A stretch of DNA of 64,000 nt from Malacoraja senta. Taxonomy: Eukaryota. The stretch covers positions 6,822,001 to 6,886,000 of the forward strand of contig CM075991.1 of NCBI GenBank assembly GCA_038087875.1, in the 5' to 3' direction. How positions within the stretch are numbered: position 1 is the first letter of the stretch; each line of letters starts with the position of its first letter. Below are positions 1-64,000 of this stretch, piece by piece. The notes below the pieces were generated by a model. It had not been told where the DNA came from. It made no database searches and saw only the letters and a program-made list of their open reading frames with translations. The translations under genes were made by a program, and so were the position numbers.

Positions 1-1693
1 GATCGCCGATCTAAATTTATACTGCTTCGGCTGGATAATTTAAACGAATATAATTTCAGGTAAACATCAGCTACACGGGATTTGTAGCGTTTCCCAGGAA
101 GCTGCCCGGTGTTATTTCGAATTGATAATAAAAAATATATATTTCTTTTTCTTTCAAATTAACAGAAGATTGGAAACGTGACCGTCTCAGACCGCCCAGG
201 AGTAGCCCATCTTTTCACAACATCACAGGGTCTTATAGTCTAAATCAAGAAAGATTAATAGGGACAAAAATTAAAATTGAAGTTTAAGGCAATTATTTTG
301 TTGTTGGAAGCAGTTTATCTTTCGAATTTGAGATGCTTTCTCTTGATTTGGTCCATTTAATTTACAGGCGCTTTGAACCACTGCAATCCGGGTACTTCGG
401 TGAGTACATTCAGTAATCTAAATATGATAGCTTCGTTATCTTCAAATACGCAGAATGCTGCTACAGATACTGTTTGTTTTTTCTTTGCATCCAATGCAAA
501 CCGTGCTATTTCTTCCACGTACGTAACATTGCCGTTTAGGACAAGCGAGTTCTCTAATTTGCGGTATTTGCAGTTAATTATTAAACTGAAAAATTGCATT
601 GGGAATATCTGAATATATTTCCCTGCAATAATATTCAGATATCATTGGATTGTAATTTCGGAGTTTATGGAACTAGTGGTTTGAGTGTTTATTTGCAGTG
701 AAATGGTTCACAAATTATCTCATTTACACCTTAGCATATTACTGAAAATATGCATTTATGGCTTGTAAAACGTTCCTTTGTGAGACGTTTCCTATGTAAT
801 GCTGCTCTTCGCAAATTGTTGGTAACTATTATGATCAGATATCGTTTTAATGCATTGTGCTCTATAGTAATCTAGTAGAATCATAGCTAAAACCTTTGAT
901 TGAATTTGATATATTATGACTAGAGTCCGTTTCGTACAACTATGGTTTTTTGCAGGGCGATTGTGCACAAGTTTAGTGTGTCCTAACCGCGGTTAATACC
1001 CGACGAACAGTTTTAATATACCAGGGATATTACTTTATATAAGTGCCTAGTGCGTTTTGATCGGCCTTAGTGCATGATGTCCATGATTTGTGCCTTGTAA
1101 CATGACTGGTAGAGTGTATATGAACACCGATGTACCAACGCTGATCATAATATACAGCTAAGAGTTATGACAATATATATTTCATCGATCAGTGTGTCGA
1201 TATCATTAAACACACACTAATCGGAGAGCATTCCCCCGACTACAGTCAAGACAAACCATTTCCTCCTAATTACTTTTTCTTCCCAAAATGCTACGGCCTT
1301 ATGATTCTTGTGAAGATGTATAATTCACGTGTTGAGATCTAAATGTATGTCCGTATTCACTTCCATTTTAGAGTTGTTAACTTCACCAAATCAGGCTGAA
1401 TATCATCCACACACCAGCACATTTCTCCTCGATAGTCGCAAACTCGAACAGGCGAAAGAAGCCGTTCAATTAGATAGCAGTCGGTACAACTTTAATCGCT
1501 TTAACCTCGTAATATTTTTTACAACAAAAAAAATCATACACCATTACATAAAACATAAAACATAAAGTACGTGTGCTGTAATTAAGATAATTGTCTGTAA
1601 TTCTGCGAAGCGTGGCTGACGTTTGAGCGCCGTTCTGCTCGCCTTGCCGTCAGTTTTGGCGAAGCACAGATTTTTTAAACTCATCCTTCTTAC

Positions 1694-1793
1694 CTCCACT
1701 TTCGCTGTTCGGCGTCCCAGCCAAATGCCTGATCCCGAAAGAACTATTATTCCCAGCTGAGCTCTGCAGTGACTTGAGCGATGTTGCTGCCAT
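1694..1793 (-). CDS. Candidate first coding exon of an unidentified gene (MAATSLKSLQSSAGNNSSFGIRHLAGTPNSESG, phase 1)
   Basis: ATG at 1793-1791 in strong Kozak context (AGCATGG), 33 open codons +1 nt, then donor GAG|GTAAGA at 1693. Lies just downstream of a GC/CCAAT promoter. Peptide not recognised. Confidence 0.5.
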
Positions 1794-1989
1794 GCTGTAC
1801 CTACTCCAAGTTGAACCAGGGCAAGGTTTTTTATGAACAAAAACGAGCCTTCAGATGGTCCATGCAGATTGTCAGAAAGAATAGACCTCTCTTTTTTTTT
1901 TACCCCTTATCCCTGATATGTGTTTTTGTCCCTCGGTCCCCCCTTAATCTCAGCTGCTAATTCCAAAGCTCAGTCTTTTCCCGGCCTAT

Positions 1990-2260
1990 TCGTTGAGACG
2001 GCTGTTCCCCTTTGCTGTCCATTTGGACAGAGAGTAGTGGGATTGGACGAAAGCGGGTTGGGTTGGTTGCGGGGAGGGGGGGTGGGTGGGAGCGGGCGGG
2101 GAGGGGGAGGGGGGGGGGGCAGGTGGGTGGAGACAAGGGGACGATTGATGGCAGCCAGCGGGAGGAAATGCCGGCCACGCATTCCACGGATTGGTAACTT
2201 GTGGCTGCTGGACGAAACATCGCAAGGCTGCGCGGCCTGGCATTGGCTCCACAGTCTGCC
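1990..2260 (-). promoter_or_regulatory. GC-box/CCAAT promoter with G-rich (G4-prone) tract
   Basis: Three ATTGG motifs (CCAAT on minus) near 2042, 2190 and 2242. GGGCGG/GGGTGGG/GGGAGGG boxes at 2055-2128. CpG-rich, upstream of the 1793 ATG exon. Confidence 0.55.
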
Positions 2261-3362
2261 ACTAATAATTGACTCGTGATGCTTTGGTGCAGATGGGTGT
2301 CCATGAGTGAGCAGCTGTCGGAGTGAATCCAGCGAGGAAAGTTCCAGCGGCCATAACTCTTGTGTCTCACATATATTAAAAAAAAACACATTTGAATTCT
2401 CCTCAACTTCAGACCCTTCACGTTTCAGTTCAATTTGAACATGCAATGTATTGTCGCCCTGTACTTTATCACAGATATCTCCATTTATGTAGCTAAAGGT
2501 TGCTGCAATTTGTGGGTATAAATTCTGCACTGGCCAAAATGTTGGAAGTGGGCAACGTACCCCGCTGGTTTTAGGGGCTGAGAATTTAGATTACATTTTG
2601 TGTTTAAACGTGCCAGCGTTTCATTTCATAATTTGTTAATTCCATCGATTTTGCATCTGACTGTTACAGTATAATCTCACGTAGACTAAAAGAGAGTTGG
2701 CTGCGTTTCACTAAACCACACAGCTATATTCAGCAGTGCGCAGGCATTTGTAAATGCACAAAAGATGTCCAAAATCACAAAGATAACTGCTTCCGACTCG
2801 GCTGTTGAACAGTCGTCAACAATGTACAGCTGTTGTTAACGTTTATTCTGGGGGGGGGGGGGGGGCTGGGGAGGGGGGGATGTTGGGAATAGTTTCAAAC
2901 GTGATGTCATGCCCCTCAACCTTTGGAACGATTGAAGTACATAATAAGCTACGTTGGATCTTTGGACTTCATCGCACCATTGTTTTGGAAGGAATCTGTT
3001 GTTAGTCTTGTCAAGCTGCCAGACCATCTCTCCGCAAACAAGAAGCCCTCGCTAGCTCTGTGTGGTGACTGGGAGAATGGAATATTGCCTAGGCAGGATG
3101 CCAGCCTTTGAAGTTAATGGCTTCACGTCGGTATGGATTAGTCCAAATGGGGTTGCTAGTTGCATGGGCGAATGAATGAAACCAACGACCCGCTGGTGCC
3201 CTGACCCACAGCCAAGATTAAACTGCATCTGCAGTTCCTTTCCACACATTCGGATTAAATTGGCCTTCTCTGTTATTACGGAGTGAGACCTACCAAGTGT
3301 GAATCACTGTTCACCAAATGGCCGCTGTAAAGTAGCTAATAGCAGAAAGATGGCTCACTTAC

Positions 3363-3402
3363 AGTGCCACATGCCAGGGCGGCGTGTTGCCCCAGACATC
3401 AT
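3363..3402 (-). CDS. Candidate alternative first coding exon (MMSGATRRPGMWH, phase 1)
   Basis: ATGATG at 3402-3397, 13 codons +1 nt, then donor GTAAGT at 3362-3357; CpG-rich context. Confidence 0.3.
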
Positions 3403-4886
3403 TGCGCAGCGCCCAGTGAACTATTTCAACGTAGATTGTTTCAAGAAAGAATAATTTTGAGGACAAGACTGAATTATTACCCATCGAATCTTCGTCACAA
3501 ACCCAATGCTTCAAGATCACGTTCAGTACTTTTGAGCGATTGATAACTGAAACGTGATAAGTGAACCGTACGGTGCTGAAGACCATTTGGCCCATCGACT
3601 GTGGACTGGCTCTTCCAAGCAACGTCCCATTCAGGAGACCCACTACCCAGATCTTTTTTTTTCCCAGAGAACAGTTATTTTATTTTTTTAAAGTATTTAT
3701 CCGTTTTCTTTCTGACGAAAAAAACGATTGTATTTGTTTCTAGCCTCCTTACAATCACAACAAAATGTGAGGCAAATGAAAAACCTCCTCAGTGACTCTG
3801 GGCCTTATGTTACCAATCACCCTGAACCTGTGGTCTCTGTGATTGCCCTGCTGGTGGAAGCGTTCCGCTTTATTTGTTGTAAAGAATCCCCCTTAAAGCG
3901 TTGAATACGTTTACTAAATATATTCGTAGCCTTTTGCTTTACCGATAATAATCAGTATTTTCTACATCTCTATATAGCCATGTTCACGTGAAAGGGTTTA
4001 GATGGATCCAGGTTTTAGTCTGAAAACGGGTCTCGACCTGAAACCTATTCCTTTTCTCCAGAGATTCTGCCTGACCCGCTGAGTTACTCCAGCATTTTCT
4101 ATTTATCTTCGGTGTAATCCGATGTAAACTGCAGTTCTCTCCTATACGAGGTTTAGACGGATATGGGCAAAGCGCGGGCAAATAGGTCCAGTTTAAAGAG
4201 GCATATTGGTCACATTTGCCCGCGTTAGACCCATATCGCTCGAAGCAAAACTTAGTCACTAAAACAAAACTAAACACTCCACCGTTTAAAGACGAATCTG
4301 TCCATTTCCCTCCACAGATGCTGTCTGACCTGCCGAGTTCCTCCAGCTCTTTGTATAGGAAGGAACTGCAGATGCTAGTTTAAACCGAAGATAGACACAA
4401 AAAGCTGGAGTAACTCAGCGGGCCAGGCAGCATCTCTGGAGTCTGAAGAAGGGTCTCGACTCGAAACGTCACATATTAATTTTCTCCAGAGATGCTATCT
4501 GACTCGCTGAGTTACTCTGGGTTTTTGTGTCTATACTAATGCACTTAGATTTTTTTTTGCTCGAAATCTTTTCCACGCCGATGATTAACTTTCCCAGCTT
4601 TTTCTGTTGACGCTACCCCCCCCCGCCGACAACCCCCCCCCCCCCGCAGGAAAATGCACCGAGTAAACAGAATCTTAGAAAACAAGAAGTGTAGTCAGCA
4701 CATATTACATTCAAAGTAGAGGCAGGAACAAGCTATTCCAGTTTATGTTTTTCCTCCACCTTTCAATTACATGGTGGTAGATTATATTGTACCTCCGCGC
4801 TGTTTCCCCGTTGCAATCCCGTATCCTTGATTCTCTTAATGCGTCGAATCTAAAAATACTCTTTCCATCATTCCTCTTCTCCAAAT

Positions 4887-5201
4887 TAGACACAAAAAGC
4901 TGGAGTAACTCAGCGGGACAGGCAGCATCTCTGGAGAGAAGGAATGGGTGAAGTTTCGGGTGGAGACCCTTCATCAGACTGGTTAGCGATAAGGGAAACG
5001 AGAGATAAAGATCAATGGATGATCACTTCAGATCACCGTCTATATCTCTCGTTTCCCTTATCCCTAACCAGTCTGAAGAAGGGTATTGACTAGAAACGTC
5101 ACCCATTCCTTCTCTCCAGAGATGCTGCCTGTCCCGCTGAGTTACTCCAGCTTTTTGTGTCTATCTTCGATTTAAACCAGCATCTGCAGTTCCTTCTTAC
5201 A
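4887..5201. mobile_element. Penelope-derived inverted-pair (hairpin) element, family A
   Basis: Left arm is the reverse complement of the right arm, with extra internal inverted sequence (cgtttcccttat). Flanked by cattcctcttc(t/c)cca at 4869-4883 and 5202-5216. Confidence 0.8.
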
Positions 5202-5339
5202 CATTCCTCTTCCCCAGCCCCTTTAACTACCCGGCCCTTGCCAAATATTTGTAAATGGTGAAATGTTAAAGCGATGAGATACAGATACTTGAATATTTGT
5301 ACGGATGATCAAATACTACAAGAGGGCGCAAAAAATAAT

Positions 5340-5745
5340 CAAAAAGGCTGCCAGGAATCCGGCCTTTATATCCAAGGTGCTGCAGGTAGACAAAGCCCCG
5401 GTTGGACCACACCTGTGGAACAAAGAGCAGATCTAGGCGCAAAGAGCAGAGTTGGGAATGACATATTGTCCCTGGAAGGACTTCAGTACAGATTTCCAGA
5501 ATGGTATTCGGATCCCGAAGGTTCAATTACCAGGAGAGATGCCACAAACTGGAGGCCTCTTCAATTCAGAATAATTTGGTTTACTTTATCGATTGATATG
5601 GTAAATAGAGGGAAGTTGTCGCCGCTGGTTGGGGAAGACGAGGCAGACTGGTCAAAAAAACAAAGCTAGGGTGAAGTTAGAAAACACTTCCTTCCACACG
5701 CTGATAGTCAGAGTTCTCATCAACAGACAATTGTTTAGTTTAAGA
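5340..5745 (+). mobile_element. Old decayed CR1 LINE fragment
   Basis: Residual RPHL and DILSLEGLQYRF motifs match the CR1 ORF2 C-terminus of younger copies in this window. Confidence 0.5.
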
Positions 5746-5924
5746 TAGAAACAAATTGCTGGAGTAACTCAGCGGGACAGGCAGCATGTCTGGAGACAAG
5801 GAATGGGTAAGGGTTCAGGTCGAGGCCCTTCATCAGAAGATTCTGACTAAAATGGTTTAGTTCATTGTCACGTGTACCGAGGTACAGTGAAAAGCTATTG
5901 CTGTGTCAGCGGAAAGGCAATACG

Positions 5925-6195
5925 TGTAGGAAGGAACTGCAGATGCTGGTTTAAACCGAAGGTAGACACAAAATGCTGGAGTAACTCAGCGGGACAGGCA
6001 GCATCTCTGGAGAGAAGGAATGGGTGACGTTTCGGATCGAGACCCTGAAGAAGGGTCTGAAGAAGGGTCTCGACCCGAAACGTCACCCATTACTTCTATG
6101 CGGAGATGTTGCGTGTCCTGCTGAGTAACGTCGCGTAATTTGCGTGCCAAGGACACGTAAGTGGGACAGGCCCTTTACTCCAGCTTTTTGTGTAC
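5925..6195. mobile_element. Family A inverted-pair element carrying a Harbinger MITE right end, nested in a Rex1-type 3' tail
   Basis: Arms gtaggaaggaactgcagatgct... and ...ttactccagc. The end aagtgggacaggccct+TTA interrupts gagTTActcc. Flanks match the ttgtcacgtgtaccgaggtacagtgaaaagc family. Confidence 0.7.
6053..6088 (+). ncRNA. Minimal type I hammerhead ribozyme motif (best-formed copy)
   Basis: GGGT-CTGAAGA-A-GGGTC(TC)GACCC-GAAA-CGTC-ACCC: core CUGANGA/GAAA, helix II 5 bp, helix I GGGU/ACCC, palindromic ACGU helix III, GUC cleavage triplet. Confidence 0.7.
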
Positions 6196-8379
6196 TATCA
6201 GCGGAAAGACTAAAGATGATTCCAATCGAGATGTCCACAGTTTAGAGATGGAACCACATAATTGATGGTGGTTAATTTGACTTTGAAAAGCGACCAGCAC
6301 TGTTCAGTGCTAGGTCATTATCGCGTTGAATGGTGGATCAGTCTCGACGGACCAAACGGACGCATATCTTTTTTGTGTGTTCCAGTGATATAAAACCGGC
6401 TTGACGGAGAATCGTTATTGTACATGAACAGAAATCAGCGCGGTAAATAAAGCGGACGGGAGATCTCATTATATGTCTTACCGCGACTCGGGGCTAGAGA
6501 GTTCGCCTGTCACCTGGTCTCATAACGCAGCCACATTGGGGCCATTCCTTAAGTAAATAGTATTTTGGCGAGCTGAAACGCTGAACTTGCCAGGAATGTC
6601 TATATACTTCAAAAATAATAATTTGGATATTAAAACATACGGTTGTACTTTATCTCCGAGACGGTTTCTCGACTGGAAACGGCACCTATCCATCTTCTCC
6701 AGAGATGCTGCCTGACTTAACCCAGCACGTTGTGTCCCTTTGTGTAAACCAGCATCTGCAGTTCCTTGTTTCTACGGTTTCAGGAGTTCGATTGTGGACG
6801 AAAACGCTGTATGCTCTCTCTTTCTCTCTCTCTCCCAGAGTGCCTTTTACAACCCCTATCTGTTCTGCTAATCATCATCGGATCGTGAATAATTCTCGCT
6901 GCCGCTCTGGACTGAATGTAAGGTCGCGTAATTTGCGTGCCAAGGACACGTAAGTGGGACAGGCCCTTTACTCCAGCTTTTTGTGTACTATCAGCGGAAA
7001 GACTAAAGATGATTCTCCAATAATTTTTACACTATTTTTTTATTCTCCAGAGATGCTGCTTGACCCGCTTTTTTTGTGTCTATCTTCGGTTTAAACCAGC
7101 ATCTGAAGTTCTGACCTACACATGATTCCTTGCTGCGTTGAATCATAGACCTTTTTCTTCGCTCCATAGATGCTGCCTCGCACGCTGAGTTTCTCCAGCA
7201 TTTTTATCTATCTTGCTGCGTTGAAAATGCTTTCGTTCCCACCTCTTCTGCAATGTTTAGTTTCATGCACACCTCTGACTACAGTGTTAGAAGATTTCCA
7301 CATTCAGGGCCAAATGGGGATAATTTATTGGAACATTTATTGACAACGAGACCACCACAAAACTCTCTCTGACCCGTGACCCCATGAATAAATCCTTCAG
7401 TTTTATAGATTCACCGAAGTCCAAAGTATGTGAAATGTACTGTCCATAAACCAGCATCTGCATTCCTTCCTACAAGTTGAGTGTGCCACGAGTGTTTTTC
7501 TTTTGCTAGATGCACTTTGTACCTGCGGCTTTGATTAGATTTCGGAGTTGAATACGTCTCTTTGCAATAGATTGACTCAGGAGCTGACCACCTCGGCATG
7601 AAGTTTGTACTCTCCTGTGGCACAGTTCAAAAGTCAAGTATCAGTTGAATGGGGCCAATGTATCCCCGGCGGTGAGCGGCTCAGCGCTGAGCCCACAATA
7701 CAACCGGCCGCCCCGATGTTCACAAGCGTACAAATGATGCAGTCTGCACAATGTTACACAGATGTGGTCAAATAAGTCATGTGATATCAGTTCATTTGTG
7801 CTCGATGAAGCTCACAGATCACTCACGCCAAGAGATACTGCGAGCAGTGCTAACACCGACTCGCGTTCACGGGTTTTAATATAGATTAAACTGCAGATCG
7901 GCCTCTACCTCGCAAAGGCCCGATAGGGTTATCGTGTTATCAATCGATGCTATTTGAAACGTGAAATATATATTAAAAATGACTTTAATCCTTCCGAGGA
8001 ACTGTTCTTCCTCGCCGTGTAGTGATATTCGCTGAATCAGTGAATACAAATCTCTCTGTGATTTTAAGCAGTCGGTTTTGGTTTAATCCCCATATCCTGT
8101 TCCCTTACAGTGATTACTTACAGGACATGAACCAACATTTCCCTTGTTTTTATTTGTTTTTTAATTTTATTCAAGCTTGCTGATTTATTGTCGCGGCGTT
8201 GAATATTCATGGCAGTGGCAAAGCGTTTGTTTAATGGGCGACCTGTTATTATGAACCATGTTGTACCATTATTCTAATTATTAATTCACTGTATATTCCA
8301 TAGGAACATAATCAAGCGAAAGCACCTGGAAAATCATATAATATATATATGTATATGTGTGTGTATGTATATGTACGTG

Positions 8380-8508
<129 letters not shown>

Positions 8509-8560
8509 TGGTATGTGTATATAACATAAGTGGCGAATCATCTCGACAATTAATAATTAA

Positions 8561-8657
8561 CAGTCCTAAGAAGGGTCTCAACGCGGACGTCACCTATTCA
8601 TTTTCACCAGAGATGCTGCTTGACCCGCTGAGTTACTGCAGCATTTTGTGTCTATCT
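8561..8657 (+). mobile_element. Single-arm Penelope-derived repeat with TSD
   Basis: TSD tcgacaattaataa at 8543-8556 and 8658-8671. Confidence 0.75.
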
Positions 8658-9410
8658 TCGACAATTAATAAACCATGTTAATCAAAGAAATGACAGGCAA
8701 AAGTGCGTGTCATTAAGAAATAACTTAATGTGAAAAATAAGTATACTTTGTCTTCCAATTTCACTTAAAATAACCAGAACCCAACATGGATATTAAAAAT
8801 ATAGGCCAGTTTAACCGGACGCTTTATTTTACGGAGTGAAGTGGTCCCGATTATTTTCGGACAGCACGAATAGCGTGTACTATGTGAAAATGACAATGCG
8901 GGTCCATTAACGTCTTACGACCGAGGCTTTAAATGTTTTCTTTCATTGCTAACTTAACGATATAATATAAATTCTGACATGCAATCCTCGCATTACCGAC
9001 AGGTTAACTTGTTCGTACAGTGTATTGTGTTACATGAGGGCGCCGTGGAGTCTTTAATGGATCGCTCATCTGACACCAGTTGAGCGAGAAGGATTTTGCA
9101 AGGCACTGTTACCGAGCTGAGATCCGCCCGGTTAATTTATTACAGGCTTGCGAAAATCAGCAGCCAATAAATTCAATCACATTAGTAACCCGACGCTGCC
9201 GTAATGATGATTACCGCAGGTTAGCACGATGTCCACTATAAATAAAGGTACTTCATAATATTTGGTCTCGTAAAAATAAGACGAGGTGTCACCCCCATCC
9301 GTTCCATTGATTTATAGGGCAGGGAGAGTTTGTTCAAAGACCTTGTAAAATAGCGTGTACTCAATGATATAGAGCGAATATTCGTGAATACTGTACACTG
9401 TTTATATTAG

Positions 9411-9610
9411 NNNNNNNNNNNNNNNNNNNNNNNNNNNNNNNNNNNNNNNNNNNNNNNNNNNNNNNNNNNNNNNNNNNNNNNNNNNNNNNNNNNNNNNNNN
9501 NNNNNNNNNNNNNNNNNNNNNNNNNNNNNNNNNNNNNNNNNNNNNNNNNNNNNNNNNNNNNNNNNNNNNNNNNNNNNNNNNNNNNNNNNNNNNNNNNNNN
9601 NNNNNNNNNN
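9411..9610. other. Assembly gap (200 N)
   Basis: Run of n. Confidence 1.
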
Positions 9611-9946
9611 ATTATTGGGCTCAGCCGACCAGATGTAATTCCATTCAAAGTGTGTTACATATTAAAGACCCAAATGCATTTTACATTTACAAAGCTTGCA
9701 TTAATTATCCCGGTTTTATACTGAACTCTCTGCACTTCCGTTGGACTTTTTCTGAAGCTTAACACAAGAAAGAGCTCGGGTTTATTTACCGTTTTACCAG
9801 GTGCCCCCCCCCCCCTCCCCTGTTTTTAAAATGAAACATGATTTGCGATAGAGTTCAGGGAGGGCGTGGGGGGTTACAACTGCAAGATTCCCAGTCTCTA
9901 CTGTATCCTGTTTATGGGTCTTTTCCCGCTGCCACTGTCTCCTTAC

Positions 9947-10109
9947 CGCACTTTTCCTGCTGACTGGAACCGTTCTTTGATTCCAAACGCGTTGCTTCTC
10001 GCGAACGGCGCAGCTTCTGTTCTGGGCAGTCCAGGTCGGTAGTCTCAAGTTTGTGAATTTCCATTCGAAGAATTTAATCCTACAAACGGCGAACAGCGAA
10101 GTTTAGAAG
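9947..10109 (-). CDS. Candidate 163-nt exon containing an ATG (MEIHKLETTDLDCPEQKLRRSREATRLESKNGSSQQEKC, phase 1)
   Basis: On the minus strand: (TC)n pyrimidine tract + CAG acceptor at 10112-10110, in-frame stops, ATG at 10064, 39 open codons +1 nt, donor GCG|GTAAGG at 9946. Confidence 0.4.
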
Positions 10110-10113
10110 CTGG

Positions 10114-10144
<31 letters not shown>

Positions 10145-10316
10145 GAGAACATCACCGGCCGGTCTAATGCTCAACGAAACGGGTCGAAAAATGATACTCC
10201 GGTCTCTCTGTACAATCTTTCACAGACACCCAATGACATTTTCACGTGCGTTCAGATCTTTCTTTTTTTTTAACCCCAACTTACATTTATTTAAGACACA
10301 AGACCAAATAATACAG

Positions 10317-10413
10317 TCCGAGGAAGGGTCTCGACCCGAAATGTCACCCATTCCTTCTTCCCAGAGATGCTGCCTCTCCCGCTGAGTTACTCCGGCATTC
10401 TGTGTCTCTTCCT
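10317..10413 (+). mobile_element. Single-arm Penelope-derived repeat with TSD
   Basis: TSD ccaaataatacag at 10304-10316 and 10414-10426. Confidence 0.75.
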
Positions 10414-11138
10414 CCAAATAATACAGGCGATTGGTTTCTCTTGAACGGTTTCCGTTATTTTCCTGGAAGCTGAGTTTATCCAGTGTTGAAAACGACTGCT
10501 GTTTCAGAAACGTTTAAAGAGGTAATCACAGACTTGGAAATAATTCTCCCACCATCCAGGTACCGTCAGAATATGCTGACACTGACAGCGTGTTTGGATT
10601 TGTTTGGCGGTTACTTTATGTTTTTGTGTTGGAATATTCTTCATCTTTAATATTGAAATCGGTAACACGACACCTACAAGACGCGTTTCTATGGTTTCGA
10701 ATCTGGTGTAAGTCTTCGCAAAACCAAACAGTTTCTTTCCTGCAAGATCGGTAAATACTTGACAGTCTTGTCAGTCGTAAATAGAACTGCATCTCCTTCG
10801 CTATTGTGTACATCTGTGCAGAAAGACGGCTAGTGTACAGAAGCAAGGGCCTACCCGTGGAATACACCGTGCAAGATATTAACCAGCATCGATGCATCCG
10901 ATTGTTGCCTTGACATATCTAGGTCTATCCAACATCAACATTCCACGCGGCTTATTTCACATCTGCAATCTAACCAAAACTCAAAGAGCGACGATGGCTT
11001 TGAGGTTTGCCTTCAGAATCATACCGCTACTGCGAATAATCTTCTGCTTGAGCAGTTTTGGGCAATTTACCAGATACATTGTTGTTTAAACATGTGAACG
11101 GCGATGTCGTCGCTGAAGGTGGATTACCAGCCAGGATA

Positions 11139-11277
11139 GGGGGGGGGGCATTTAAGATTGTCAAAGTGTTAAGAACTGAATGAACACGAGAGTGATTCTG
11201 GGGGGGGGGGGGGGGGGGGCATTTAAGATTGTCAAAGTGTTAAGAACTGAATGAACACGAGAGTGATTCTGGGGGGG
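11139..11277. repeat. Exact tandem duplication of a ~50-bp unit bounded by poly-G tracts
   Basis: catttaagattg...gtgattct occurs twice, separated by a long G run. Confidence 0.9.
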
Positions 11278-11859
11278 AAAACGTTTTGGAATTAATAACT
11301 ATCTCCTGGACTCCCAAGTGGTTTGGCGAGTTTACAAGTGAACAGGAATCAGGGTGAGACGAGATCGCATTCGGCATTCTTGATGGGTTGTCCTATCTGG
11401 AAGTATCCATGTATGGTTGTATGCCTACTTTGGCAGGATGAAGAAAGACGGAGTCAAGGACCACTTCAACACTAATGTCACTGAAACCTCAACAAATAAT
11501 TGCAGCCTTCGGGACAGAAATACTGCAGACTTTCATTAAAACGCAGTTTGATGTTCAGACTCTTTTCGCGTGGAATACCCGGGTTCAGTATATCCGACAA
11601 TGCACACAATGTATAACACCTACCCGAATCCGACTCTCAACTCAATTTATACACTTTGATTTTTTTTTAAATAATGTGACATCAACCTAAAATTAATATT
11701 ATTTTTTGGACTCGTATCAATTATTAAAGTCACATTTGCTGTTGAAAAAGGCTCGATTTTTACAATGTAATACCCTGGATATTTACCAGATGATTGGACT
11801 GGTTTTTGGCAAACAGAAAGGGTGGAGGTCTGAATGGGGTGGGGACTGGAAGAGACATT

Positions 11860-12200
11860 TGCATGGCGCATCGCGAATTAATTTTGGGGATTTGACTTGA
11901 TTAAGATATCTGTCAGTTCGCAATTCGGAAAACTAATTATGGGACTCGGAGGCAAGAGGGTAGCGCTAGGGCAGATGGAATTACTGTTCAGTGTTTGCTG
12001 ATAATAATTTGCGCTTTCAGACCCGGATTTGCATATATTGCATCTGTCAATTGGCTCTCTCTCCGTTATTGAAAAATAACTTTGAACTGCATCGTGTTTC
12101 CTAATATGGGAATCGGGCATAAATTACAAGCCGCCTTTCATTTTCAAGTCATATTTGTTGTATAAAGAGAGCAGCAGCATTAATATTAATAGGACTGATG
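11860..12200. promoter_or_regulatory. Enhancer/CNE-like unique sequence
   Basis: Octamer ATTTGCAT at 12027-12034, CArG box CCTAATATGG at 12100-12109, several TAAT/ATTA and TGTCA motifs, repeat-free. Conservation not tested. Confidence 0.3.
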
Positions 12201-12355
12201 AAGTTGTCTAATGTCAGTGCCGAAGGTCTCGTGACCAAGAGCTACGATACATTTTTGCTGACGGCTCACTAGTAAGGGCGGTGTAAAAAATGCACGTTTC
12301 CCAGATAAAAGGGGATTATCTAAATCAGAATGGATAGAAGTCTATCCGTCAATAT

Positions 12356-12495
12356 AGTCAAGTCGAGTCACATTTATTTATATAGCACATTTAAAAAACA
12401 ACTCTCGTTGGCCAAAGTGCTTTACATTTGTTATAAGAATAGCATAAACAAAACAAACTACATACATATATACATATAGCCCTCACTCAGAGGGC
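12356..12495 (-). mobile_element. L2-type LINE/SINE 3' tail
   Basis: The minus strand reads tgtaaagcactttgg...aatgtgctatataaataaatgtgact, a typical L2-clade terminus. Confidence 0.55.
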
Positions 12496-13934
12496 TACAT
12501 GTATATATCACATATATCATAATATAGATCGCTGCGAAGGCGGGATACATCTACCAATCGATCTAAGTGCTGGAGTACATCTTAGCTAGCATCTCTGGCG
12601 AAAAATGATGGGTGGCTTTTCGGGTATGGACCCTTCTTCAGACTGCTGCCTGACCCACTGAGTTACTCAAGCACTTTGTGTCTATCTCTGGTGTAAACCA
12701 GCTATATCTCTCGTTTCCCTTTCCCGCGACTTTCAGTCTGAAGAAGGGTCTCGACCTGAAACATTGCCCATCCCTTCCCTCCAGAGATGCTGCCCGTCCC
12801 GCTGAGTTACTCCAGCTTTTTGTGTCTATCTTCAGCATTTGCTTTGTTTCTATCATCCAACCACATTCCCGTCTCTTCGATATTCGCACCTGTCTTTATT
12901 TCTAAAGAAACAATGCCAGACGAGGAAGCTGCATCTTAGTCTGACCGAGGAAGGGTCTCGACCCGAAATGTCACTGATTCCTTTTCTCCAGAGATGCTGT
13001 CTGACCCGCTGAGTTACTCCAGCATTTTGTGTCTATCTTCTGTTTAAACCAGCAACTGCAGTTCCTTCCTACACATCTTACCGAAATAGTGCAGACTGGA
13101 AAAAAAAGAAGCCGAATCAATATAATTGTTACACTTTGAAATTTTCCATGCAATTGACTGGTTATGTCGAAACATGTACGTAAAGCGAATGGAATAAATT
13201 AGTTTCGGGATCATTGAAATAGGAGTGCTGATTAAAGTTATATTTATTCTCGCGGAAGCTACAGTTTCCTAACAAAACCAGAGCCGGGACAAATATCTGG
13301 AACTGAGTATATAATTTCTGACGGAGTCTGGCAGGTTTTACTCGCTCCTTGGGAACTTCGAATGCAGGAACTTCGAATGCAGGCCACTCAAGGGCACAGA
13401 CAGCGGCTAATTTGGTGGTTTCCAGCCTCCTGCGCAGTTCCTGTCATTTTTGAGAGGGAGTGAAGGCTATATCCCAAGTCTCAAAACACTGAGTTCTTCA
13501 TTTGACCTGCAATGACCTTGAGAATGTGACTTGTAATTGTTTCTGAAGATCCAATCCCGGTAAACTGGATTTAATCTTGCTGGTGTATTCTGGTACTTTT
13601 TGCAACCAGAGAATTGAACAGTTTTAACACTTGTCGGTATAAGAAAAGGATCGGGGCAACGGGCCAGGGGGCAAAGATGGGGTGGGGTGGTCAATAAGGA
13701 AGGAAGTTCCATATTTTCCTCTTAATTGTTTAGACTGCGGAAGAGTTAAATCAGTGCCAGAAGTAAGTCTTGCCCCTAGTCCCACGAGATTCATTAAGAA
13801 AAACTTGATTGTTAAATTAATGAAATATAATAAAGTGACTAAAAGTTCTAGAGTAACTCAACGGGGTCTTAAATTAATGTAATAGAATAAAACGGACTCG
13901 AAGTTCTGGAGCAACTCAAGGGGTCAGGCAACGT

Positions 13935-14462
13935 CGAGTCTTTGGGTACTTTTAAAGTAGAGATTAAGCTGGAGAAACTCAGCGGGTGAGGCGAGGTGGG
14001 AGAATGCAACCTTCACGTGGTCCGCCCTGTTTCGACAAGTGCACAATCAAATAAGATCAAATAGAACAAGTTGTCCGATAACTTTAGGCTGTGCATGCCA
14101 TACGCAAGAAGAAGAAGCGGGTGAGGCAGCATCTATGGAGCGAAGGAAATAGGCAACGTTTCGGACCGAAACCCTTCTTCAGACTGGAGAAGGGTTTCGG
14201 CCCGAAACATTGCCTATTTCCTTCGCTCCATAGATGCTGCCTCACCCGCTGAATTTCTCCAGCATTTTTGTCTACCTTCGATTTTCCAGCATCTGCAGTT
14301 CCTTCTGAGAGATTAACAGATACTTGATTAGTAAGGATGTCAAGGGTTATGGGGAGAAGGCAGGAGAATGGGGGTTGAGAGTGAAAGGTAGATCAGCCAT
14401 GATTGGGTGGCGGAGTAGATTTGATGGGTCGAATGGCCCACTTCTGCTCCAATGACTTATGA
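13935..14462 (+). mobile_element. CR1 3' end interrupted by a family B inverted-pair element (~13968-14307)
   Basis: CR1 3' text (gagtctttgggtacttttaaag...gggttatggggagaaggcagg...gaatggcc) is split by arms gctggagaaactcagcggg.../...gcatctgcagttccttc, with repeated agagattaa on both sides. Confidence 0.75.
13993..14115 (+). mobile_element. HDV-ribozyme-headed short retroposon, copy 1 (internally deleted)
   Basis: 12-bp TSD agcgggtgaggc (13981-13992, 14116-14127); (AAG)n tail; homologous to 61588-61726. Confidence 0.85.
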
Positions 14463-15144
14463 GTTTACGAGCGTATCTCTGGAGAACATGAATCGGTGAC
14501 GTTTCGAGTCGGGACCCTTCTTCCGACTGAAATATAATTTCAGGTAGAAATAATCTATAAACCCGTGCATATATACAGCAGTGTACATCTGAGTGAGTCG
14601 AGGGGAAGGATAACTTGTCGACGCAAAAGGCTGCTGATGCTGGTTTACAAAAAAAAGGGACATGTTGGAGTAATTCGGCGGGTCAGGCAGCATCTCTGGG
14701 GGACATGGAAAGGTGACGTTTCGGGTCTGGACCTTTCTTCGGAGTGATTATTAAGAGTTATTCTTCAGGAATAACTTGGTCTCTTGGCAGAAACTGAATA
14801 CCCTCACATAAATATTGCCTTAACTCTGCTCAAAGCATAATCCGAATCAGGTCGAATCCATGTCGGCAACGTTAAACTGAACTCCCACACCATCCACACC
14901 CACCCAGTGCGTCGCCACTTCCCATCAGTGGGAGAAATGTTGTTTTGTGTTGCATGCAACAAAATGGAAAACCTAATAATTCTACAGAATATTACAGAAA
15001 CAAAGCCCCCCCCACCTTCTCTCCCCGACACACAAATAACCCCACCCCCCTCCCCCCCACACTATTCTGGGGAAATTTGAAGCCATTTAGTTTAAATCAG
15101 TAAAACATCTCCCGATGCAAAACGCAAAACAGAAGGTACAAGAA

Positions 15145-17407
15145 GGTACACAAAAATGCTGGAGAAACTCAGCGGGTGCAGCAGCATCTATGGAGCGAAG
15201 GAAATATCTTTTTCTGGATATAGAATAAATTGGAATAAAAGTGAAATTATGACGTTAAAACCTCAAGAACCTACACACTTATTGAAGTTCCCCTTTAAAA
15301 TAGCAACAGAAAATTTTAAATATCTGGGTATTCAGATTACTAGAAAACATAAAGCATTATTCAATGCTAATTTTATACCTTTATTAAGCAAAAACTTAAT
15401 ATACTGATTAAATTTTGGAAAACACTTCCTTTATCATTAATAGGTAGAATAAATGCCATAAAAATGATCTTTCTACCACAACTATTATACCTATTTCAGT
15501 CTATACCAGTATATGTACCAAAATATATATATTTTTAATTAGACTCTAATATTACTAATTTTATTTGGGATTATAAATCACATAGAATTAAAAAAGAACA
15601 CTTATGTAAACCAAAAGATGTAGGGGCCTTTCACTCCCGAATTTTCTGTATTATTATTGGGCAGTACTTATTAAGAATATAATTTACTGGTTGGATAGTT
15701 CTACCCAACAGACAGAATGGATAAAAATGGAGAAAGAGGATTATTTTCCTTGTTAATATAGGAATGATCCTCTTCTCCCCCAAAAAACTGAACAATACAA
15801 TACATAAGAAGAACCCAATTATACATGATACAATAAGAATATGGAAACAAATAAAATTATCCTTAAAATTAAGAAACCTATCATTGTTAACACCAATAGC
15901 GAATAATTCTTTATTTAAACCATCTCTTATGGACAAAACATATAATTAATGGAAAAGTTTAGGAATGAAAAGGATCGGGGATATGTATGAAATGGGAAAT
16001 TTATTATTATTTCAACAATTACAATTAAAATTTAAATTGAAAAACAACCATTATTTTAAATATCTTCAGATTTGCAATTTCTTGAAGAAATACATACAAG
16101 GATATCAAAAAAGAACCCCTGATTTATTGGAAGAAGCAATGAATATTAAAGCTGATGCACAAAAATTAATATCATATTTATATAATAGTATTTTAAATAT
16201 AGACCTACCAGCGACAGAGGTACTTAGAGAAGAGTGGGAACGGAAATTAATGATAAAAATTACGAAGGTTACATGGGAAAAGTATTTGATATACATTCAC
16301 AAATGTTCGATTAATGCAAGATAATCTAATTCAATTTAAAATTTTACATAGATTATATTATTCAAAAACAAGATTAAATACATTCTATCCAAATATATCC
16401 CCCACTTGCGATAAGTGTTTAACCCAAAATGCAACTATAACACACTCTTTTGTTTCCTGTATAAAACTTTATAGATTCTGGAGTGATATTTTTGAAATAA
16501 TTTACAAAATTATTTAAGATAAAAATGGAACCTAATAATGAATTGATTATATTTGGGGTAATGGAAGATGGGAATAAACTGAATACATCTAAAAAATTAT
16601 TTTTAAATTATGGTTTAATAAAAGCAAAACAATTAATACTTAAATTTTGGAAAAATACACCAATACCAACGCTCAAAATGTGGATTGCAAGTATGTTGGA
16701 CACCGCACATCTTGAGGAAATGCAATTCCTCCTAATAGATAAATCTGACCAATTCATAACGAGTTGGTCTCCATTTGCCGTCTTTTTGGAATCATATGGT
16801 GCAACACAATTGTAAAAGCTAACTGTCTCGTGACTGGGCGAGGGATGTTTAAGATTATAAATAAGATCTCCTTACTTCTTTTTTCTTTTTCTTCCTTTTT
16901 TCTTTTACTCTCTTTTTCCTATTTTCTACTCTTTAACTTTCTTCTTTCATTCTCTATTTTTCTTCAACACACACTATATATCTCACGTTTTTCTATACTT
17001 TATTATCTAATTTATTTTTCTTTTTCCTCTTTACTACAATAAAAAAATAAGAAGCTGTACATAAAATGTATTATGAAAATATGATTGTATACAATTGTAA
17101 TTACTTCTAATAAAATTTAAAAAAAAAAATTTAAAAAAAAATGCTGGAGAAACTCAGCGGGTGCAGTAGCATCTATGGAGCGAGGGAAATAGGCCACAAA
17201 AATGCTGGAGAAACTCAGCGGGTGCAGCAGCATCTATGGAGCAAAGGAAATAGGCCACAAAAATGCTGGAGAAACTCAGCGGGTGCACAAAAATGCTGGA
17301 GAAACTCAGTGGCCTATTTCCTTCGCTCCATAGATGCTGCTGCACCCGCTGAGTTTCTCCAGTATTTTTGTGTACCTTCGATTTTCCAGCATCTGCAGTT
17401 CCTTCTT
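15145..17407. mobile_element. Family B Penelope-derived inverted element with internal tandem units, hosting an L1
   Basis: 18-bp TSD aaacagaaggtacaagaa at 15127-15144 and 17408-17425. Tandem ~61-bp units at 17137-17310, followed by an inverted arm. Confidence 0.75.
15207..17140 (+). mobile_element. 5'-truncated, frameshifted L1-clade LINE (ORF2 C-terminal part, 3'UTR, poly-A)
   Basis: SGYRINWNKSE...FKYLGIQIT (RT end) and QFKILHRLYY...CDKC...HSFVSC (CCHC). AATAAA near 17109 followed by an A-tail. Confidence 0.9.
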
Positions 17408-18006
17408 AAACAGAAGGTACAAGAATCTCAGATTAACCTCTCTGCGTTCTCTGAAGTATTTTCTGATGCAGATGCTGAAAGTTTAGCTCAGTGGGATACA
17501 CAGAAAATAAATGTTCTCGCCTCTTCCAATGTTAGCACCAATACCAATACAAAGTGATGACATTCCTCAAGAATGCACGATAGAAACACCTTAATATTAT
17601 ATCAGTGTCTTAATATTATAGCGACAAAGGCACTTAGCAGTTCAGATAGCAACGATCGAGAGGGAAGCGTGAAGTTTCAATTCGATAGCCTTTCATTATA
17701 AGCTCTCACCTGATTTTAAGCACATCACAGTAGGCAATGGTAATTCGGAAGTATCTCATTCACTTTTAAAGTTCACGAATGGGTGGGCTGCTGTGACCGT
17801 TATTGCAACATGAACCAGGCAAGAGTCTATTTTAAAGAAACATTGCATCGGGAAAGCTGTTGTTTGGAATCCTAGGATCGGTTGCTCACAGAATTAGGCC
17901 ATTCGGCCCATTCAAAGCGTACCGGTTCCTTTTTGAACAATCCTCTCAGTCCCATTCTCCAGCTCTACACATGTAACCTTTCCAATTATCTCCCCCAAAT
18001 CTCCAC

Positions 18007-18102
18007 CTCACTCACTCACTCACTCACTCACACACTCACTCACTCACTCACTCACTCACTCACTCACTCACTCACTCACTCACTCACTCACTCACTCACT
18101 CA
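18007..18102. repeat. (CTCA)n microsatellite
   Basis: Direct reading. Confidence 0.95.
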
Positions 18103-18580
18103 CATCCTCACCCTCAACCTCACCCACCCCCCCCCCCCCCGAGTTCAGCTATTCAATTCACTTAAAGGAGGCGTGATTAACTTTGTTCAATAATGCTTTA
18201 TTTGTCACATCTGCAACTGCACAATGAAAATCCAATCTGCATATATTTCACATGCAGGCACCACCAGTTTTGGCGCCATTATTCAAAGCAAAGTCCGGTC
18301 GACTCGCGTATTCGATGTACTGGAATCGTTCCGCGAAGGACTCCCTCTCCTCTCTTTGCTCTTTGTATCCCGGGTTTCCACAGCCCCCATCAGCAATGAA
18401 TTCCTGGTCATTACTATTCTTCATGTAAGTTTTACTTTCCACATAGGCCCCCTCCCCCCCCCCCCACTTTTGTTGTCCATTGCTTTAAATATGCACCCCC
18501 TTGGTCTTGATGCACCTTCCCTCTATTCATTCTGCCTATAGTGGACATGATCGCCTTTGCTTCACTTTCCTGTCCACCTC

Positions 18581-18810
18581 AGTTTCAGTTTCAGTTTAGT
18601 TTATTGTCACGTGTACCGAGGTACAGTGAAAAGCTTTTGTTACCCATTAACCAGTCAGCAGAAAGTCAATACACGATTACAATCGAGCCATTACAGTGTA
18701 TAGATAAATGATAAGGGAATAACGTTTAGTGCAAGGTTAAGCCAGCAAAGTCTGATCAAGGATAGTGCGAGGGTCACCAATGAGGTAGATAGTAGTTCAG
18801 CACTGCTCCT
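18581..18810 (-). mobile_element. Rex1-type 3'UTR/tail fragment
   Basis: Same family as 42577-42955, where it joins a Rex1 ORF end. (AAACT)n tail and TGTACC-GA-GGTACA hairpin. Confidence 0.7.
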
Positions 18811-19551
18811 ATACACTAAAGAAAAACAAATCCAGCTTTTCCAGTCAATCCTTCAACTGAAACCCCTCATGACTGGCAGAATTCTAATAAAATCGAAATA
18901 ACTAATTAAATACTAATGTCATAATCCTAAATAAAACATCTACAGTTGCTTCTGAATAAAAGAGTGTGGCCTTTGCATTTACAACATTTTGCAAAGATAT
19001 ACTGCACGGTTTGGGTCACCGCTTAAATCCTTCCAGTCTTACATCCAGATAATATATTGGTCCATTCAACATTTTTTTGGAAACAGCTCATGACCTCCCT
19101 TCATCCGCCAGAGCTGAATTGGTTCCCAGAAAGGTCATGGTCATATTGCACAGAACAGGCCCTTTGGCCTACCTTGCCAATGACAATCAAGATACCCTCA
19201 TCTAATTCAGTCCCACCTTGCCGTGTTTGTCCCATATCCCTCAAAATGCTTCCTGTTCATGTATCTGTCCAAATGTCTTATAAATGGGACTTCACTTCAA
19301 GGTGGTCTTCTCTCAGAGTCATTCCACAGAGGCCTGAATCCCACCACACTGTTATTCATGGCCATTCAATACAAGGCAGGGAGGGGACCTGGGCAGCTCC
19401 TAAAATATTTGACAGCGAGCATGAGCAAGGCATAAAATAGTGACTTCTAAAGAAGGCACAAAACTGATATAAAGTGCACTGCAGTTCTTGATTTCATTTC
19501 CACAATACATTTTAGACCTGGAATCAGATGTAGCTGACTTGAGAATGTCTT

Positions 19552-20272
19552 CTGGGTGTGTTTGTACATCAGTCACTGAAAGTAAGCATGCAGGTACAGC
19601 AGGCAGTGAAGAAAACTAATGGCATGTTGGCCTTCATTGCGAGAGGATTTGAGTTTAGGAGCAAGGAGGTCCTACGGCAGTTGTACAGGGACCTGGTGAG
19701 ACTGCACCTGGAATATTGTGTGCAGTTTTGGTCTCCTAATTTGAGGAAGGACATTATTGCTATTGAGGGAGTGCAGCGTAGGTTGACCAGGTTAATTCCC
19801 GGGATGGCGGGACAGACATATGATGAAAGAATGGGTCGACTGGGCTTGTATTCACTAGAATTTAGAAGGATGAGAGGCAATCTTATAGAAAGATATACAA
19901 TTCTTAAAGGATTTGACATGCTAGATGCTGGATAAATGTTCTCGATTTTGGGGGAGTCCAAAACCAGGGGTCACAGTTTAAGGATAAGGGGTAGGCCATT
20001 TAGGACTGAGATGAGGAAACGCTTTTTCACCCAGAGAGTTGTGAATCTGTGGAATTCTCTGCCACAAAACGCAGTGGAGGCCAATTCACTGGATGTTTTC
20101 AAGAGAGGGTTAGATTTAGCTCTTTGGGCTAAAGGAATCAAGGAATATAGGGAAAAAGCAGGAACAGTGTACTGATTTCAGATGATCAGCCATGATCATA
20201 TTGAATGACGGTGCTGGCTCGAAGGGCCGAATGGTCTACTCCTGCACCTATTTTCTATGTTTCTATGTTTCT
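19552..20272 (+). mobile_element. CR1 LINE 3' fragment
   Basis: HLEYCVQFWSP, LGLYSLEFRR, TRGHSL, RVVNLWNSLP; (TTTCTATG)n tail. Confidence 0.92.
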
Positions 20273-21877
20273 GGCACCTTGGTTTGATACCGTGAAGTAC
20301 CACTGTTTCTAAAATACAATATTAAACACAATGATAAATCTCGGCCAATGCAATCATGATTTTGCACATGTGTTGGGGTAATTGATTTATCGATTTTTTG
20401 TTTATATATTATAATGTGTAAGGCCTGTTAAACTACTGCAAATAAAATGAAGACAGCATCAAGGAACTGCAGATGCTGGTTTCCAAATAAAACACAAAGT
20501 GCTGGACTGTCAGTCAGTCAGGCCGCATCTCAGGACAACATGGATAGGCGAAGTTTAGGGTCAAGACCCTTCTTCAACTGATTTAATAGTTCCGTTGTTG
20601 GTACATACGACAATTAAAGACTCTTGACGCTTGATACTACTATACACACAATATAATCGTATTGATTTTACCCCTGTTGTTAACACCTGACTTTCTGAAG
20701 CCTGTGCCCCACTTCTCATCCACCACCACCTCCACTGCCACCCTCCTCCCCTTTTTTCCATCACCCAGGCCTTCTGAAGTCCAAGCTCGAATGTCAGGTT
20801 CAACCTCTCGACCTTCCCCAAATGGTTTGATTTCACACGGCTTTATGCAAGGTCTCAGTTCCTCTGCCCTCCAAGAGTTACCGCCAGTTTGCACAGTGGG
20901 GGCCTTGGCTGGAAAAAAAACTGTCAACACTGACATAACCCAGGTCTTAAATCTAACTCCGGCATGTGTGGATAGCACTGGGCTGAGCAAACTCCAGTAC
21001 TTGAGACGGGCAATAAATTAACTCGCAACTTTGGACTTTGCTCCAGCATTCCGCATTTTTTTGGAATCCATTTGGTTCGATGGAAAAAATTCTGATCAAA
21101 TATTTATCATTTCAAATTAAAGGCTCTTGGGTTCACCAACCAATTCAAAACTCCCAAGGGATAGAATGAAGAATTATCCAGTCATGTGCATCAGTACAAG
21201 GGGAAGGGCCAGCTCCGTTGACCATTTAGGAAATAGAAATGATGTAGAATTAGAAAAGAATTGTTGAACATGCAGCACACCTCTCAGCAGCAGATGAGGG
21301 AGCTTGAAGAATGATATAGGCGGTTGTGCAACCCGTAACTGGTGGTCAGGTATGGGGGGCACCATCCCCTGTTCTACCTCTGTGCCAAGAAACTCATTAC
21401 AAACAAAAAAATAGCAAGAGATAGAGCCTTTGTGTCATACAGCACAGGAACAGGCCACTCAGTTGAACTTATCTTTGCCGATCAAGATGCCCAATCTCAG
21501 CTTGTCCCATTTTCCCACATTTGCTCCACATCCCTCGAAACCTCTCCTGTCCATGTACTTGTCAAAGTGACTTTAAAATGTTGTTATTGTACTTGCTTCA
21601 ACTACCTCCCCTGGCAGCTCGTTCCTTATACCCACCACCAAAGGTGAATATATGGTCTGGATTCTCATTTTGACTGTAGTTCGAGCAGGAGTGAGATGAA
21701 GAAATAATTTCGTTTTGAATGAATGGAAATCAGATTAGTAAGACATTCACTGGAATGAATTTTCCCTAATCTTTTTGAAAACTAAAGCAAGAGTCTTGTA
21801 TAAACTTACAACATTCTTTTGTTAGGAGACGTTCAAGATGATCAGTACGTTTGAATATGACAAACTGGTGGGGGATT

Positions 21878-22112
21878 ATTGGGTGTTTTGGTGATGCTGC
21901 AGGTAGTGCAGATGCCTCACTGGTAGTTCAATCCCGACCTCCAATGCTGCCCGTGACTGAATGCGTTGCCTCTGGGTGCTCCTCTTTCCTCTCGCCTCCC
22001 AAGACGTGCCAGTTGGAAAGTTAATTGTCCACTGTAATCTGTGCACTAGAATTATCGTTAAAGTGGAAAGGGTGAGGTTTTGGTACATTTGGCCCACCGT
22101 GGCCTGCAGATG
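21878..22112 (+). mobile_element. Decayed tRNA-derived V-SINE
   Basis: Degenerate B box (gttcaatcc) and V-domain-like text. Confidence 0.45.
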
Positions 22113-22999
22113 AAGATGATATCATTGTGTGGCTGAGTAAAAAAAAGCAAGGTATAGAGGGAAATGAAGAGGTGAAATGAAAAGAGAACACATTAGAAGA
22201 TATCTCCAAGTAATTCTTTGAAAGTAATAGGATAAGTTGAGACATTTATTCACAAAATTTATGTGTTTGTCTATTTAAAAATTAATTTATTGGATGTAGG
22301 TGTAGCTGGCAAGGCTGTCTCTACTTGGCAGTGAATCATCTTCGTGAACTACCTTGGTCAGTTTTCCTGGTAAATGTCCTCCTGATTCAGAAGAAGGGTC
22401 CCAACCCGAAGCATCACCTGCCCATTCCCTCCACAGATACTTCCTGATTCACTGAGTTGCTCCAACACTTTGTGCTTTGTGCTCCTATAATACTGTTTAG
22501 CAGGGAGTTCCAGGATACAGTTCCAACAAACTAGTATCATTTTAACAGAGTAAGCTCAAAATACTGAAGCATAACAATTGTGTAATGTTTTAATTTCTTC
22601 CATCAGTAAAGAACCAAAGTTTCTTGCCACTAAAAGCATAAAACATAGAAAACAGAAAAAAGGACCTCTCGTCAAACTTTTAAGAATGACTAATAAGACC
22701 TAGGCTGGAGTTTTATGCATGTTGCTGTGCTGTACCAACGTGAAAGGATGCCAACAGTTTAGAGAGGGTCACAAGGACATTTTCCAGGGATCAATTGTGC
22801 AGAGAGATCAGAGAAGTTTGAATTCTTCCGAGAGCGAAGAAGGAATTTATTGTATGTGCACAGTGTACATTCTCTGCCCAAAGGTCCAGACTTATATCTT
22901 CCACTGGCCAGCCTGGTGTAACACAAAGCAGTGCAGTGTAGGAATATACTTGTAGTGTAAGAATTTATTGGCATCAAAATCTAATCTCCATCCCACTAA

Positions 23000-24560
23000 C
23001 AACTAGAGCACAGTCCTGAGCTACTGTCTACCTCATTGGACACTCTCAGACTACCTTTAATCAGACTTTGGTAGACAAAAGTGCTGGAAAAACTCAGCGG
23101 GTGCAGCAGCATTTATGGAGCGAAGGAAATAGGCAACGTTTCAGGCCGACGTTGAAAGGCAACGTATCTGGACTTTCAGAAGGCTTTCGACAAGGTCCCA
23201 CATAAGAGATTAGTATACAAACTTAAAGCACATGGTATTGGGGGTTCAGTATTGATATAGATAGAGAACTGGCTGGCAGACAGGAAGCAAAGAGTAGTTA
23301 ACGTGTCATTTTCAGAATGGCAGGCAGTGACTAGTGGGGTACCGCAAGGCTCAGTGCTGGGACCCCAGCCATTTACAATATATATTAATGATTTGGACGA
23401 GGGAATTGAATGCAACATCTCCAAGTTTGCGGATGACACAAAGCTGGGGGGCAGTGTTAGCTGTGAGGAGGGTGCTAGGAGGCTGCAAGATGACTTGGAT
23501 AGGCTGGGTGAGTGGGCAAATGCATGGCAGTTGCAGTATAATGTGGATAAATGTGAGGTTATCCACTTTGGTGGCAAAAACAGGAAAGTAGACTATTACC
23601 TGAATGGTGGCCGATTAGGAAAAGGGGAGATGCAACGAGACCTGGGTGTCATGGTACACCAGTCATTGAAAGTAGGCATGCAGGTGCAGCAAGCAGTGAA
23701 AAAAGCGAATGGTATGTTAGCATTCATAGCAAAAGGATTTGAGTATAGGAGCAGGGAGGTTCTACTGCAGTTGTACAGGGTCTTAGTGAGACCACACCTG
23801 GAGTATTGCATACAGTTTTGGTCTCCTAATCTGAGGAAGAACATTCTTGTCATAGAGGGAGTACAGAGAAGGTTCACCAGACTGATTCCTGGGATGTCAG
23901 GACTTTCATACGAAGAAAGACTGGATAGACTCGGCTTGTACTCGCTAGAATTTAGAAGATTGAGGGGGGATCTTATAGAAACTTACAAAATTCTTAAGGG
24001 GTTGGGCAGGCTAGATGCAGGAAGATTGTTCCCGATGTTGGAGAAGTCCAGAACAAGGGGTCACAGTTTAAGGATAAAGGGAAAATCTTTTAGGACCGAG
24101 ATGAGAAAAACATTTTTCACACAGAGTGTGATGAATCTCTGGAATTCTCTGTCACAGAATGTAGTTGAGGCCAGTTCATTGGCTATATTTAAGAGGGAGT
24201 TAGATGTGGCCCTTGTGGCTAAAGGGATCAGGGGGTATGGAGAGAAGGCAGGTACAGGATACTGAGTTGGATGATCAGCCATGATCATATTGAATGGCGG
24301 TGCAGGCTCGAAGGGCCGAATGGCCTACTCCTGCACCTATTTTCTATGTTTCTATGAAACCCTTCTTCAGACTTATCGGACTTTACTGGCCTTTATCTTG
24401 AACAGAACATTACTCCCTTTATATCCGTACCCTGTGGATGGCTCGATTGTAATCACGTATTGTCTTTCCACTGATTGGTTAGCACACAACAAAAAGCTTT
24501 TCACTGTACCTCGGTACACGTGATAATAAACAAAAGTAAATTAAACTAATCTAAACTAAG
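23000..24560 (+). mobile_element. Three-level nest: Rex1-type tail containing a family B arm containing a CR1
   Basis: Rex1 tail at 23000-23070 resumes at ~24375. Arm at 23071-23150 resumes as gaaacccttcttcagact at ~24356. Confidence 0.7.
23164..24355 (+). mobile_element. Young CR1 LINE 3' part (RT domain, open frame 23303-24265)
   Basis: YLDFQKAFDKVPH, GVPQGSVLGP, KFADDTKL, RPHLEYC; (TTTCTATG)n tail. Confidence 0.95.
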
Positions 24561-25460
24561 CTTATCTAAAATCACCCCCCGTGAGGTGTTGTCCCATATC
24601 CCTAACAGTTAATACGTTTGAGAACTTTTCAAAAGGATTAGACTTTTCTTTTACCTAAAATCCATTCACTGTTAACAGATTCCAGTTACTATTTGAAAGG
24701 GGGAGTACAGGAGCTGTTCAAAATCCATCTTATGAATGTATTCCAACCATTTGATTTGATAGTGAGTTGTAATTTTAAACATGGTTGCTCTCTAAGGAGT
24801 CTGTGTTTCGTTTCTTAAGCTTGGAACATTTATTGTTCCTAATCACTCTATTTACTAGCACTGCCCAGTCTCCAACACCCACCATCACATAGTTTTTTAT
24901 AACTGAAAGATTGATAATATTTTCTGTCCTGGGTTTACAGACATGAGGAATACACCTTTTACTAAAACTTTAGGGAAAAATAAATTGGAGTCCGAAGAAG
25001 GGTCTCGACCCAAAACATTACCTATTTGTTTTCTCCTGAGATGCTATCTGACCCGCTGAGTTACTCTGGCTTTTTGTCTCCAAATTGGAGAATATTGTAC
25101 AAAAGACAATATTATATGCAGGCCTGAGTAAATCAAGCATAATAATGACATGCTGGTTGGCATGTGTTAGACCAAAATAGCACACAGTTTAATTGATGTT
25201 AAATCTTTTTAAAAAATCACTCCCCCTGCTTGCATTTCATATCATGTCACAGCAACAGCTTATATCATTCTGTGTGGTTTTTTGCCCCGCATTATTCAGA
25301 TTCTGCAGCATAGTGTTAAAATCTGCTGATTTAAAATCAGTGATGCAGTGATTCAAAATTCTAATTCACTGCATTTTACAGTGAAAATGATGCCTCTGGG
25401 GCTGAAAATGCTACGTATTCTGTAGTGGCTTCATTTACTTTCTTTGAACCTCACTGCGAC

Positions 25461-26240
25461 GTAAACAAGGAACTGCAGATGCTGGTTTACAAAAAAAGAC
25501 ATAAGATGCTGGAGTAATACGGTGGGTCGGGCAGCATTTCTGGAAAACATGGTTAGGTGACGTTTCGAGTCGGGACCCTTCTTCAGACTTTGGGGGCGGG
25601 GGGTGGGTGGGGAAAGAAAGATGGAAAAGAGATGGGGGCAGGCCAAAGCCTGGCAAGTGATAAGTTGGATGTAGATGAGGAGGCATTTTTGGAAGGCACA
25701 TGGTTGGATAAAAGCCAGAGGTGAAAAGGTAAGGATTACAGAGTTGTGAATTGTGAAGCCGGAGGAAAGAATGTAGGTGGAAGGGGAGGGAAGAGAAGAA
25801 ATATGTGCAAGTCCAGGTGGGGCACAGGGAAGAGAGAGGGGAAACTAAAAGGGGGTGGAAGAAGGAGGTGGTTGGTTAGTAACGGTGGCGCAGCGGTAGA
25901 ATTGCTGCCTTACAGCACTTGCAGCACCAGAGACCCGGGTTCGACCCCGACTACGGGTGCTGTCTGTACGGAGTTTGTACGTTCTCCCCGTGACAGCGTG
26001 GGTTTCCTCCGAGATCTTCGGTTTCCTCCCACACTCCAAAGACGTACAGGTATGTAGGTTAATAGGCTTGGCATATGTGTAAAAAAATCGTCCCTAGTAT
26101 GTGTAGGATAGTGTTAATGTGCGTGGATCATTGGTCGGCGCAGACCCGGTGGGCCGAAGGGCCTGTTTCTGTGCTGTATCTCTAAACTAAACTAAACCAT
26201 AAATTGGAGAATTTAATGTTCATACTGTCAGGTAAGATAC
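25461..26240 (-). mobile_element. Penelope-like element 3' end, interrupted by a V-SINE
   Basis: Terminal arm with hammerhead core at 25559-25586 (minus), purine-rich 3'UTR complement, resumes as aaattggagaatttaatgttcatac after the SINE. Confidence 0.7.
25878..26198 (+). mobile_element. tRNA-derived V-SINE (HE1-like), full length
   Basis: A box TGGCGCAGCGG, B box GGTTCGACCCC, V-domain gagtttgtacgttctccccg...ggtttcctcccac, CR1-like 3' end gggccgaagggcctgttt, (CTAAA)n tail. Confidence 0.9.
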
Positions 26241-26761
26241 TTAATGTATTTGTGGACACATGTATAACTGAACTATTGACTATTGTAGAGTAAAGTGAAT
26301 TAGAATCTAATTAGTGAGAGAAAACTTGATAGATTGTTGATTTCTTGTAAATCACCGACTGTAACCTTTGGGTAGTAGTTGCTGTTGAGGTTTATATTGT
26401 CAGTCAGGAAATTATTAGCTTTCTCTTCTAATAGAACGATCACTTTCATGTGAGATAAAGAAACAGAATGATTTAAAAATGATTTTAAAATATGTTTATT
26501 AATTAAGATGACACAGTTGCAGATTTATTTAATTGCTGGACTTAGTCAAGGATGATATGCTTTGTTCAGAGCATAACATGAGTTGTTTTGTCAATTTTTC
26601 TCCTCTTCCTGACCAACTGCATTATTGTTCCATGCAGCATTACCCCTAAGACTTGTTACCATTTCTATTCCGTTGTCCAAATAGTTATTCAGTATGTATG
26701 AGCTTGGACAGGATGGCAGAATAATGTTTGACTAGCCTTATCATCACAATCAAATTGTTAA

Positions 26762-26995
26762 CTTTTTCACACCAAAGGGTGGTGGGTGTATGGAACAAGC
26801 TGCCAGAGGAGGTAGATGAGGCAGGGACTATCCCAATGTTTAAGAAACGGTTAGACTGGTACATGGATAGGACAGGTTTGGAGGGATATGGGCCAAATGC
26901 AGGCAGGTGGGACTAGTGTAGCTGGGACATGTTGGCCGTTGTGGGTAAGATGGGCCGAAGGGCCTGTTTCCATGCTGTATGACTCTTTGACTCTA
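26762..26995 (+). mobile_element. CR1 3' end (family sharing its tail with the V-SINEs)
   Basis: RVVGVWNKLPEEV...RLDWYMD; gggccgaagggcctgtttcc. Confidence 0.85.
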
Positions 26996-27267
26996 AAGCT
27001 AATCTTTATCTTGCTCTGTGCCCATTCATGAATAGTTTCTACCAGACAATTATTTTGCTTCCTCACTTCAGTTCAGGGACGGAGGGTGTTCATAACATGC
27101 TAACTGCAATGACACAGCTCTGAATGTCAGCTGTGGACCAATTACTATTACTCTAGCCCTAAAGAGACACAAAATAATGTAGCTGGTGGAATCTGGACCA
27201 AAAGACAAACTGTTGGGGGAACTTCTGCACTCTGTCCACAACTTGAGCTTTTGGTTATTTATCATTC

Positions 27268-27965
27268 AACTTCCCTTCTCATTCCCACACTGACTTGCTG
27301 TCCTTGACCTTCTCCACTGCCTCGATGAGGCCAAACGCAAACTAGAAGAACAATACTTCATATTCCACTTGGATAGCCTACAACCCTAAGGTATGGAATT
27401 GAATTTTCCAATATTAGGTAATCCATACTCCTTGTGTTCATCGTCCACTTCAATGGTTCTCAGGTTCAATGGTTCATTCAATGGGCCACTTTAATGGTTC
27501 TCCACTTTACTGGTTCCACTTAGGTTATCTCTAACTTTGTTCTCCTTTTCCATTGCCCTATCTGTTATCTTGACTCTTTACCCTTCCCCACCGTATTTTG
27601 TGTGCCCATCACCCATTCACGTTTCCATTTGGATTTCTTTAGTCTTGTCCAAATCCACAATCCCTCATTGCAATCCCTTCCCCCATCTGATCCCATCTGG
27701 TTCCATCTTCTCACCATCCTTCCCCAGTCTGGTACCATATTACATTCCAGCCTCTGTCTCAAAACTCCTCCCTCTCTGTCCCCGGCTTCCTTTTTGCCAA
27801 TCGTCATGTCACCAGGTTCCACCTCCCACCTATCAGCCCCTGACACACACTTCTTTATACTGTCTATCGGTCCTGATGAAGGGTCCTGACCTGAAACGGC
27901 CACCATTCCTTTGCCTCCACAAATGCTACTGAACCCACTGAGTTCCTCTTGCAATTTGTCTTTTG
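27268..27965 (+). mobile_element. Decayed Penelope-like element 3' portion
   Basis: EAKRKLEEQYFIFHLDSLQP-like ORF end, pyrimidine-rich UTR, CTGATGA..GAAAC motif at ~27873. Confidence 0.7.
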
Positions 27966-28259
27966 ACCTGCCCTGCCGATTATGGTCCAACTTCCATTCC
28001 AGGGACCTAAGCACAAAAATCCAGGTTGATTTTCTAGGACAGTACGAAGGGGACTGCTGCTCAGGAAGGGATGATGTTTCCTGTTTGAGAAGTCCATTTC
28101 CTCTTCCAGATAGTTTAAAATGAAGCAAGGCACCATTTTCGAGAAGAGAATAAAGGCATTCAAGAGTCAAGTCAAGAGTGTTTTATTGTCATACGTCCCA
28201 AAACAGAACAATTAAATTCTTACTTGCAGCAGCACAACAGATATGCAAACATAGTCCTG

Positions 28260-28430
28260 ATGTCACGGACAATTTTTATTGTGACATATCACATTGCTCT
28301 TTGTGAAACCCAGTCGTGAGCAAATTAGCTGCTGCGTTCCTTACTGTCGCATTTTGACAATATCTGAAACATTGGCTGTGTATAGAGCACTAATACTGAA
28401 AATGCCGCATGAATGAAACTCTTTCCTTCA
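28260..28430 (+). mobile_element. Deu-domain SINE (SacSINE-like) 3' remnant
   Basis: tatcacattgct...gcaaattagctgctgcgttcc resembles the DeuSINE 3' region as recalled. Confidence 0.45.
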
Positions 28431-31059
28431 TTTACCAAGTCCTCAGATACTTCACTGGAACGTTTTCAAACAGATTTTGACAGAGACATGCATTTATTTT
28501 AACAAGATGTCATAAGACACTTCAAAACAAATCCGTATCAATAATATCTCTTACCACTGAGGCATCGGAGGATGTGTTAGTACACATGTCCAACAGCATT
28601 AACAAGGTTTGAAAGAGTGCTGTAAAGTTGAGAGGGTGATACAGTTTAGGGGGTAAATTCCAAAGCTGCCAATGATGCTACGATTAAAATTGGGAATGCT
28701 CAAGATGCCAGGGGTGTGGAGATCTCAAACACTTGTTTGGCTGGGGGAGGTACAGAAATAGAGAAGGCCGTGAAGGAATGATTTTAAGATTGAGTCGTCA
28801 TGGGACCGGGACCTAATATGGGTCAGCAGGCACAAGGGATGATGGATGGTGCAAGAATTTCGGGATGACTGTAGGTTATGTATTGTGAAAGATGGGAGGA
28901 GAGTCAGGAGTGTACTGCAATTATACGGTCCAGAGAAATAGGTGAGCGTTTCTGCAGCAGTCAAGTGAGAAAGGGCTAGAGTCAGACAAGCAGTGGAAGT
29001 ACTGCTCCAAATGAGACCAGCTAACACAGCACAGATTGAGGATGGAAACAGGGATGATGAATGTGGTTAATGAGTGGCTGAATATTTCAGGCAGTTCACT
29101 ACTATGAACTTTGGGATTCATTAATATACATATGTTGAAAAGCATACCGAATTCCAAAAGTTTATTATGTTTGGTAATGGTCTTTAAAAAAAGTACAAGT
29201 AAGGAACATAATCATTGATTCAGCTATTTCAACTTTGTGCGTGCAGTAGAAATGATTTAAAGAGAGCTCAGATGAATCAATGCAGCTGCTGTGCAGTCAT
29301 CTGGTGATATCCCGCATGGCCTGGGTCTGCAGGACCCAAGAACACGACTTTCAGTGAAGTTATCTGTGAAGCATTAACGAACAGGAGGGTGTCGTGCATG
29401 GTGGGTTGAAGCAGAAATTGGAATAATTGATTAAAAGCAAAAACAGCTGTCCAGAAAAAATCTTCAAATTGGGAGAAGTGTCAGTGGAATGACTCCAGCC
29501 TGTGCAGCAAAACCAGCTATTTGTTGAGATAGTGCCTCAATATAGTCACAGCAACGTTACCAAACACAAGTTGCCACCAATGCCCCGAAGGAGGTTAGAG
29601 CAGGTGATCATAAGTGCTCTTAGATGCAGGTTTGAATTTACATCTGCAGGTAAGTGACAGGGGAAGTTTTAAGATTTATATAGGTTCACAAAAGGCACTG
29701 TGAAACTTGTGGATTTGGCCGTCAGTAAAGGGCCAGCTGCCAATGCTTCCAAGATAAAGACAATTCGTAATATTATTGGAATCACTGTATCATCTATTGG
29801 AACTAATGAATTATTCCCAGGAACTCAATTCTGTTCCTCTACCATTTATTCTGAAATACCTTAAACCTTACAACCACCTGCTTCAGTGTTTAATCACCGA
29901 TATTGTCTTCTCTCTTTATATATATTGTCTTCTCTCTTTATATATTGCATTATATATTTTGAAAAACATAATGAATACTTGTTGATTTACCCTACGTTTA
30001 ATATTATTCCATTAGAAAAAGGCATGTGTATAATATCATTTATTAGGAGTTTGTTCACTCAAAATCCTTCATAGACAATAAAAAAACAGCATATGCATTT
30101 AAGTGACTTGATCCATCAAGCTAGGGAATAGTAATTTCATTCTAATAATGATAGAAACAAGTACTGAAGAAACTGATGAGTAGCTGAATTGGAACTTCCG
30201 GAGAAGTAGAATTTTTATGTCCAAAAAACGAAATATTTTCCTTCAAAATCTTAATGTTACGCTTTGGAAAATTACACACAGAATTGTTTCCATAATTTTG
30301 CTGAATGCTTTTGCCAGTAATTGTGCCACGTCATTACATTGAAGATTGCATCGCGGGAAAATTGTCGGCATGTTGACGATTCTTTGTGTGCCAGTGTTTT
30401 ATTTATTTTGTGGATATGTTATTCCCATGTCCAACGCAAATTTACTCTGACAAGTCGTATTGGTTCGAAAGAGTCTTTTAGATCCACAAATAATTAAGGT
30501 GATGAACATGGTACGACTATATCCTTTTATGTCCTTCTGAGTTTGCACAAACTCAAATACATTTCTCTAGAAATTGGAATTGGAGCTGTTCCCAGAAATT
30601 TACCATTTGTTATCCTAGGTTCAAGCGTACAAATACCATTCAAGAGTCACTATTCCGATCTTCAGAAACTGAGACAATCTCATTTTGCAAAAATAAGAAC
30701 CAAATGTAAATTAAATCAAATATATAACCGGATTTAAATCCTGTTAATCTAAGGCACAACATTTGAGTGATTCAAAAGGAAACATATCTTTCATATACAT
30801 CTTTGTCTAACTTTTGACATGCCTATCTTGCATTTCCAGAATGTTTATAACTATTCATCTCTCTACCATTTATATTTTGTTTTCTGAATGTTGACGACCC
30901 GTTTTCTCAATTTTGGATTTGCTGTGCTGAAATATTTGGTTGATTTCATCCATGCTATGTTTTTCCTCTTCATCTTACCACATGAATCAAATCTTCTGTT
31001 CTTTCCTTGGCTATATGTTCATCAATTATCCCTTTACATGCATCGATTGTCCTCTTACG

Positions 31060-31260
31060 ACACAGTGGCGCAGCGGTCGAGTTGCTGCCTCACAGCACCA
31101 GAGACCCGGGTTCGATCCTGACTTGGGGTGCTGTCTGTGTGGAGTTTGTATGTTCTCCCTGTAACTGTCTGGGTTTTCTCTGGGTGTTCCGGTTTCCTCC
31201 CACATTCCAAAGTTTGGCAAGTTTGCAGGTTAATTGGCCTCTGAAAACTGCCCCGAGTGT
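31060..31260 (+). mobile_element. V-SINE
   Basis: A/B boxes and V-domain. Confidence 0.85.
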
Positions 31261-31289
31261 ATAGCTAGGGGCTAAGTATCCTTTAAGGC

Positions 31290-31610
31290 TTTAGTTATTG
31301 GACCCATAACCAGAGGCTTGGATTGTTGTTCATTTAAACGACAATGGTTGGGAAATTTAAAGTAATTAAATATAATCTGGAATATAAATCTGGCATAAGG
31401 TTTTCATGACTACAACATTACCAGCTATTGGTTTCAACTGATTTGGTTCAAGAATGGTCTTTTGGGAATTGATTCTTTCATTCTTACTTAATGCAGTCTA
31501 TCTATGATATCACATCCACTCGTATTTCCACTTAACTGCACTTTAGAATTGTCAATGACCCATTGCTAAGGAGGCATTTTGGATTGGTGTGGTCAGTAAT
31601 ATCCACGTTT
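31290..31610 (+). mobile_element. Old chondrichthyan tRNA-SINE family (other copies ~43500-44190, 45180-46030 and 60970-61270, all minus)
   Basis: Copies share ccagaggc...gaaatttaaa...aatctggaa...ggttca...ttaactgc text; family not named with confidence. Confidence 0.45.
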
Positions 31611-31996
31611 TATAAACCATCATAAAAAGTAAAATCCTGCACAATTCAAGCTTCTGTGAAAATATGGCTTGTTTAAAAACACCCCAGATCTTTGAGTAGA
31701 CTGAATATTAAGATAACTCTTTTGGGAACAGATGCTGTTTGGAATATCTTATTAAGAAACTGACTACCGCAATATATCTAGCAACTCATTCTGTGTATGT
31801 TTTAAAGCTTACTTTACCTATTTATAATCAAATTTATTCAGTTCATGGATTGACCCCGTCATTAGAAATGCTTATTTTTTAATGATAAATCAATTTTTTT
31901 GCTTTATTTGTCAAATATAAGGCAATATTTTTGAAGCCATTTAAAAATGAATATTATAATAATGCCTTATTATATTAATTCTAATTATATTAATTT

Positions 31997-32313
31997 GGGC
32001 GGTAATGTGGAGCAGCAGTAGAGTTGCTGTCTTATAATGCTTACAGCACCACAAACCTGGGTTCGATCCCGACTACGGGTGCTGTCTGTACGGAGTTTGT
32101 ACGTTCGCCCTGTGACCTGCATGGGTTTTCTCCGAGATCTTCGGTATCCGAAGATGTACTGGTTTGTAGGTTAATTGGCTTGGTATAAATGTAAATTGTC
32201 CCTTGTGTGTGGAGGATAGTGTTAATGTGCGGGGATCGCTGGTCGGTCCGGACTCGATGGGCTGAAGAGCCTGTTGCCGCGCTGTACTTCCAAACTAAAC
32301 TAAACTAAACTAA
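31997..32313 (+). mobile_element. V-SINE, full length
   Basis: B box GGTTCGATCCC, V-domain, (CTAAA)n tail. Confidence 0.88.
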
Positions 32314-33304
32314 ATTCATATTGGATTTTATATTCAGCAATGAATTTGAACAGAAAACCCACTTGAAAAATAATACTTCAAAATGGCACAGGGTTGTACT
32401 CTGACAATTGAACCCAATATGGAAATTCAACACCATTCCTGACTAACCTTCCCGACAGTGTTTACGACTTGTACTAATATTATATATGTGAGGGTAAAAT
32501 AAATCCCTTTTACAGGTTAGTTATGTAAGGTTATAATTTAGAGTGCAGATGAATCTTTCTGAGTGACAGCCTCTGTTTTCTGTAACATCAGTGATCTTAA
32601 GACTCCTCTTATTTAAACTATGGTGCAGGTGCCCAGGAAAGTCAACAGAATGCCTACAAGCAAAGTAAGCTCGATCTTTTTTTCCCAAACAAATTGTAGT
32701 CGGATTGTAACTGGCAGGAAACAAGAAGTTATGAAAATCTCATTACTGAAAGGTTTTGCAGTTGCAAATCTGGGAGAGTAGAAAGTCTCTCAGCTGCTGC
32801 TGCCAGTCACTTCTGAGCAGCTGTTTGTGGTTTCCTGCGCTGTCCCAGAGGAGCGCGGAGACACATAACTTACACCTGTCGACAAACTACACCAATTTCT
32901 GCTGAAGCATTTACTGTAGTCCACCTTTCAGATCCGGTTGGGGCAAGATACTTAGCTCTTTGATTAATATATTTGTTATCGTCCTGAGAAAATTCCACAC
33001 ATTCAGCAGTGGTTCCTGTTCTCAAGATTGACATTCTGAAGGTACACAGGCACAGCATGGGTTCGTTGAGCTTGGTATGGGACATGATTCCTTCTCGTTT
33101 ATGTCTCAGTTCTGTTTTAAGTAACACCTCTATCTGGACGCACTTTCATTTATTGGACGATTCTAAGGCCACTGCTCATTGACTCCCAGATATGTTTTGA
33201 CCATTGAACCATATAGCACGAAAATAGAAAATCCACTCTGACCATTTATACTTATCCCACCTCAATCCCATTTTTTATTTTCCTCACATTCCCATCAACC
33301 CAAT

Positions 33305-33655
33305 AGTCAAGAGTATTTTATTGTCATATGTCCCGGAACAGAACAATTAAATCCTTATTTGCAGCAGCACATCATGTTTGTAAACACAGTATTCAATAAA
33401 TAATGCAATGAGCAAACGCAAAAAGTTCAATAAGAAAAAAACAATATAGTGCAAAAGCAAAACTAAGCCCAAATTCCCTAGTGCAACCTAGGTAGTTCAT
33501 AGTTTGTAGTTTAATAGCCTGGTGGCTGTTGAAAGAAAGCTGCTCCTGAACCTGGACATTACAGCTTCTTCTCAATGGCAGGAATGAAATGAGAGTGTTG
33601 ATGATGCAGGCTACCTTTTTGAGACAACGGCTCTTATACTGTAGATCCCTTCTCT
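33305..33655 (-). mobile_element. Rex1-type 3' fragment
   Basis: ttttattgtcatatgtccc...aacaat tail (also near 28170 and 52180) and decayed ORF end. Confidence 0.55.
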
Positions 33656-34724
33656 GCAGTATAAAACTAAAGGATGTTGTCTCACGATAGAATGTCTGAG
33701 ATGAGGAGAAATAAGACCATAAGACATAGGAGCAGAATTAGACCATTTGGCCAATCGATTCTGCTCCACCATTTGATAACGGCAGATGATATTTTCCCTC
33801 TCAACCCTTTCCCCATAACCTTTGATGCCCTTACTAATCAAGAACCTATCAATCTCCATTTAAAAAATACCCAATCACCTGGCCTGACCAATGAACGAGG
33901 CACAGAACAAACAATAATCTTGCTGAATGGCAAAGCATGCTGGAGAAGCTGCGCAGTTTTTTCCTCACTTAGGTTCCTACTGCTACAATGATGAATAAAG
34001 GGCAAACACACTGAAAAGAAGAGATACAGCAACACGTTTGATTAAGTATTCTCTGCCATATTTTATAGGTCCTGAACATGTCACCTCCTTTTAGAATTTA
34101 CGGAAACACAAGGAATTGTAGATGCTGGCTTTCAAAAACAAAACACAAAGTGCTGGAGTAACTCAGTGGGTTAGGCATCATCTCTGAAGGACATGGATGG
34201 ACAACATTTCAGGTTGAGACCCTTCTGTAGACATATTAGGGTTCATATTGGGGACCCCCATTCCCACCATCCAGCTCTGCGCTAAGGAATACAAACCCAG
34301 CCTATCCAGTCTCGTTTTATAACCAAAACCCCATCCCTGTAGTGTGTCAACCAGAACTATAAGCAGTACTCCATCTGTGGCATAACCAATGCTTTGTAAA
34401 GTGGGGCCACAGCCTCCCCCTCTTATATCCAATGCACAGCCAATGAAGGCTGTTGTTTGCACGTCTTCCTCACCACCTTATTCACTTGTACTACCATCTT
34501 CATGGATCGTTGAACATTGAAAAATATATTTCTCATTGGATTCCTCAGGAGTCTCTCAGACTTCTTCTGGTCCAATTACAAAAAAATATGTTCCTGAAAA
34601 GGTGGATCACTATGAACAAAATTAGGTGCAGTAGTTAGTGCAGCTGCCACACAGTTGTGGTGGCCAGTGTTTGACTGTGTGGTGTTTCATTGTGATTATA
34701 TGGGTCTACTCCAATCCGGATGCC

Positions 34725-35430
34725 CCACCAGTCCTTCCAAGTAAGAAAGAGGTTTACATGTACCTCCTCCAACTTCATTTGCTGCATTCGGTGTTTCCCA
34801 ATGTTGGCTCCTGTACAACGACGAGACCACACGTAGATTTGGTGACCATTGCTCCGAACACAGGTGCTCGGTCCGCCAAGGCCTGCAGGATCTCCCGGTT
34901 GCTAATCATTCCCCTTCCCATTCCCATTCCCAGATTGACCTTTCTGGCCTGAGCTTCTTCCACTGCCTGAGTGAGGCCACAGGCAAACTGGAGGATCAGC
35001 ACCTCCAAATTAGCTTGGGGAGCTAACAAACCAATGTTATGAACATTGAATTCCCCAATTTTTGGTAACCTTTAACAACCTACCCCCTTCTCTTTTTCCC
35101 TCAACCCCCCCCCCTTCTCATCCCCCCATCCCTCCCCTATGCCTCACTGAGACTTGTGGCTATTTCTCTCCTCCTTCATTCCTTCATCTGTCTGCACAAT
35201 TTGCAGCTCTTCAATCTGTCTGCCTCACTCTGCTTTAATCTCCATTCTTTCTTCCAACCATCTGCCTATCTACATACCAGGCGTTGTCCTGCCTCTCCTC
35301 TCTTCCAGCTTTCTTCTACCCCCCCACAATTAGTGTGAAGAAAGTTCCTAACCCGAAACATCAACTATCCACGTTCTCCGGAGATGCTGTTTGATCCGCT
35401 GAATTACAACAGTACTTTGTGTCCTACTTC
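34725..35430 (+). mobile_element. Decayed Penelope-like element with GIY-YIG remnant and terminal arm
   Basis: QSFQVRKRFTCTSSNFICCIRC parallels the 63329-63763 ORF; ends in a hammerhead-derived arm. Confidence 0.8.
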
Positions 35431-35529
35431 AGTTATCTCGTACATTATGAAGATGTGTTGGTAGGTTAACTGGCTGTAGTTATTTTCCCTTTGTGTCATT
35501 GGCACGAGATTCAAAGGTGAGCTTAGACA

Positions 35530-35838
35530 TTAAACTTTAGAGATACACTGCGGAAACAGGTTCTCCGGCCCACTGAGTCCGCACCAACCAGTGATTACCT
35601 CATACACTAGTGCTATCCTATATTCTAGTCTTGGCATCTTTTACAATTTTACCAAAGCCAATTAACCTACAAACCAAAATGTCTTTGGAGTGTGGGAAGA
35701 AACCAGAGCAAACCGGAGCAAACTCACCCAGTCACAGGAAGTATGTACAAACTCTGTAGAGACAGCACCCGTAGTCAGGAACGAACCTGTGCCTCTGGTG
35801 CTGTAAGGCAGCAATTCTACCGCTGTGCCACTATGCCG
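35530..35838 (-). mobile_element. V-SINE
   Basis: Reverse-strand A box, V-domain and CR1-like tail. Confidence 0.85.
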
Positions 35839-36048
35839 CATTGATGAGCATTGATGAGAGATCAGGTTACAGTAAAAGAAATAGAGGAATGGAACTGATG
35901 TGAATTCTCTGAGACACTCCTTGTGCTGAATGGTCTCCTTCCATGTTTTAGAGCAAAACAAGAATATATATATGTTTTTAAGTAATATTTTTAGAAATAT
36001 TGAAACTTGTGATTTTCAATGCATTCACTCAAAATAGTGCCACATGTC

Positions 36049-38620
36049 AGATTCGGATTCAGATTCAACTTTATTGTCATTGTGCAGTGTACAGTACAGA
36101 GACAACGAAATGCAGTTAGCATCTCCCTAGAAGAGCGACATAAATATGAGCAATAAATAAATCTATTTACGTGCATACAGTCATAGTATTTTTCCTGGTG
36201 GGAGGAGTGTCTGGGGGGGGGGGGGGGGAGTGATTGGCAGTCACCAAGGTACAGTGTTGAGTAGTGTAACAGCCGCAGGGAAGAAGCTGTTCCTGGACCT
36301 GCTGGTCCGGCAACGGAGAGACCTGTAGCGCCTCCCGGATGGTAGGAGGGTAAACAATCTGTGGTTGGGGTGAGAGCAGTCCTTGGAGATGCTGAGCGCC
36401 CTTCGCAGACAACGCTTGCTTTGGACAGACTCAATGGAGGGGAGTGAGGAACCGGTGATGCATTGGGCAATTTTCACCACCCTCTGCAGTGCTTTCCGGT
36501 CAGAGACAGAGCAGTTGCCATCCCATACTGTGATACAGTTGGTAAGGATGCTCTCGATGGTGCAGCGGTAGAAGTTCACCAGAATCTGAGGAGACAGATG
36601 GACCTTCTTTAGTCTCCTCAGGTAGGAGAGATGCTGGTGAGCCTTCTTGACCAGAGTTGAGGTATTGTGGGTCCAAGAGAGGTCATCGGAGATATTGACC
36701 CCCAGGAACCTGAAGCTGGAAACATGTTCCACCTCCGTCCCGTTAATGTGGATGGGGGTGTGCATGCCGCCCCTAGACTTCCTGAAGTCTACAATGAGCT
36801 CCTTGGTCTTCTTGGAGTTAAGGGCCAGGTTGTTGTCAGCGCACCATGCTGCTAGGAGCTGGACCTCCTCCCTATAGGCCGACTCATCGTTGTTGCTGAT
36901 GAGGCCAATCACCGTTGTATCATCTGCATACTTGATGATGGTGTTAGTACCATGTACAGGTGTGCAGTCGTAGGTGAAGAGCGAGTAGAGGAGGGGGCTC
37001 AGCACACAGCCCTGTGGAACGCCGGTGTTCAGGGTGAGGGTTGAAGAGGTGTGCTTGTCTAACCTAACAGACTGGGGTCTGTTGGTTAGAAAGTCCAATA
37101 TCCAGTTGCAGAGGGAGGGGTCGATGCCCAGGTCACCGAGTTTGGTGATCAGTTTAGAGGGTATGATGGTGTTGAATGCTGAGCTGTAATCGATGAACAG
37201 CATTCTTACGTAAGTGTCTCTGTTGTCGAGGTGGGAGAGGGCGGAGTGAAGTGCCGTTGAGATGGCATCCTCCGTACTCCTGTTCTTGCGGTAGGCAAAC
37301 TGATAGGGATCCAACGTGGGGGGTAGGCAGCCTTTGAGGTGTACCAGGACCAGCCTCTCGAAGCACTTGGCGATAATGGGAGTAAGTGCAACTGGGCGGA
37401 AGTCGTTGAGGCTTGCCGCAGTGGAGTGTTTTGGCACCGGCACAATGGAGGTGGATTTAAGACACGTGGGCACAACTGCTTGGGCAAGTGACAGGTTGAA
37501 GATGTCAGTCCAGACGTCTGTCAGCTGCGCAGCACAGGCCCTGAGGACGCGCCCGGGGATGCAGTCAGGGCCAGCAGCCTTACGTGCATTAGTCCTACTC
37601 AGTGCCACGTACACGTCGTAGGGGGTTAGTGTGAGGGGCTGGTGATCGGCAGGGAGCACCGCCTTGATGGCCATCTCTAGATTGTCCCTGTCAAAGCGGC
37701 CATAGAAGTGGTTAAGCTCCTCAAGGAAGGAGGCGTTGCTGGATGTGGGGGTGGTGTTGGTGGGTCTAAAGTCCGTGATGGCCTGGATGCCTTGCCACAT
37801 GCGTCGGGGGTCGGAGTTGTTGTTGAAGTGCTCATCAATCCTGAGCTTATGGCAGTGCTTGGACTTCTTTATGCCCCTTTTCAGGTTAGCCCTGGATAAA
37901 CTGTAGGCTCGGGCATCGCCTGACCTGAAAGCGGTGTCCCGTGCTTTCAGCGGTAGCCTGACCTCGCTGTTCATCCATGGCTTCTGATTCGGGAATATGG
38001 TCACCCGTTTGAGGGAGGTGACACTGTTGATGGTGGAGTTTATAAAGTCCAGAACAGAGGATGTATAGGAGTCAATGTCCGTGTGGGAGTCAAGGGTGGC
38101 CTGGGCTGCAAACGCCTTCCAGTCAGTGTTTCCAAAACACTGCTGAAGTGTGGAGTCCGCCTCCTCTGACCAGACTTTAACTGTCCTCACAGTGGGTTTA
38201 ACCCGTCTGATGAGTGGGGAGTACTTTGGGAGCGGGAACAATGAGAGGTGATCAGACTGTCCAAGGTGGGGGAGGGGGACGGCTTTGTAAGCTTCAGCCA
38301 TGTTAGTGTAAACTTTATCCAGTGTCTTGTCTTCTCTAGTGGCGAAGGAGACATGTTGGTGGAATTTGGGGAGTACAGTCTTCAGGTTGGAGTGATTGAA
38401 GTCACCCGCAACAATGAAGGCTGCCTCGGGGTTGTGAGTCTGTTGTTTGCTAATGGCAGTTTGCAGATCTTTCATTGGAAGCTTGGCATTAGCATCAGGA
38501 GGAATATAGGCTGCAGTCACAACAGTGGAGGTAAACTCTCTGGGCAGATAGAACGGTCTGCATCTAACCAAGAGGAACTCTAGGTTAGCTGAGCAGTGAC
38601 TCTCGATGATGTAGTGATCA
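36049..38620 (-). mobile_element. Rex1/Babar-clade LINE, 5'-truncated, uninterrupted ORF (APE C-terminus + RT)
   Basis: RPFYLPREF, AGDFN, SDH (APE); [31 protein letters not shown] (RT); LPSGRRYRS; (GAATCT)n-like tail. Confidence 0.95.
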
Positions 38621-38964
38621 CACGGCAAGATCTTACCCAGAATGTTAGCTATTAGCTGGTGAGTATGGAATCCTCCACCATAGACATTACCTAACACACT
38701 CTCGTTATTTCAAAATGAATTATACTGATGTACAAATAATTTGATAAAGGTCAAACGTGGAATGTGTTTCTGATTGTGAGCACAAATAGCTCAGTAATCT
38801 TTTGTGCATTCCCTATATATCATTATGTCCATCCATGTATACTTAGACGTGACCTTCACTTTGGTTCATTGAGACAAAGCTGTGTAAGGACATATTGCAT
38901 ACATATACAATTTGTCAGTGCTCTGTGCTTTCTGCTTCTTGGAAGCAGGCAGAGTATCATTCAT

Positions 38965-40235
38965 ACCAGAGATTTAAGGTGAGAGGGGTAAAGATTTAAT
39001 AGGAACCTTGGGGGCAACTTTTTCACACAAACGGTGGTGGGTATATTGGACGAGCTGCCAGAGTGGGTAGTGGAGGCAGGTATTATAACAACATTTCAAT
39101 GACATTTGGACAGGTACATGGTAGGAAAGGTTGAGAGGGAAATGGGTAAAATGAGGGCAGGTAAGACTAGTGTAGATGGGGCAGACAAAATATGTAGGAA
39201 ATCAGATGCTGGTTTATACCATTTCAACTTGAAGAAGGATTCTGAACCGAAACATCACCTATTCCTTTTCTCCAGAGATGCTGCCTGACCCGCTGAGTTA
39301 CCCCAGCATTTTAGAGAGAGAGAGAGAGATTCTTTTATTTGTCATTCAGACCTTTCGGTCTGAACGAAATTTCGTTGCCTGCAGTCATACATATAATAAT
39401 AAATAACAAAACACACAATAAACACAAATTAACATCCACCACAGTGAGTTCACCAGGCACCTCCTCACAGTGCTGGAGGCAAAAGTCTTAAAATCTCTGT
39501 CTCTTCCCTCTTTCTTGTTCCTCTGCGCTGAGGCGATCCAGGCTTCTGATGTTGTGACCCTGCCGGGTGATGGTAAGTCAGTCCCACGGCTGAATCCGAG
39601 CTCCGCTCCGCGACGGGCCGGTTCGCCCGGAGTGGTCGAAGCTGCCGAAGCTGCCGCCCTCCAGTCCAGCGGACGCAGCTGTAGTTGCGGGAGCTCCAGA
39701 AAAACAGGTCACCCACCTGTGACCTGCGAGCTCCCGGCGATGTCGTCCACTGGGCCCGCGGCCGAGCCTCCGGATTCAGGTCGCCACCAGTGTCCTCGGT
39801 CGCCACCGCCGGAACGCCACCGCAGCCCTGAAGCCGGCCAGCCCTGCGCTGGTAAGTCCTGGCTCTGCCTCCGGAGCCTCGAGGTCGGTCAGTTGCAGTT
39901 GGAGGCCGCCAGCTCCGCCATTAGGCCTCAGCGCAGACGGAGGCAGAGAAGGGGGATACGACAAGAAAAAGTCGCATTCCCCCGCAGGAAGAGACAAAAA
40001 TCATGTTTCACCCCACCACCCCACACATACACAACCCAATAAACTAAAATTTAACTAAAACAGGACAAAAGAAAACAACAAAAAAGTAAAAACAGACGGA
40101 CTGCAGGCGAGCCGATGCTGTTCAACAGCGCCGCCACTTCCGGACTTTGTGCCAATCTTCAGTGCAGAAGGGGCATCTTGGTTGGCATGGATAAGTTGGG
40201 TTGAGGGGGGCCTGTTTCCATGCTGTATGACTCGA
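38965..40235 (+). mobile_element. CR1 3' end split by a family A arm and a non-autonomous element
   Basis: CR1 text ending tagtgtagatggggca (~39183) resumes as agtgcagaaggggcatcttgg (~40161). Confidence 0.65.
39313..40143 (-). mobile_element. Non-autonomous GC-rich retroposon with Rex1-like 3' stem-loop
   Basis: 5' end CCGGAAGTGGCGGCG; 3' hairpin TTCAGACC-GAAA-GGTCTGAA, AATAAA and (TC)n tail; inserted into a family A arm. Confidence 0.6.
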
Positions 40236-40442
40236 AGGGCACACCTATTCTGTCATTGAGTCACACAGCATGGGTAAAATGTACGTCGAGAATATTTGTG
40301 AGAAATTGAAACACATGAGCTGCCGCACAAAGTTGAGCATTTAACTGAAGTGTATTGTCCTGAACTCAATTGATTGAAATACAAGGAATGAATGAAGACA
40401 GTGGCACACATAGCAACCACAAAATCACCAAAGAGCAAGGTA

Positions 40443-42060
40443 CAGTCGCTTGCAAACGTTTTCATACCCCTTGAACTTTTCCACATTTTGTCACGTTACA
40501 ACCACAAACGTAAATGTATTTTATTGGGATTTTATGTGATAGACCAACACAAAGTGGTGCATAATTGTGAAGTGGAAGGAAAATGATACATGGTTTTCAA
40601 ATTCTTTTTACAAATAAAAAACTGAAAAGTGTCGCGTGCAAAAGTATTCAGCCCCCCCGAGTCAATACTTTGTAGAACCACCTTTCGCTGCAATTACAGC
40701 TGCAAGTCTTTTGGGGTATGTCTCTACCAGCTTTGCACATCTAGAGACTGAAATGTTTGCCCATTCTTCTTTGCAAAATAGCTCAAGCTCAGTCAGATTG
40801 GATGGAGAGCGTCTGTGAACAGCAATTTTCAAGTCTTGCCAGAGATTCTCAATTGGATTTAGGTCTGGACTTTGACTGGGCCATTCTAACACATGAATAT
40901 GCTTTGATCTAAACCATTCCATTGTAGTTCTGGCTGTATGTTTAGGGTCGTTGTCCTGCTGGAAGGTGAACCTCCGCCCCAGTCTCAAGTCTTTTGCAGA
41001 CTCTAACAGGTTTTCTTCCAAGATTGCCCTGTATTTGGCTCCATTCATCTTCCCATCAACTCTGACCAGCTTCCCTGTCCCTGCTGAAGAAAAGCATCCC
41101 CACAGCATGATGCTGCCACCACCATGTTTCACAGTGTGGATGGTGTGTTCAGGGTGATGTGCAGTGTTAGGTTTCCGCCACACATAGCGTTTTGCATTTA
41201 GGCCAAAAACTTCAATTTTGGTCTCATCTGACCAGAGCACCTTCCTCCACATGGTTGCTGTGTCCCCCACATGGCTTGTGGCAAACTGCAAACAGGACTT
41301 CTTATGGCTTTTTTTCAACAATGGCTTTCTTCTTGCCACTCTTCCATAAAGGCCCGATTTGTGGCGTGCACGACTAATAGTTGTCCTGTGGACTAATTCT
41401 CCCACCTGAGCTGTGGATCTCTGCAGCTCCTCCAGAGTTACCATGGGCCTCTTGGCTGCTTCTCTGATCAATGCTCTCCTTGCTCGACCTGTCAGTTTAG
41501 GTGGACGGCCATGTCTTGGTAGGTTTGCAGTTGTGCCATACTCTTTCCATTTTCAGATGATGGATTGAACAGTGCTCTGTGAGATGTTCAAAGCTTGGGA
41601 TATTTTTTTATAACCTAACCCTGCTTTAAACTTCTCCACAACTTTATCCCTGACCTGTCTGGTGTGTTCCTTGGGCTTCATGATGCTATTTGTTCACTAA
41701 TGTTCTCTAACAAACCTCTGCGGCCTTCACAGAACAGCTGTATTTATACTGAGATTAGATTACACACAAGTGGACTCTATTTACTAATTAGGTGACTTCT
41801 GAAGGCAATTGGTTGCACTGGATTTTATTTAGGGGTATCAGAGTAAAGGGGGCTGAATACATTTGCACGCCACACTTTTCAGTTTTTTATTTGTAAATAA
41901 ATTTGAAAACCATGTGTCATTTTCCTTCCACTTCACAATTATGCGCCACTTTGTGTTGGTCTATCACATAAAATCCCAATAAAATACATTTACTTTTGTG
42001 GTTGTAACGTGACAAAATGTGGAAAAGTTCAAGGGGTATGAATACTTTTGCAAGCCACTG
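40443..42060 (-). mobile_element. Full-length Tc1 transposon (IR/DR type, 1618 bp)
   Basis: TA TSD at 40441-42 and 42061-62; ~210-bp TIRs starting CAGT; inner repeat gcaaaagtattca at ~40638. Confidence 0.97.
40662..41681 (-). pseudogene. Tc1 DD34E transposase, 339 codons with one in-frame stop at codon 43
   Basis: MKPKEHT...SII*KWKE...GRP; WSDETK, QQDND-34-E (SPDLNPIE). TGA at 41555-41553, no frameshift. Confidence 0.93.
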
Positions 42061-42576
42061 TAGATGTAGCAAACCTGGAAGGTATGTCCTATTTTGCACT
42101 AGTTGCTGAATAATCTGAAACTAAATCAGGTTCCACATATGAAGGGTATGTGAAAATCAAAAACAAAACTGGAGATGCTGGAAAACTGAAACCAAAAGTG
42201 CTCTCATTCTTTAGAAGGGTCCCTACCTGAAACATCACCCATTCCTTCTCTCCAGAGATGCTGCCTATCCCGCTGAGTTACTCCAGCATTTTGTGTCTAC
42301 CAAAAGTGCAGGACTCTTTTCAAGAGACATGTACTTTTGATTCAGAGGTATGTCTAGATCCTACAGCAGTTGGGAAACTGAAATTAAGGATAGTTAATTA
42401 AACTAGAATTAATTAAAAAGGTATCGATCAAAGTGACCAGGAATCTAACAGGGAGTTGCTCATACCAATCCAGTTCACTAATGTACTTCGTGGAAGTGAA
42501 CCCTATGCTTTACCTAGGCTGGACTATGTGTGAGTTCAAGCTCTAAAATGACCCAGCAATTTCAGTTCAAAAGACA

Positions 42577-42955
42577 GTTTTAGTTTAGTTTAGTTTATTA
42601 ATGTCACGTGTACCGAGGTACAGTGAAAAGCTTTTGTTATGCATGAATAAAATCACACCATCCACAGTGCATAGATAAAGGATAAAGGGTGCAACATTCA
42701 TGTGCAGGATATAACACTGAAGTCCGATAATGTCCGACTAAAGATAGTTCAAAGATCTGCCGTGAGGTAGATGGGAGGTCAGAACCACACTCTAGCTGAT
42801 GAGAGGACCGTTCTTGCCTGATAACAGCTGGGAAGAAACTGTTCCTGGTATTGGAGATATGCGTTTTCAAACTTCTGTACCTCTTGCCTAATGGGGGAGG
42901 CAAGAAGAGGGAGTGACCAGTCCTTGATTATGCTGGTGGCCTTGCCAAGGCAGTT
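42577..42955 (-). mobile_element. Rex1-type 3' end with ORF remnant
   Basis: PLGKRYRSLKT...RNSFFPAVIR followed by the (AAACT)n-tailed UTR. Confidence 0.8.
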
Positions 42956-45297
42956 AGGGATGGGGCATTAATGTTGGCCTTGCTGTTGACACATACATCC
43001 CGTGAATGAACCCAAACAGAATGAGTGCTGTTACCAGAAGAGTGACAGAAGTGTACATTCAGTCCAGAATTTCAGAGACAGCCGGGCCTTTTTTTTTTGC
43101 ACAGTTATTTATGCAAGTGAATACAAATGGATATTGTCATCATTTATTGCACGTCCTTAATGGCCTTCTGTGGCCTCAAGATCGGCTGCAGGTTGTGCCC
43201 CAAAGGTGGACTAATGTACTAGAAGGACATGGTTTGCTGGTTGATCCACTCGTTCAAGGAAGGTGATGGCTGGAGGCCCGCAGCAGCCTGGGGCTCGCTT
43301 GGATCAGGCAATGCTCATTACACCTAGAGCACGGCGGACTGGACTTTGAAAATGGCACCAAAACGGCACCTCGTGCATGCGGGCACATATTTCTGTACAC
43401 TTTGCTGATCGGGGGTTGAGCTTAGGTATGGCAATACTGTACTGGACTGTACGTAAGAAAATAATTTCACAGTGTTTTTACACATATGATAATAAAAGTA
43501 GCTATAAACATTTGACCGTTTAATTGTTTCAGAAGGACATGACAGTCCATTTCTGAGAGAAGAGTCAACCCACATTACTATGTGATAGACACAAAATGCT
43601 GGAGTAACTCAGCGGGACAGGCAGCATCTCTGGAGAGAAGGAATGGGTGAAGGTTCGGGTCAAGACCCTTCCTCAGACCCTGCATCAACCAGCATCTGCA
43701 GTTCCTTCATCCATATCATTATGTGTCTGGAGGCACATTTGGGCCAGATAATATGTATAGAATTTTTCCTTGAACAATATCAATGAATCAGATAATACAA
43801 TATGAAGGACACAAAATGCTGGAGTATATCAGCGGGTCAGTCATCTCTGGCGAACATGGATAGGTGACATTTAGGCTTTGGACCCTTCTTCAAACTGAAG
43901 AGTCCTGACCAAAACATCATTTATCCATGTTCGCCAGAGATGCTGTCTGACTCGATGAGTTACTCCAGCACTTTGTGTCCTTTTGTGTAAACCAGCATCT
44001 GCAGTTCCTTGTTTCTAGAAAATATAATCATATCATTTCATGACTCACTATTATGGATACAAAGGTTTTAAGAACAGAATTAGTTAATAGCCTGGAATTA
44101 TATTCCCCATCTTTTAAAGTGGGATTTGAACTCATTTTGTTGGCTCAATGGTACAACTGATTGAATGTCAGTCTAATAACTTAACTACATGCTATGATAT
44201 CCATCCAATTACAACTGAACCAGCATTAGCCTCTTGCTGCTTCTGTGTTATATTCCAGCATTATGACCCCGCAGATGAAATCTGGCAATGATTCCCTGTG
44301 CCTCCTCCACTATATCTGTTCAAACACAATGAGCGAACAGCTTTCAGTCATCTCAGCTGCAACTCTCCGGGATAACCTTCCAAAACCCCTCTCTCTGCTT
44401 CTTAAATCTATCTCTAAATCAATCGCCCCTTCAGCCACTTCTCCACACACCCTATAAAGTCACAGCATCTTTTCCTTTGGCTCGCTTTGAAGTGCTGTGG
44501 CATGCTCACAGGCGCTTTATAAATGCAGCTCATTATTATCCAACTACCTCCTAAGGCTGGGATGAAATGGCGATTTCTCTCAGGTGCTGCTCATTTTCTT
44601 GTCCCAGCGCTGTGCCAGCTTCGATTGCGGTGACTGGGCTCTGCCCAGGTGACGTGGGTTGCAGAAAACAAATTGCTGCGAGCTAAATGATATCGGAACA
44701 TTTCATTCAAAGAAAACTCCAGTTGTTTGACAAGATCCCTTCACCAGGTGCAGACTCCGACATGGGCAGTCGGTGCAGTGTGGGCAAACTGTAAAAAGTC
44801 CATATAAGCTGGACGAGAAGATAAAAGGTATGAAAAGAATGCTGAATAAGAAGACTGCATGCTGTGGGCTAGGGTGCATTGGAAGATCAAAAGGGTAAGT
44901 TATATGCTGCTCGTGTTTTTTTCCGATATGTCACAGCAGGGCTACGGCTTACCATAATGAGGTGTGAAAGTGCTGACAGGAACGCTCCTGCTGTGCTGAT
45001 TAAAATAAACTCGTTAAAGATCCCCTCCTGGAAATTAGGATAGGAAAAATTCAAACCTGACATCAGAGACCTTTTAAAAGGAGCGAGGTCGACACTGTAA
45101 AAAGGCCATGCATACTTTGGACGTGTGTCATGTTGCTGTCATGTTGCTGTAACTTTCTTCCTATTTTATATGCGATCAAGGCACATGGATGTCACTGGTG
45201 GAAGCCAAGACTGGCTCTTCATCCCTAATTGCCCTTGAACTGAGGGACTGGTAGGCCAAGGCTTGGCCATTTCAGAGTTAACCACTTTGCCATTGAT

Positions 45298-45484
45298 ACA
45301 CACACACACACATATATACACACTCACATTTATATATACACACAAACGCACACATGTGCGCACACACACACACACACACACACGTCCAACCACACACCCA
45401 TGTACAAGCACACACCCATGTGTATACACACACATTAATATATATATATATATTCACATGCACACACAGACACACATGTACAAG

Positions 45485-45546
<62 letters not shown>

Positions 45547-45724
45547 CACACTCACATTTATATATACACACAAACGCACACATGTGCGCACACACACACA
45601 CACACACACGTCCAACCACACACCCATGTACAAGCACACACCCATGTGTATACACACACATTTATTTATACACACATTAATATATATATATATATTCACA
45701 TGCACACACAGACACACATGTACA

Positions 45725-45798
<74 letters not shown>
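45298..45798. repeat. CA-rich compound microsatellite with ~230-240-bp higher-order duplication
   Basis: Block catatatacacactcacattt...gacacacatgtacaagc occurs twice. Confidence 0.9.
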
Positions 45799-45800
<2 letters not shown>

Positions 45801-46583
45801 CGTGACCTGAAAAATTAGTGCTTTTGCTTCCCTGAAAGACATTAAAGACAGCGGCTTTCGAGTATATTCTCAAGTATATCGTGGTCACTATTACTATTCC
45901 TACCTTTTTATTCCAGATTTATTTAATTACGTGTTTAAATGTCTTAATAGTTGTAGTGGGATTAGAAACCAATGTGCCCTGTTCTTTAATCTTGGCCTCT
46001 GGATATTAATTCAGTATTTTAACTACAATATTATGTTTTTTAGAAGTTAATTCAGCAACAGCCTTGCTCACAATTAGCCAAGGACTTGTATTATGTGTAA
46101 TCATTTCTATTTGACAACCACCTCTATCAACCTTAAAATGTCCATTCAAAGAATAAATCATTACCAAACTGAAGTCGACAACAAGACGAAAACCAGTAAA
46201 AGAGTTTAAGACAAAGTATTACATTTTCACAGCAGTTCGATTGTGGTTGGTACAAAAAGAAACTAGATTTGCATGGATACTGGGCCTTTGACCAAATGCC
46301 AGAGGGTTTCATACCTGGTGAAGCAATTGAGATTGCCATATCAGAAATACACCAGCTAATTTCTACATAATAGCAAACAGAAATTTTCCAGACAATCTAT
46401 ATTAGGAACAAGGAACTGCAGATGTTGATTTATTAAAAAAAAGACACACAGCGCTGGAGTAACTCAGTGGGTCAGGCAGTATCTCTGGAGAACATGGATA
46501 TGTGACATTCCAGGTCGGGAGCAAACAGTCTGAAAAAGGGTCACGACCCGAAACGTCACCAATCCATGTACTCCAGTGATGCT

Positions 46584-47375
46584 CGGAGTGACCCTTGACA
46601 GGACCCTATCCTTCAAGGAACATCTCAAAAGAACAGCAGCTAAGGTGAAGTCCAGAAACAATCTCCTCAGCAAGCTTGCTGGCTCAAAGTGGGGGGCAGC
46701 AGCCCCCACACTGCGCATTTCAGCACTAGCCCTTGCATTTTCTTCAGCCGAATATTGCGCCCCTGTTTGGTCCAGGTCATCCCACACATACCATGTGGAC
46801 ACCCAATTGAACTCAACAATGAGGATCATCACAGGAACAATCCGCTCAACACCACTCCCCTGGCTCCCTGTCCTATCCAACATAGCCCCTCCACACATCC
46901 AGCGAGTAGCCCTCACTCAAAGGATGCTCCAAAAGACCAAAAACTCCCCTCATCTGCCAATTCACATGGACATCTTCAACCCACCCACTGCTCGACTTCC
47001 ATCTAGCCGACCAATTTGGAAGAACCCACCACCAGCTGATTTCACCACCCAATCAGCTTGGAAAAAGGAATGGGAGTCCAAGGACGTCCCAAATAAATAT
47101 CTGGTGTCAGACCCCACCCTGGCACCAATCTCCCAAGGAAGCATTGGACGACGCTGAATAGATTCAGGACTGGACATGGCCCCTGCTTGGCCAGCCTTCA
47201 CAAATGGGGCAGCAGCCCAACCCCACGGTGTGCTTGTGGAGAGCAGCAAACAATGCAACACATCATTGAAGCATGCCCTCAAAAAAGACTTAAAGGAGGA
47301 CTTGTCACCCTTCATACAGCAGATCAAGAGGCAACTGCTTGGCTAAAGGACTTTGCATTCGCTAAATAAAATAAA
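46584..47375 (+). mobile_element. Vingi/ingi-like LINE 3' fragment
   Basis: LGVTLDRTLSF, KLAGSKWGA, AEYCAPVW, TPLPWLPVLSNIAPP, LNRFRTGHG, CACG..QTMQHII..CP. 9-bp TSD agtgatgct at 46575-46583 and 47376-47384; A-rich tail. Confidence 0.8.
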
Positions 47376-47454
47376 AGTGATGCTGCCAGATGCGCTGAGT
47401 TACTCTAGCACTTTGTGCGTCTTTTAATCTATCTTTGGAATTGCTTGTTATTGA

Positions 47455-47640
47455 GATACATCAAATCTTTTATATCCACTTAAGGACTGAAGTGTGCTTA
47501 GTTTAAGTTCTCCTTCAACTGTGCAGTACATCCAAAGTTCTCTAAATGAATAGCCTTGATTATATGCTCGAATCTCTGGAGTGGGTCTTCAATCCATAAT
47601 CTTCTACCTCAGTGGTCCACCCATAAAGCCATGCATGCTA
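47455..47640 (-). mobile_element. Deu-domain SINE 5' remnant
   Basis: atcttttatatccac...gccttgattatatgctc...tggagtggg resembles the DeuSINE reverse complement. Confidence 0.5.
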
Positions 47641-47724
47641 CACTGCAATAAATCATGGTGAAGTAGACAGAACAAAATACTCACATTTATCTTTGTCAGA
47701 TTGAGATTGAACCATATATTTTTC

Positions 47725-48052
47725 TGTCTGAAAAAGGGTCCCACCACAATACTTTACCTATCCATGTTCTCCAGAGACGTGCAAGAAAGAACTACAGTTG
47801 CTGGTTTACACTGAAGATAGACACAAAATGCTGGAGTAACTCAGCGGGTCAGGCAGCAGATGAAGGGACATAGTCTAATGAAGGATCTCGACCCGAAACA
47901 TCACATATTTATTTTCTCCAGAGATGCTGTCAGACCTGCTGAGTTACTCCAGCATTTTGTGTCCTATTCCAGAGATGCTGCCTGACCCATTGAATTATTC
48001 CAGCACTTTGTGTCTTCTTTTGTAAATCAGATTCTGCAGTTTCTTGTTTCTA
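47725..48052. mobile_element. Inverted-pair element nested in another arm
   Basis: Inner element flanked by tccagaga(c/t)g at 47770-47779 and 47968-47977. Confidence 0.7.
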
Positions 48053-48361
48053 CATATTTTTAGCACTTTTCTTTTACTCAGCGGTACATTATTGAGATTG
48101 ATCTGTTATAAATGAGTGAACTGATTCCATGCTTGTATTCTACTGTTCAGTTTAACTCATAAACATAAGTGTGAAGCCGTTCTGTTTGAAGTCTGCTGGA
48201 AACAGATCATTCATAAACAGAGTTTGCTCAATTGTTGCAACAATCCATTGAAGCTCATCTCCTCAAAACAGTTCAGCAGAACCAAAGTGATCGGAAGTGT
48301 TGTGTTTTGTGGAGAAACCTGATGCCTACACTTCACTGGTGATATTAGTAAATGAGAATAA

Positions 48362-48668
48362 AGAGCCTGTCCCACTGTACGAGGTAATTCAAAAGTTCTC
48401 CCGAGTTTCCCCTGATTCGAACTCGGAGAATTATGGTAATAGCCGCTCGTAGGTACTCGGGGCTCTCGTGGACATTTTTCAACATGTTGAAAAATCTCCA
48501 CGAGCTTACCGCGTTTCCCGAGTACCTGCCGTTAGCGTTACGAGCCGCTAAGAGACGTCCCGAGCTCTGACGTACTCGCTACGTACATTCTACATACTTA
48601 CCACGAGTTTGATTTTTTTTTAAACTCGGGAGAGCTCTTGGGTAAACTCGTATAGTGGGACTGGCCCT
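48362..48668. mobile_element. PIF/Harbinger-type MITE
   Basis: TAA TSD (48359-61, 48669-71); TIRs AGAGCCTGTCCCACTGTACGAG / CTCGTATAGTGGGACTGGCCCT. Confidence 0.88.
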
Positions 48669-48711
48669 TAAGACTAACATGTGGATTGAGATGGTACAGA
48701 ATATAAAATTT

Positions 48712-49100
48712 TAAGAGACAGATAGGGTAAACAGTCAGAACCTTTTTCCCAGATTGGAAATGCCAACACCAGAGTACATAACTATCAGATGAGAAGGGGA
48801 ATGTTTAATGGTAATATACAGCATTTTCAGTCTGAAGAAGGGTCCCGACACAGGTTTTTTATACAATGGGTGGTGGGGTCCTGGAACGCTTTGCCTGGGA
48901 TGGTGGTGGATGCAATAGTGGTGTTTAAGAGGCTTTTAGATAGGCACATGGAAGTGCAGGGTATAGAGGGATAGGGATCATGTGCAGGCAGATGAGATCA
49001 GTTCAGGTAGCCATCATGTTTGGCACAAACATTATGGGACGAAGAGCCTGTTCCTGTGCTGTGTTGGTCTATGTTCTATATTCTATGTTGTATGTTCTAC
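48712..49100 (+). mobile_element. CR1 3' fragment
   Basis: VVGSWNALPG..RLLDRHM; (TTCTATG)n tail. Confidence 0.8.
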
Positions 49101-49430
49101 GAGATGGTTCCAAGTTGCATCTGGGTTTTGTCTGATGTTCAATTAAGCATGTTACCATTTTTATCCATTCATTTGATTGGTATGGAAAAATGAATCTGGG
49201 TTCAATATCCAGTGACCATCCTGGATATCAATCAAGGAAAGCCTCAGGATGAGATTTGGTTTGCCGACTCTGCTTGAGCAGATTTCTGGACTTTTAAATG
49301 CCTACAACTACCAAAGTGAGTCAAGCCAACCTTTCCCTTTCATCCCCCACAAAATAACAGGAAGAAATACCACTCAATTTATTTTAACTAGCTCTGTGAT
49401 CTTTCTCTGGGATTTTTCAAAGCAGCATCC

Positions 49431-49590
49431 AGGGTTTTCTCCGAGATCTTCGGTTTCCTCCCACACTCCAAAGACGTACAGGTTTGTAGGTTAATTGGCT
49501 TGATAAAAATGTAAAATTGTCCAAGTTGGCGATATGCAGAGTACTGCCCTGCCGACTACAAAATTCAGAAGGTTCAGAAGGTTCAGAAGG
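49431..49590 (+). mobile_element. 5'-truncated V-SINE with alternative tail
   Basis: V-domain followed by aagttggcgatatgcagagtactgccctgccgac and (GGTTCAGAA)n. Confidence 0.8.
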
Positions 49591-52500
49591 ATTGGCAGTC
49601 CTAACTTTGAAGCCGCTGCCATGCATTGTTTCGCAGGAAGGAGGTGGAAGAGGGCATCCTTTAACTTCATTACTGTACTGCAATGAGGCATGCATTCCCA
49701 GCTTGTCATGTCTGATCTCGTGTCTGTCTCGTTCCTCTATAAATGTTTGTGGTGTCGGGCCAAAGAAAGGGGGCAAAATGCCTTTGAAATACTTGCGTAT
49801 GACAGTAGCACAATAGCCGTCAGAAGGCTAAGTGAATAAATGAAAACGATGCAGAGTTTCCACTTGACTGAACCTTGTCTGTGTGAAAGGGAACTATGTG
49901 CAGTTCAGCATGCTGGAGTCAGTGACATTTGATTGTTCAGTAGATAGCCTTGTGACCTCTCCAAAAGTGGAAATAAACAGTAGGCTGCAGAAAATAACTG
50001 AGATGGCAAAAAAAAAAAAATCCTTTTGGTTTATTTTCCCTCTAATACTTATTTCTTCATTGCAATTGCTCCGGCCCTTGCAACTTGTGTTTTATTTGCC
50101 GAGGCAGAGAATACAAGAGCAAGTAGATTATGTAGACACAAGTAACAACAGATGCAGGTTTACAAAAAAGGGCATGAAGTTTTGGGGTAACTCAGTAACT
50201 CAGTGGGGCAGGCAGCTTCTCTGCAGATTGCTAGTGACGTTTCAGGTCAGGGTACGTTATGTTGGAATTGTGCACAATTGCTTGAGTGCAGTGTGGAGTT
50301 AACAAGGAAATGCAGATGGTGGTTTATACCAAAGAAAGACACAAAATGCTGGAGTAACTCAGTGCCTCAGAGCATCCCTGGAGAACATAGATATTGACAT
50401 TTCGTAGGAAGATTCCTAAGGATGTCGCCAAGACCAAAGAAAGATTGGATAGGCTGGGGTTGGTTTCTTTGAAACAAAAGACTGAATTGGGATGTATTGA
50501 GAGGCCTTGATGAGTAAATAGTTATAGCCTTTTCCCTTTTGAAGATTGTCAACAATCTATATTCTTTTGAATCCCAGACACTTGTTCTATTAAGTTTCGA
50601 AGAGGTGAGGTCTCATTACAAAATTCTAATGGGGCAGAACAGGCTGATTGCTGGCAGGATGTCATTAACTTTATACTTTCCTCAAAGTGCAACGTCTCAC
50701 ACTTGCTCAGATGAAACTCCATCTTTCCACTCATATCTGCAGCTGATCTTTGAAAGTCTTCTTTGCTGTCTGAAACTCCACCAAATTTTGTGTTGTCTGC
50801 AAATGTTTCTTGGGACATGGGCATTGTATTGTGGATGGAGCTGGTACACTAATGCGAACTAGCAGTGAGAAGTAGACTCCTGATGCGAGAGGACGGATAA
50901 AGTAAACCACAAGGAGGTTATTCGCAATAGAGTCATGGTACGATTTGAATCTATAGTCAATGATCTTTCATTCAAAGATGGTTGATCATGAAGCATTGTA
51001 GAAAATTTGTACTAGATTCAAACCCTTTTATTTGTGGTAAGCAATAAGTGACAGAATAAATGCAGGTTGTGGGGAACTGGAAGACCAATGGAAACATTGA
51101 ACCTTCTATACAAAGACTTGGTTTATAGAAATAAAGAGAAAGTCCCAATGATGTGATGTTGTAAACTTACCGGATGTTTCAAATTACTTCACACACTGTT
51201 TTTGCATTAAATTGTCATTATTTATTACATAAACTTTGCAATTGTAAACAGAGTATTCAGAGTATTCTCCAAAAGGCACCTTTCTTTCTTTAAAATGCTC
51301 TATATTTATATGTTCTTATTACAGGGGTTGTGATTACAGATGCACATTTTGGTGATTGCATTTCATGATTTCAGATTTTATCAGAAGCATTTTCTTTTTT
51401 TTAATGTGTACTTACCACCACAAGGACAAATGCTTCCAGCCCGTTCAACACTCACAATGTAATAACAGAGGACAGATGATTACATAGCACTTTCCAAAAT
51501 GCAGCACTCACCAATATTACATCGGACATACGTGTTAAATCCTCTTTTTAAATGGAGAAAAACAAATATTCACAATAACTATCTAGTTCTGTGTACTTTT
51601 GACTCAATCTCTTCCTCGAACTTGTTTCAGGCCCTGAGCTCAGGTCTGACATGTCCTGTTTATGTGCGGTCCATGTGGTGTACGTCAAGTCACCACTAGC
51701 TTCCGTGACATCAAATGTTGTTCTCATTGGTTTCATCTTCATTGTGTCTCTGATTCCCAGCAGTAATAGCTCATTGACACCTCAGTAATACGCTCATCAT
51801 AGAAACATAGAGCATATAAAATAGGTGCAGGAGGAGGCCATTCGGCCCTTCGAGCCAGCACCGCCATTCATTGTGATCATGGCATGATGTAGCTTTATAC
51901 ATTCCATCAGCTGAACTCTTTATTGTTTTTTTACTGTTTGTTGATTAGTATGGGTGTCTTGATTAGCATGGATGTCAAGGGTTATGGGGAGAAGGCAGGA
52001 GAACAGGGTTAGGAGGGAGAGGTAGATCAGCCATGATTGAATGGTGGAGTAGACTTGATGGGCCGAATGGCCTAATTCTACTCCTATCACTTATGAACTC
52101 ATGAATTTTGCTTACAATTTATGAGTGTGATATCTTTCTGGTCCACTGCATTGAACCAGCTCATGTCAAGTGTCAAGAACGTCAAGAGTGGCTTATTATC
52201 GTTCCCAAAACGTAACAATGAAATTGCTATTGTGTAAGAAGGATCTGCAGATGCTGGTGTACACCGAAGATAGACACAAAATGCTGGAGTAACTCAACGG
52301 GTCAGGCAGCATCTCTGGAGAAAAGGAATAGATGATGTTTTGGGTTGAAACTGAGAGCCAGGGAAGGGGAAATTGCTAGAATGTTTTTAGATTTTACCTT
52401 TGCAGAATGCATCCCAACTGATTTCAGTGCAGTCTTCAAAGCTGGTAATGGATTATTTGTCTGTTTTTACTCCTCCACCTCAAGAATGCTGGCAATAATG

Positions 52501-53461
52501 CTCCCTAGTCAAGTAGGAACATCACTGGTTGCGTTTTCGCCAGTCGTTTTAATACAGATACATCTTGTGGGTATCACTTCCACAGAATTAACCTTGATTG
52601 GCTGTGTGAAGAAGTGTCCCGACCCGAAACATCATCTATCTATTTGCTCCAGAGATGCTGTCTGACCCGCTGAGTTACTCCAGCATTTTGTGTATAACCT
52701 TGTTTGACACTAGTTACTAGTTCCAAACACAGGTGCTCTAAATTTGACCCAGCTTCTCTCCCTCCACAGCTCATCTCACTCATTCCATGGACGTTTGATG
52801 TCTTGTTCACTGAGCACTGTTTGTGGAAATGATTTCCCCATCTACTTACGTGCACTTTTTGACTATATTTCCAATTGCTCATGTTGCATTTCCAAAAATC
52901 TTGCAACATCTCAGTCACCTTGACTGTACTTTCCCACTCCTGTTGTTTACCTCCTGTTTCTCCACCATGTACTTCCTCTGCTAGCCCTTCCAAGACTTCC
53001 AGCCTGGCTCTCGATAGCTTTCCCGATTGTGTGTACCTCTCTGGAGTTAAGTCTTTCTCATGAGGTAGCAGTTCCCTCAGGCCAAACCTAGGATCCCACA
53101 CACAATCTGAGCTCTGATAAGCAGTCCTGCAAATCTGCAATTATCTGCTAAAGGTCTTAACTGCGTTAAGAAAGTATCAAAAGATTCTTGCTGCTCCTGA
53201 TTAAAAGAGAAAAAACGGGAACATTTAACTGTTTTGCTTATCAGCAGATTGTAATTTGCTTGAGTGGAATCAAAACATTCTCCGGGGCCACATCTAAGAG
53301 TTTGGAACGGTGGAAGATGTTGTAGCCAAAAAGATATACCTGTAATAACAAAGTGCTGGAGAATACTGAAGAAGCGTCCCGACCCGAAACATCACCTATC
53401 CTTTTCCTCCAGAGATGCTGCCTGACCTGCTGAGTTACATCAGCACTTTGTGTCTATCTTT

Positions 53462-54674
53462 GATATTGATTATTGATTGATTATACCTTTAATAATCCTT
53501 TGCAGGAAATTACAATGCCACGACAGCTTCAAGACAGACATAACACCACAAATAGCTTCCATACTTAACAAGTTAAAATACAAGTTAAAATACAATTAAT
53601 TTAAAAAAAAAGTGCAGTTATTTATGCGCATTATATAACCTTATCGCAGCTGGTAAACAGGACTTCCTATGTCTCTCAGTTTTGCACATTGGTGCAATCA
53701 GTCTCTGACTGAAGATGCTGCTCTTGATCACCTTCAGGGCATGGAGTGGGTGAGTGGGGTTGGTCATTATAGAACCCAGTTTTTTCAGAGTTCTGGCCTC
53801 TGCCACCAGCTGGACCGTTCGTTGCTCAGCCCCGACCACTGAGCCGGCCTTCCTGATCAGTTTGTCCAGTCTGTTTTTGTCCGCTATGCGAGCGCCATCT
53901 CCCCAACAGGCCACCGCAAAAAACAGAGCACTGGCCACCACTGAATGGTAGACACTGCACAGTAGGGGTTGGCAGATGTTAAATGCCCTCAGCCTCCTTA
54001 AAAAATACAGTTGGCTTTGTCCCTTCCTGTACACCGCCTCCATATGACACTTCCAGTCCAGCTCACTGTCAAGCTGCACACCAAGGTACCTGTGGTTAGC
54101 GACCACCTCCACCTCAGTGCCCTTAATGGTGATTGGTGTTGCTTGAGTCCTCCTCCTCCCCCTCCTGAAGTCCACAGCTATCTCCTTGGTTTTTGTGGTG
54201 TTAAGATGGAGGTTATTGAGTGCACTCCACTCCACAAAGTTACTTATTATATCTCTATACTCCTCCTCATTGCCCCCTTTAATGAGGCCGACAACAGCTG
54301 TGTCATCCGAAAATTTCTGCAAAAAGCAGCTGTTGGTGTTATATCGGAGATCCGCTGTGTAGATGGTAAACAGGAATGGAGCCAGCACAGTTCCTTGTGG
54401 AGCCCCTGTGCTGCTCAAGATGGTGCTTGAGACATTGTTGTTCTGTAGGCGCACGTACTGTGGTCTGAGGGAAAGGTAATCCAAACACCACAGCACCAGT
54501 GATGGATCCACTTTCATCTTCTCCATCTTCTCCCCTAGCAGTCGGGGCTGACTTGTGTTGAAGGCGCTTGAAAAGTCAAAAAATGTAATCCTTACAGATG
54601 CATCAGTAGTGTCCAAATGTGTGTACACCCTCTGCAGCATGTAAATGAGGGCATCATCGACACTGATGTTAGGC
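53462..54674 (-). mobile_element. Second Rex1/Babar-clade LINE fragment (RT ORF 53618-54640)
   Basis: FFDFSSAFNT, GAPQGTVLAPFLF, KFSDD, YLGV, LYFLRRLR; splits a family A arm. Confidence 0.92.
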
Positions 54675-54700
54675 TATAAACCAGCATCTGCAGTCATCAT

Positions 54701-54903
54701 GTGTTGGAAGGAACTGCAGATGCTGGTTTACACCGAAGATAGACACAAAATGCTGGAGTAACTCAGCGGGACAGGCAGCATCTCTGGATAGATGGAATGG
54801 GTGACTTTTCAGGTCTGAAGAAAGGTCTCGACCTGAAACGTCACCCGTTCCTTCTATCCAGAGATGCTGCCTGTCCCGCTGAGTTACTCCAGCATTTTGT
54901 GTC
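54701..54903. mobile_element. Family A inverted-pair element with perfect 16-bp TSD
   Basis: catctgcagtcatcat at 54685-54700 and 54904-54919; hammerhead core at 54815-54842. Confidence 0.88.
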
Positions 54904-55488
54904 CATCTGCAGTCATCATACTGTTATCTCTTTTAGTTTCTCTAACATAGCTCAGATATTGTCTTAGATTTTCTCTCCATTATCTCAACGCCTTTGTTTA
55001 CTTCTCTGGAATTCAGAGGCTGGATGCCTTGATTTGGTCCATACTGCAGTAATAAATCTCATAGTTCCCTCTCTTTCAGTTCACAACCTTGTGCTATTTG
55101 TATTCATACTGAGACTAATTTACCGTTCCATTTCGAATTTTATTTATTACTATTATTGCTTATGATATGATAGGAAAGATGGCAACCGGTTGCATTATTA
55201 AACTAAATAACCTTTGGGAGACGGGGCATTTTTACTTTCTGAACACCAGTCTTCTTCAGGCAAGTCTCACAGTTCAACAATGTGTACATGGGGAGCAGAT
55301 TCCACGGCGTATACCTCTTAGAGGTGAACATGTCCATTCCATAAGCTACATATTCCATTGAACTGAGTGGCCATAACCAAGTGTAACCAGTGATGCTAAC
55401 CCATGAGAAATGGAAAATCTCCCTACGATCTGGAGATTGTTCAAGAGCATGGATTCCTGATCACAGCTCAATGGAACATGACCTCAGA

Positions 55489-58400
55489 GTGCCTCCGAGA
55501 TGGATTCTTAGAACAGCTTGTACTGGAGCCTACCAGGCAGAAGGCTATTCTGGATTTAGTGTTGTGTAATGAACCGGATTTGATAAGGGAACTCAAGGTA
55601 AAGGAGTCATTAGGAGGTAGTGACCACAATATGATAAGTTTTAATCTGCAATTTGAGAGGGAGAAGGTAAAATCGGAAGTGTCAGTATTGCAGTTGAACA
55701 AAGGGGTCTATGGAGGCATGAGGGAGGAGCTGGCCAAAGTTTACTGGAAAAGGACCCGAGCAGAGATGACGGTGGAACAGCAATGGCAGGTATTTCTGGG
55801 AATAATCCAGATGATGCAGGATCATTTCATTCCAAAGAGGAAGAAAGATTCTAAAGGGGAGTAAGAGGCGACCATGGCTGACAAAGGAAGTCAAGGACAG
55901 TATAAAAATAAAAGAAGATATATAACATAGCAAAGATGAGCGGGAAGCCAGAAGATTGGGACACTTTTAATGATCAACAGAAGGTAACTAAAAAGGCAAT
56001 ACGAGGAGAAAAGATGAAGTACGATGGTACGCTAGCCAAAAATATAAAGGAGGATAGTAAAAGCTTCTTTATGTATGTGAAGAGTTAAAAATTAGTTAAG
56101 ACGTGGGTCCCTTGAAGACAGACACAGGTGAATTTATTATGGGGAACAAGGAAATGGCAGATGAGTTGAATAGGCACTTTGGTTCTGTTGTATATTGCTC
56201 GTTCTAAGCTTCCCCCCAGACTAGTTTCAGTCAAAAATCACTGAGTCACGCACTTACGCATCTAATCTTTATTTTGACAAAACACAATACGGTTCACACT
56301 ACTGTACCTAACCACCGCGGGTTCGATCCTCGTATCTGCCTGATCAAGCCCTCTTGGCCTCGCTCAAACAGAGACACTCCAGTCCTAAGTGCTCTCCCAG
56401 AAGATCGACACAGGACCTTGTGGTAGAGGACTTTTATAGGTCCCCGAACCTCGAGAGGCCGAACCACGTGGGGGTGGTCTCTTTACAATTACAGATATCA
56501 ATTAACCCCATACATGACAGACATTTACCTAACCCAATAATATAGTGGCTAATACATTGTATTCAGTGTTTCTCAAAGGAAACGAACATCGCAACATGTG
56601 CCCTGATATGCAAGAAAACCAGACAAGGCTCAATACTTAATCCAATCAACATCAAGCAAAGTAAAGCTTTGCAACATTATTTACAAGGTGTATATCTGGT
56701 TTGCATTCATCCAATCCATTCTATGCATTTTGCACCTAATTGTCAGGATCTGCAGATGTTCCCATTTTCTTCCTGCAGCTCTGATCTAGGCTCTAGACAA
56801 ACTGGCACCACTCTGCAGCTTGTCTCATTTCTACAGAGAGCACTTTTAAATTGACCAAATGGCCTAGCAGCCCAGAAGCCTTTACTCAATTTTAGGGTCC
56901 TGGCCTCTCCAATTTGACCAGGATTAACACTGTCTTCACTAAGGAAGACACAAACAATCTCCCAGATGTACTAGGGGACAGAGGACCTTGGGTGATGGAA
57001 GAACTGAAGGAAATTCACATTAGTCAGGAAATGGTGTTGGGCAGGCTGATGGGATTGAAGGCTGATAAATCCCCAGGTCCTGATGGTCTGCATCCCAGGG
57101 TATGGTGGCTCTAGAAATCGTGGACGCATTGGTGATCATTTTCCAATGTTCTATAGATTCTGGATCAGTTCCTGTGGATTGGAGCGTAGCTAATATTATC
57201 CCACTTTTCAAGAAAGGAGGGAGAGGGAAAGCAGGGAATTATAGACCAGTTAGCCTGACATCAGTGGTGGGGAAGATGCCAGAGTCGATTATTAAAGATG
57301 TAATAGCAGCACATTTGGATAGCAGTAACAGGATCAGTCCAAGTCAGCATGGATTTACGAAGGGGAAATCATGCTTGATAAATCTTCTGGAATTTTTTGT
57401 GAATGTAACAAGTAAAATGGACGAGGGAGAGCCAGTGGATGTAGTGTACATGGACTTTCAGAAAGCCTTTGATAAGATCCCACACAGGAGATTAATGGGC
57501 AAAATTAGAGCACATGGTTTTGGCGGTAGGGTATTGACATGGATAGAAAATTGGTTGGCAGACAGGAAACAAAGAGTAGGGATTAACGGGTCCCTTTCAG
57601 AATGGCAGGCAATGACGTGAGGTGCCGCAAGGCGCGGTACTAGGACCGCAGACCACAGCTATTTACAATATACAGTACATGAATGATTTAGATGAAGGAA
57701 TTAAAAGTAACACTAGCAAATTTGCTGATGACACAAAGCTGGGTGGCAGTGTGAACTGTGAAGAGGATGCTATGAGGATGCAGGGTGACTTGGACAGGTT
57801 GGGTGAGTGGGCAGATGCATGGCAGATGCAGTATAATGTGGATAAATGTGAGGTTATCGACATTGGTGGCAAGAACGGTAAGGCAGATTATTATCTGAAT
57901 GGTGTCAGGTTAGCAAAAGGGGAAGTACAACGAGATCTGGGTGTCCTTGTACATCAGTCACTGAAAGTAAGCATGCAGGTACAACAGGCAGTGAAGAAAG
58001 CTAATGACAGGCCTTCATAATGACAGGAGCTGTGTATAGGACCAAAGAGGTCCTTCTGCAGTTGTACAGGACCCTGGTGAGACCACACCTGGAGTATTGT
58101 GTGCAGTTTTGGTCTCCTAATTTGAGGAAGGACATTGTTCCTATTGAGGGAGTGCAGCGTAGGTTCACATGGTTAATTCCTGGGATGGTAGGACTGTCAT
58201 ATGATGAAAGAATGGAGCAACTGGGCTTGTATTCACTGTAATTTAGAAGGATGAGAGGATATCTGATAGAAACATATAAAATTATTAAGGGATTGGACAC
58301 GCTAGATGCAGGAAACATGTTCCCGATGTTTGGGGAGTCCTGAACCAGGGGCCACAGTTTAAGAATAAGGGGTAGGCCATTTAGAACTGAAATGGGAAAA

Positions 58401-58655
58401 ACTTTTTCACACAGAAAGTTGTGAATTTGTGGAATTCTCTGCCTCAGAAGGCAGTGGAGGCCGACTCACTGGATGCGTTCAAAAGAGAGTTAGACAGAGC
58501 TCTTAGGGCTAGCGGAATCAAGGGGTGTGGGAAGAAGGCAGGAACGGGGTACTGATTGTGGATGATCAGCCATGATCACATTGAATGGCGGTGCTGGCAC
58601 GAAAGGCCGAATGGCCTTCTCCTGCACCTATTGTCTATGTATCTATGTATCTATG
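55489..58655 (+). mobile_element. CR1 LINE (APE end + RT + tail), frameshifted, split by a solo LTR
   Basis: LDLVL, GSDHN, KSPGPDG, NYRPVSLTS, DFQKAFD, KFADDTKL; (TATCTATG)n tail. Confidence 0.95.
56189..56929 (-). mobile_element. Solo LTR (741 bp)
   Basis: TG...CA ends, 4-bp TSD ctgt (56185-88, 56930-33). Removing it restores CR1 HFGSVFTKED. TATAAAA (~56435) and AATAAA (~56270) on the minus strand. Confidence 0.88.
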
Positions 58656-58728
58656 ACTATATTGTATGTAATTGTTGTATGTAATTGTTGTATGTAATTG
58701 TTTGTAATTGTATTTGTTAGTCTGTGTT

Positions 58729-58983
58729 CAAGATGGCGGTCGGAGGGGAGAGTGGACGCTGGCGTTAAATTGCCGCTGCTCTCTCCTCAAGTTGTGCTTC
58801 TGATTTTCTTTTTTTTGTGTTTTTGGAAGGAATTCTGTCCCTGATTTATGTATTGGTCTTTATAACCTATTTTTTTTAAATTCTGATTATACGTTTTCTA
58901 TAAATCTCTGTATGGTGTCCTTGAGACCTCGGTATAAGGCGCCCGTAAATAAAATCCATTATTATTATTATTATTATTATTAT
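58729..58983 (+). mobile_element. Short non-autonomous element with YY1-like head and L2-type tail
   Basis: Starts CAAGATGGCGG; ends tgtccttgag..aaggcgcccgtaaataaaat(ATT)n. Confidence 0.6.
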
Positions 58984-59317
58984 GTGTGTCAAGTTAGAGC
59001 CTGGCTTGCAATCTGCCAGAGCATTACAATCAGGTGGGTAAATGCTGTTTCCACCCAGCTTTTGTGTCAATGTGAGGCAGGCTACATCCTGAAAAAGAAT
59101 CAGTCAAAATTATAAAGACCAAATTTGTACTGAAGTCCTTTGTGGAAGCCCTGTAAGTTTGGATATCTCTGTGCTTCCAAACTCATTGCTTTCATACACA
59201 TCCACGTTAATATCCCAGATTAGTCTAGTAGATTTGACAATCCCCAGATTTTCTGATATTAAATTAATGAGTCAGATCCAAAAAGTAATTTATGGGATTT
59301 GTGGAATATTTGAGCGC

Positions 59318-59617
59318 AGGCAACATGGTAGTGCAGTTGCTAGAGCTGTTTGCCTCACTGCACCAGAGACCCAGGTTCCATCCTGACCTTGGGTACTGTC
59401 CGCGTAAAGTTTGCACATTCTCACTGTGACCATGTGGGTTTCCCCTGGGTGCTCCGGTTTCCTCCCACATCCCAAAGACATGCCTGTCTGTTGGATTGGC
59501 ATCTGCAAATTGCCTCTAGTCTGTTGGGAGTGGATAAGTGGGATAACATAGAACTAGTGTGAACAGGTCAGTATGGCCTCAGTCAGCCAAAGGGCCTGTT
59601 TCCATACAGTATCTCTA
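59318..59617 (+). mobile_element. V-SINE
   Basis: V-domain and CR1-like tail. Confidence 0.8.
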
Positions 59618-60647
59618 AGAAGGAAACAATGTGTGTAGAACCAGAAGCAGGCCTCCCAACGACATGAAAATTAAAAACAAAAAATTGTCTTCAAGCAAAG
59701 CTGAGTGCAAAGCAATGACACATGGGATGTAGAGGCCATTTCTAATGGGTTGTGTAATTGAGTTTTTACGTACATTAAAAAAGGAAGTATTTCTACTTGT
59801 TTTGTTTCTAAATATTCTTACCTTTTTAATAACTTTTCTTTGATTCAAATCCTACCCATTAGAGGCATATAACCCAGAGTGAAAATACAATAACTTCTGT
59901 GGAGTTACATAAGCGCATAGATATTGCAGGAAGAGGCATTCTCTGCCACCCTCCAGAAAGGGTGTACAGTGCTGGAGTTAATACAAAAACTGTTTAACGT
60001 CAATTCAGTGTGTATCATTTCAGCTGATCAATCTTCTGAAAGGTGAGACCACATTGCTTATTTACATCCATGTAAATCTGATCTTTAATTGCTTACAAAA
60101 AACAACAATATACCACAAGCTTAGCAAAGCAATAAACAGCTGTTGCCGGAATGTGGCACTCTGTGAAGTTTGCTTCATATTTCCCTATGACCTCCCATCT
60201 TATTTATAGCCAGAATGAGAAGTGTTCCAGAGATTCAGGTTCACCGCACATGTGTCCCAATCAATCATTTGAACTAAATTTATATCCCTTTTGCCCGCTA
60301 TCGGTGTCAGTCCGCACTATTGGGAATTTCTAACCTTGACGATCGCGGGATATCATTCCCATTAATCCGTCCTTAAGACTGCAGCTTATCATGTTGTCAT
60401 TAAGAGACTGTAAAGTCATCCATCTACCTTCTCTATTGATTTGAGGCATGGCTTATATATTTATGAGCAACCATTTTGCTCTCCCAGCAGACCGAATGAA
60501 GCACTTGTACTTATCTTTCAGTTTAAGAATGCAAATGCAAGCAGTGTACACTGTGTACCCAAGTTGATCTGGACAGGTTGTTCAATGTGCTGAAGGAAAT
60601 GTCTGAAAAGTTGGGGAGTTTGCAAATATATAGTTGGAACTTGGATG

Positions 60648-60933
60648 AGTTTAGTTTAGTTTAGTTCAGAGATGTGGATACAGGCCCCACGGCCCATCAG
60701 TCCATGTCGACCAGTGATCACCCATTCACTACTTCTATCCTACACACAAGAGCCAATTTATAGAACCCAATTAACCTGCAACCCCGTACATCTTTGGGAT
60801 GTGGGAGGAAACTGGAGGAAGCTTACATGGTCACAGGGAGAACGTAGAAACACGGTAAAGATAGCACCCGTAGTCAGGATCGAACCCGGGTCTCTGCTGC
60901 TGTAAGGCAGCAACTCTACCGCTGCGCCACTGT
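60648..60933 (-). mobile_element. V-SINE
   Basis: Reverse-strand A/B boxes, (CTAAA)n tail. Confidence 0.85.
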
Positions 60934-61587
60934 GTTGTGGAATAGGTTTTCAGGAAAGTTCTTTTCTTAATTCATTCCTTGGATGTGCTGTCCCTCACTT
61001 TCCCTTGAACAAAGTACTTTGCTGTGCCAGTTCAGAGGGCCATTAAGTGCCAGATGTATTTTGGCATGGACCTAGATTGCCACACGAACCCTTACCTAGG
61101 TAAGGATGGCAGGTCTCCGATAATGGCTTTTATTAAACCACATGGATTTTTACAACAGTATTGTAGTTTCATGAACATTACTGGCATCCTTTGCCCTTAA
61201 GATTTTTATTTAATTAATTGAGTAAATTTAAATTCCCCAGCAACCAGCGTGATATTGCACTCGTGACTATATCTAAAAAAAATACGAGCAGGGATCTTTC
61301 AAACCTGTTGTGCCAATCAATAGCTGATCCACAGCTGCAATATCATACATGATCCTTCACTTCCCGATAGTTTACATGGAGTATTAGCTCCAGTCAGGCT
61401 TCTGATATACAGGCTGAAGAAAAGCAAATAACCGACAGATGAGTTCTGGAAGTGAGCAAGTAAAGCGAAATGAGATTTAAAAAAAAACTTTCTTGAACAT
61501 TATAAAGTTCTGAGGCAAGCATGATGAAAGAAAGAAAGGGATCCTCAAAGCACTGAGTAACTAATGTATTATTGTTCAAATCATGCT

Positions 61588-61726
61588 TCTTCTTCTTGCG
61601 TATGGCATGCACAGCCTAAAGTTGTAGGACAACTTGTTCTATTTGATCTTATTTGATTGTGCACGCCAGGTTGATTGCATTCGTTGAAACAGGGCGGACC
61701 AGGAGAAGGTTGCAATCTCCCACCCC
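61588..61726 (-). mobile_element. HDV-ribozyme-headed short retroposon, copy 2 (full length)
   Basis: TSD aaatcatgct (61578-87, 61728-37); (AAG)n tail; no pol III A/B boxes seen. Confidence 0.85.
61673..61726 (-). ncRNA. Minimal HDV-like (CPEB3-type) ribozyme fold
   Basis: P1 GGGGUGG/CCGCCCU with G1-U wobble, P2 GAUUGCA/UGCAAUC, P3 ACC/GGU, 7-nt L3, J4/2 CGAA. Confidence 0.8.
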
Positions 61727-61755
61727 AAAATCATGCTGTCATTAAGGGACACCAA

Positions 61756-62044
61756 TTCTGAACCTTCTGAATTTTGTAGTCGGCAGGGCAGTACTCTGCA
61801 TATCGCCAACTTGGACAATTTAACTTTTTTTTTTTATCAAGCCAATTAAACAAGCCAATTAACCTACAAACCTGTACGTCTTTGGATTGTGGGAGGAAAC
61901 CGAAGATCTCGGAGAAAACCCACACAGATCACGGGGAGAACGTACAAACTCCATGCAGACAGCACCCGTAGTCGGGATCGAACCCGGGTCTCTGGCGCTG
62001 CATTTTGCTGTAAGGCAGCAACTCTACCGCTGTGCCACCGTGAC
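61756..62044 (-). mobile_element. Full-length V-SINE with alternative tail
   Basis: tRNA head + V-domain + the same tail as 49523-49590. Confidence 0.85.
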
Positions 62045-62135
62045 TGCCCAATTTGCACCCTATCAGAGCTTGCTAACTTGCTAAGAAGATTGTTGACCTT
62101 AATTCTATCTTCCTCTTTGGTATTTCAGCGTACCG

Positions 62136-62433
62136 TTTAGTTTACTTTAGAGATACAGCCTGGAAACAGGCCCTTCTGCTCCCTGAGTCCATGCTGACCA
62201 GTGATCCCCGCACCCTAACGCTATCCCACACACACACTAGGGACAATTTACAATTATACAATTAATTAACCTACAAACCTGTACGTGTTTGGAATGTGGG
62301 AGGAAACCGGAGCACTCAGAGAAAACCCACAGGAGAATATACAAACTCCGTACAGACAGCACCCATAGTCAGGATGAACCCGAGTCTCTGGCGCTGTAAT
62401 GCAGAAACTCTACCGCTGTGCCACCGTGCCGCC
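62136..62433 (-). mobile_element. V-SINE
   Basis: Standard CR1-like tail. Confidence 0.85.
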
Positions 62434-62594
62434 CATATGCTGACAATCTGGAAATGATGCTGAGAGAGTGTTGAGCTTTCGGAGGTGTCATCATTTTGAT
62501 GAGATACTGAACAAAGACCATTCTCCCTTTCCTGAAGAAGGGTCCCGACCCGAAACGTCACCTATCCTTTTCCTCCGGAGATGCTGCCTGACCC

Positions 62595-62822
62595 ATTTGC
62601 TGGTCCAGATCACGAACAGATCATTTATGTCGACACAAATTCCGGCTCCCTCGATGTAATGAACCAGGAAAGGGAAGACATCCATGATCGGCACACGTGG
62701 GTTAAACATGTACACCATAATCACAAGTTCCTTCTGGGTTGGAAGGGTGAAGATGGGCTGCTCCGCCAGCAGGTAGAGTGGAGTTTCATTCCTTTGCTAC
62801 TTGCCGCGTGTTTGAAAGTAAT
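62595..62822 (-). mobile_element. Fragment resembling Tx1/L1-clade ORF1 (ZCCHC3-like)
   Basis: PIFTLPTQKELVIMVYMFNPRVPIMDVFPFLVHYIEG...DLFVIWTSK resembles, from memory, the V.MYNP.VP..D...FL..Y...D.FGIWT motif. Confidence 0.55.
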
Positions 62823-62894
62823 GTTCTCCAGTGATGCTGCCCGACCTGCTGAGTTACTTCAGCACTTTGTGCCTTTTTTTTTCCTTTTCTAACT

Positions 62895-63912
62895 CTTGGA
62901 TGTAAAAGATCTCCTGGCACTGTTTCAAAAAATGAACCGAATGTTGTTCCGTGTGCACCTGACAATTTATCCTGAACAGCTACTTTCTAAAGAATATCCA
63001 GTTTCTTATCGAAGGCAGACACAAAATGCTGGAGTAACTCAGCAGGACAGGCAGCATCTCTGGAGAGAAGGAATGGGTGACGTTTTGGGTCGAGACCCTT
63101 CTTCAGACTGGTGTCAGGGGAGTGGGCGGAACAGAGATAGAATGTAGTCAGAGACTGGTCGGAGAACTGGGAAGGGGAAGGGGATGGAGAGAGAGGGACA
63201 GCAAGGGCTATTTGAAGTTAGAGAAGTTAATGTTCATACCGCTGGGGTGTAAGCTACCCAAGCGAAATATGAGGTACAATTTGTGCTGGACCTCATTCTG
63301 ACAATGGAGGAGGCCCAGGACAGAGAGGTCAGATTGGGACTGGGAGGGGGGAGTTCAAGTGCTGGGCCAACGGGAGATCAGGTAGGTTAAGGCGGACTGA
63401 GCGGAGGTGTTCAGCGAAACGATCACCGAGCCTGCGCTTGGTCTTGCCGATGTACGGAAGTTGACACCTGGAACAGCGGATACAGTAGATGAGGTTGGAG
63501 GAGGTGCAAGTGAACCTCTGCCTCACCTGAAAAGGCTGTCGGGGTCCTTGGATGGGCGTGGGAAAGGGACAAGTGTTGCATCTCCTGCGGTTGCAGGGGA
63601 AAGTACCTGAGGAGGGGGTGGTTTGGGTGGGAAGGGATGAGTTGACCAGGGAGTTGCGAAGGGAATGGTCTCTGCAGAAAGCAGAAAGGGGTGGAGATGG
63701 GAAGATGTGACCAGTAGTGGGATCCTGTTGGAGGTGGCGAAAGTGTTGGACCCAAAACGTCACCCATTCCTGCTCTCCAGTGATGCTGCCTGTCCTGCCG
63801 AGTTACTCCAGCATTTTGTATCTACCTTCAATTTAAACCAGCATCTGCAGTTCTTTCCTACACTTCCAGTTTCTTATCATCAGTTTGTGGGACTTTGCAT
63901 CATGCAAAACAT
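62895..63912 (+). mobile_element. Deu-domain SINE split by a Penelope-like insertion
   Basis: ggatgtaaaagatctcctggcactgtttc...aatttatcc before the insertion and tttgtgggactttgc after it. Confidence 0.55.
63011..63864 (-). mobile_element. Penelope-like element: GIY-YIG endonuclease fragment + 3' arm, with an inverted second arm
   Basis: C..RRCNTC...FTCTSSNLIYCIRCSRCQLPYIGKTKRRLGDRFAEH; 14-bp TSD tccagtttcttatc at 62997-63010 and 63865-63878. Confidence 0.92.
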
Positions 63913-64000
63913 TTGATGTATTTTCTATGTGGACGAAGGAACTGCAAGTGTTGGTTTATACCAAAGATAGACACAAAATGCTGGAGCAACTCAGTGGGTC

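What the first reader, a model, noticed from the sequence alone, without database searches (positions are those of the whole stretch)
4443..63108. Dozens of dispersed repeats carry a minimal hammerhead that should need a dimer
Seen: the most abundant repeat here contains CTGAAGA-A-GGGTC-NN-GACCC-GAAA-CGTC (e.g. 4443, 6057, 54815 and 62532 on plus; 25559-25586 on minus). Family B has CTGAAGA-A-GGGTT-TC-GG(C/T)CC-GAAA-CGTT (~14155-14210). Helix II is kept through wobble or compensatory changes and the loop varies (TC/CC/AC). Helix III is the loop-less palindrome ACGU, which cannot fold within one copy. Known: Penelope-like elements carry minimal hammerheads reported to cleave as dimers, and an extra nucleotide after A9 is tolerated. 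Inference: long transcripts crossing this region in either direction contain many potential half-ribozymes that could pair in cis. Helix I is only 2-4 bp in most copies, so many may be inactive.
Basis: partly seen in the sequence, partly recalled or inferred. Interest (0 to 1): 0.7.

Follow-up and report, generated by a model that had tools for sequence, protein, structure and literature searches.

The report
Decaying Penelope-retroelement hammerheads in skate DNA
About 9% of this window, likely from a skate, consists of short copies of the end of a Penelope-like jumping gene that carries a known type of minimal hammerhead ribozyme motif; only 6 of 61 copies keep the whole motif, most of those are predicted to be locked in hairpins, and they are likely ordinary transposon debris.

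Summary
The motif is real: 7 descriptor hits against 0.04 by chance. It sits in a ~95/135-nt module with 61 copies; 34 span the motif, 10 keep every core base, 6 keep the whole fold. The module is the pseudo-LTR end plus 'tail' of a Neptune-type Penelope-like element (PLE). One 14-nt target duplication encloses a GIY-YIG remnant, the motif and an inverted tailed copy. Head-to-head arms with one tail and a target duplication are the published PLE signature. Core bases decay as fast as flanks (28/337 vs 91/1164, p=0.73), largely at CpG; only one helix II change is double-sided. The cis-dimer idea fares badly: 3 of 6 intact motifs have helix II probability 0.0 in context, and sense-antisense duplexes (-95 to -174 kcal/mol) far outweigh the double hammerhead (+4 to -20). 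RNA reads from a coded organism cover the module equally on both strands, with no pile-up of ends at the cut site. Minimal PLE hammerheads were described in 2014, and this scan noted the same thing in four other shark-like genomes. Left open: copies start just 5' of the core, not at the cut site, and the tail sits on the shorter arm (6 of 7).

The parts
63005..63864 (-). One PLE insertion: inverted short arm with tail, 5'-truncated endonuclease remnant, pseudo-LTR with hammerhead motif; flanked by a 14-nt target duplication
63208..63745 (-). Broken 3' end of the PLE ORF: C-X4-C-X2-C linker and GIY-YIG endonuclease; open frame 63332-63742, then frameshifted to a stop at 63210-63208
   Evidence: (GIY-YIG E=0.0017, below the Pfam cut-off)
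63111..63207 (-). Pyrimidine-rich pseudo-LTR stretch ending in CAG just before helix I
63005..63110 (-). Module copy attached to the ORF remnant; C3 at 63106; core broken by G12A at a CpG; no tail
63741..63864 (+). Inverted, 5'-truncated arm of the same insertion, with the ~35-nt tail
4443..4470 (+). Complete motif (helix I 2 bp) in the loop of a 47-bp hairpin made by the head-to-head unit 4353-4535
6057..6084 (+). Complete motif (helix I 4 bp, by a 12-nt local duplication); predicted to be buried in the hairpin of unit 5922-6129
14155..14182 (-). Complete family-B motif (U17); predicted to be buried in the palindrome 13966-14313, which has a 9-nt target duplication and a later insertion in its left arm
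25559..25586 (-). Complete motif (helix I 2 bp), solo copy with upstream pyrimidine tract and tail
54815..54842 (+). Motif with A-U in place of G10.1-C11.1; predicted to be buried in unit 54698-54905, which has a 16-nt target duplication inside another copy's tail
62532..62559 (+). Core, helix II and palindrome intact, no helix I
4875..5203 (.). Head-to-head unit, both arms with upstream pseudo-LTR sequence, tail on one arm, 11-nt target duplication
47779..47964 (.). Head-to-head unit nested in an older copy, 8-nt target duplication
34708..35436 (+). Second, more diverged PLE remnant: GIY-YIG-like stretch followed by a module copy (C3 at 35335, core broken)
27273..27959 (+). Third, weak PLE remnant followed by a module copy (C3 at 27873, core broken)
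4017..64000 (.). Span of all 61 module copies (33 plus, 28 minus)

Best explanation
The repeat is the hammerhead-bearing terminal repeat and tail of a likely Neptune-type Penelope-like retroelement, present as 61 short, mostly broken copies that are likely inactive. Shown: the link to a GIY-YIG ORF, head-to-head arms inside one target duplication, one tail per unit, decay of the core at the rate of the flank. Inferred mechanism: the element's endonuclease nicks both target strands; reverse transcription starts at one of two sites about 90 and 130 nt downstream of C3 (without or with the tail), runs through the uncut hammerhead and usually ends 0-4 bases beyond its 5' edge; a second cDNA or a fold-back makes the inverted arm, joined through 2-7 bases of microhomology. 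The ribozyme likely mattered in the source element's tandem transcript, where two pseudo-LTRs would form a double hammerhead through the ACGU palindrome, probably with help from the element's protein. After insertion the copies decay neutrally; in host transcripts they would mainly form long sense-antisense hairpins rather than cut.
For: GIY-YIG remnant runs into the motif; 48 homologues at E<=0.001, best identities 74% and 72% to two skate proteins, 66% to whale shark and Mobula; 4 of 6 homologues scanned have RVT_1 upstream of GIY-YIG; conserved Cys linker. 9 of 14 adjacent pairs closer than 20 bases are head-to-head; paired arms are 90% alike against 78% for all pairs (0 of 10000 random draws reach it); tail on exactly one arm in 11 of 12 pairs, never on both. 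Target duplications of 8-16 nt in 4 of 9 units and 9 nt at a tenth. Same architecture in PMC3846280 and PMC8557442; two RT start sites bounding the tail, a protein-assisted ribozyme and uncut RNA as template in PMC11167929. Core mismatches 28/337 vs flank 91/1164 (p=0.73); 10 core-intact copies seen, 12.7 +/- 2.5 expected under neutral decay; 46 of 62 CpG mismatches are deamination-type. Folding. Reads: same 5' and 3' boundaries in two DNA-like and two RNA-like runs; no pile-up of ends.
Against: No RT of this element lies in the window, so the clade rests on the linker and homologues; the window's GIY-YIG score is below the Pfam cut-off. No activity was measured. One window cannot exclude a young, active subset elsewhere in the genome, which is not held. 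The sharp 5' boundary (34 of 61 copies start within model columns 1-7) is not what random truncation gives and is unexplained. In RNA run X23 the ratio of the two read directions falls from 1.04 to 0.92 across the cut site, which would fit slight cleavage as well as read geometry. The folding model ignores tertiary contacts, magnesium and proteins. The upstream sequence differs among the longer copies, so several source families are pooled.
Confidence: 0.82

Rival explanations
1. The short copies come from a non-autonomous master (SINE-like or retrozyme-like unit of about 92 nt, from just 5' of the core to the proximal end) that borrows the PLE enzyme, rather than from truncation of full-length PLE RNA. 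This changes the origin of the copies, not their identity or their decay.
For: 34 of 61 copies start at columns 1-7; loose ends pile at 63108-63110 and 63017-63019 in the runs laid; summed contig depth on the module is 15-fold or more above any ORF bin in X8 and X1 (not a copy number); direct joints going back 87-94 bases exist in DNA runs. Copies starting at the motif mostly lack the tail (21 of 28 vs 12 of 27, p=0.029). The preprint 10.64898/2026.07.22.740005 derives retrozymes from PLE pseudo-LTRs and finds them in one chondrichthyan.
Against: No tandem of two complete motifs in the window; no circular permutation: 1 of 34 copies has module 3' sequence upstream, and that one is a partial tandem; the direct joints are flagged 'between: not known'; 5-6 copies run on into pseudo-LTR or ORF; only 3 of 61 copies start at the cut site.
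Confidence: 0.25
2. One reading: dispersed copies act as half-ribozymes that pair in cis within long host transcripts and cut them.
For: On paper a plus transcript holds 4 enzyme halves and 10 substrate halves, a minus transcript 3 and 11. The module is abundant in polyA RNA on both strands (20213 of 7335232 records in X23). The 4443 motif lies in an open loop, and the junction type that leaves it open is the only kind of inverted joint among the 15 joints shown. Small drop in one read direction across the cut site.
Against: 6 of 7 enzyme halves have an opposite-orientation copy within 93 bases. Double-hammerhead energies are +4.1 to -20.3 kcal/mol and in all 6 complete motifs worse than two separate monomers; neighbour duplexes are -95 to -174. 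A strand-swapped dimer of the 4443 unit is 11.5 kcal/mol above two monomers. No selection on the core. No end pile-up. Published PLE minimal hammerheads cleave weakly even as dimers (PMC4209133); 1 of 9 Xenopus dimers cleaved in the preprint. No host exon found by Pfam in 149 of 233 ORFs of 70 aa or more, so a crossing transcript is not shown.
Confidence: 0.06
3. The motif is a chance or vestigial look-alike and never cleaved even in the source element.
For: Helix I is only 2 bp in the ORF-linked copy; no Rfam match; covariation is weak; the test for core constancy between subfamily majority lines is not significant (1 of 11 vs 24 of 79 columns, p=0.13).
Against: All core positions, the extra base, G10.1-C11.1 and the palindrome coincide in the place where PLEs carry hammerheads. 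The differences between the three well-sampled subfamilies (A1, A2, B) inside the motif fall on permissive positions (loop, U.G wobble, H17, 1.1 wobble); the one core difference comes from a 3-copy group. N7 is the most variable base of CUGANGA, narrowly (0.23 vs 0.21 for U4).
Confidence: 0.05

Closest known systems
Minimal hammerheads (min-HHR) in pseudo-LTRs of metazoan Penelope-like elements (Cervera and De la Pena 2014, PMC4209133)
   Same: Type I layout, no helix III loop, palindromic 15.2-16.2, one extra base after A9, G10.1-C11.1, short helix I, thousands of mostly solo copies, some close pairs on opposite strands.
   Different: Helix II 4 bp (7-8 in S. mansoni) and helix I 2 bp (4-5 there; 2 in D. 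virilis). Cartilaginous fishes are not named in the text parts I read or in the 2 supplementary files searched (file 1 was not searchable).
EN+ PLEs of the Neptune type: partial tandem/inverted structure with tail (PMC8557442, PMC3846280)
   Same: RT-Cys linker-GIY-YIG order in homologues, inverted 5'-truncated copy overlapping the direct repeat, 30-40-nt tail at one end, 8-16-nt target duplications, insertion into own copies.
   Different: Most units here are reduced to two ~100-nt arms; 5' ends cluster at the ribozyme edge; the tail favours the shorter arm.
Poseidon of Anolis (PAc; PMC11167929)
   Same: Hammerhead about 100 nt upstream of two RT start sites that bound the tail; no RNA-seq ends at the cut site; uncut RNA is the template.
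   Different: Poseidon clade; whether this element's ORF starts inside the ribozyme was not determined.
Non-LTR retrozymes (bioRxiv 10.64898/2026.07.22.740005)
   Same: PLE pseudo-LTR-derived, type I hammerhead, many monomers.
   Different: Defined by head-to-tail tandems with two complete ribozymes; none in this window, where head-to-head pairs dominate.

Membership tests
PLE minimal hammerhead (min-HHR) | Core CUGANGA...GAAA...UH | tested here: met
   Majority line and 10 of 34 spanning copies
PLE minimal hammerhead (min-HHR) | Extra base between A9 and 10.1 | tested here: met
   A in 36 of 37 copies
PLE minimal hammerhead (min-HHR) | G10.1-C11.1 closing helix II | tested here: met
   G-C in 24 of 34, G.U in 6, A-U in 1, unpaired in 3
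PLE minimal hammerhead (min-HHR) | Palindromic 15.2-16.2 without loop 3 | tested here: met
   CG is the majority; decays as a CpG, 20 mismatches in 66 cells
PLE minimal hammerhead (min-HHR) | Located in the pseudo-LTR downstream of a GIY-YIG ORF | tested here: met
   63106, 35335, weakly 27873
PLE minimal hammerhead (min-HHR) | Cleaves as dimer, not as monomer | not testable with these tools
   Energy model disfavours the dimer; reads show no end pile-up but are a weak test
EN+ PLE, Neptune type | RT followed by C-terminal GIY-YIG in one ORF | tested here: met
   In homologues: 4 of 6 scanned show RVT_1 then GIY-YIG; the window holds only the endonuclease part
EN+ PLE, Neptune type | CX2-5CxxC linker between RT and endonuclease | tested here: met
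   C-X4-C-X2-C in the remnant; feature as given in PMC8557442, shared with Nematis
EN+ PLE, Neptune type | Inverted 5'-truncated copy, 30-40-nt tail at one end, target duplication | tested here: met
EN+ PLE, Neptune type | Placement in the Neptune clade on an RT tree | not tested
   No RT of this element in the window; no reference set at hand
Non-LTR retrozyme | Head-to-tail tandem with two consecutive complete hammerheads | tested here: not met
   None in the window; direct joints in relatives' DNA are inconclusive
Non-LTR retrozyme | Circular RNA of unit length | tested here: inconclusive
   Back-going joints have 0-6 reads each in X23 and also stand in DNA runs
Rfam hammerhead families | Score at or above the gathering threshold | tested here: not met
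   0 matches in the window

The most novel reading that the evidence does not exclude
Young copies of this very abundant module cut host pre-mRNAs in skates: head-to-head units whose short arm starts downstream of the ribozyme leave it in an open loop, and two such units swap arms, with protein help, into an active double hammerhead, giving a genome-wide layer of transcript cleavage. A milder novelty is that the sharp 5' boundary and the tail-on-the-short-arm rule record two RT subunits copying one RNA, the tail-less one leading.
Probability: 0.07. Interest if true: 0.7.

Novelty: new member of a known kind. Interest (0 to 1): 0.2.

Why it matters
As it stands it is a correct catch of a known RNA class in one more vertebrate group. 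Its use is as material: copy number is so high (61 in 64 kb) that insertion anatomy can be counted, which bears on the open question of how PLEs make inverted arms and a one-sided tail, and on whether PLE hammerheads cut at all in vivo. It also implies a dense source of long double-stranded RNA in host transcripts, like inverted Alu pairs (inference). It would matter much more only if cleavage of host RNA were shown.

Tried and rejected
Own-genome search: none held, so all statistics rest on one window. Rfam: no hit. Compensatory selection among copies: pair-keeping against pair- or core-breaking changes are 11 vs 6 at the C11.1-G12 CpG (p=0.33), 7 vs 3 at non-CpG helix II sites (plus 3 at G10.1), 6 vs 12 at the palindrome; no consistent bias. 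Cleavage as the source of the copies' 5' ends: 3 of 61 start at the cut site, two of them in one local tandem. Circular permutation: not seen. Splicing to the CAG before helix I, as in D. virilis Penelope: the pyrimidine tract and AG are there in 5 longer copies, but 17 of 34 copies keep AGT or CAGT, no shared upstream exon is seen, and no such joint is among the 15 shown of 1181; unresolved. The one GT..AG joint shown (63110-63181, run X15 only, 2 contigs) reads on the antisense strand; not interpreted. A-to-I editing cannot be judged without matched DNA. Host gene: none by Pfam among 149 of 233 ORFs; short exons would be missed. Target duplications: none of 8 nt or more in 5 of 9 units tried. 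Lunse et al. (RNA Biol 14:1499) is not held; seen only as cited in PMC6765202. Five paper searches on PLE anatomy or cartilaginous fishes listed no paper on hammerheads in skate or shark repeats; the library lacks most subscription journals, and Repbase was not available. The preprint's supplements are closed and may list this family.
Full report
Observation. The motif is in the sequence. A profile built from 11 window copies finds 61 copies of a longer module, 33 on plus and 28 on minus, 9.0% of the window; very short fragments such as 24370 are missed. Of the 61, 34 span the motif, 10 of these keep all core bases, 6 also keep helix II and a Watson-Crick palindrome, and 5 also have a helix I of at least 2 bp. 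One of the five (54815) has A-U for G10.1-C11.1. Rfam has no match at gathering score.

What it is. At 63005-63864 a single insertion, bounded by a 14-nt target duplication, holds a short plus-strand arm with a ~35-nt tail, then on the minus strand a broken ORF end, a pyrimidine-rich stretch, the motif and the rest of the module. The ORF piece has a weak GIY-YIG hit (E=0.0017, below cut-off) and 48 longer homologues, with the best identities to skate proteins (74%, 72%) and 59-66% to most shark and ray hits. Of 6 homologues scanned, 4 show RVT_1 upstream of GIY-YIG, and a C-X4-C-X2-C linker precedes the endonuclease, which PMC8557442 gives as the mark of Neptune and Nematis PLEs (passages). 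Two further remnants lead into module copies at 35335 and 27873. The host is therefore likely a skate (inference); no genome is held.

Anatomy of the copies. Of 14 adjacent pairs closer than 20 bases, 9 are head-to-head with tails outward. In the 12 head-to-head pairs within 800 bases the arms are 90% alike against 78% for all 1770 pairs, five of the close junctions overlap by 2-7 bases, and the tail is on exactly one arm in 11 and on both in none; in 3 pairs the tail-less arm is cut short, leaving 8 of 9. Four of 9 units tested have target duplications of 8-16 nt (about 3% of random pairs share 8 or more), and a tenth has 9 nt (read), so both arms arrive in one event. This is the published PLE layout: inverted pseudo-LTR overlapping the direct one, optional 31-bp tail at one end, 8-10-bp duplication, palindromes at the junction (PMC3846280, passages). 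PMC11167929 (parts 1-2 of 4) shows for an Anolis PLE that both strands are nicked and extended, that two RT start sites bound the tail, that uncut RNA is the main template, that the hammerhead cuts only with the protein, and that RNA-seq reads do not end at the cut. Here too copies run through the uncut motif: 34 of 61 start within columns 1-7 and 3 at the cut site.

Is it under selection? Among the 34 spanning copies, non-CpG core bases mismatch at 28/337 and downstream bases at 91/1164 after dropping 6 subfamily-diagnostic columns (p=0.73; 128/1341 with them, p=0.53). Four motif-critical bases lie in CpGs and mismatch at 33/134 against 11/60 for a downstream CpG. Neutral decay predicts 12.7 +/- 2.5 core-intact copies; 10 are seen. 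The wobbles in helix II are C-to-T changes with no significant excess over breaking changes, and there is one both-sided change. Between subfamily majority lines the core differs at 1 of 11 columns against 24 of 79 elsewhere (p=0.13; 27 of 61 copies were unassigned, and the one core difference is from a 3-copy group); differences inside the motif among the three larger groups fall on permissive sites. This fits constraint on source elements and none on copies, but the first half is not significant in one window.

Could copies pair in cis? By nearest-neighbour energies the double hammerhead scores +4.1 to -20.3 kcal/mol for the 6 complete motifs, always worse than two monomers, whereas six neighbouring opposite-orientation pairs give duplexes of -95 to -174. 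With 250 bases of context helix II has probability 0.0 at 6057, 14182 and 54815 and 0.08-0.12 at 4443, 25586 and 62532. Six of 7 intact enzyme halves have an opposite copy within 93 bases. The best case is 4443, whose partner arm starts downstream of the ribozyme and leaves it in a loop; a strand-swapped dimer of that unit is still 11.5 kcal/mol above two monomers. The model omits tertiary contacts and protein. PMC4209133 (parts 1-2 of 4; 2 supplementary files searched, one not searchable) found no cleavage of a monomer and low cleavage of dimers and trimers; the preprint 10.64898/2026.07.22.740005 (parts 1-3 of 5; supplements closed) found 1 of 9 dimers active. Lunse et al. was seen only as cited in PMC6765202 (passages). 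PMC6155905 (passages) adds nothing on sharks.

Public reads. Fourteen of 23 listed runs, from six coded organisms, hold half or more of the words of 62900-63900. I laid 4 of them on 62960-63740 at 85% likeness. Loose ends fall at the same boundaries as in the window. In the raw polyA run X23 (organism not shown to be the window's; 137 of 20213 laid reads are 99% alike) the module is covered 7169 to 6872 in the two directions, while the ORF part is skewed in all 23 bins, so the library keeps some strand information. No place shows a pile-up of starts or ends; fragmented polyA libraries are a weak test. The direction ratio slides from 1.04 to 0.92 across the cut site, which caps any loss at roughly a tenth and is not evidence of cleavage. 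Inverted joints (module columns 46-49 to 2-5) and direct joints about 92 bases back both stand in DNA runs; only 15 of 1181 joints were shown.

Verdict. A new member of a known kind: minimal hammerheads in PLE pseudo-LTRs, here as dense debris. Four earlier notes of this scan reached the same class in other shark-like genomes; they are unchecked AI notes, came after my reading was stated, and are not counted as support. Shown: motif, PLE link, insertion anatomy, neutral decay in this window. Inferred: Neptune clade, the two-start priming scheme, a processing role in the source element, inactivity of the copies. Open: why copies end at the ribozyme's 5' edge, and why the tail favours the shorter arm (6 of 7, too few to be sure). 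Interest 0.2.

Noticed in passing
window: 12 head-to-head pairs, e.g. 4353-4535, 43802-44014, 47779-47964, 54698-54905, 63005-63864: The tail lies on exactly one arm in 11 of 12 pairs (8 of 9 where both arms reach the end region) and on the more 5'-truncated arm in 6 of 7 informative pairs. One tail per unit is published; I did not find the short-arm bias in the passages read.
   Followed up: partly
window: 34 of 61 copies; reads at 63108-63110: Copies begin 0-4 bases 5' of C3, where the pseudo-LTR turns into a pyrimidine tract; cause unknown (RNA start, RT drop-off or non-autonomous master).
   Followed up: partly
window 63122-63740, run X23: In all 23 bins over the ORF and upstream pseudo-LTR one read direction is in excess (about 1.1- to 3.7-fold), which in the usual stranded protocol means antisense to the element; the module itself is 1:1.
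   Followed up: no
window 17137-17411: Family-B local tandem (61-nt period) whose units begin exactly at the base after the predicted cut site; one event only.
   Followed up: partly
window 47724-48047, 54698-54905, 4305-4442: New units inserted inside older copies or their tails, suggesting a preference for own sequence.
   Followed up: partly
window 36244-38709 (-), 53621-54673 (-): An 822-aa and a 351-aa open frame of a non-LTR reverse transcriptase (RVT_1 plus ALKBH8_N-like stretch); the longer looks recent.
   Followed up: no
window 40665-41552 (-): Tc1-type transposase frame of 296 aa.
   Followed up: no
window 19543-19935, 23261-24265, 55400-58020 (+): Further non-LTR (CR1-like, label from my own knowledge) fragments.
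   Followed up: no
window 62494-62796 (-): Weak hit to the ZCCHC3 second RNA-binding domain (E=1.4e-4, below cut-off), possibly a decayed retroelement ORF1.
   Followed up: no
one search hits P0007, P0009, P0011, P0012, P0031: Several annotated shark, ray and skate proteins with ordinary names contain this PLE endonuclease stretch: likely mis-annotation or exonisation.
   Followed up: no
window about 9400-9600: Assembly gap; the window holds 200 N in all.
   Followed up: no
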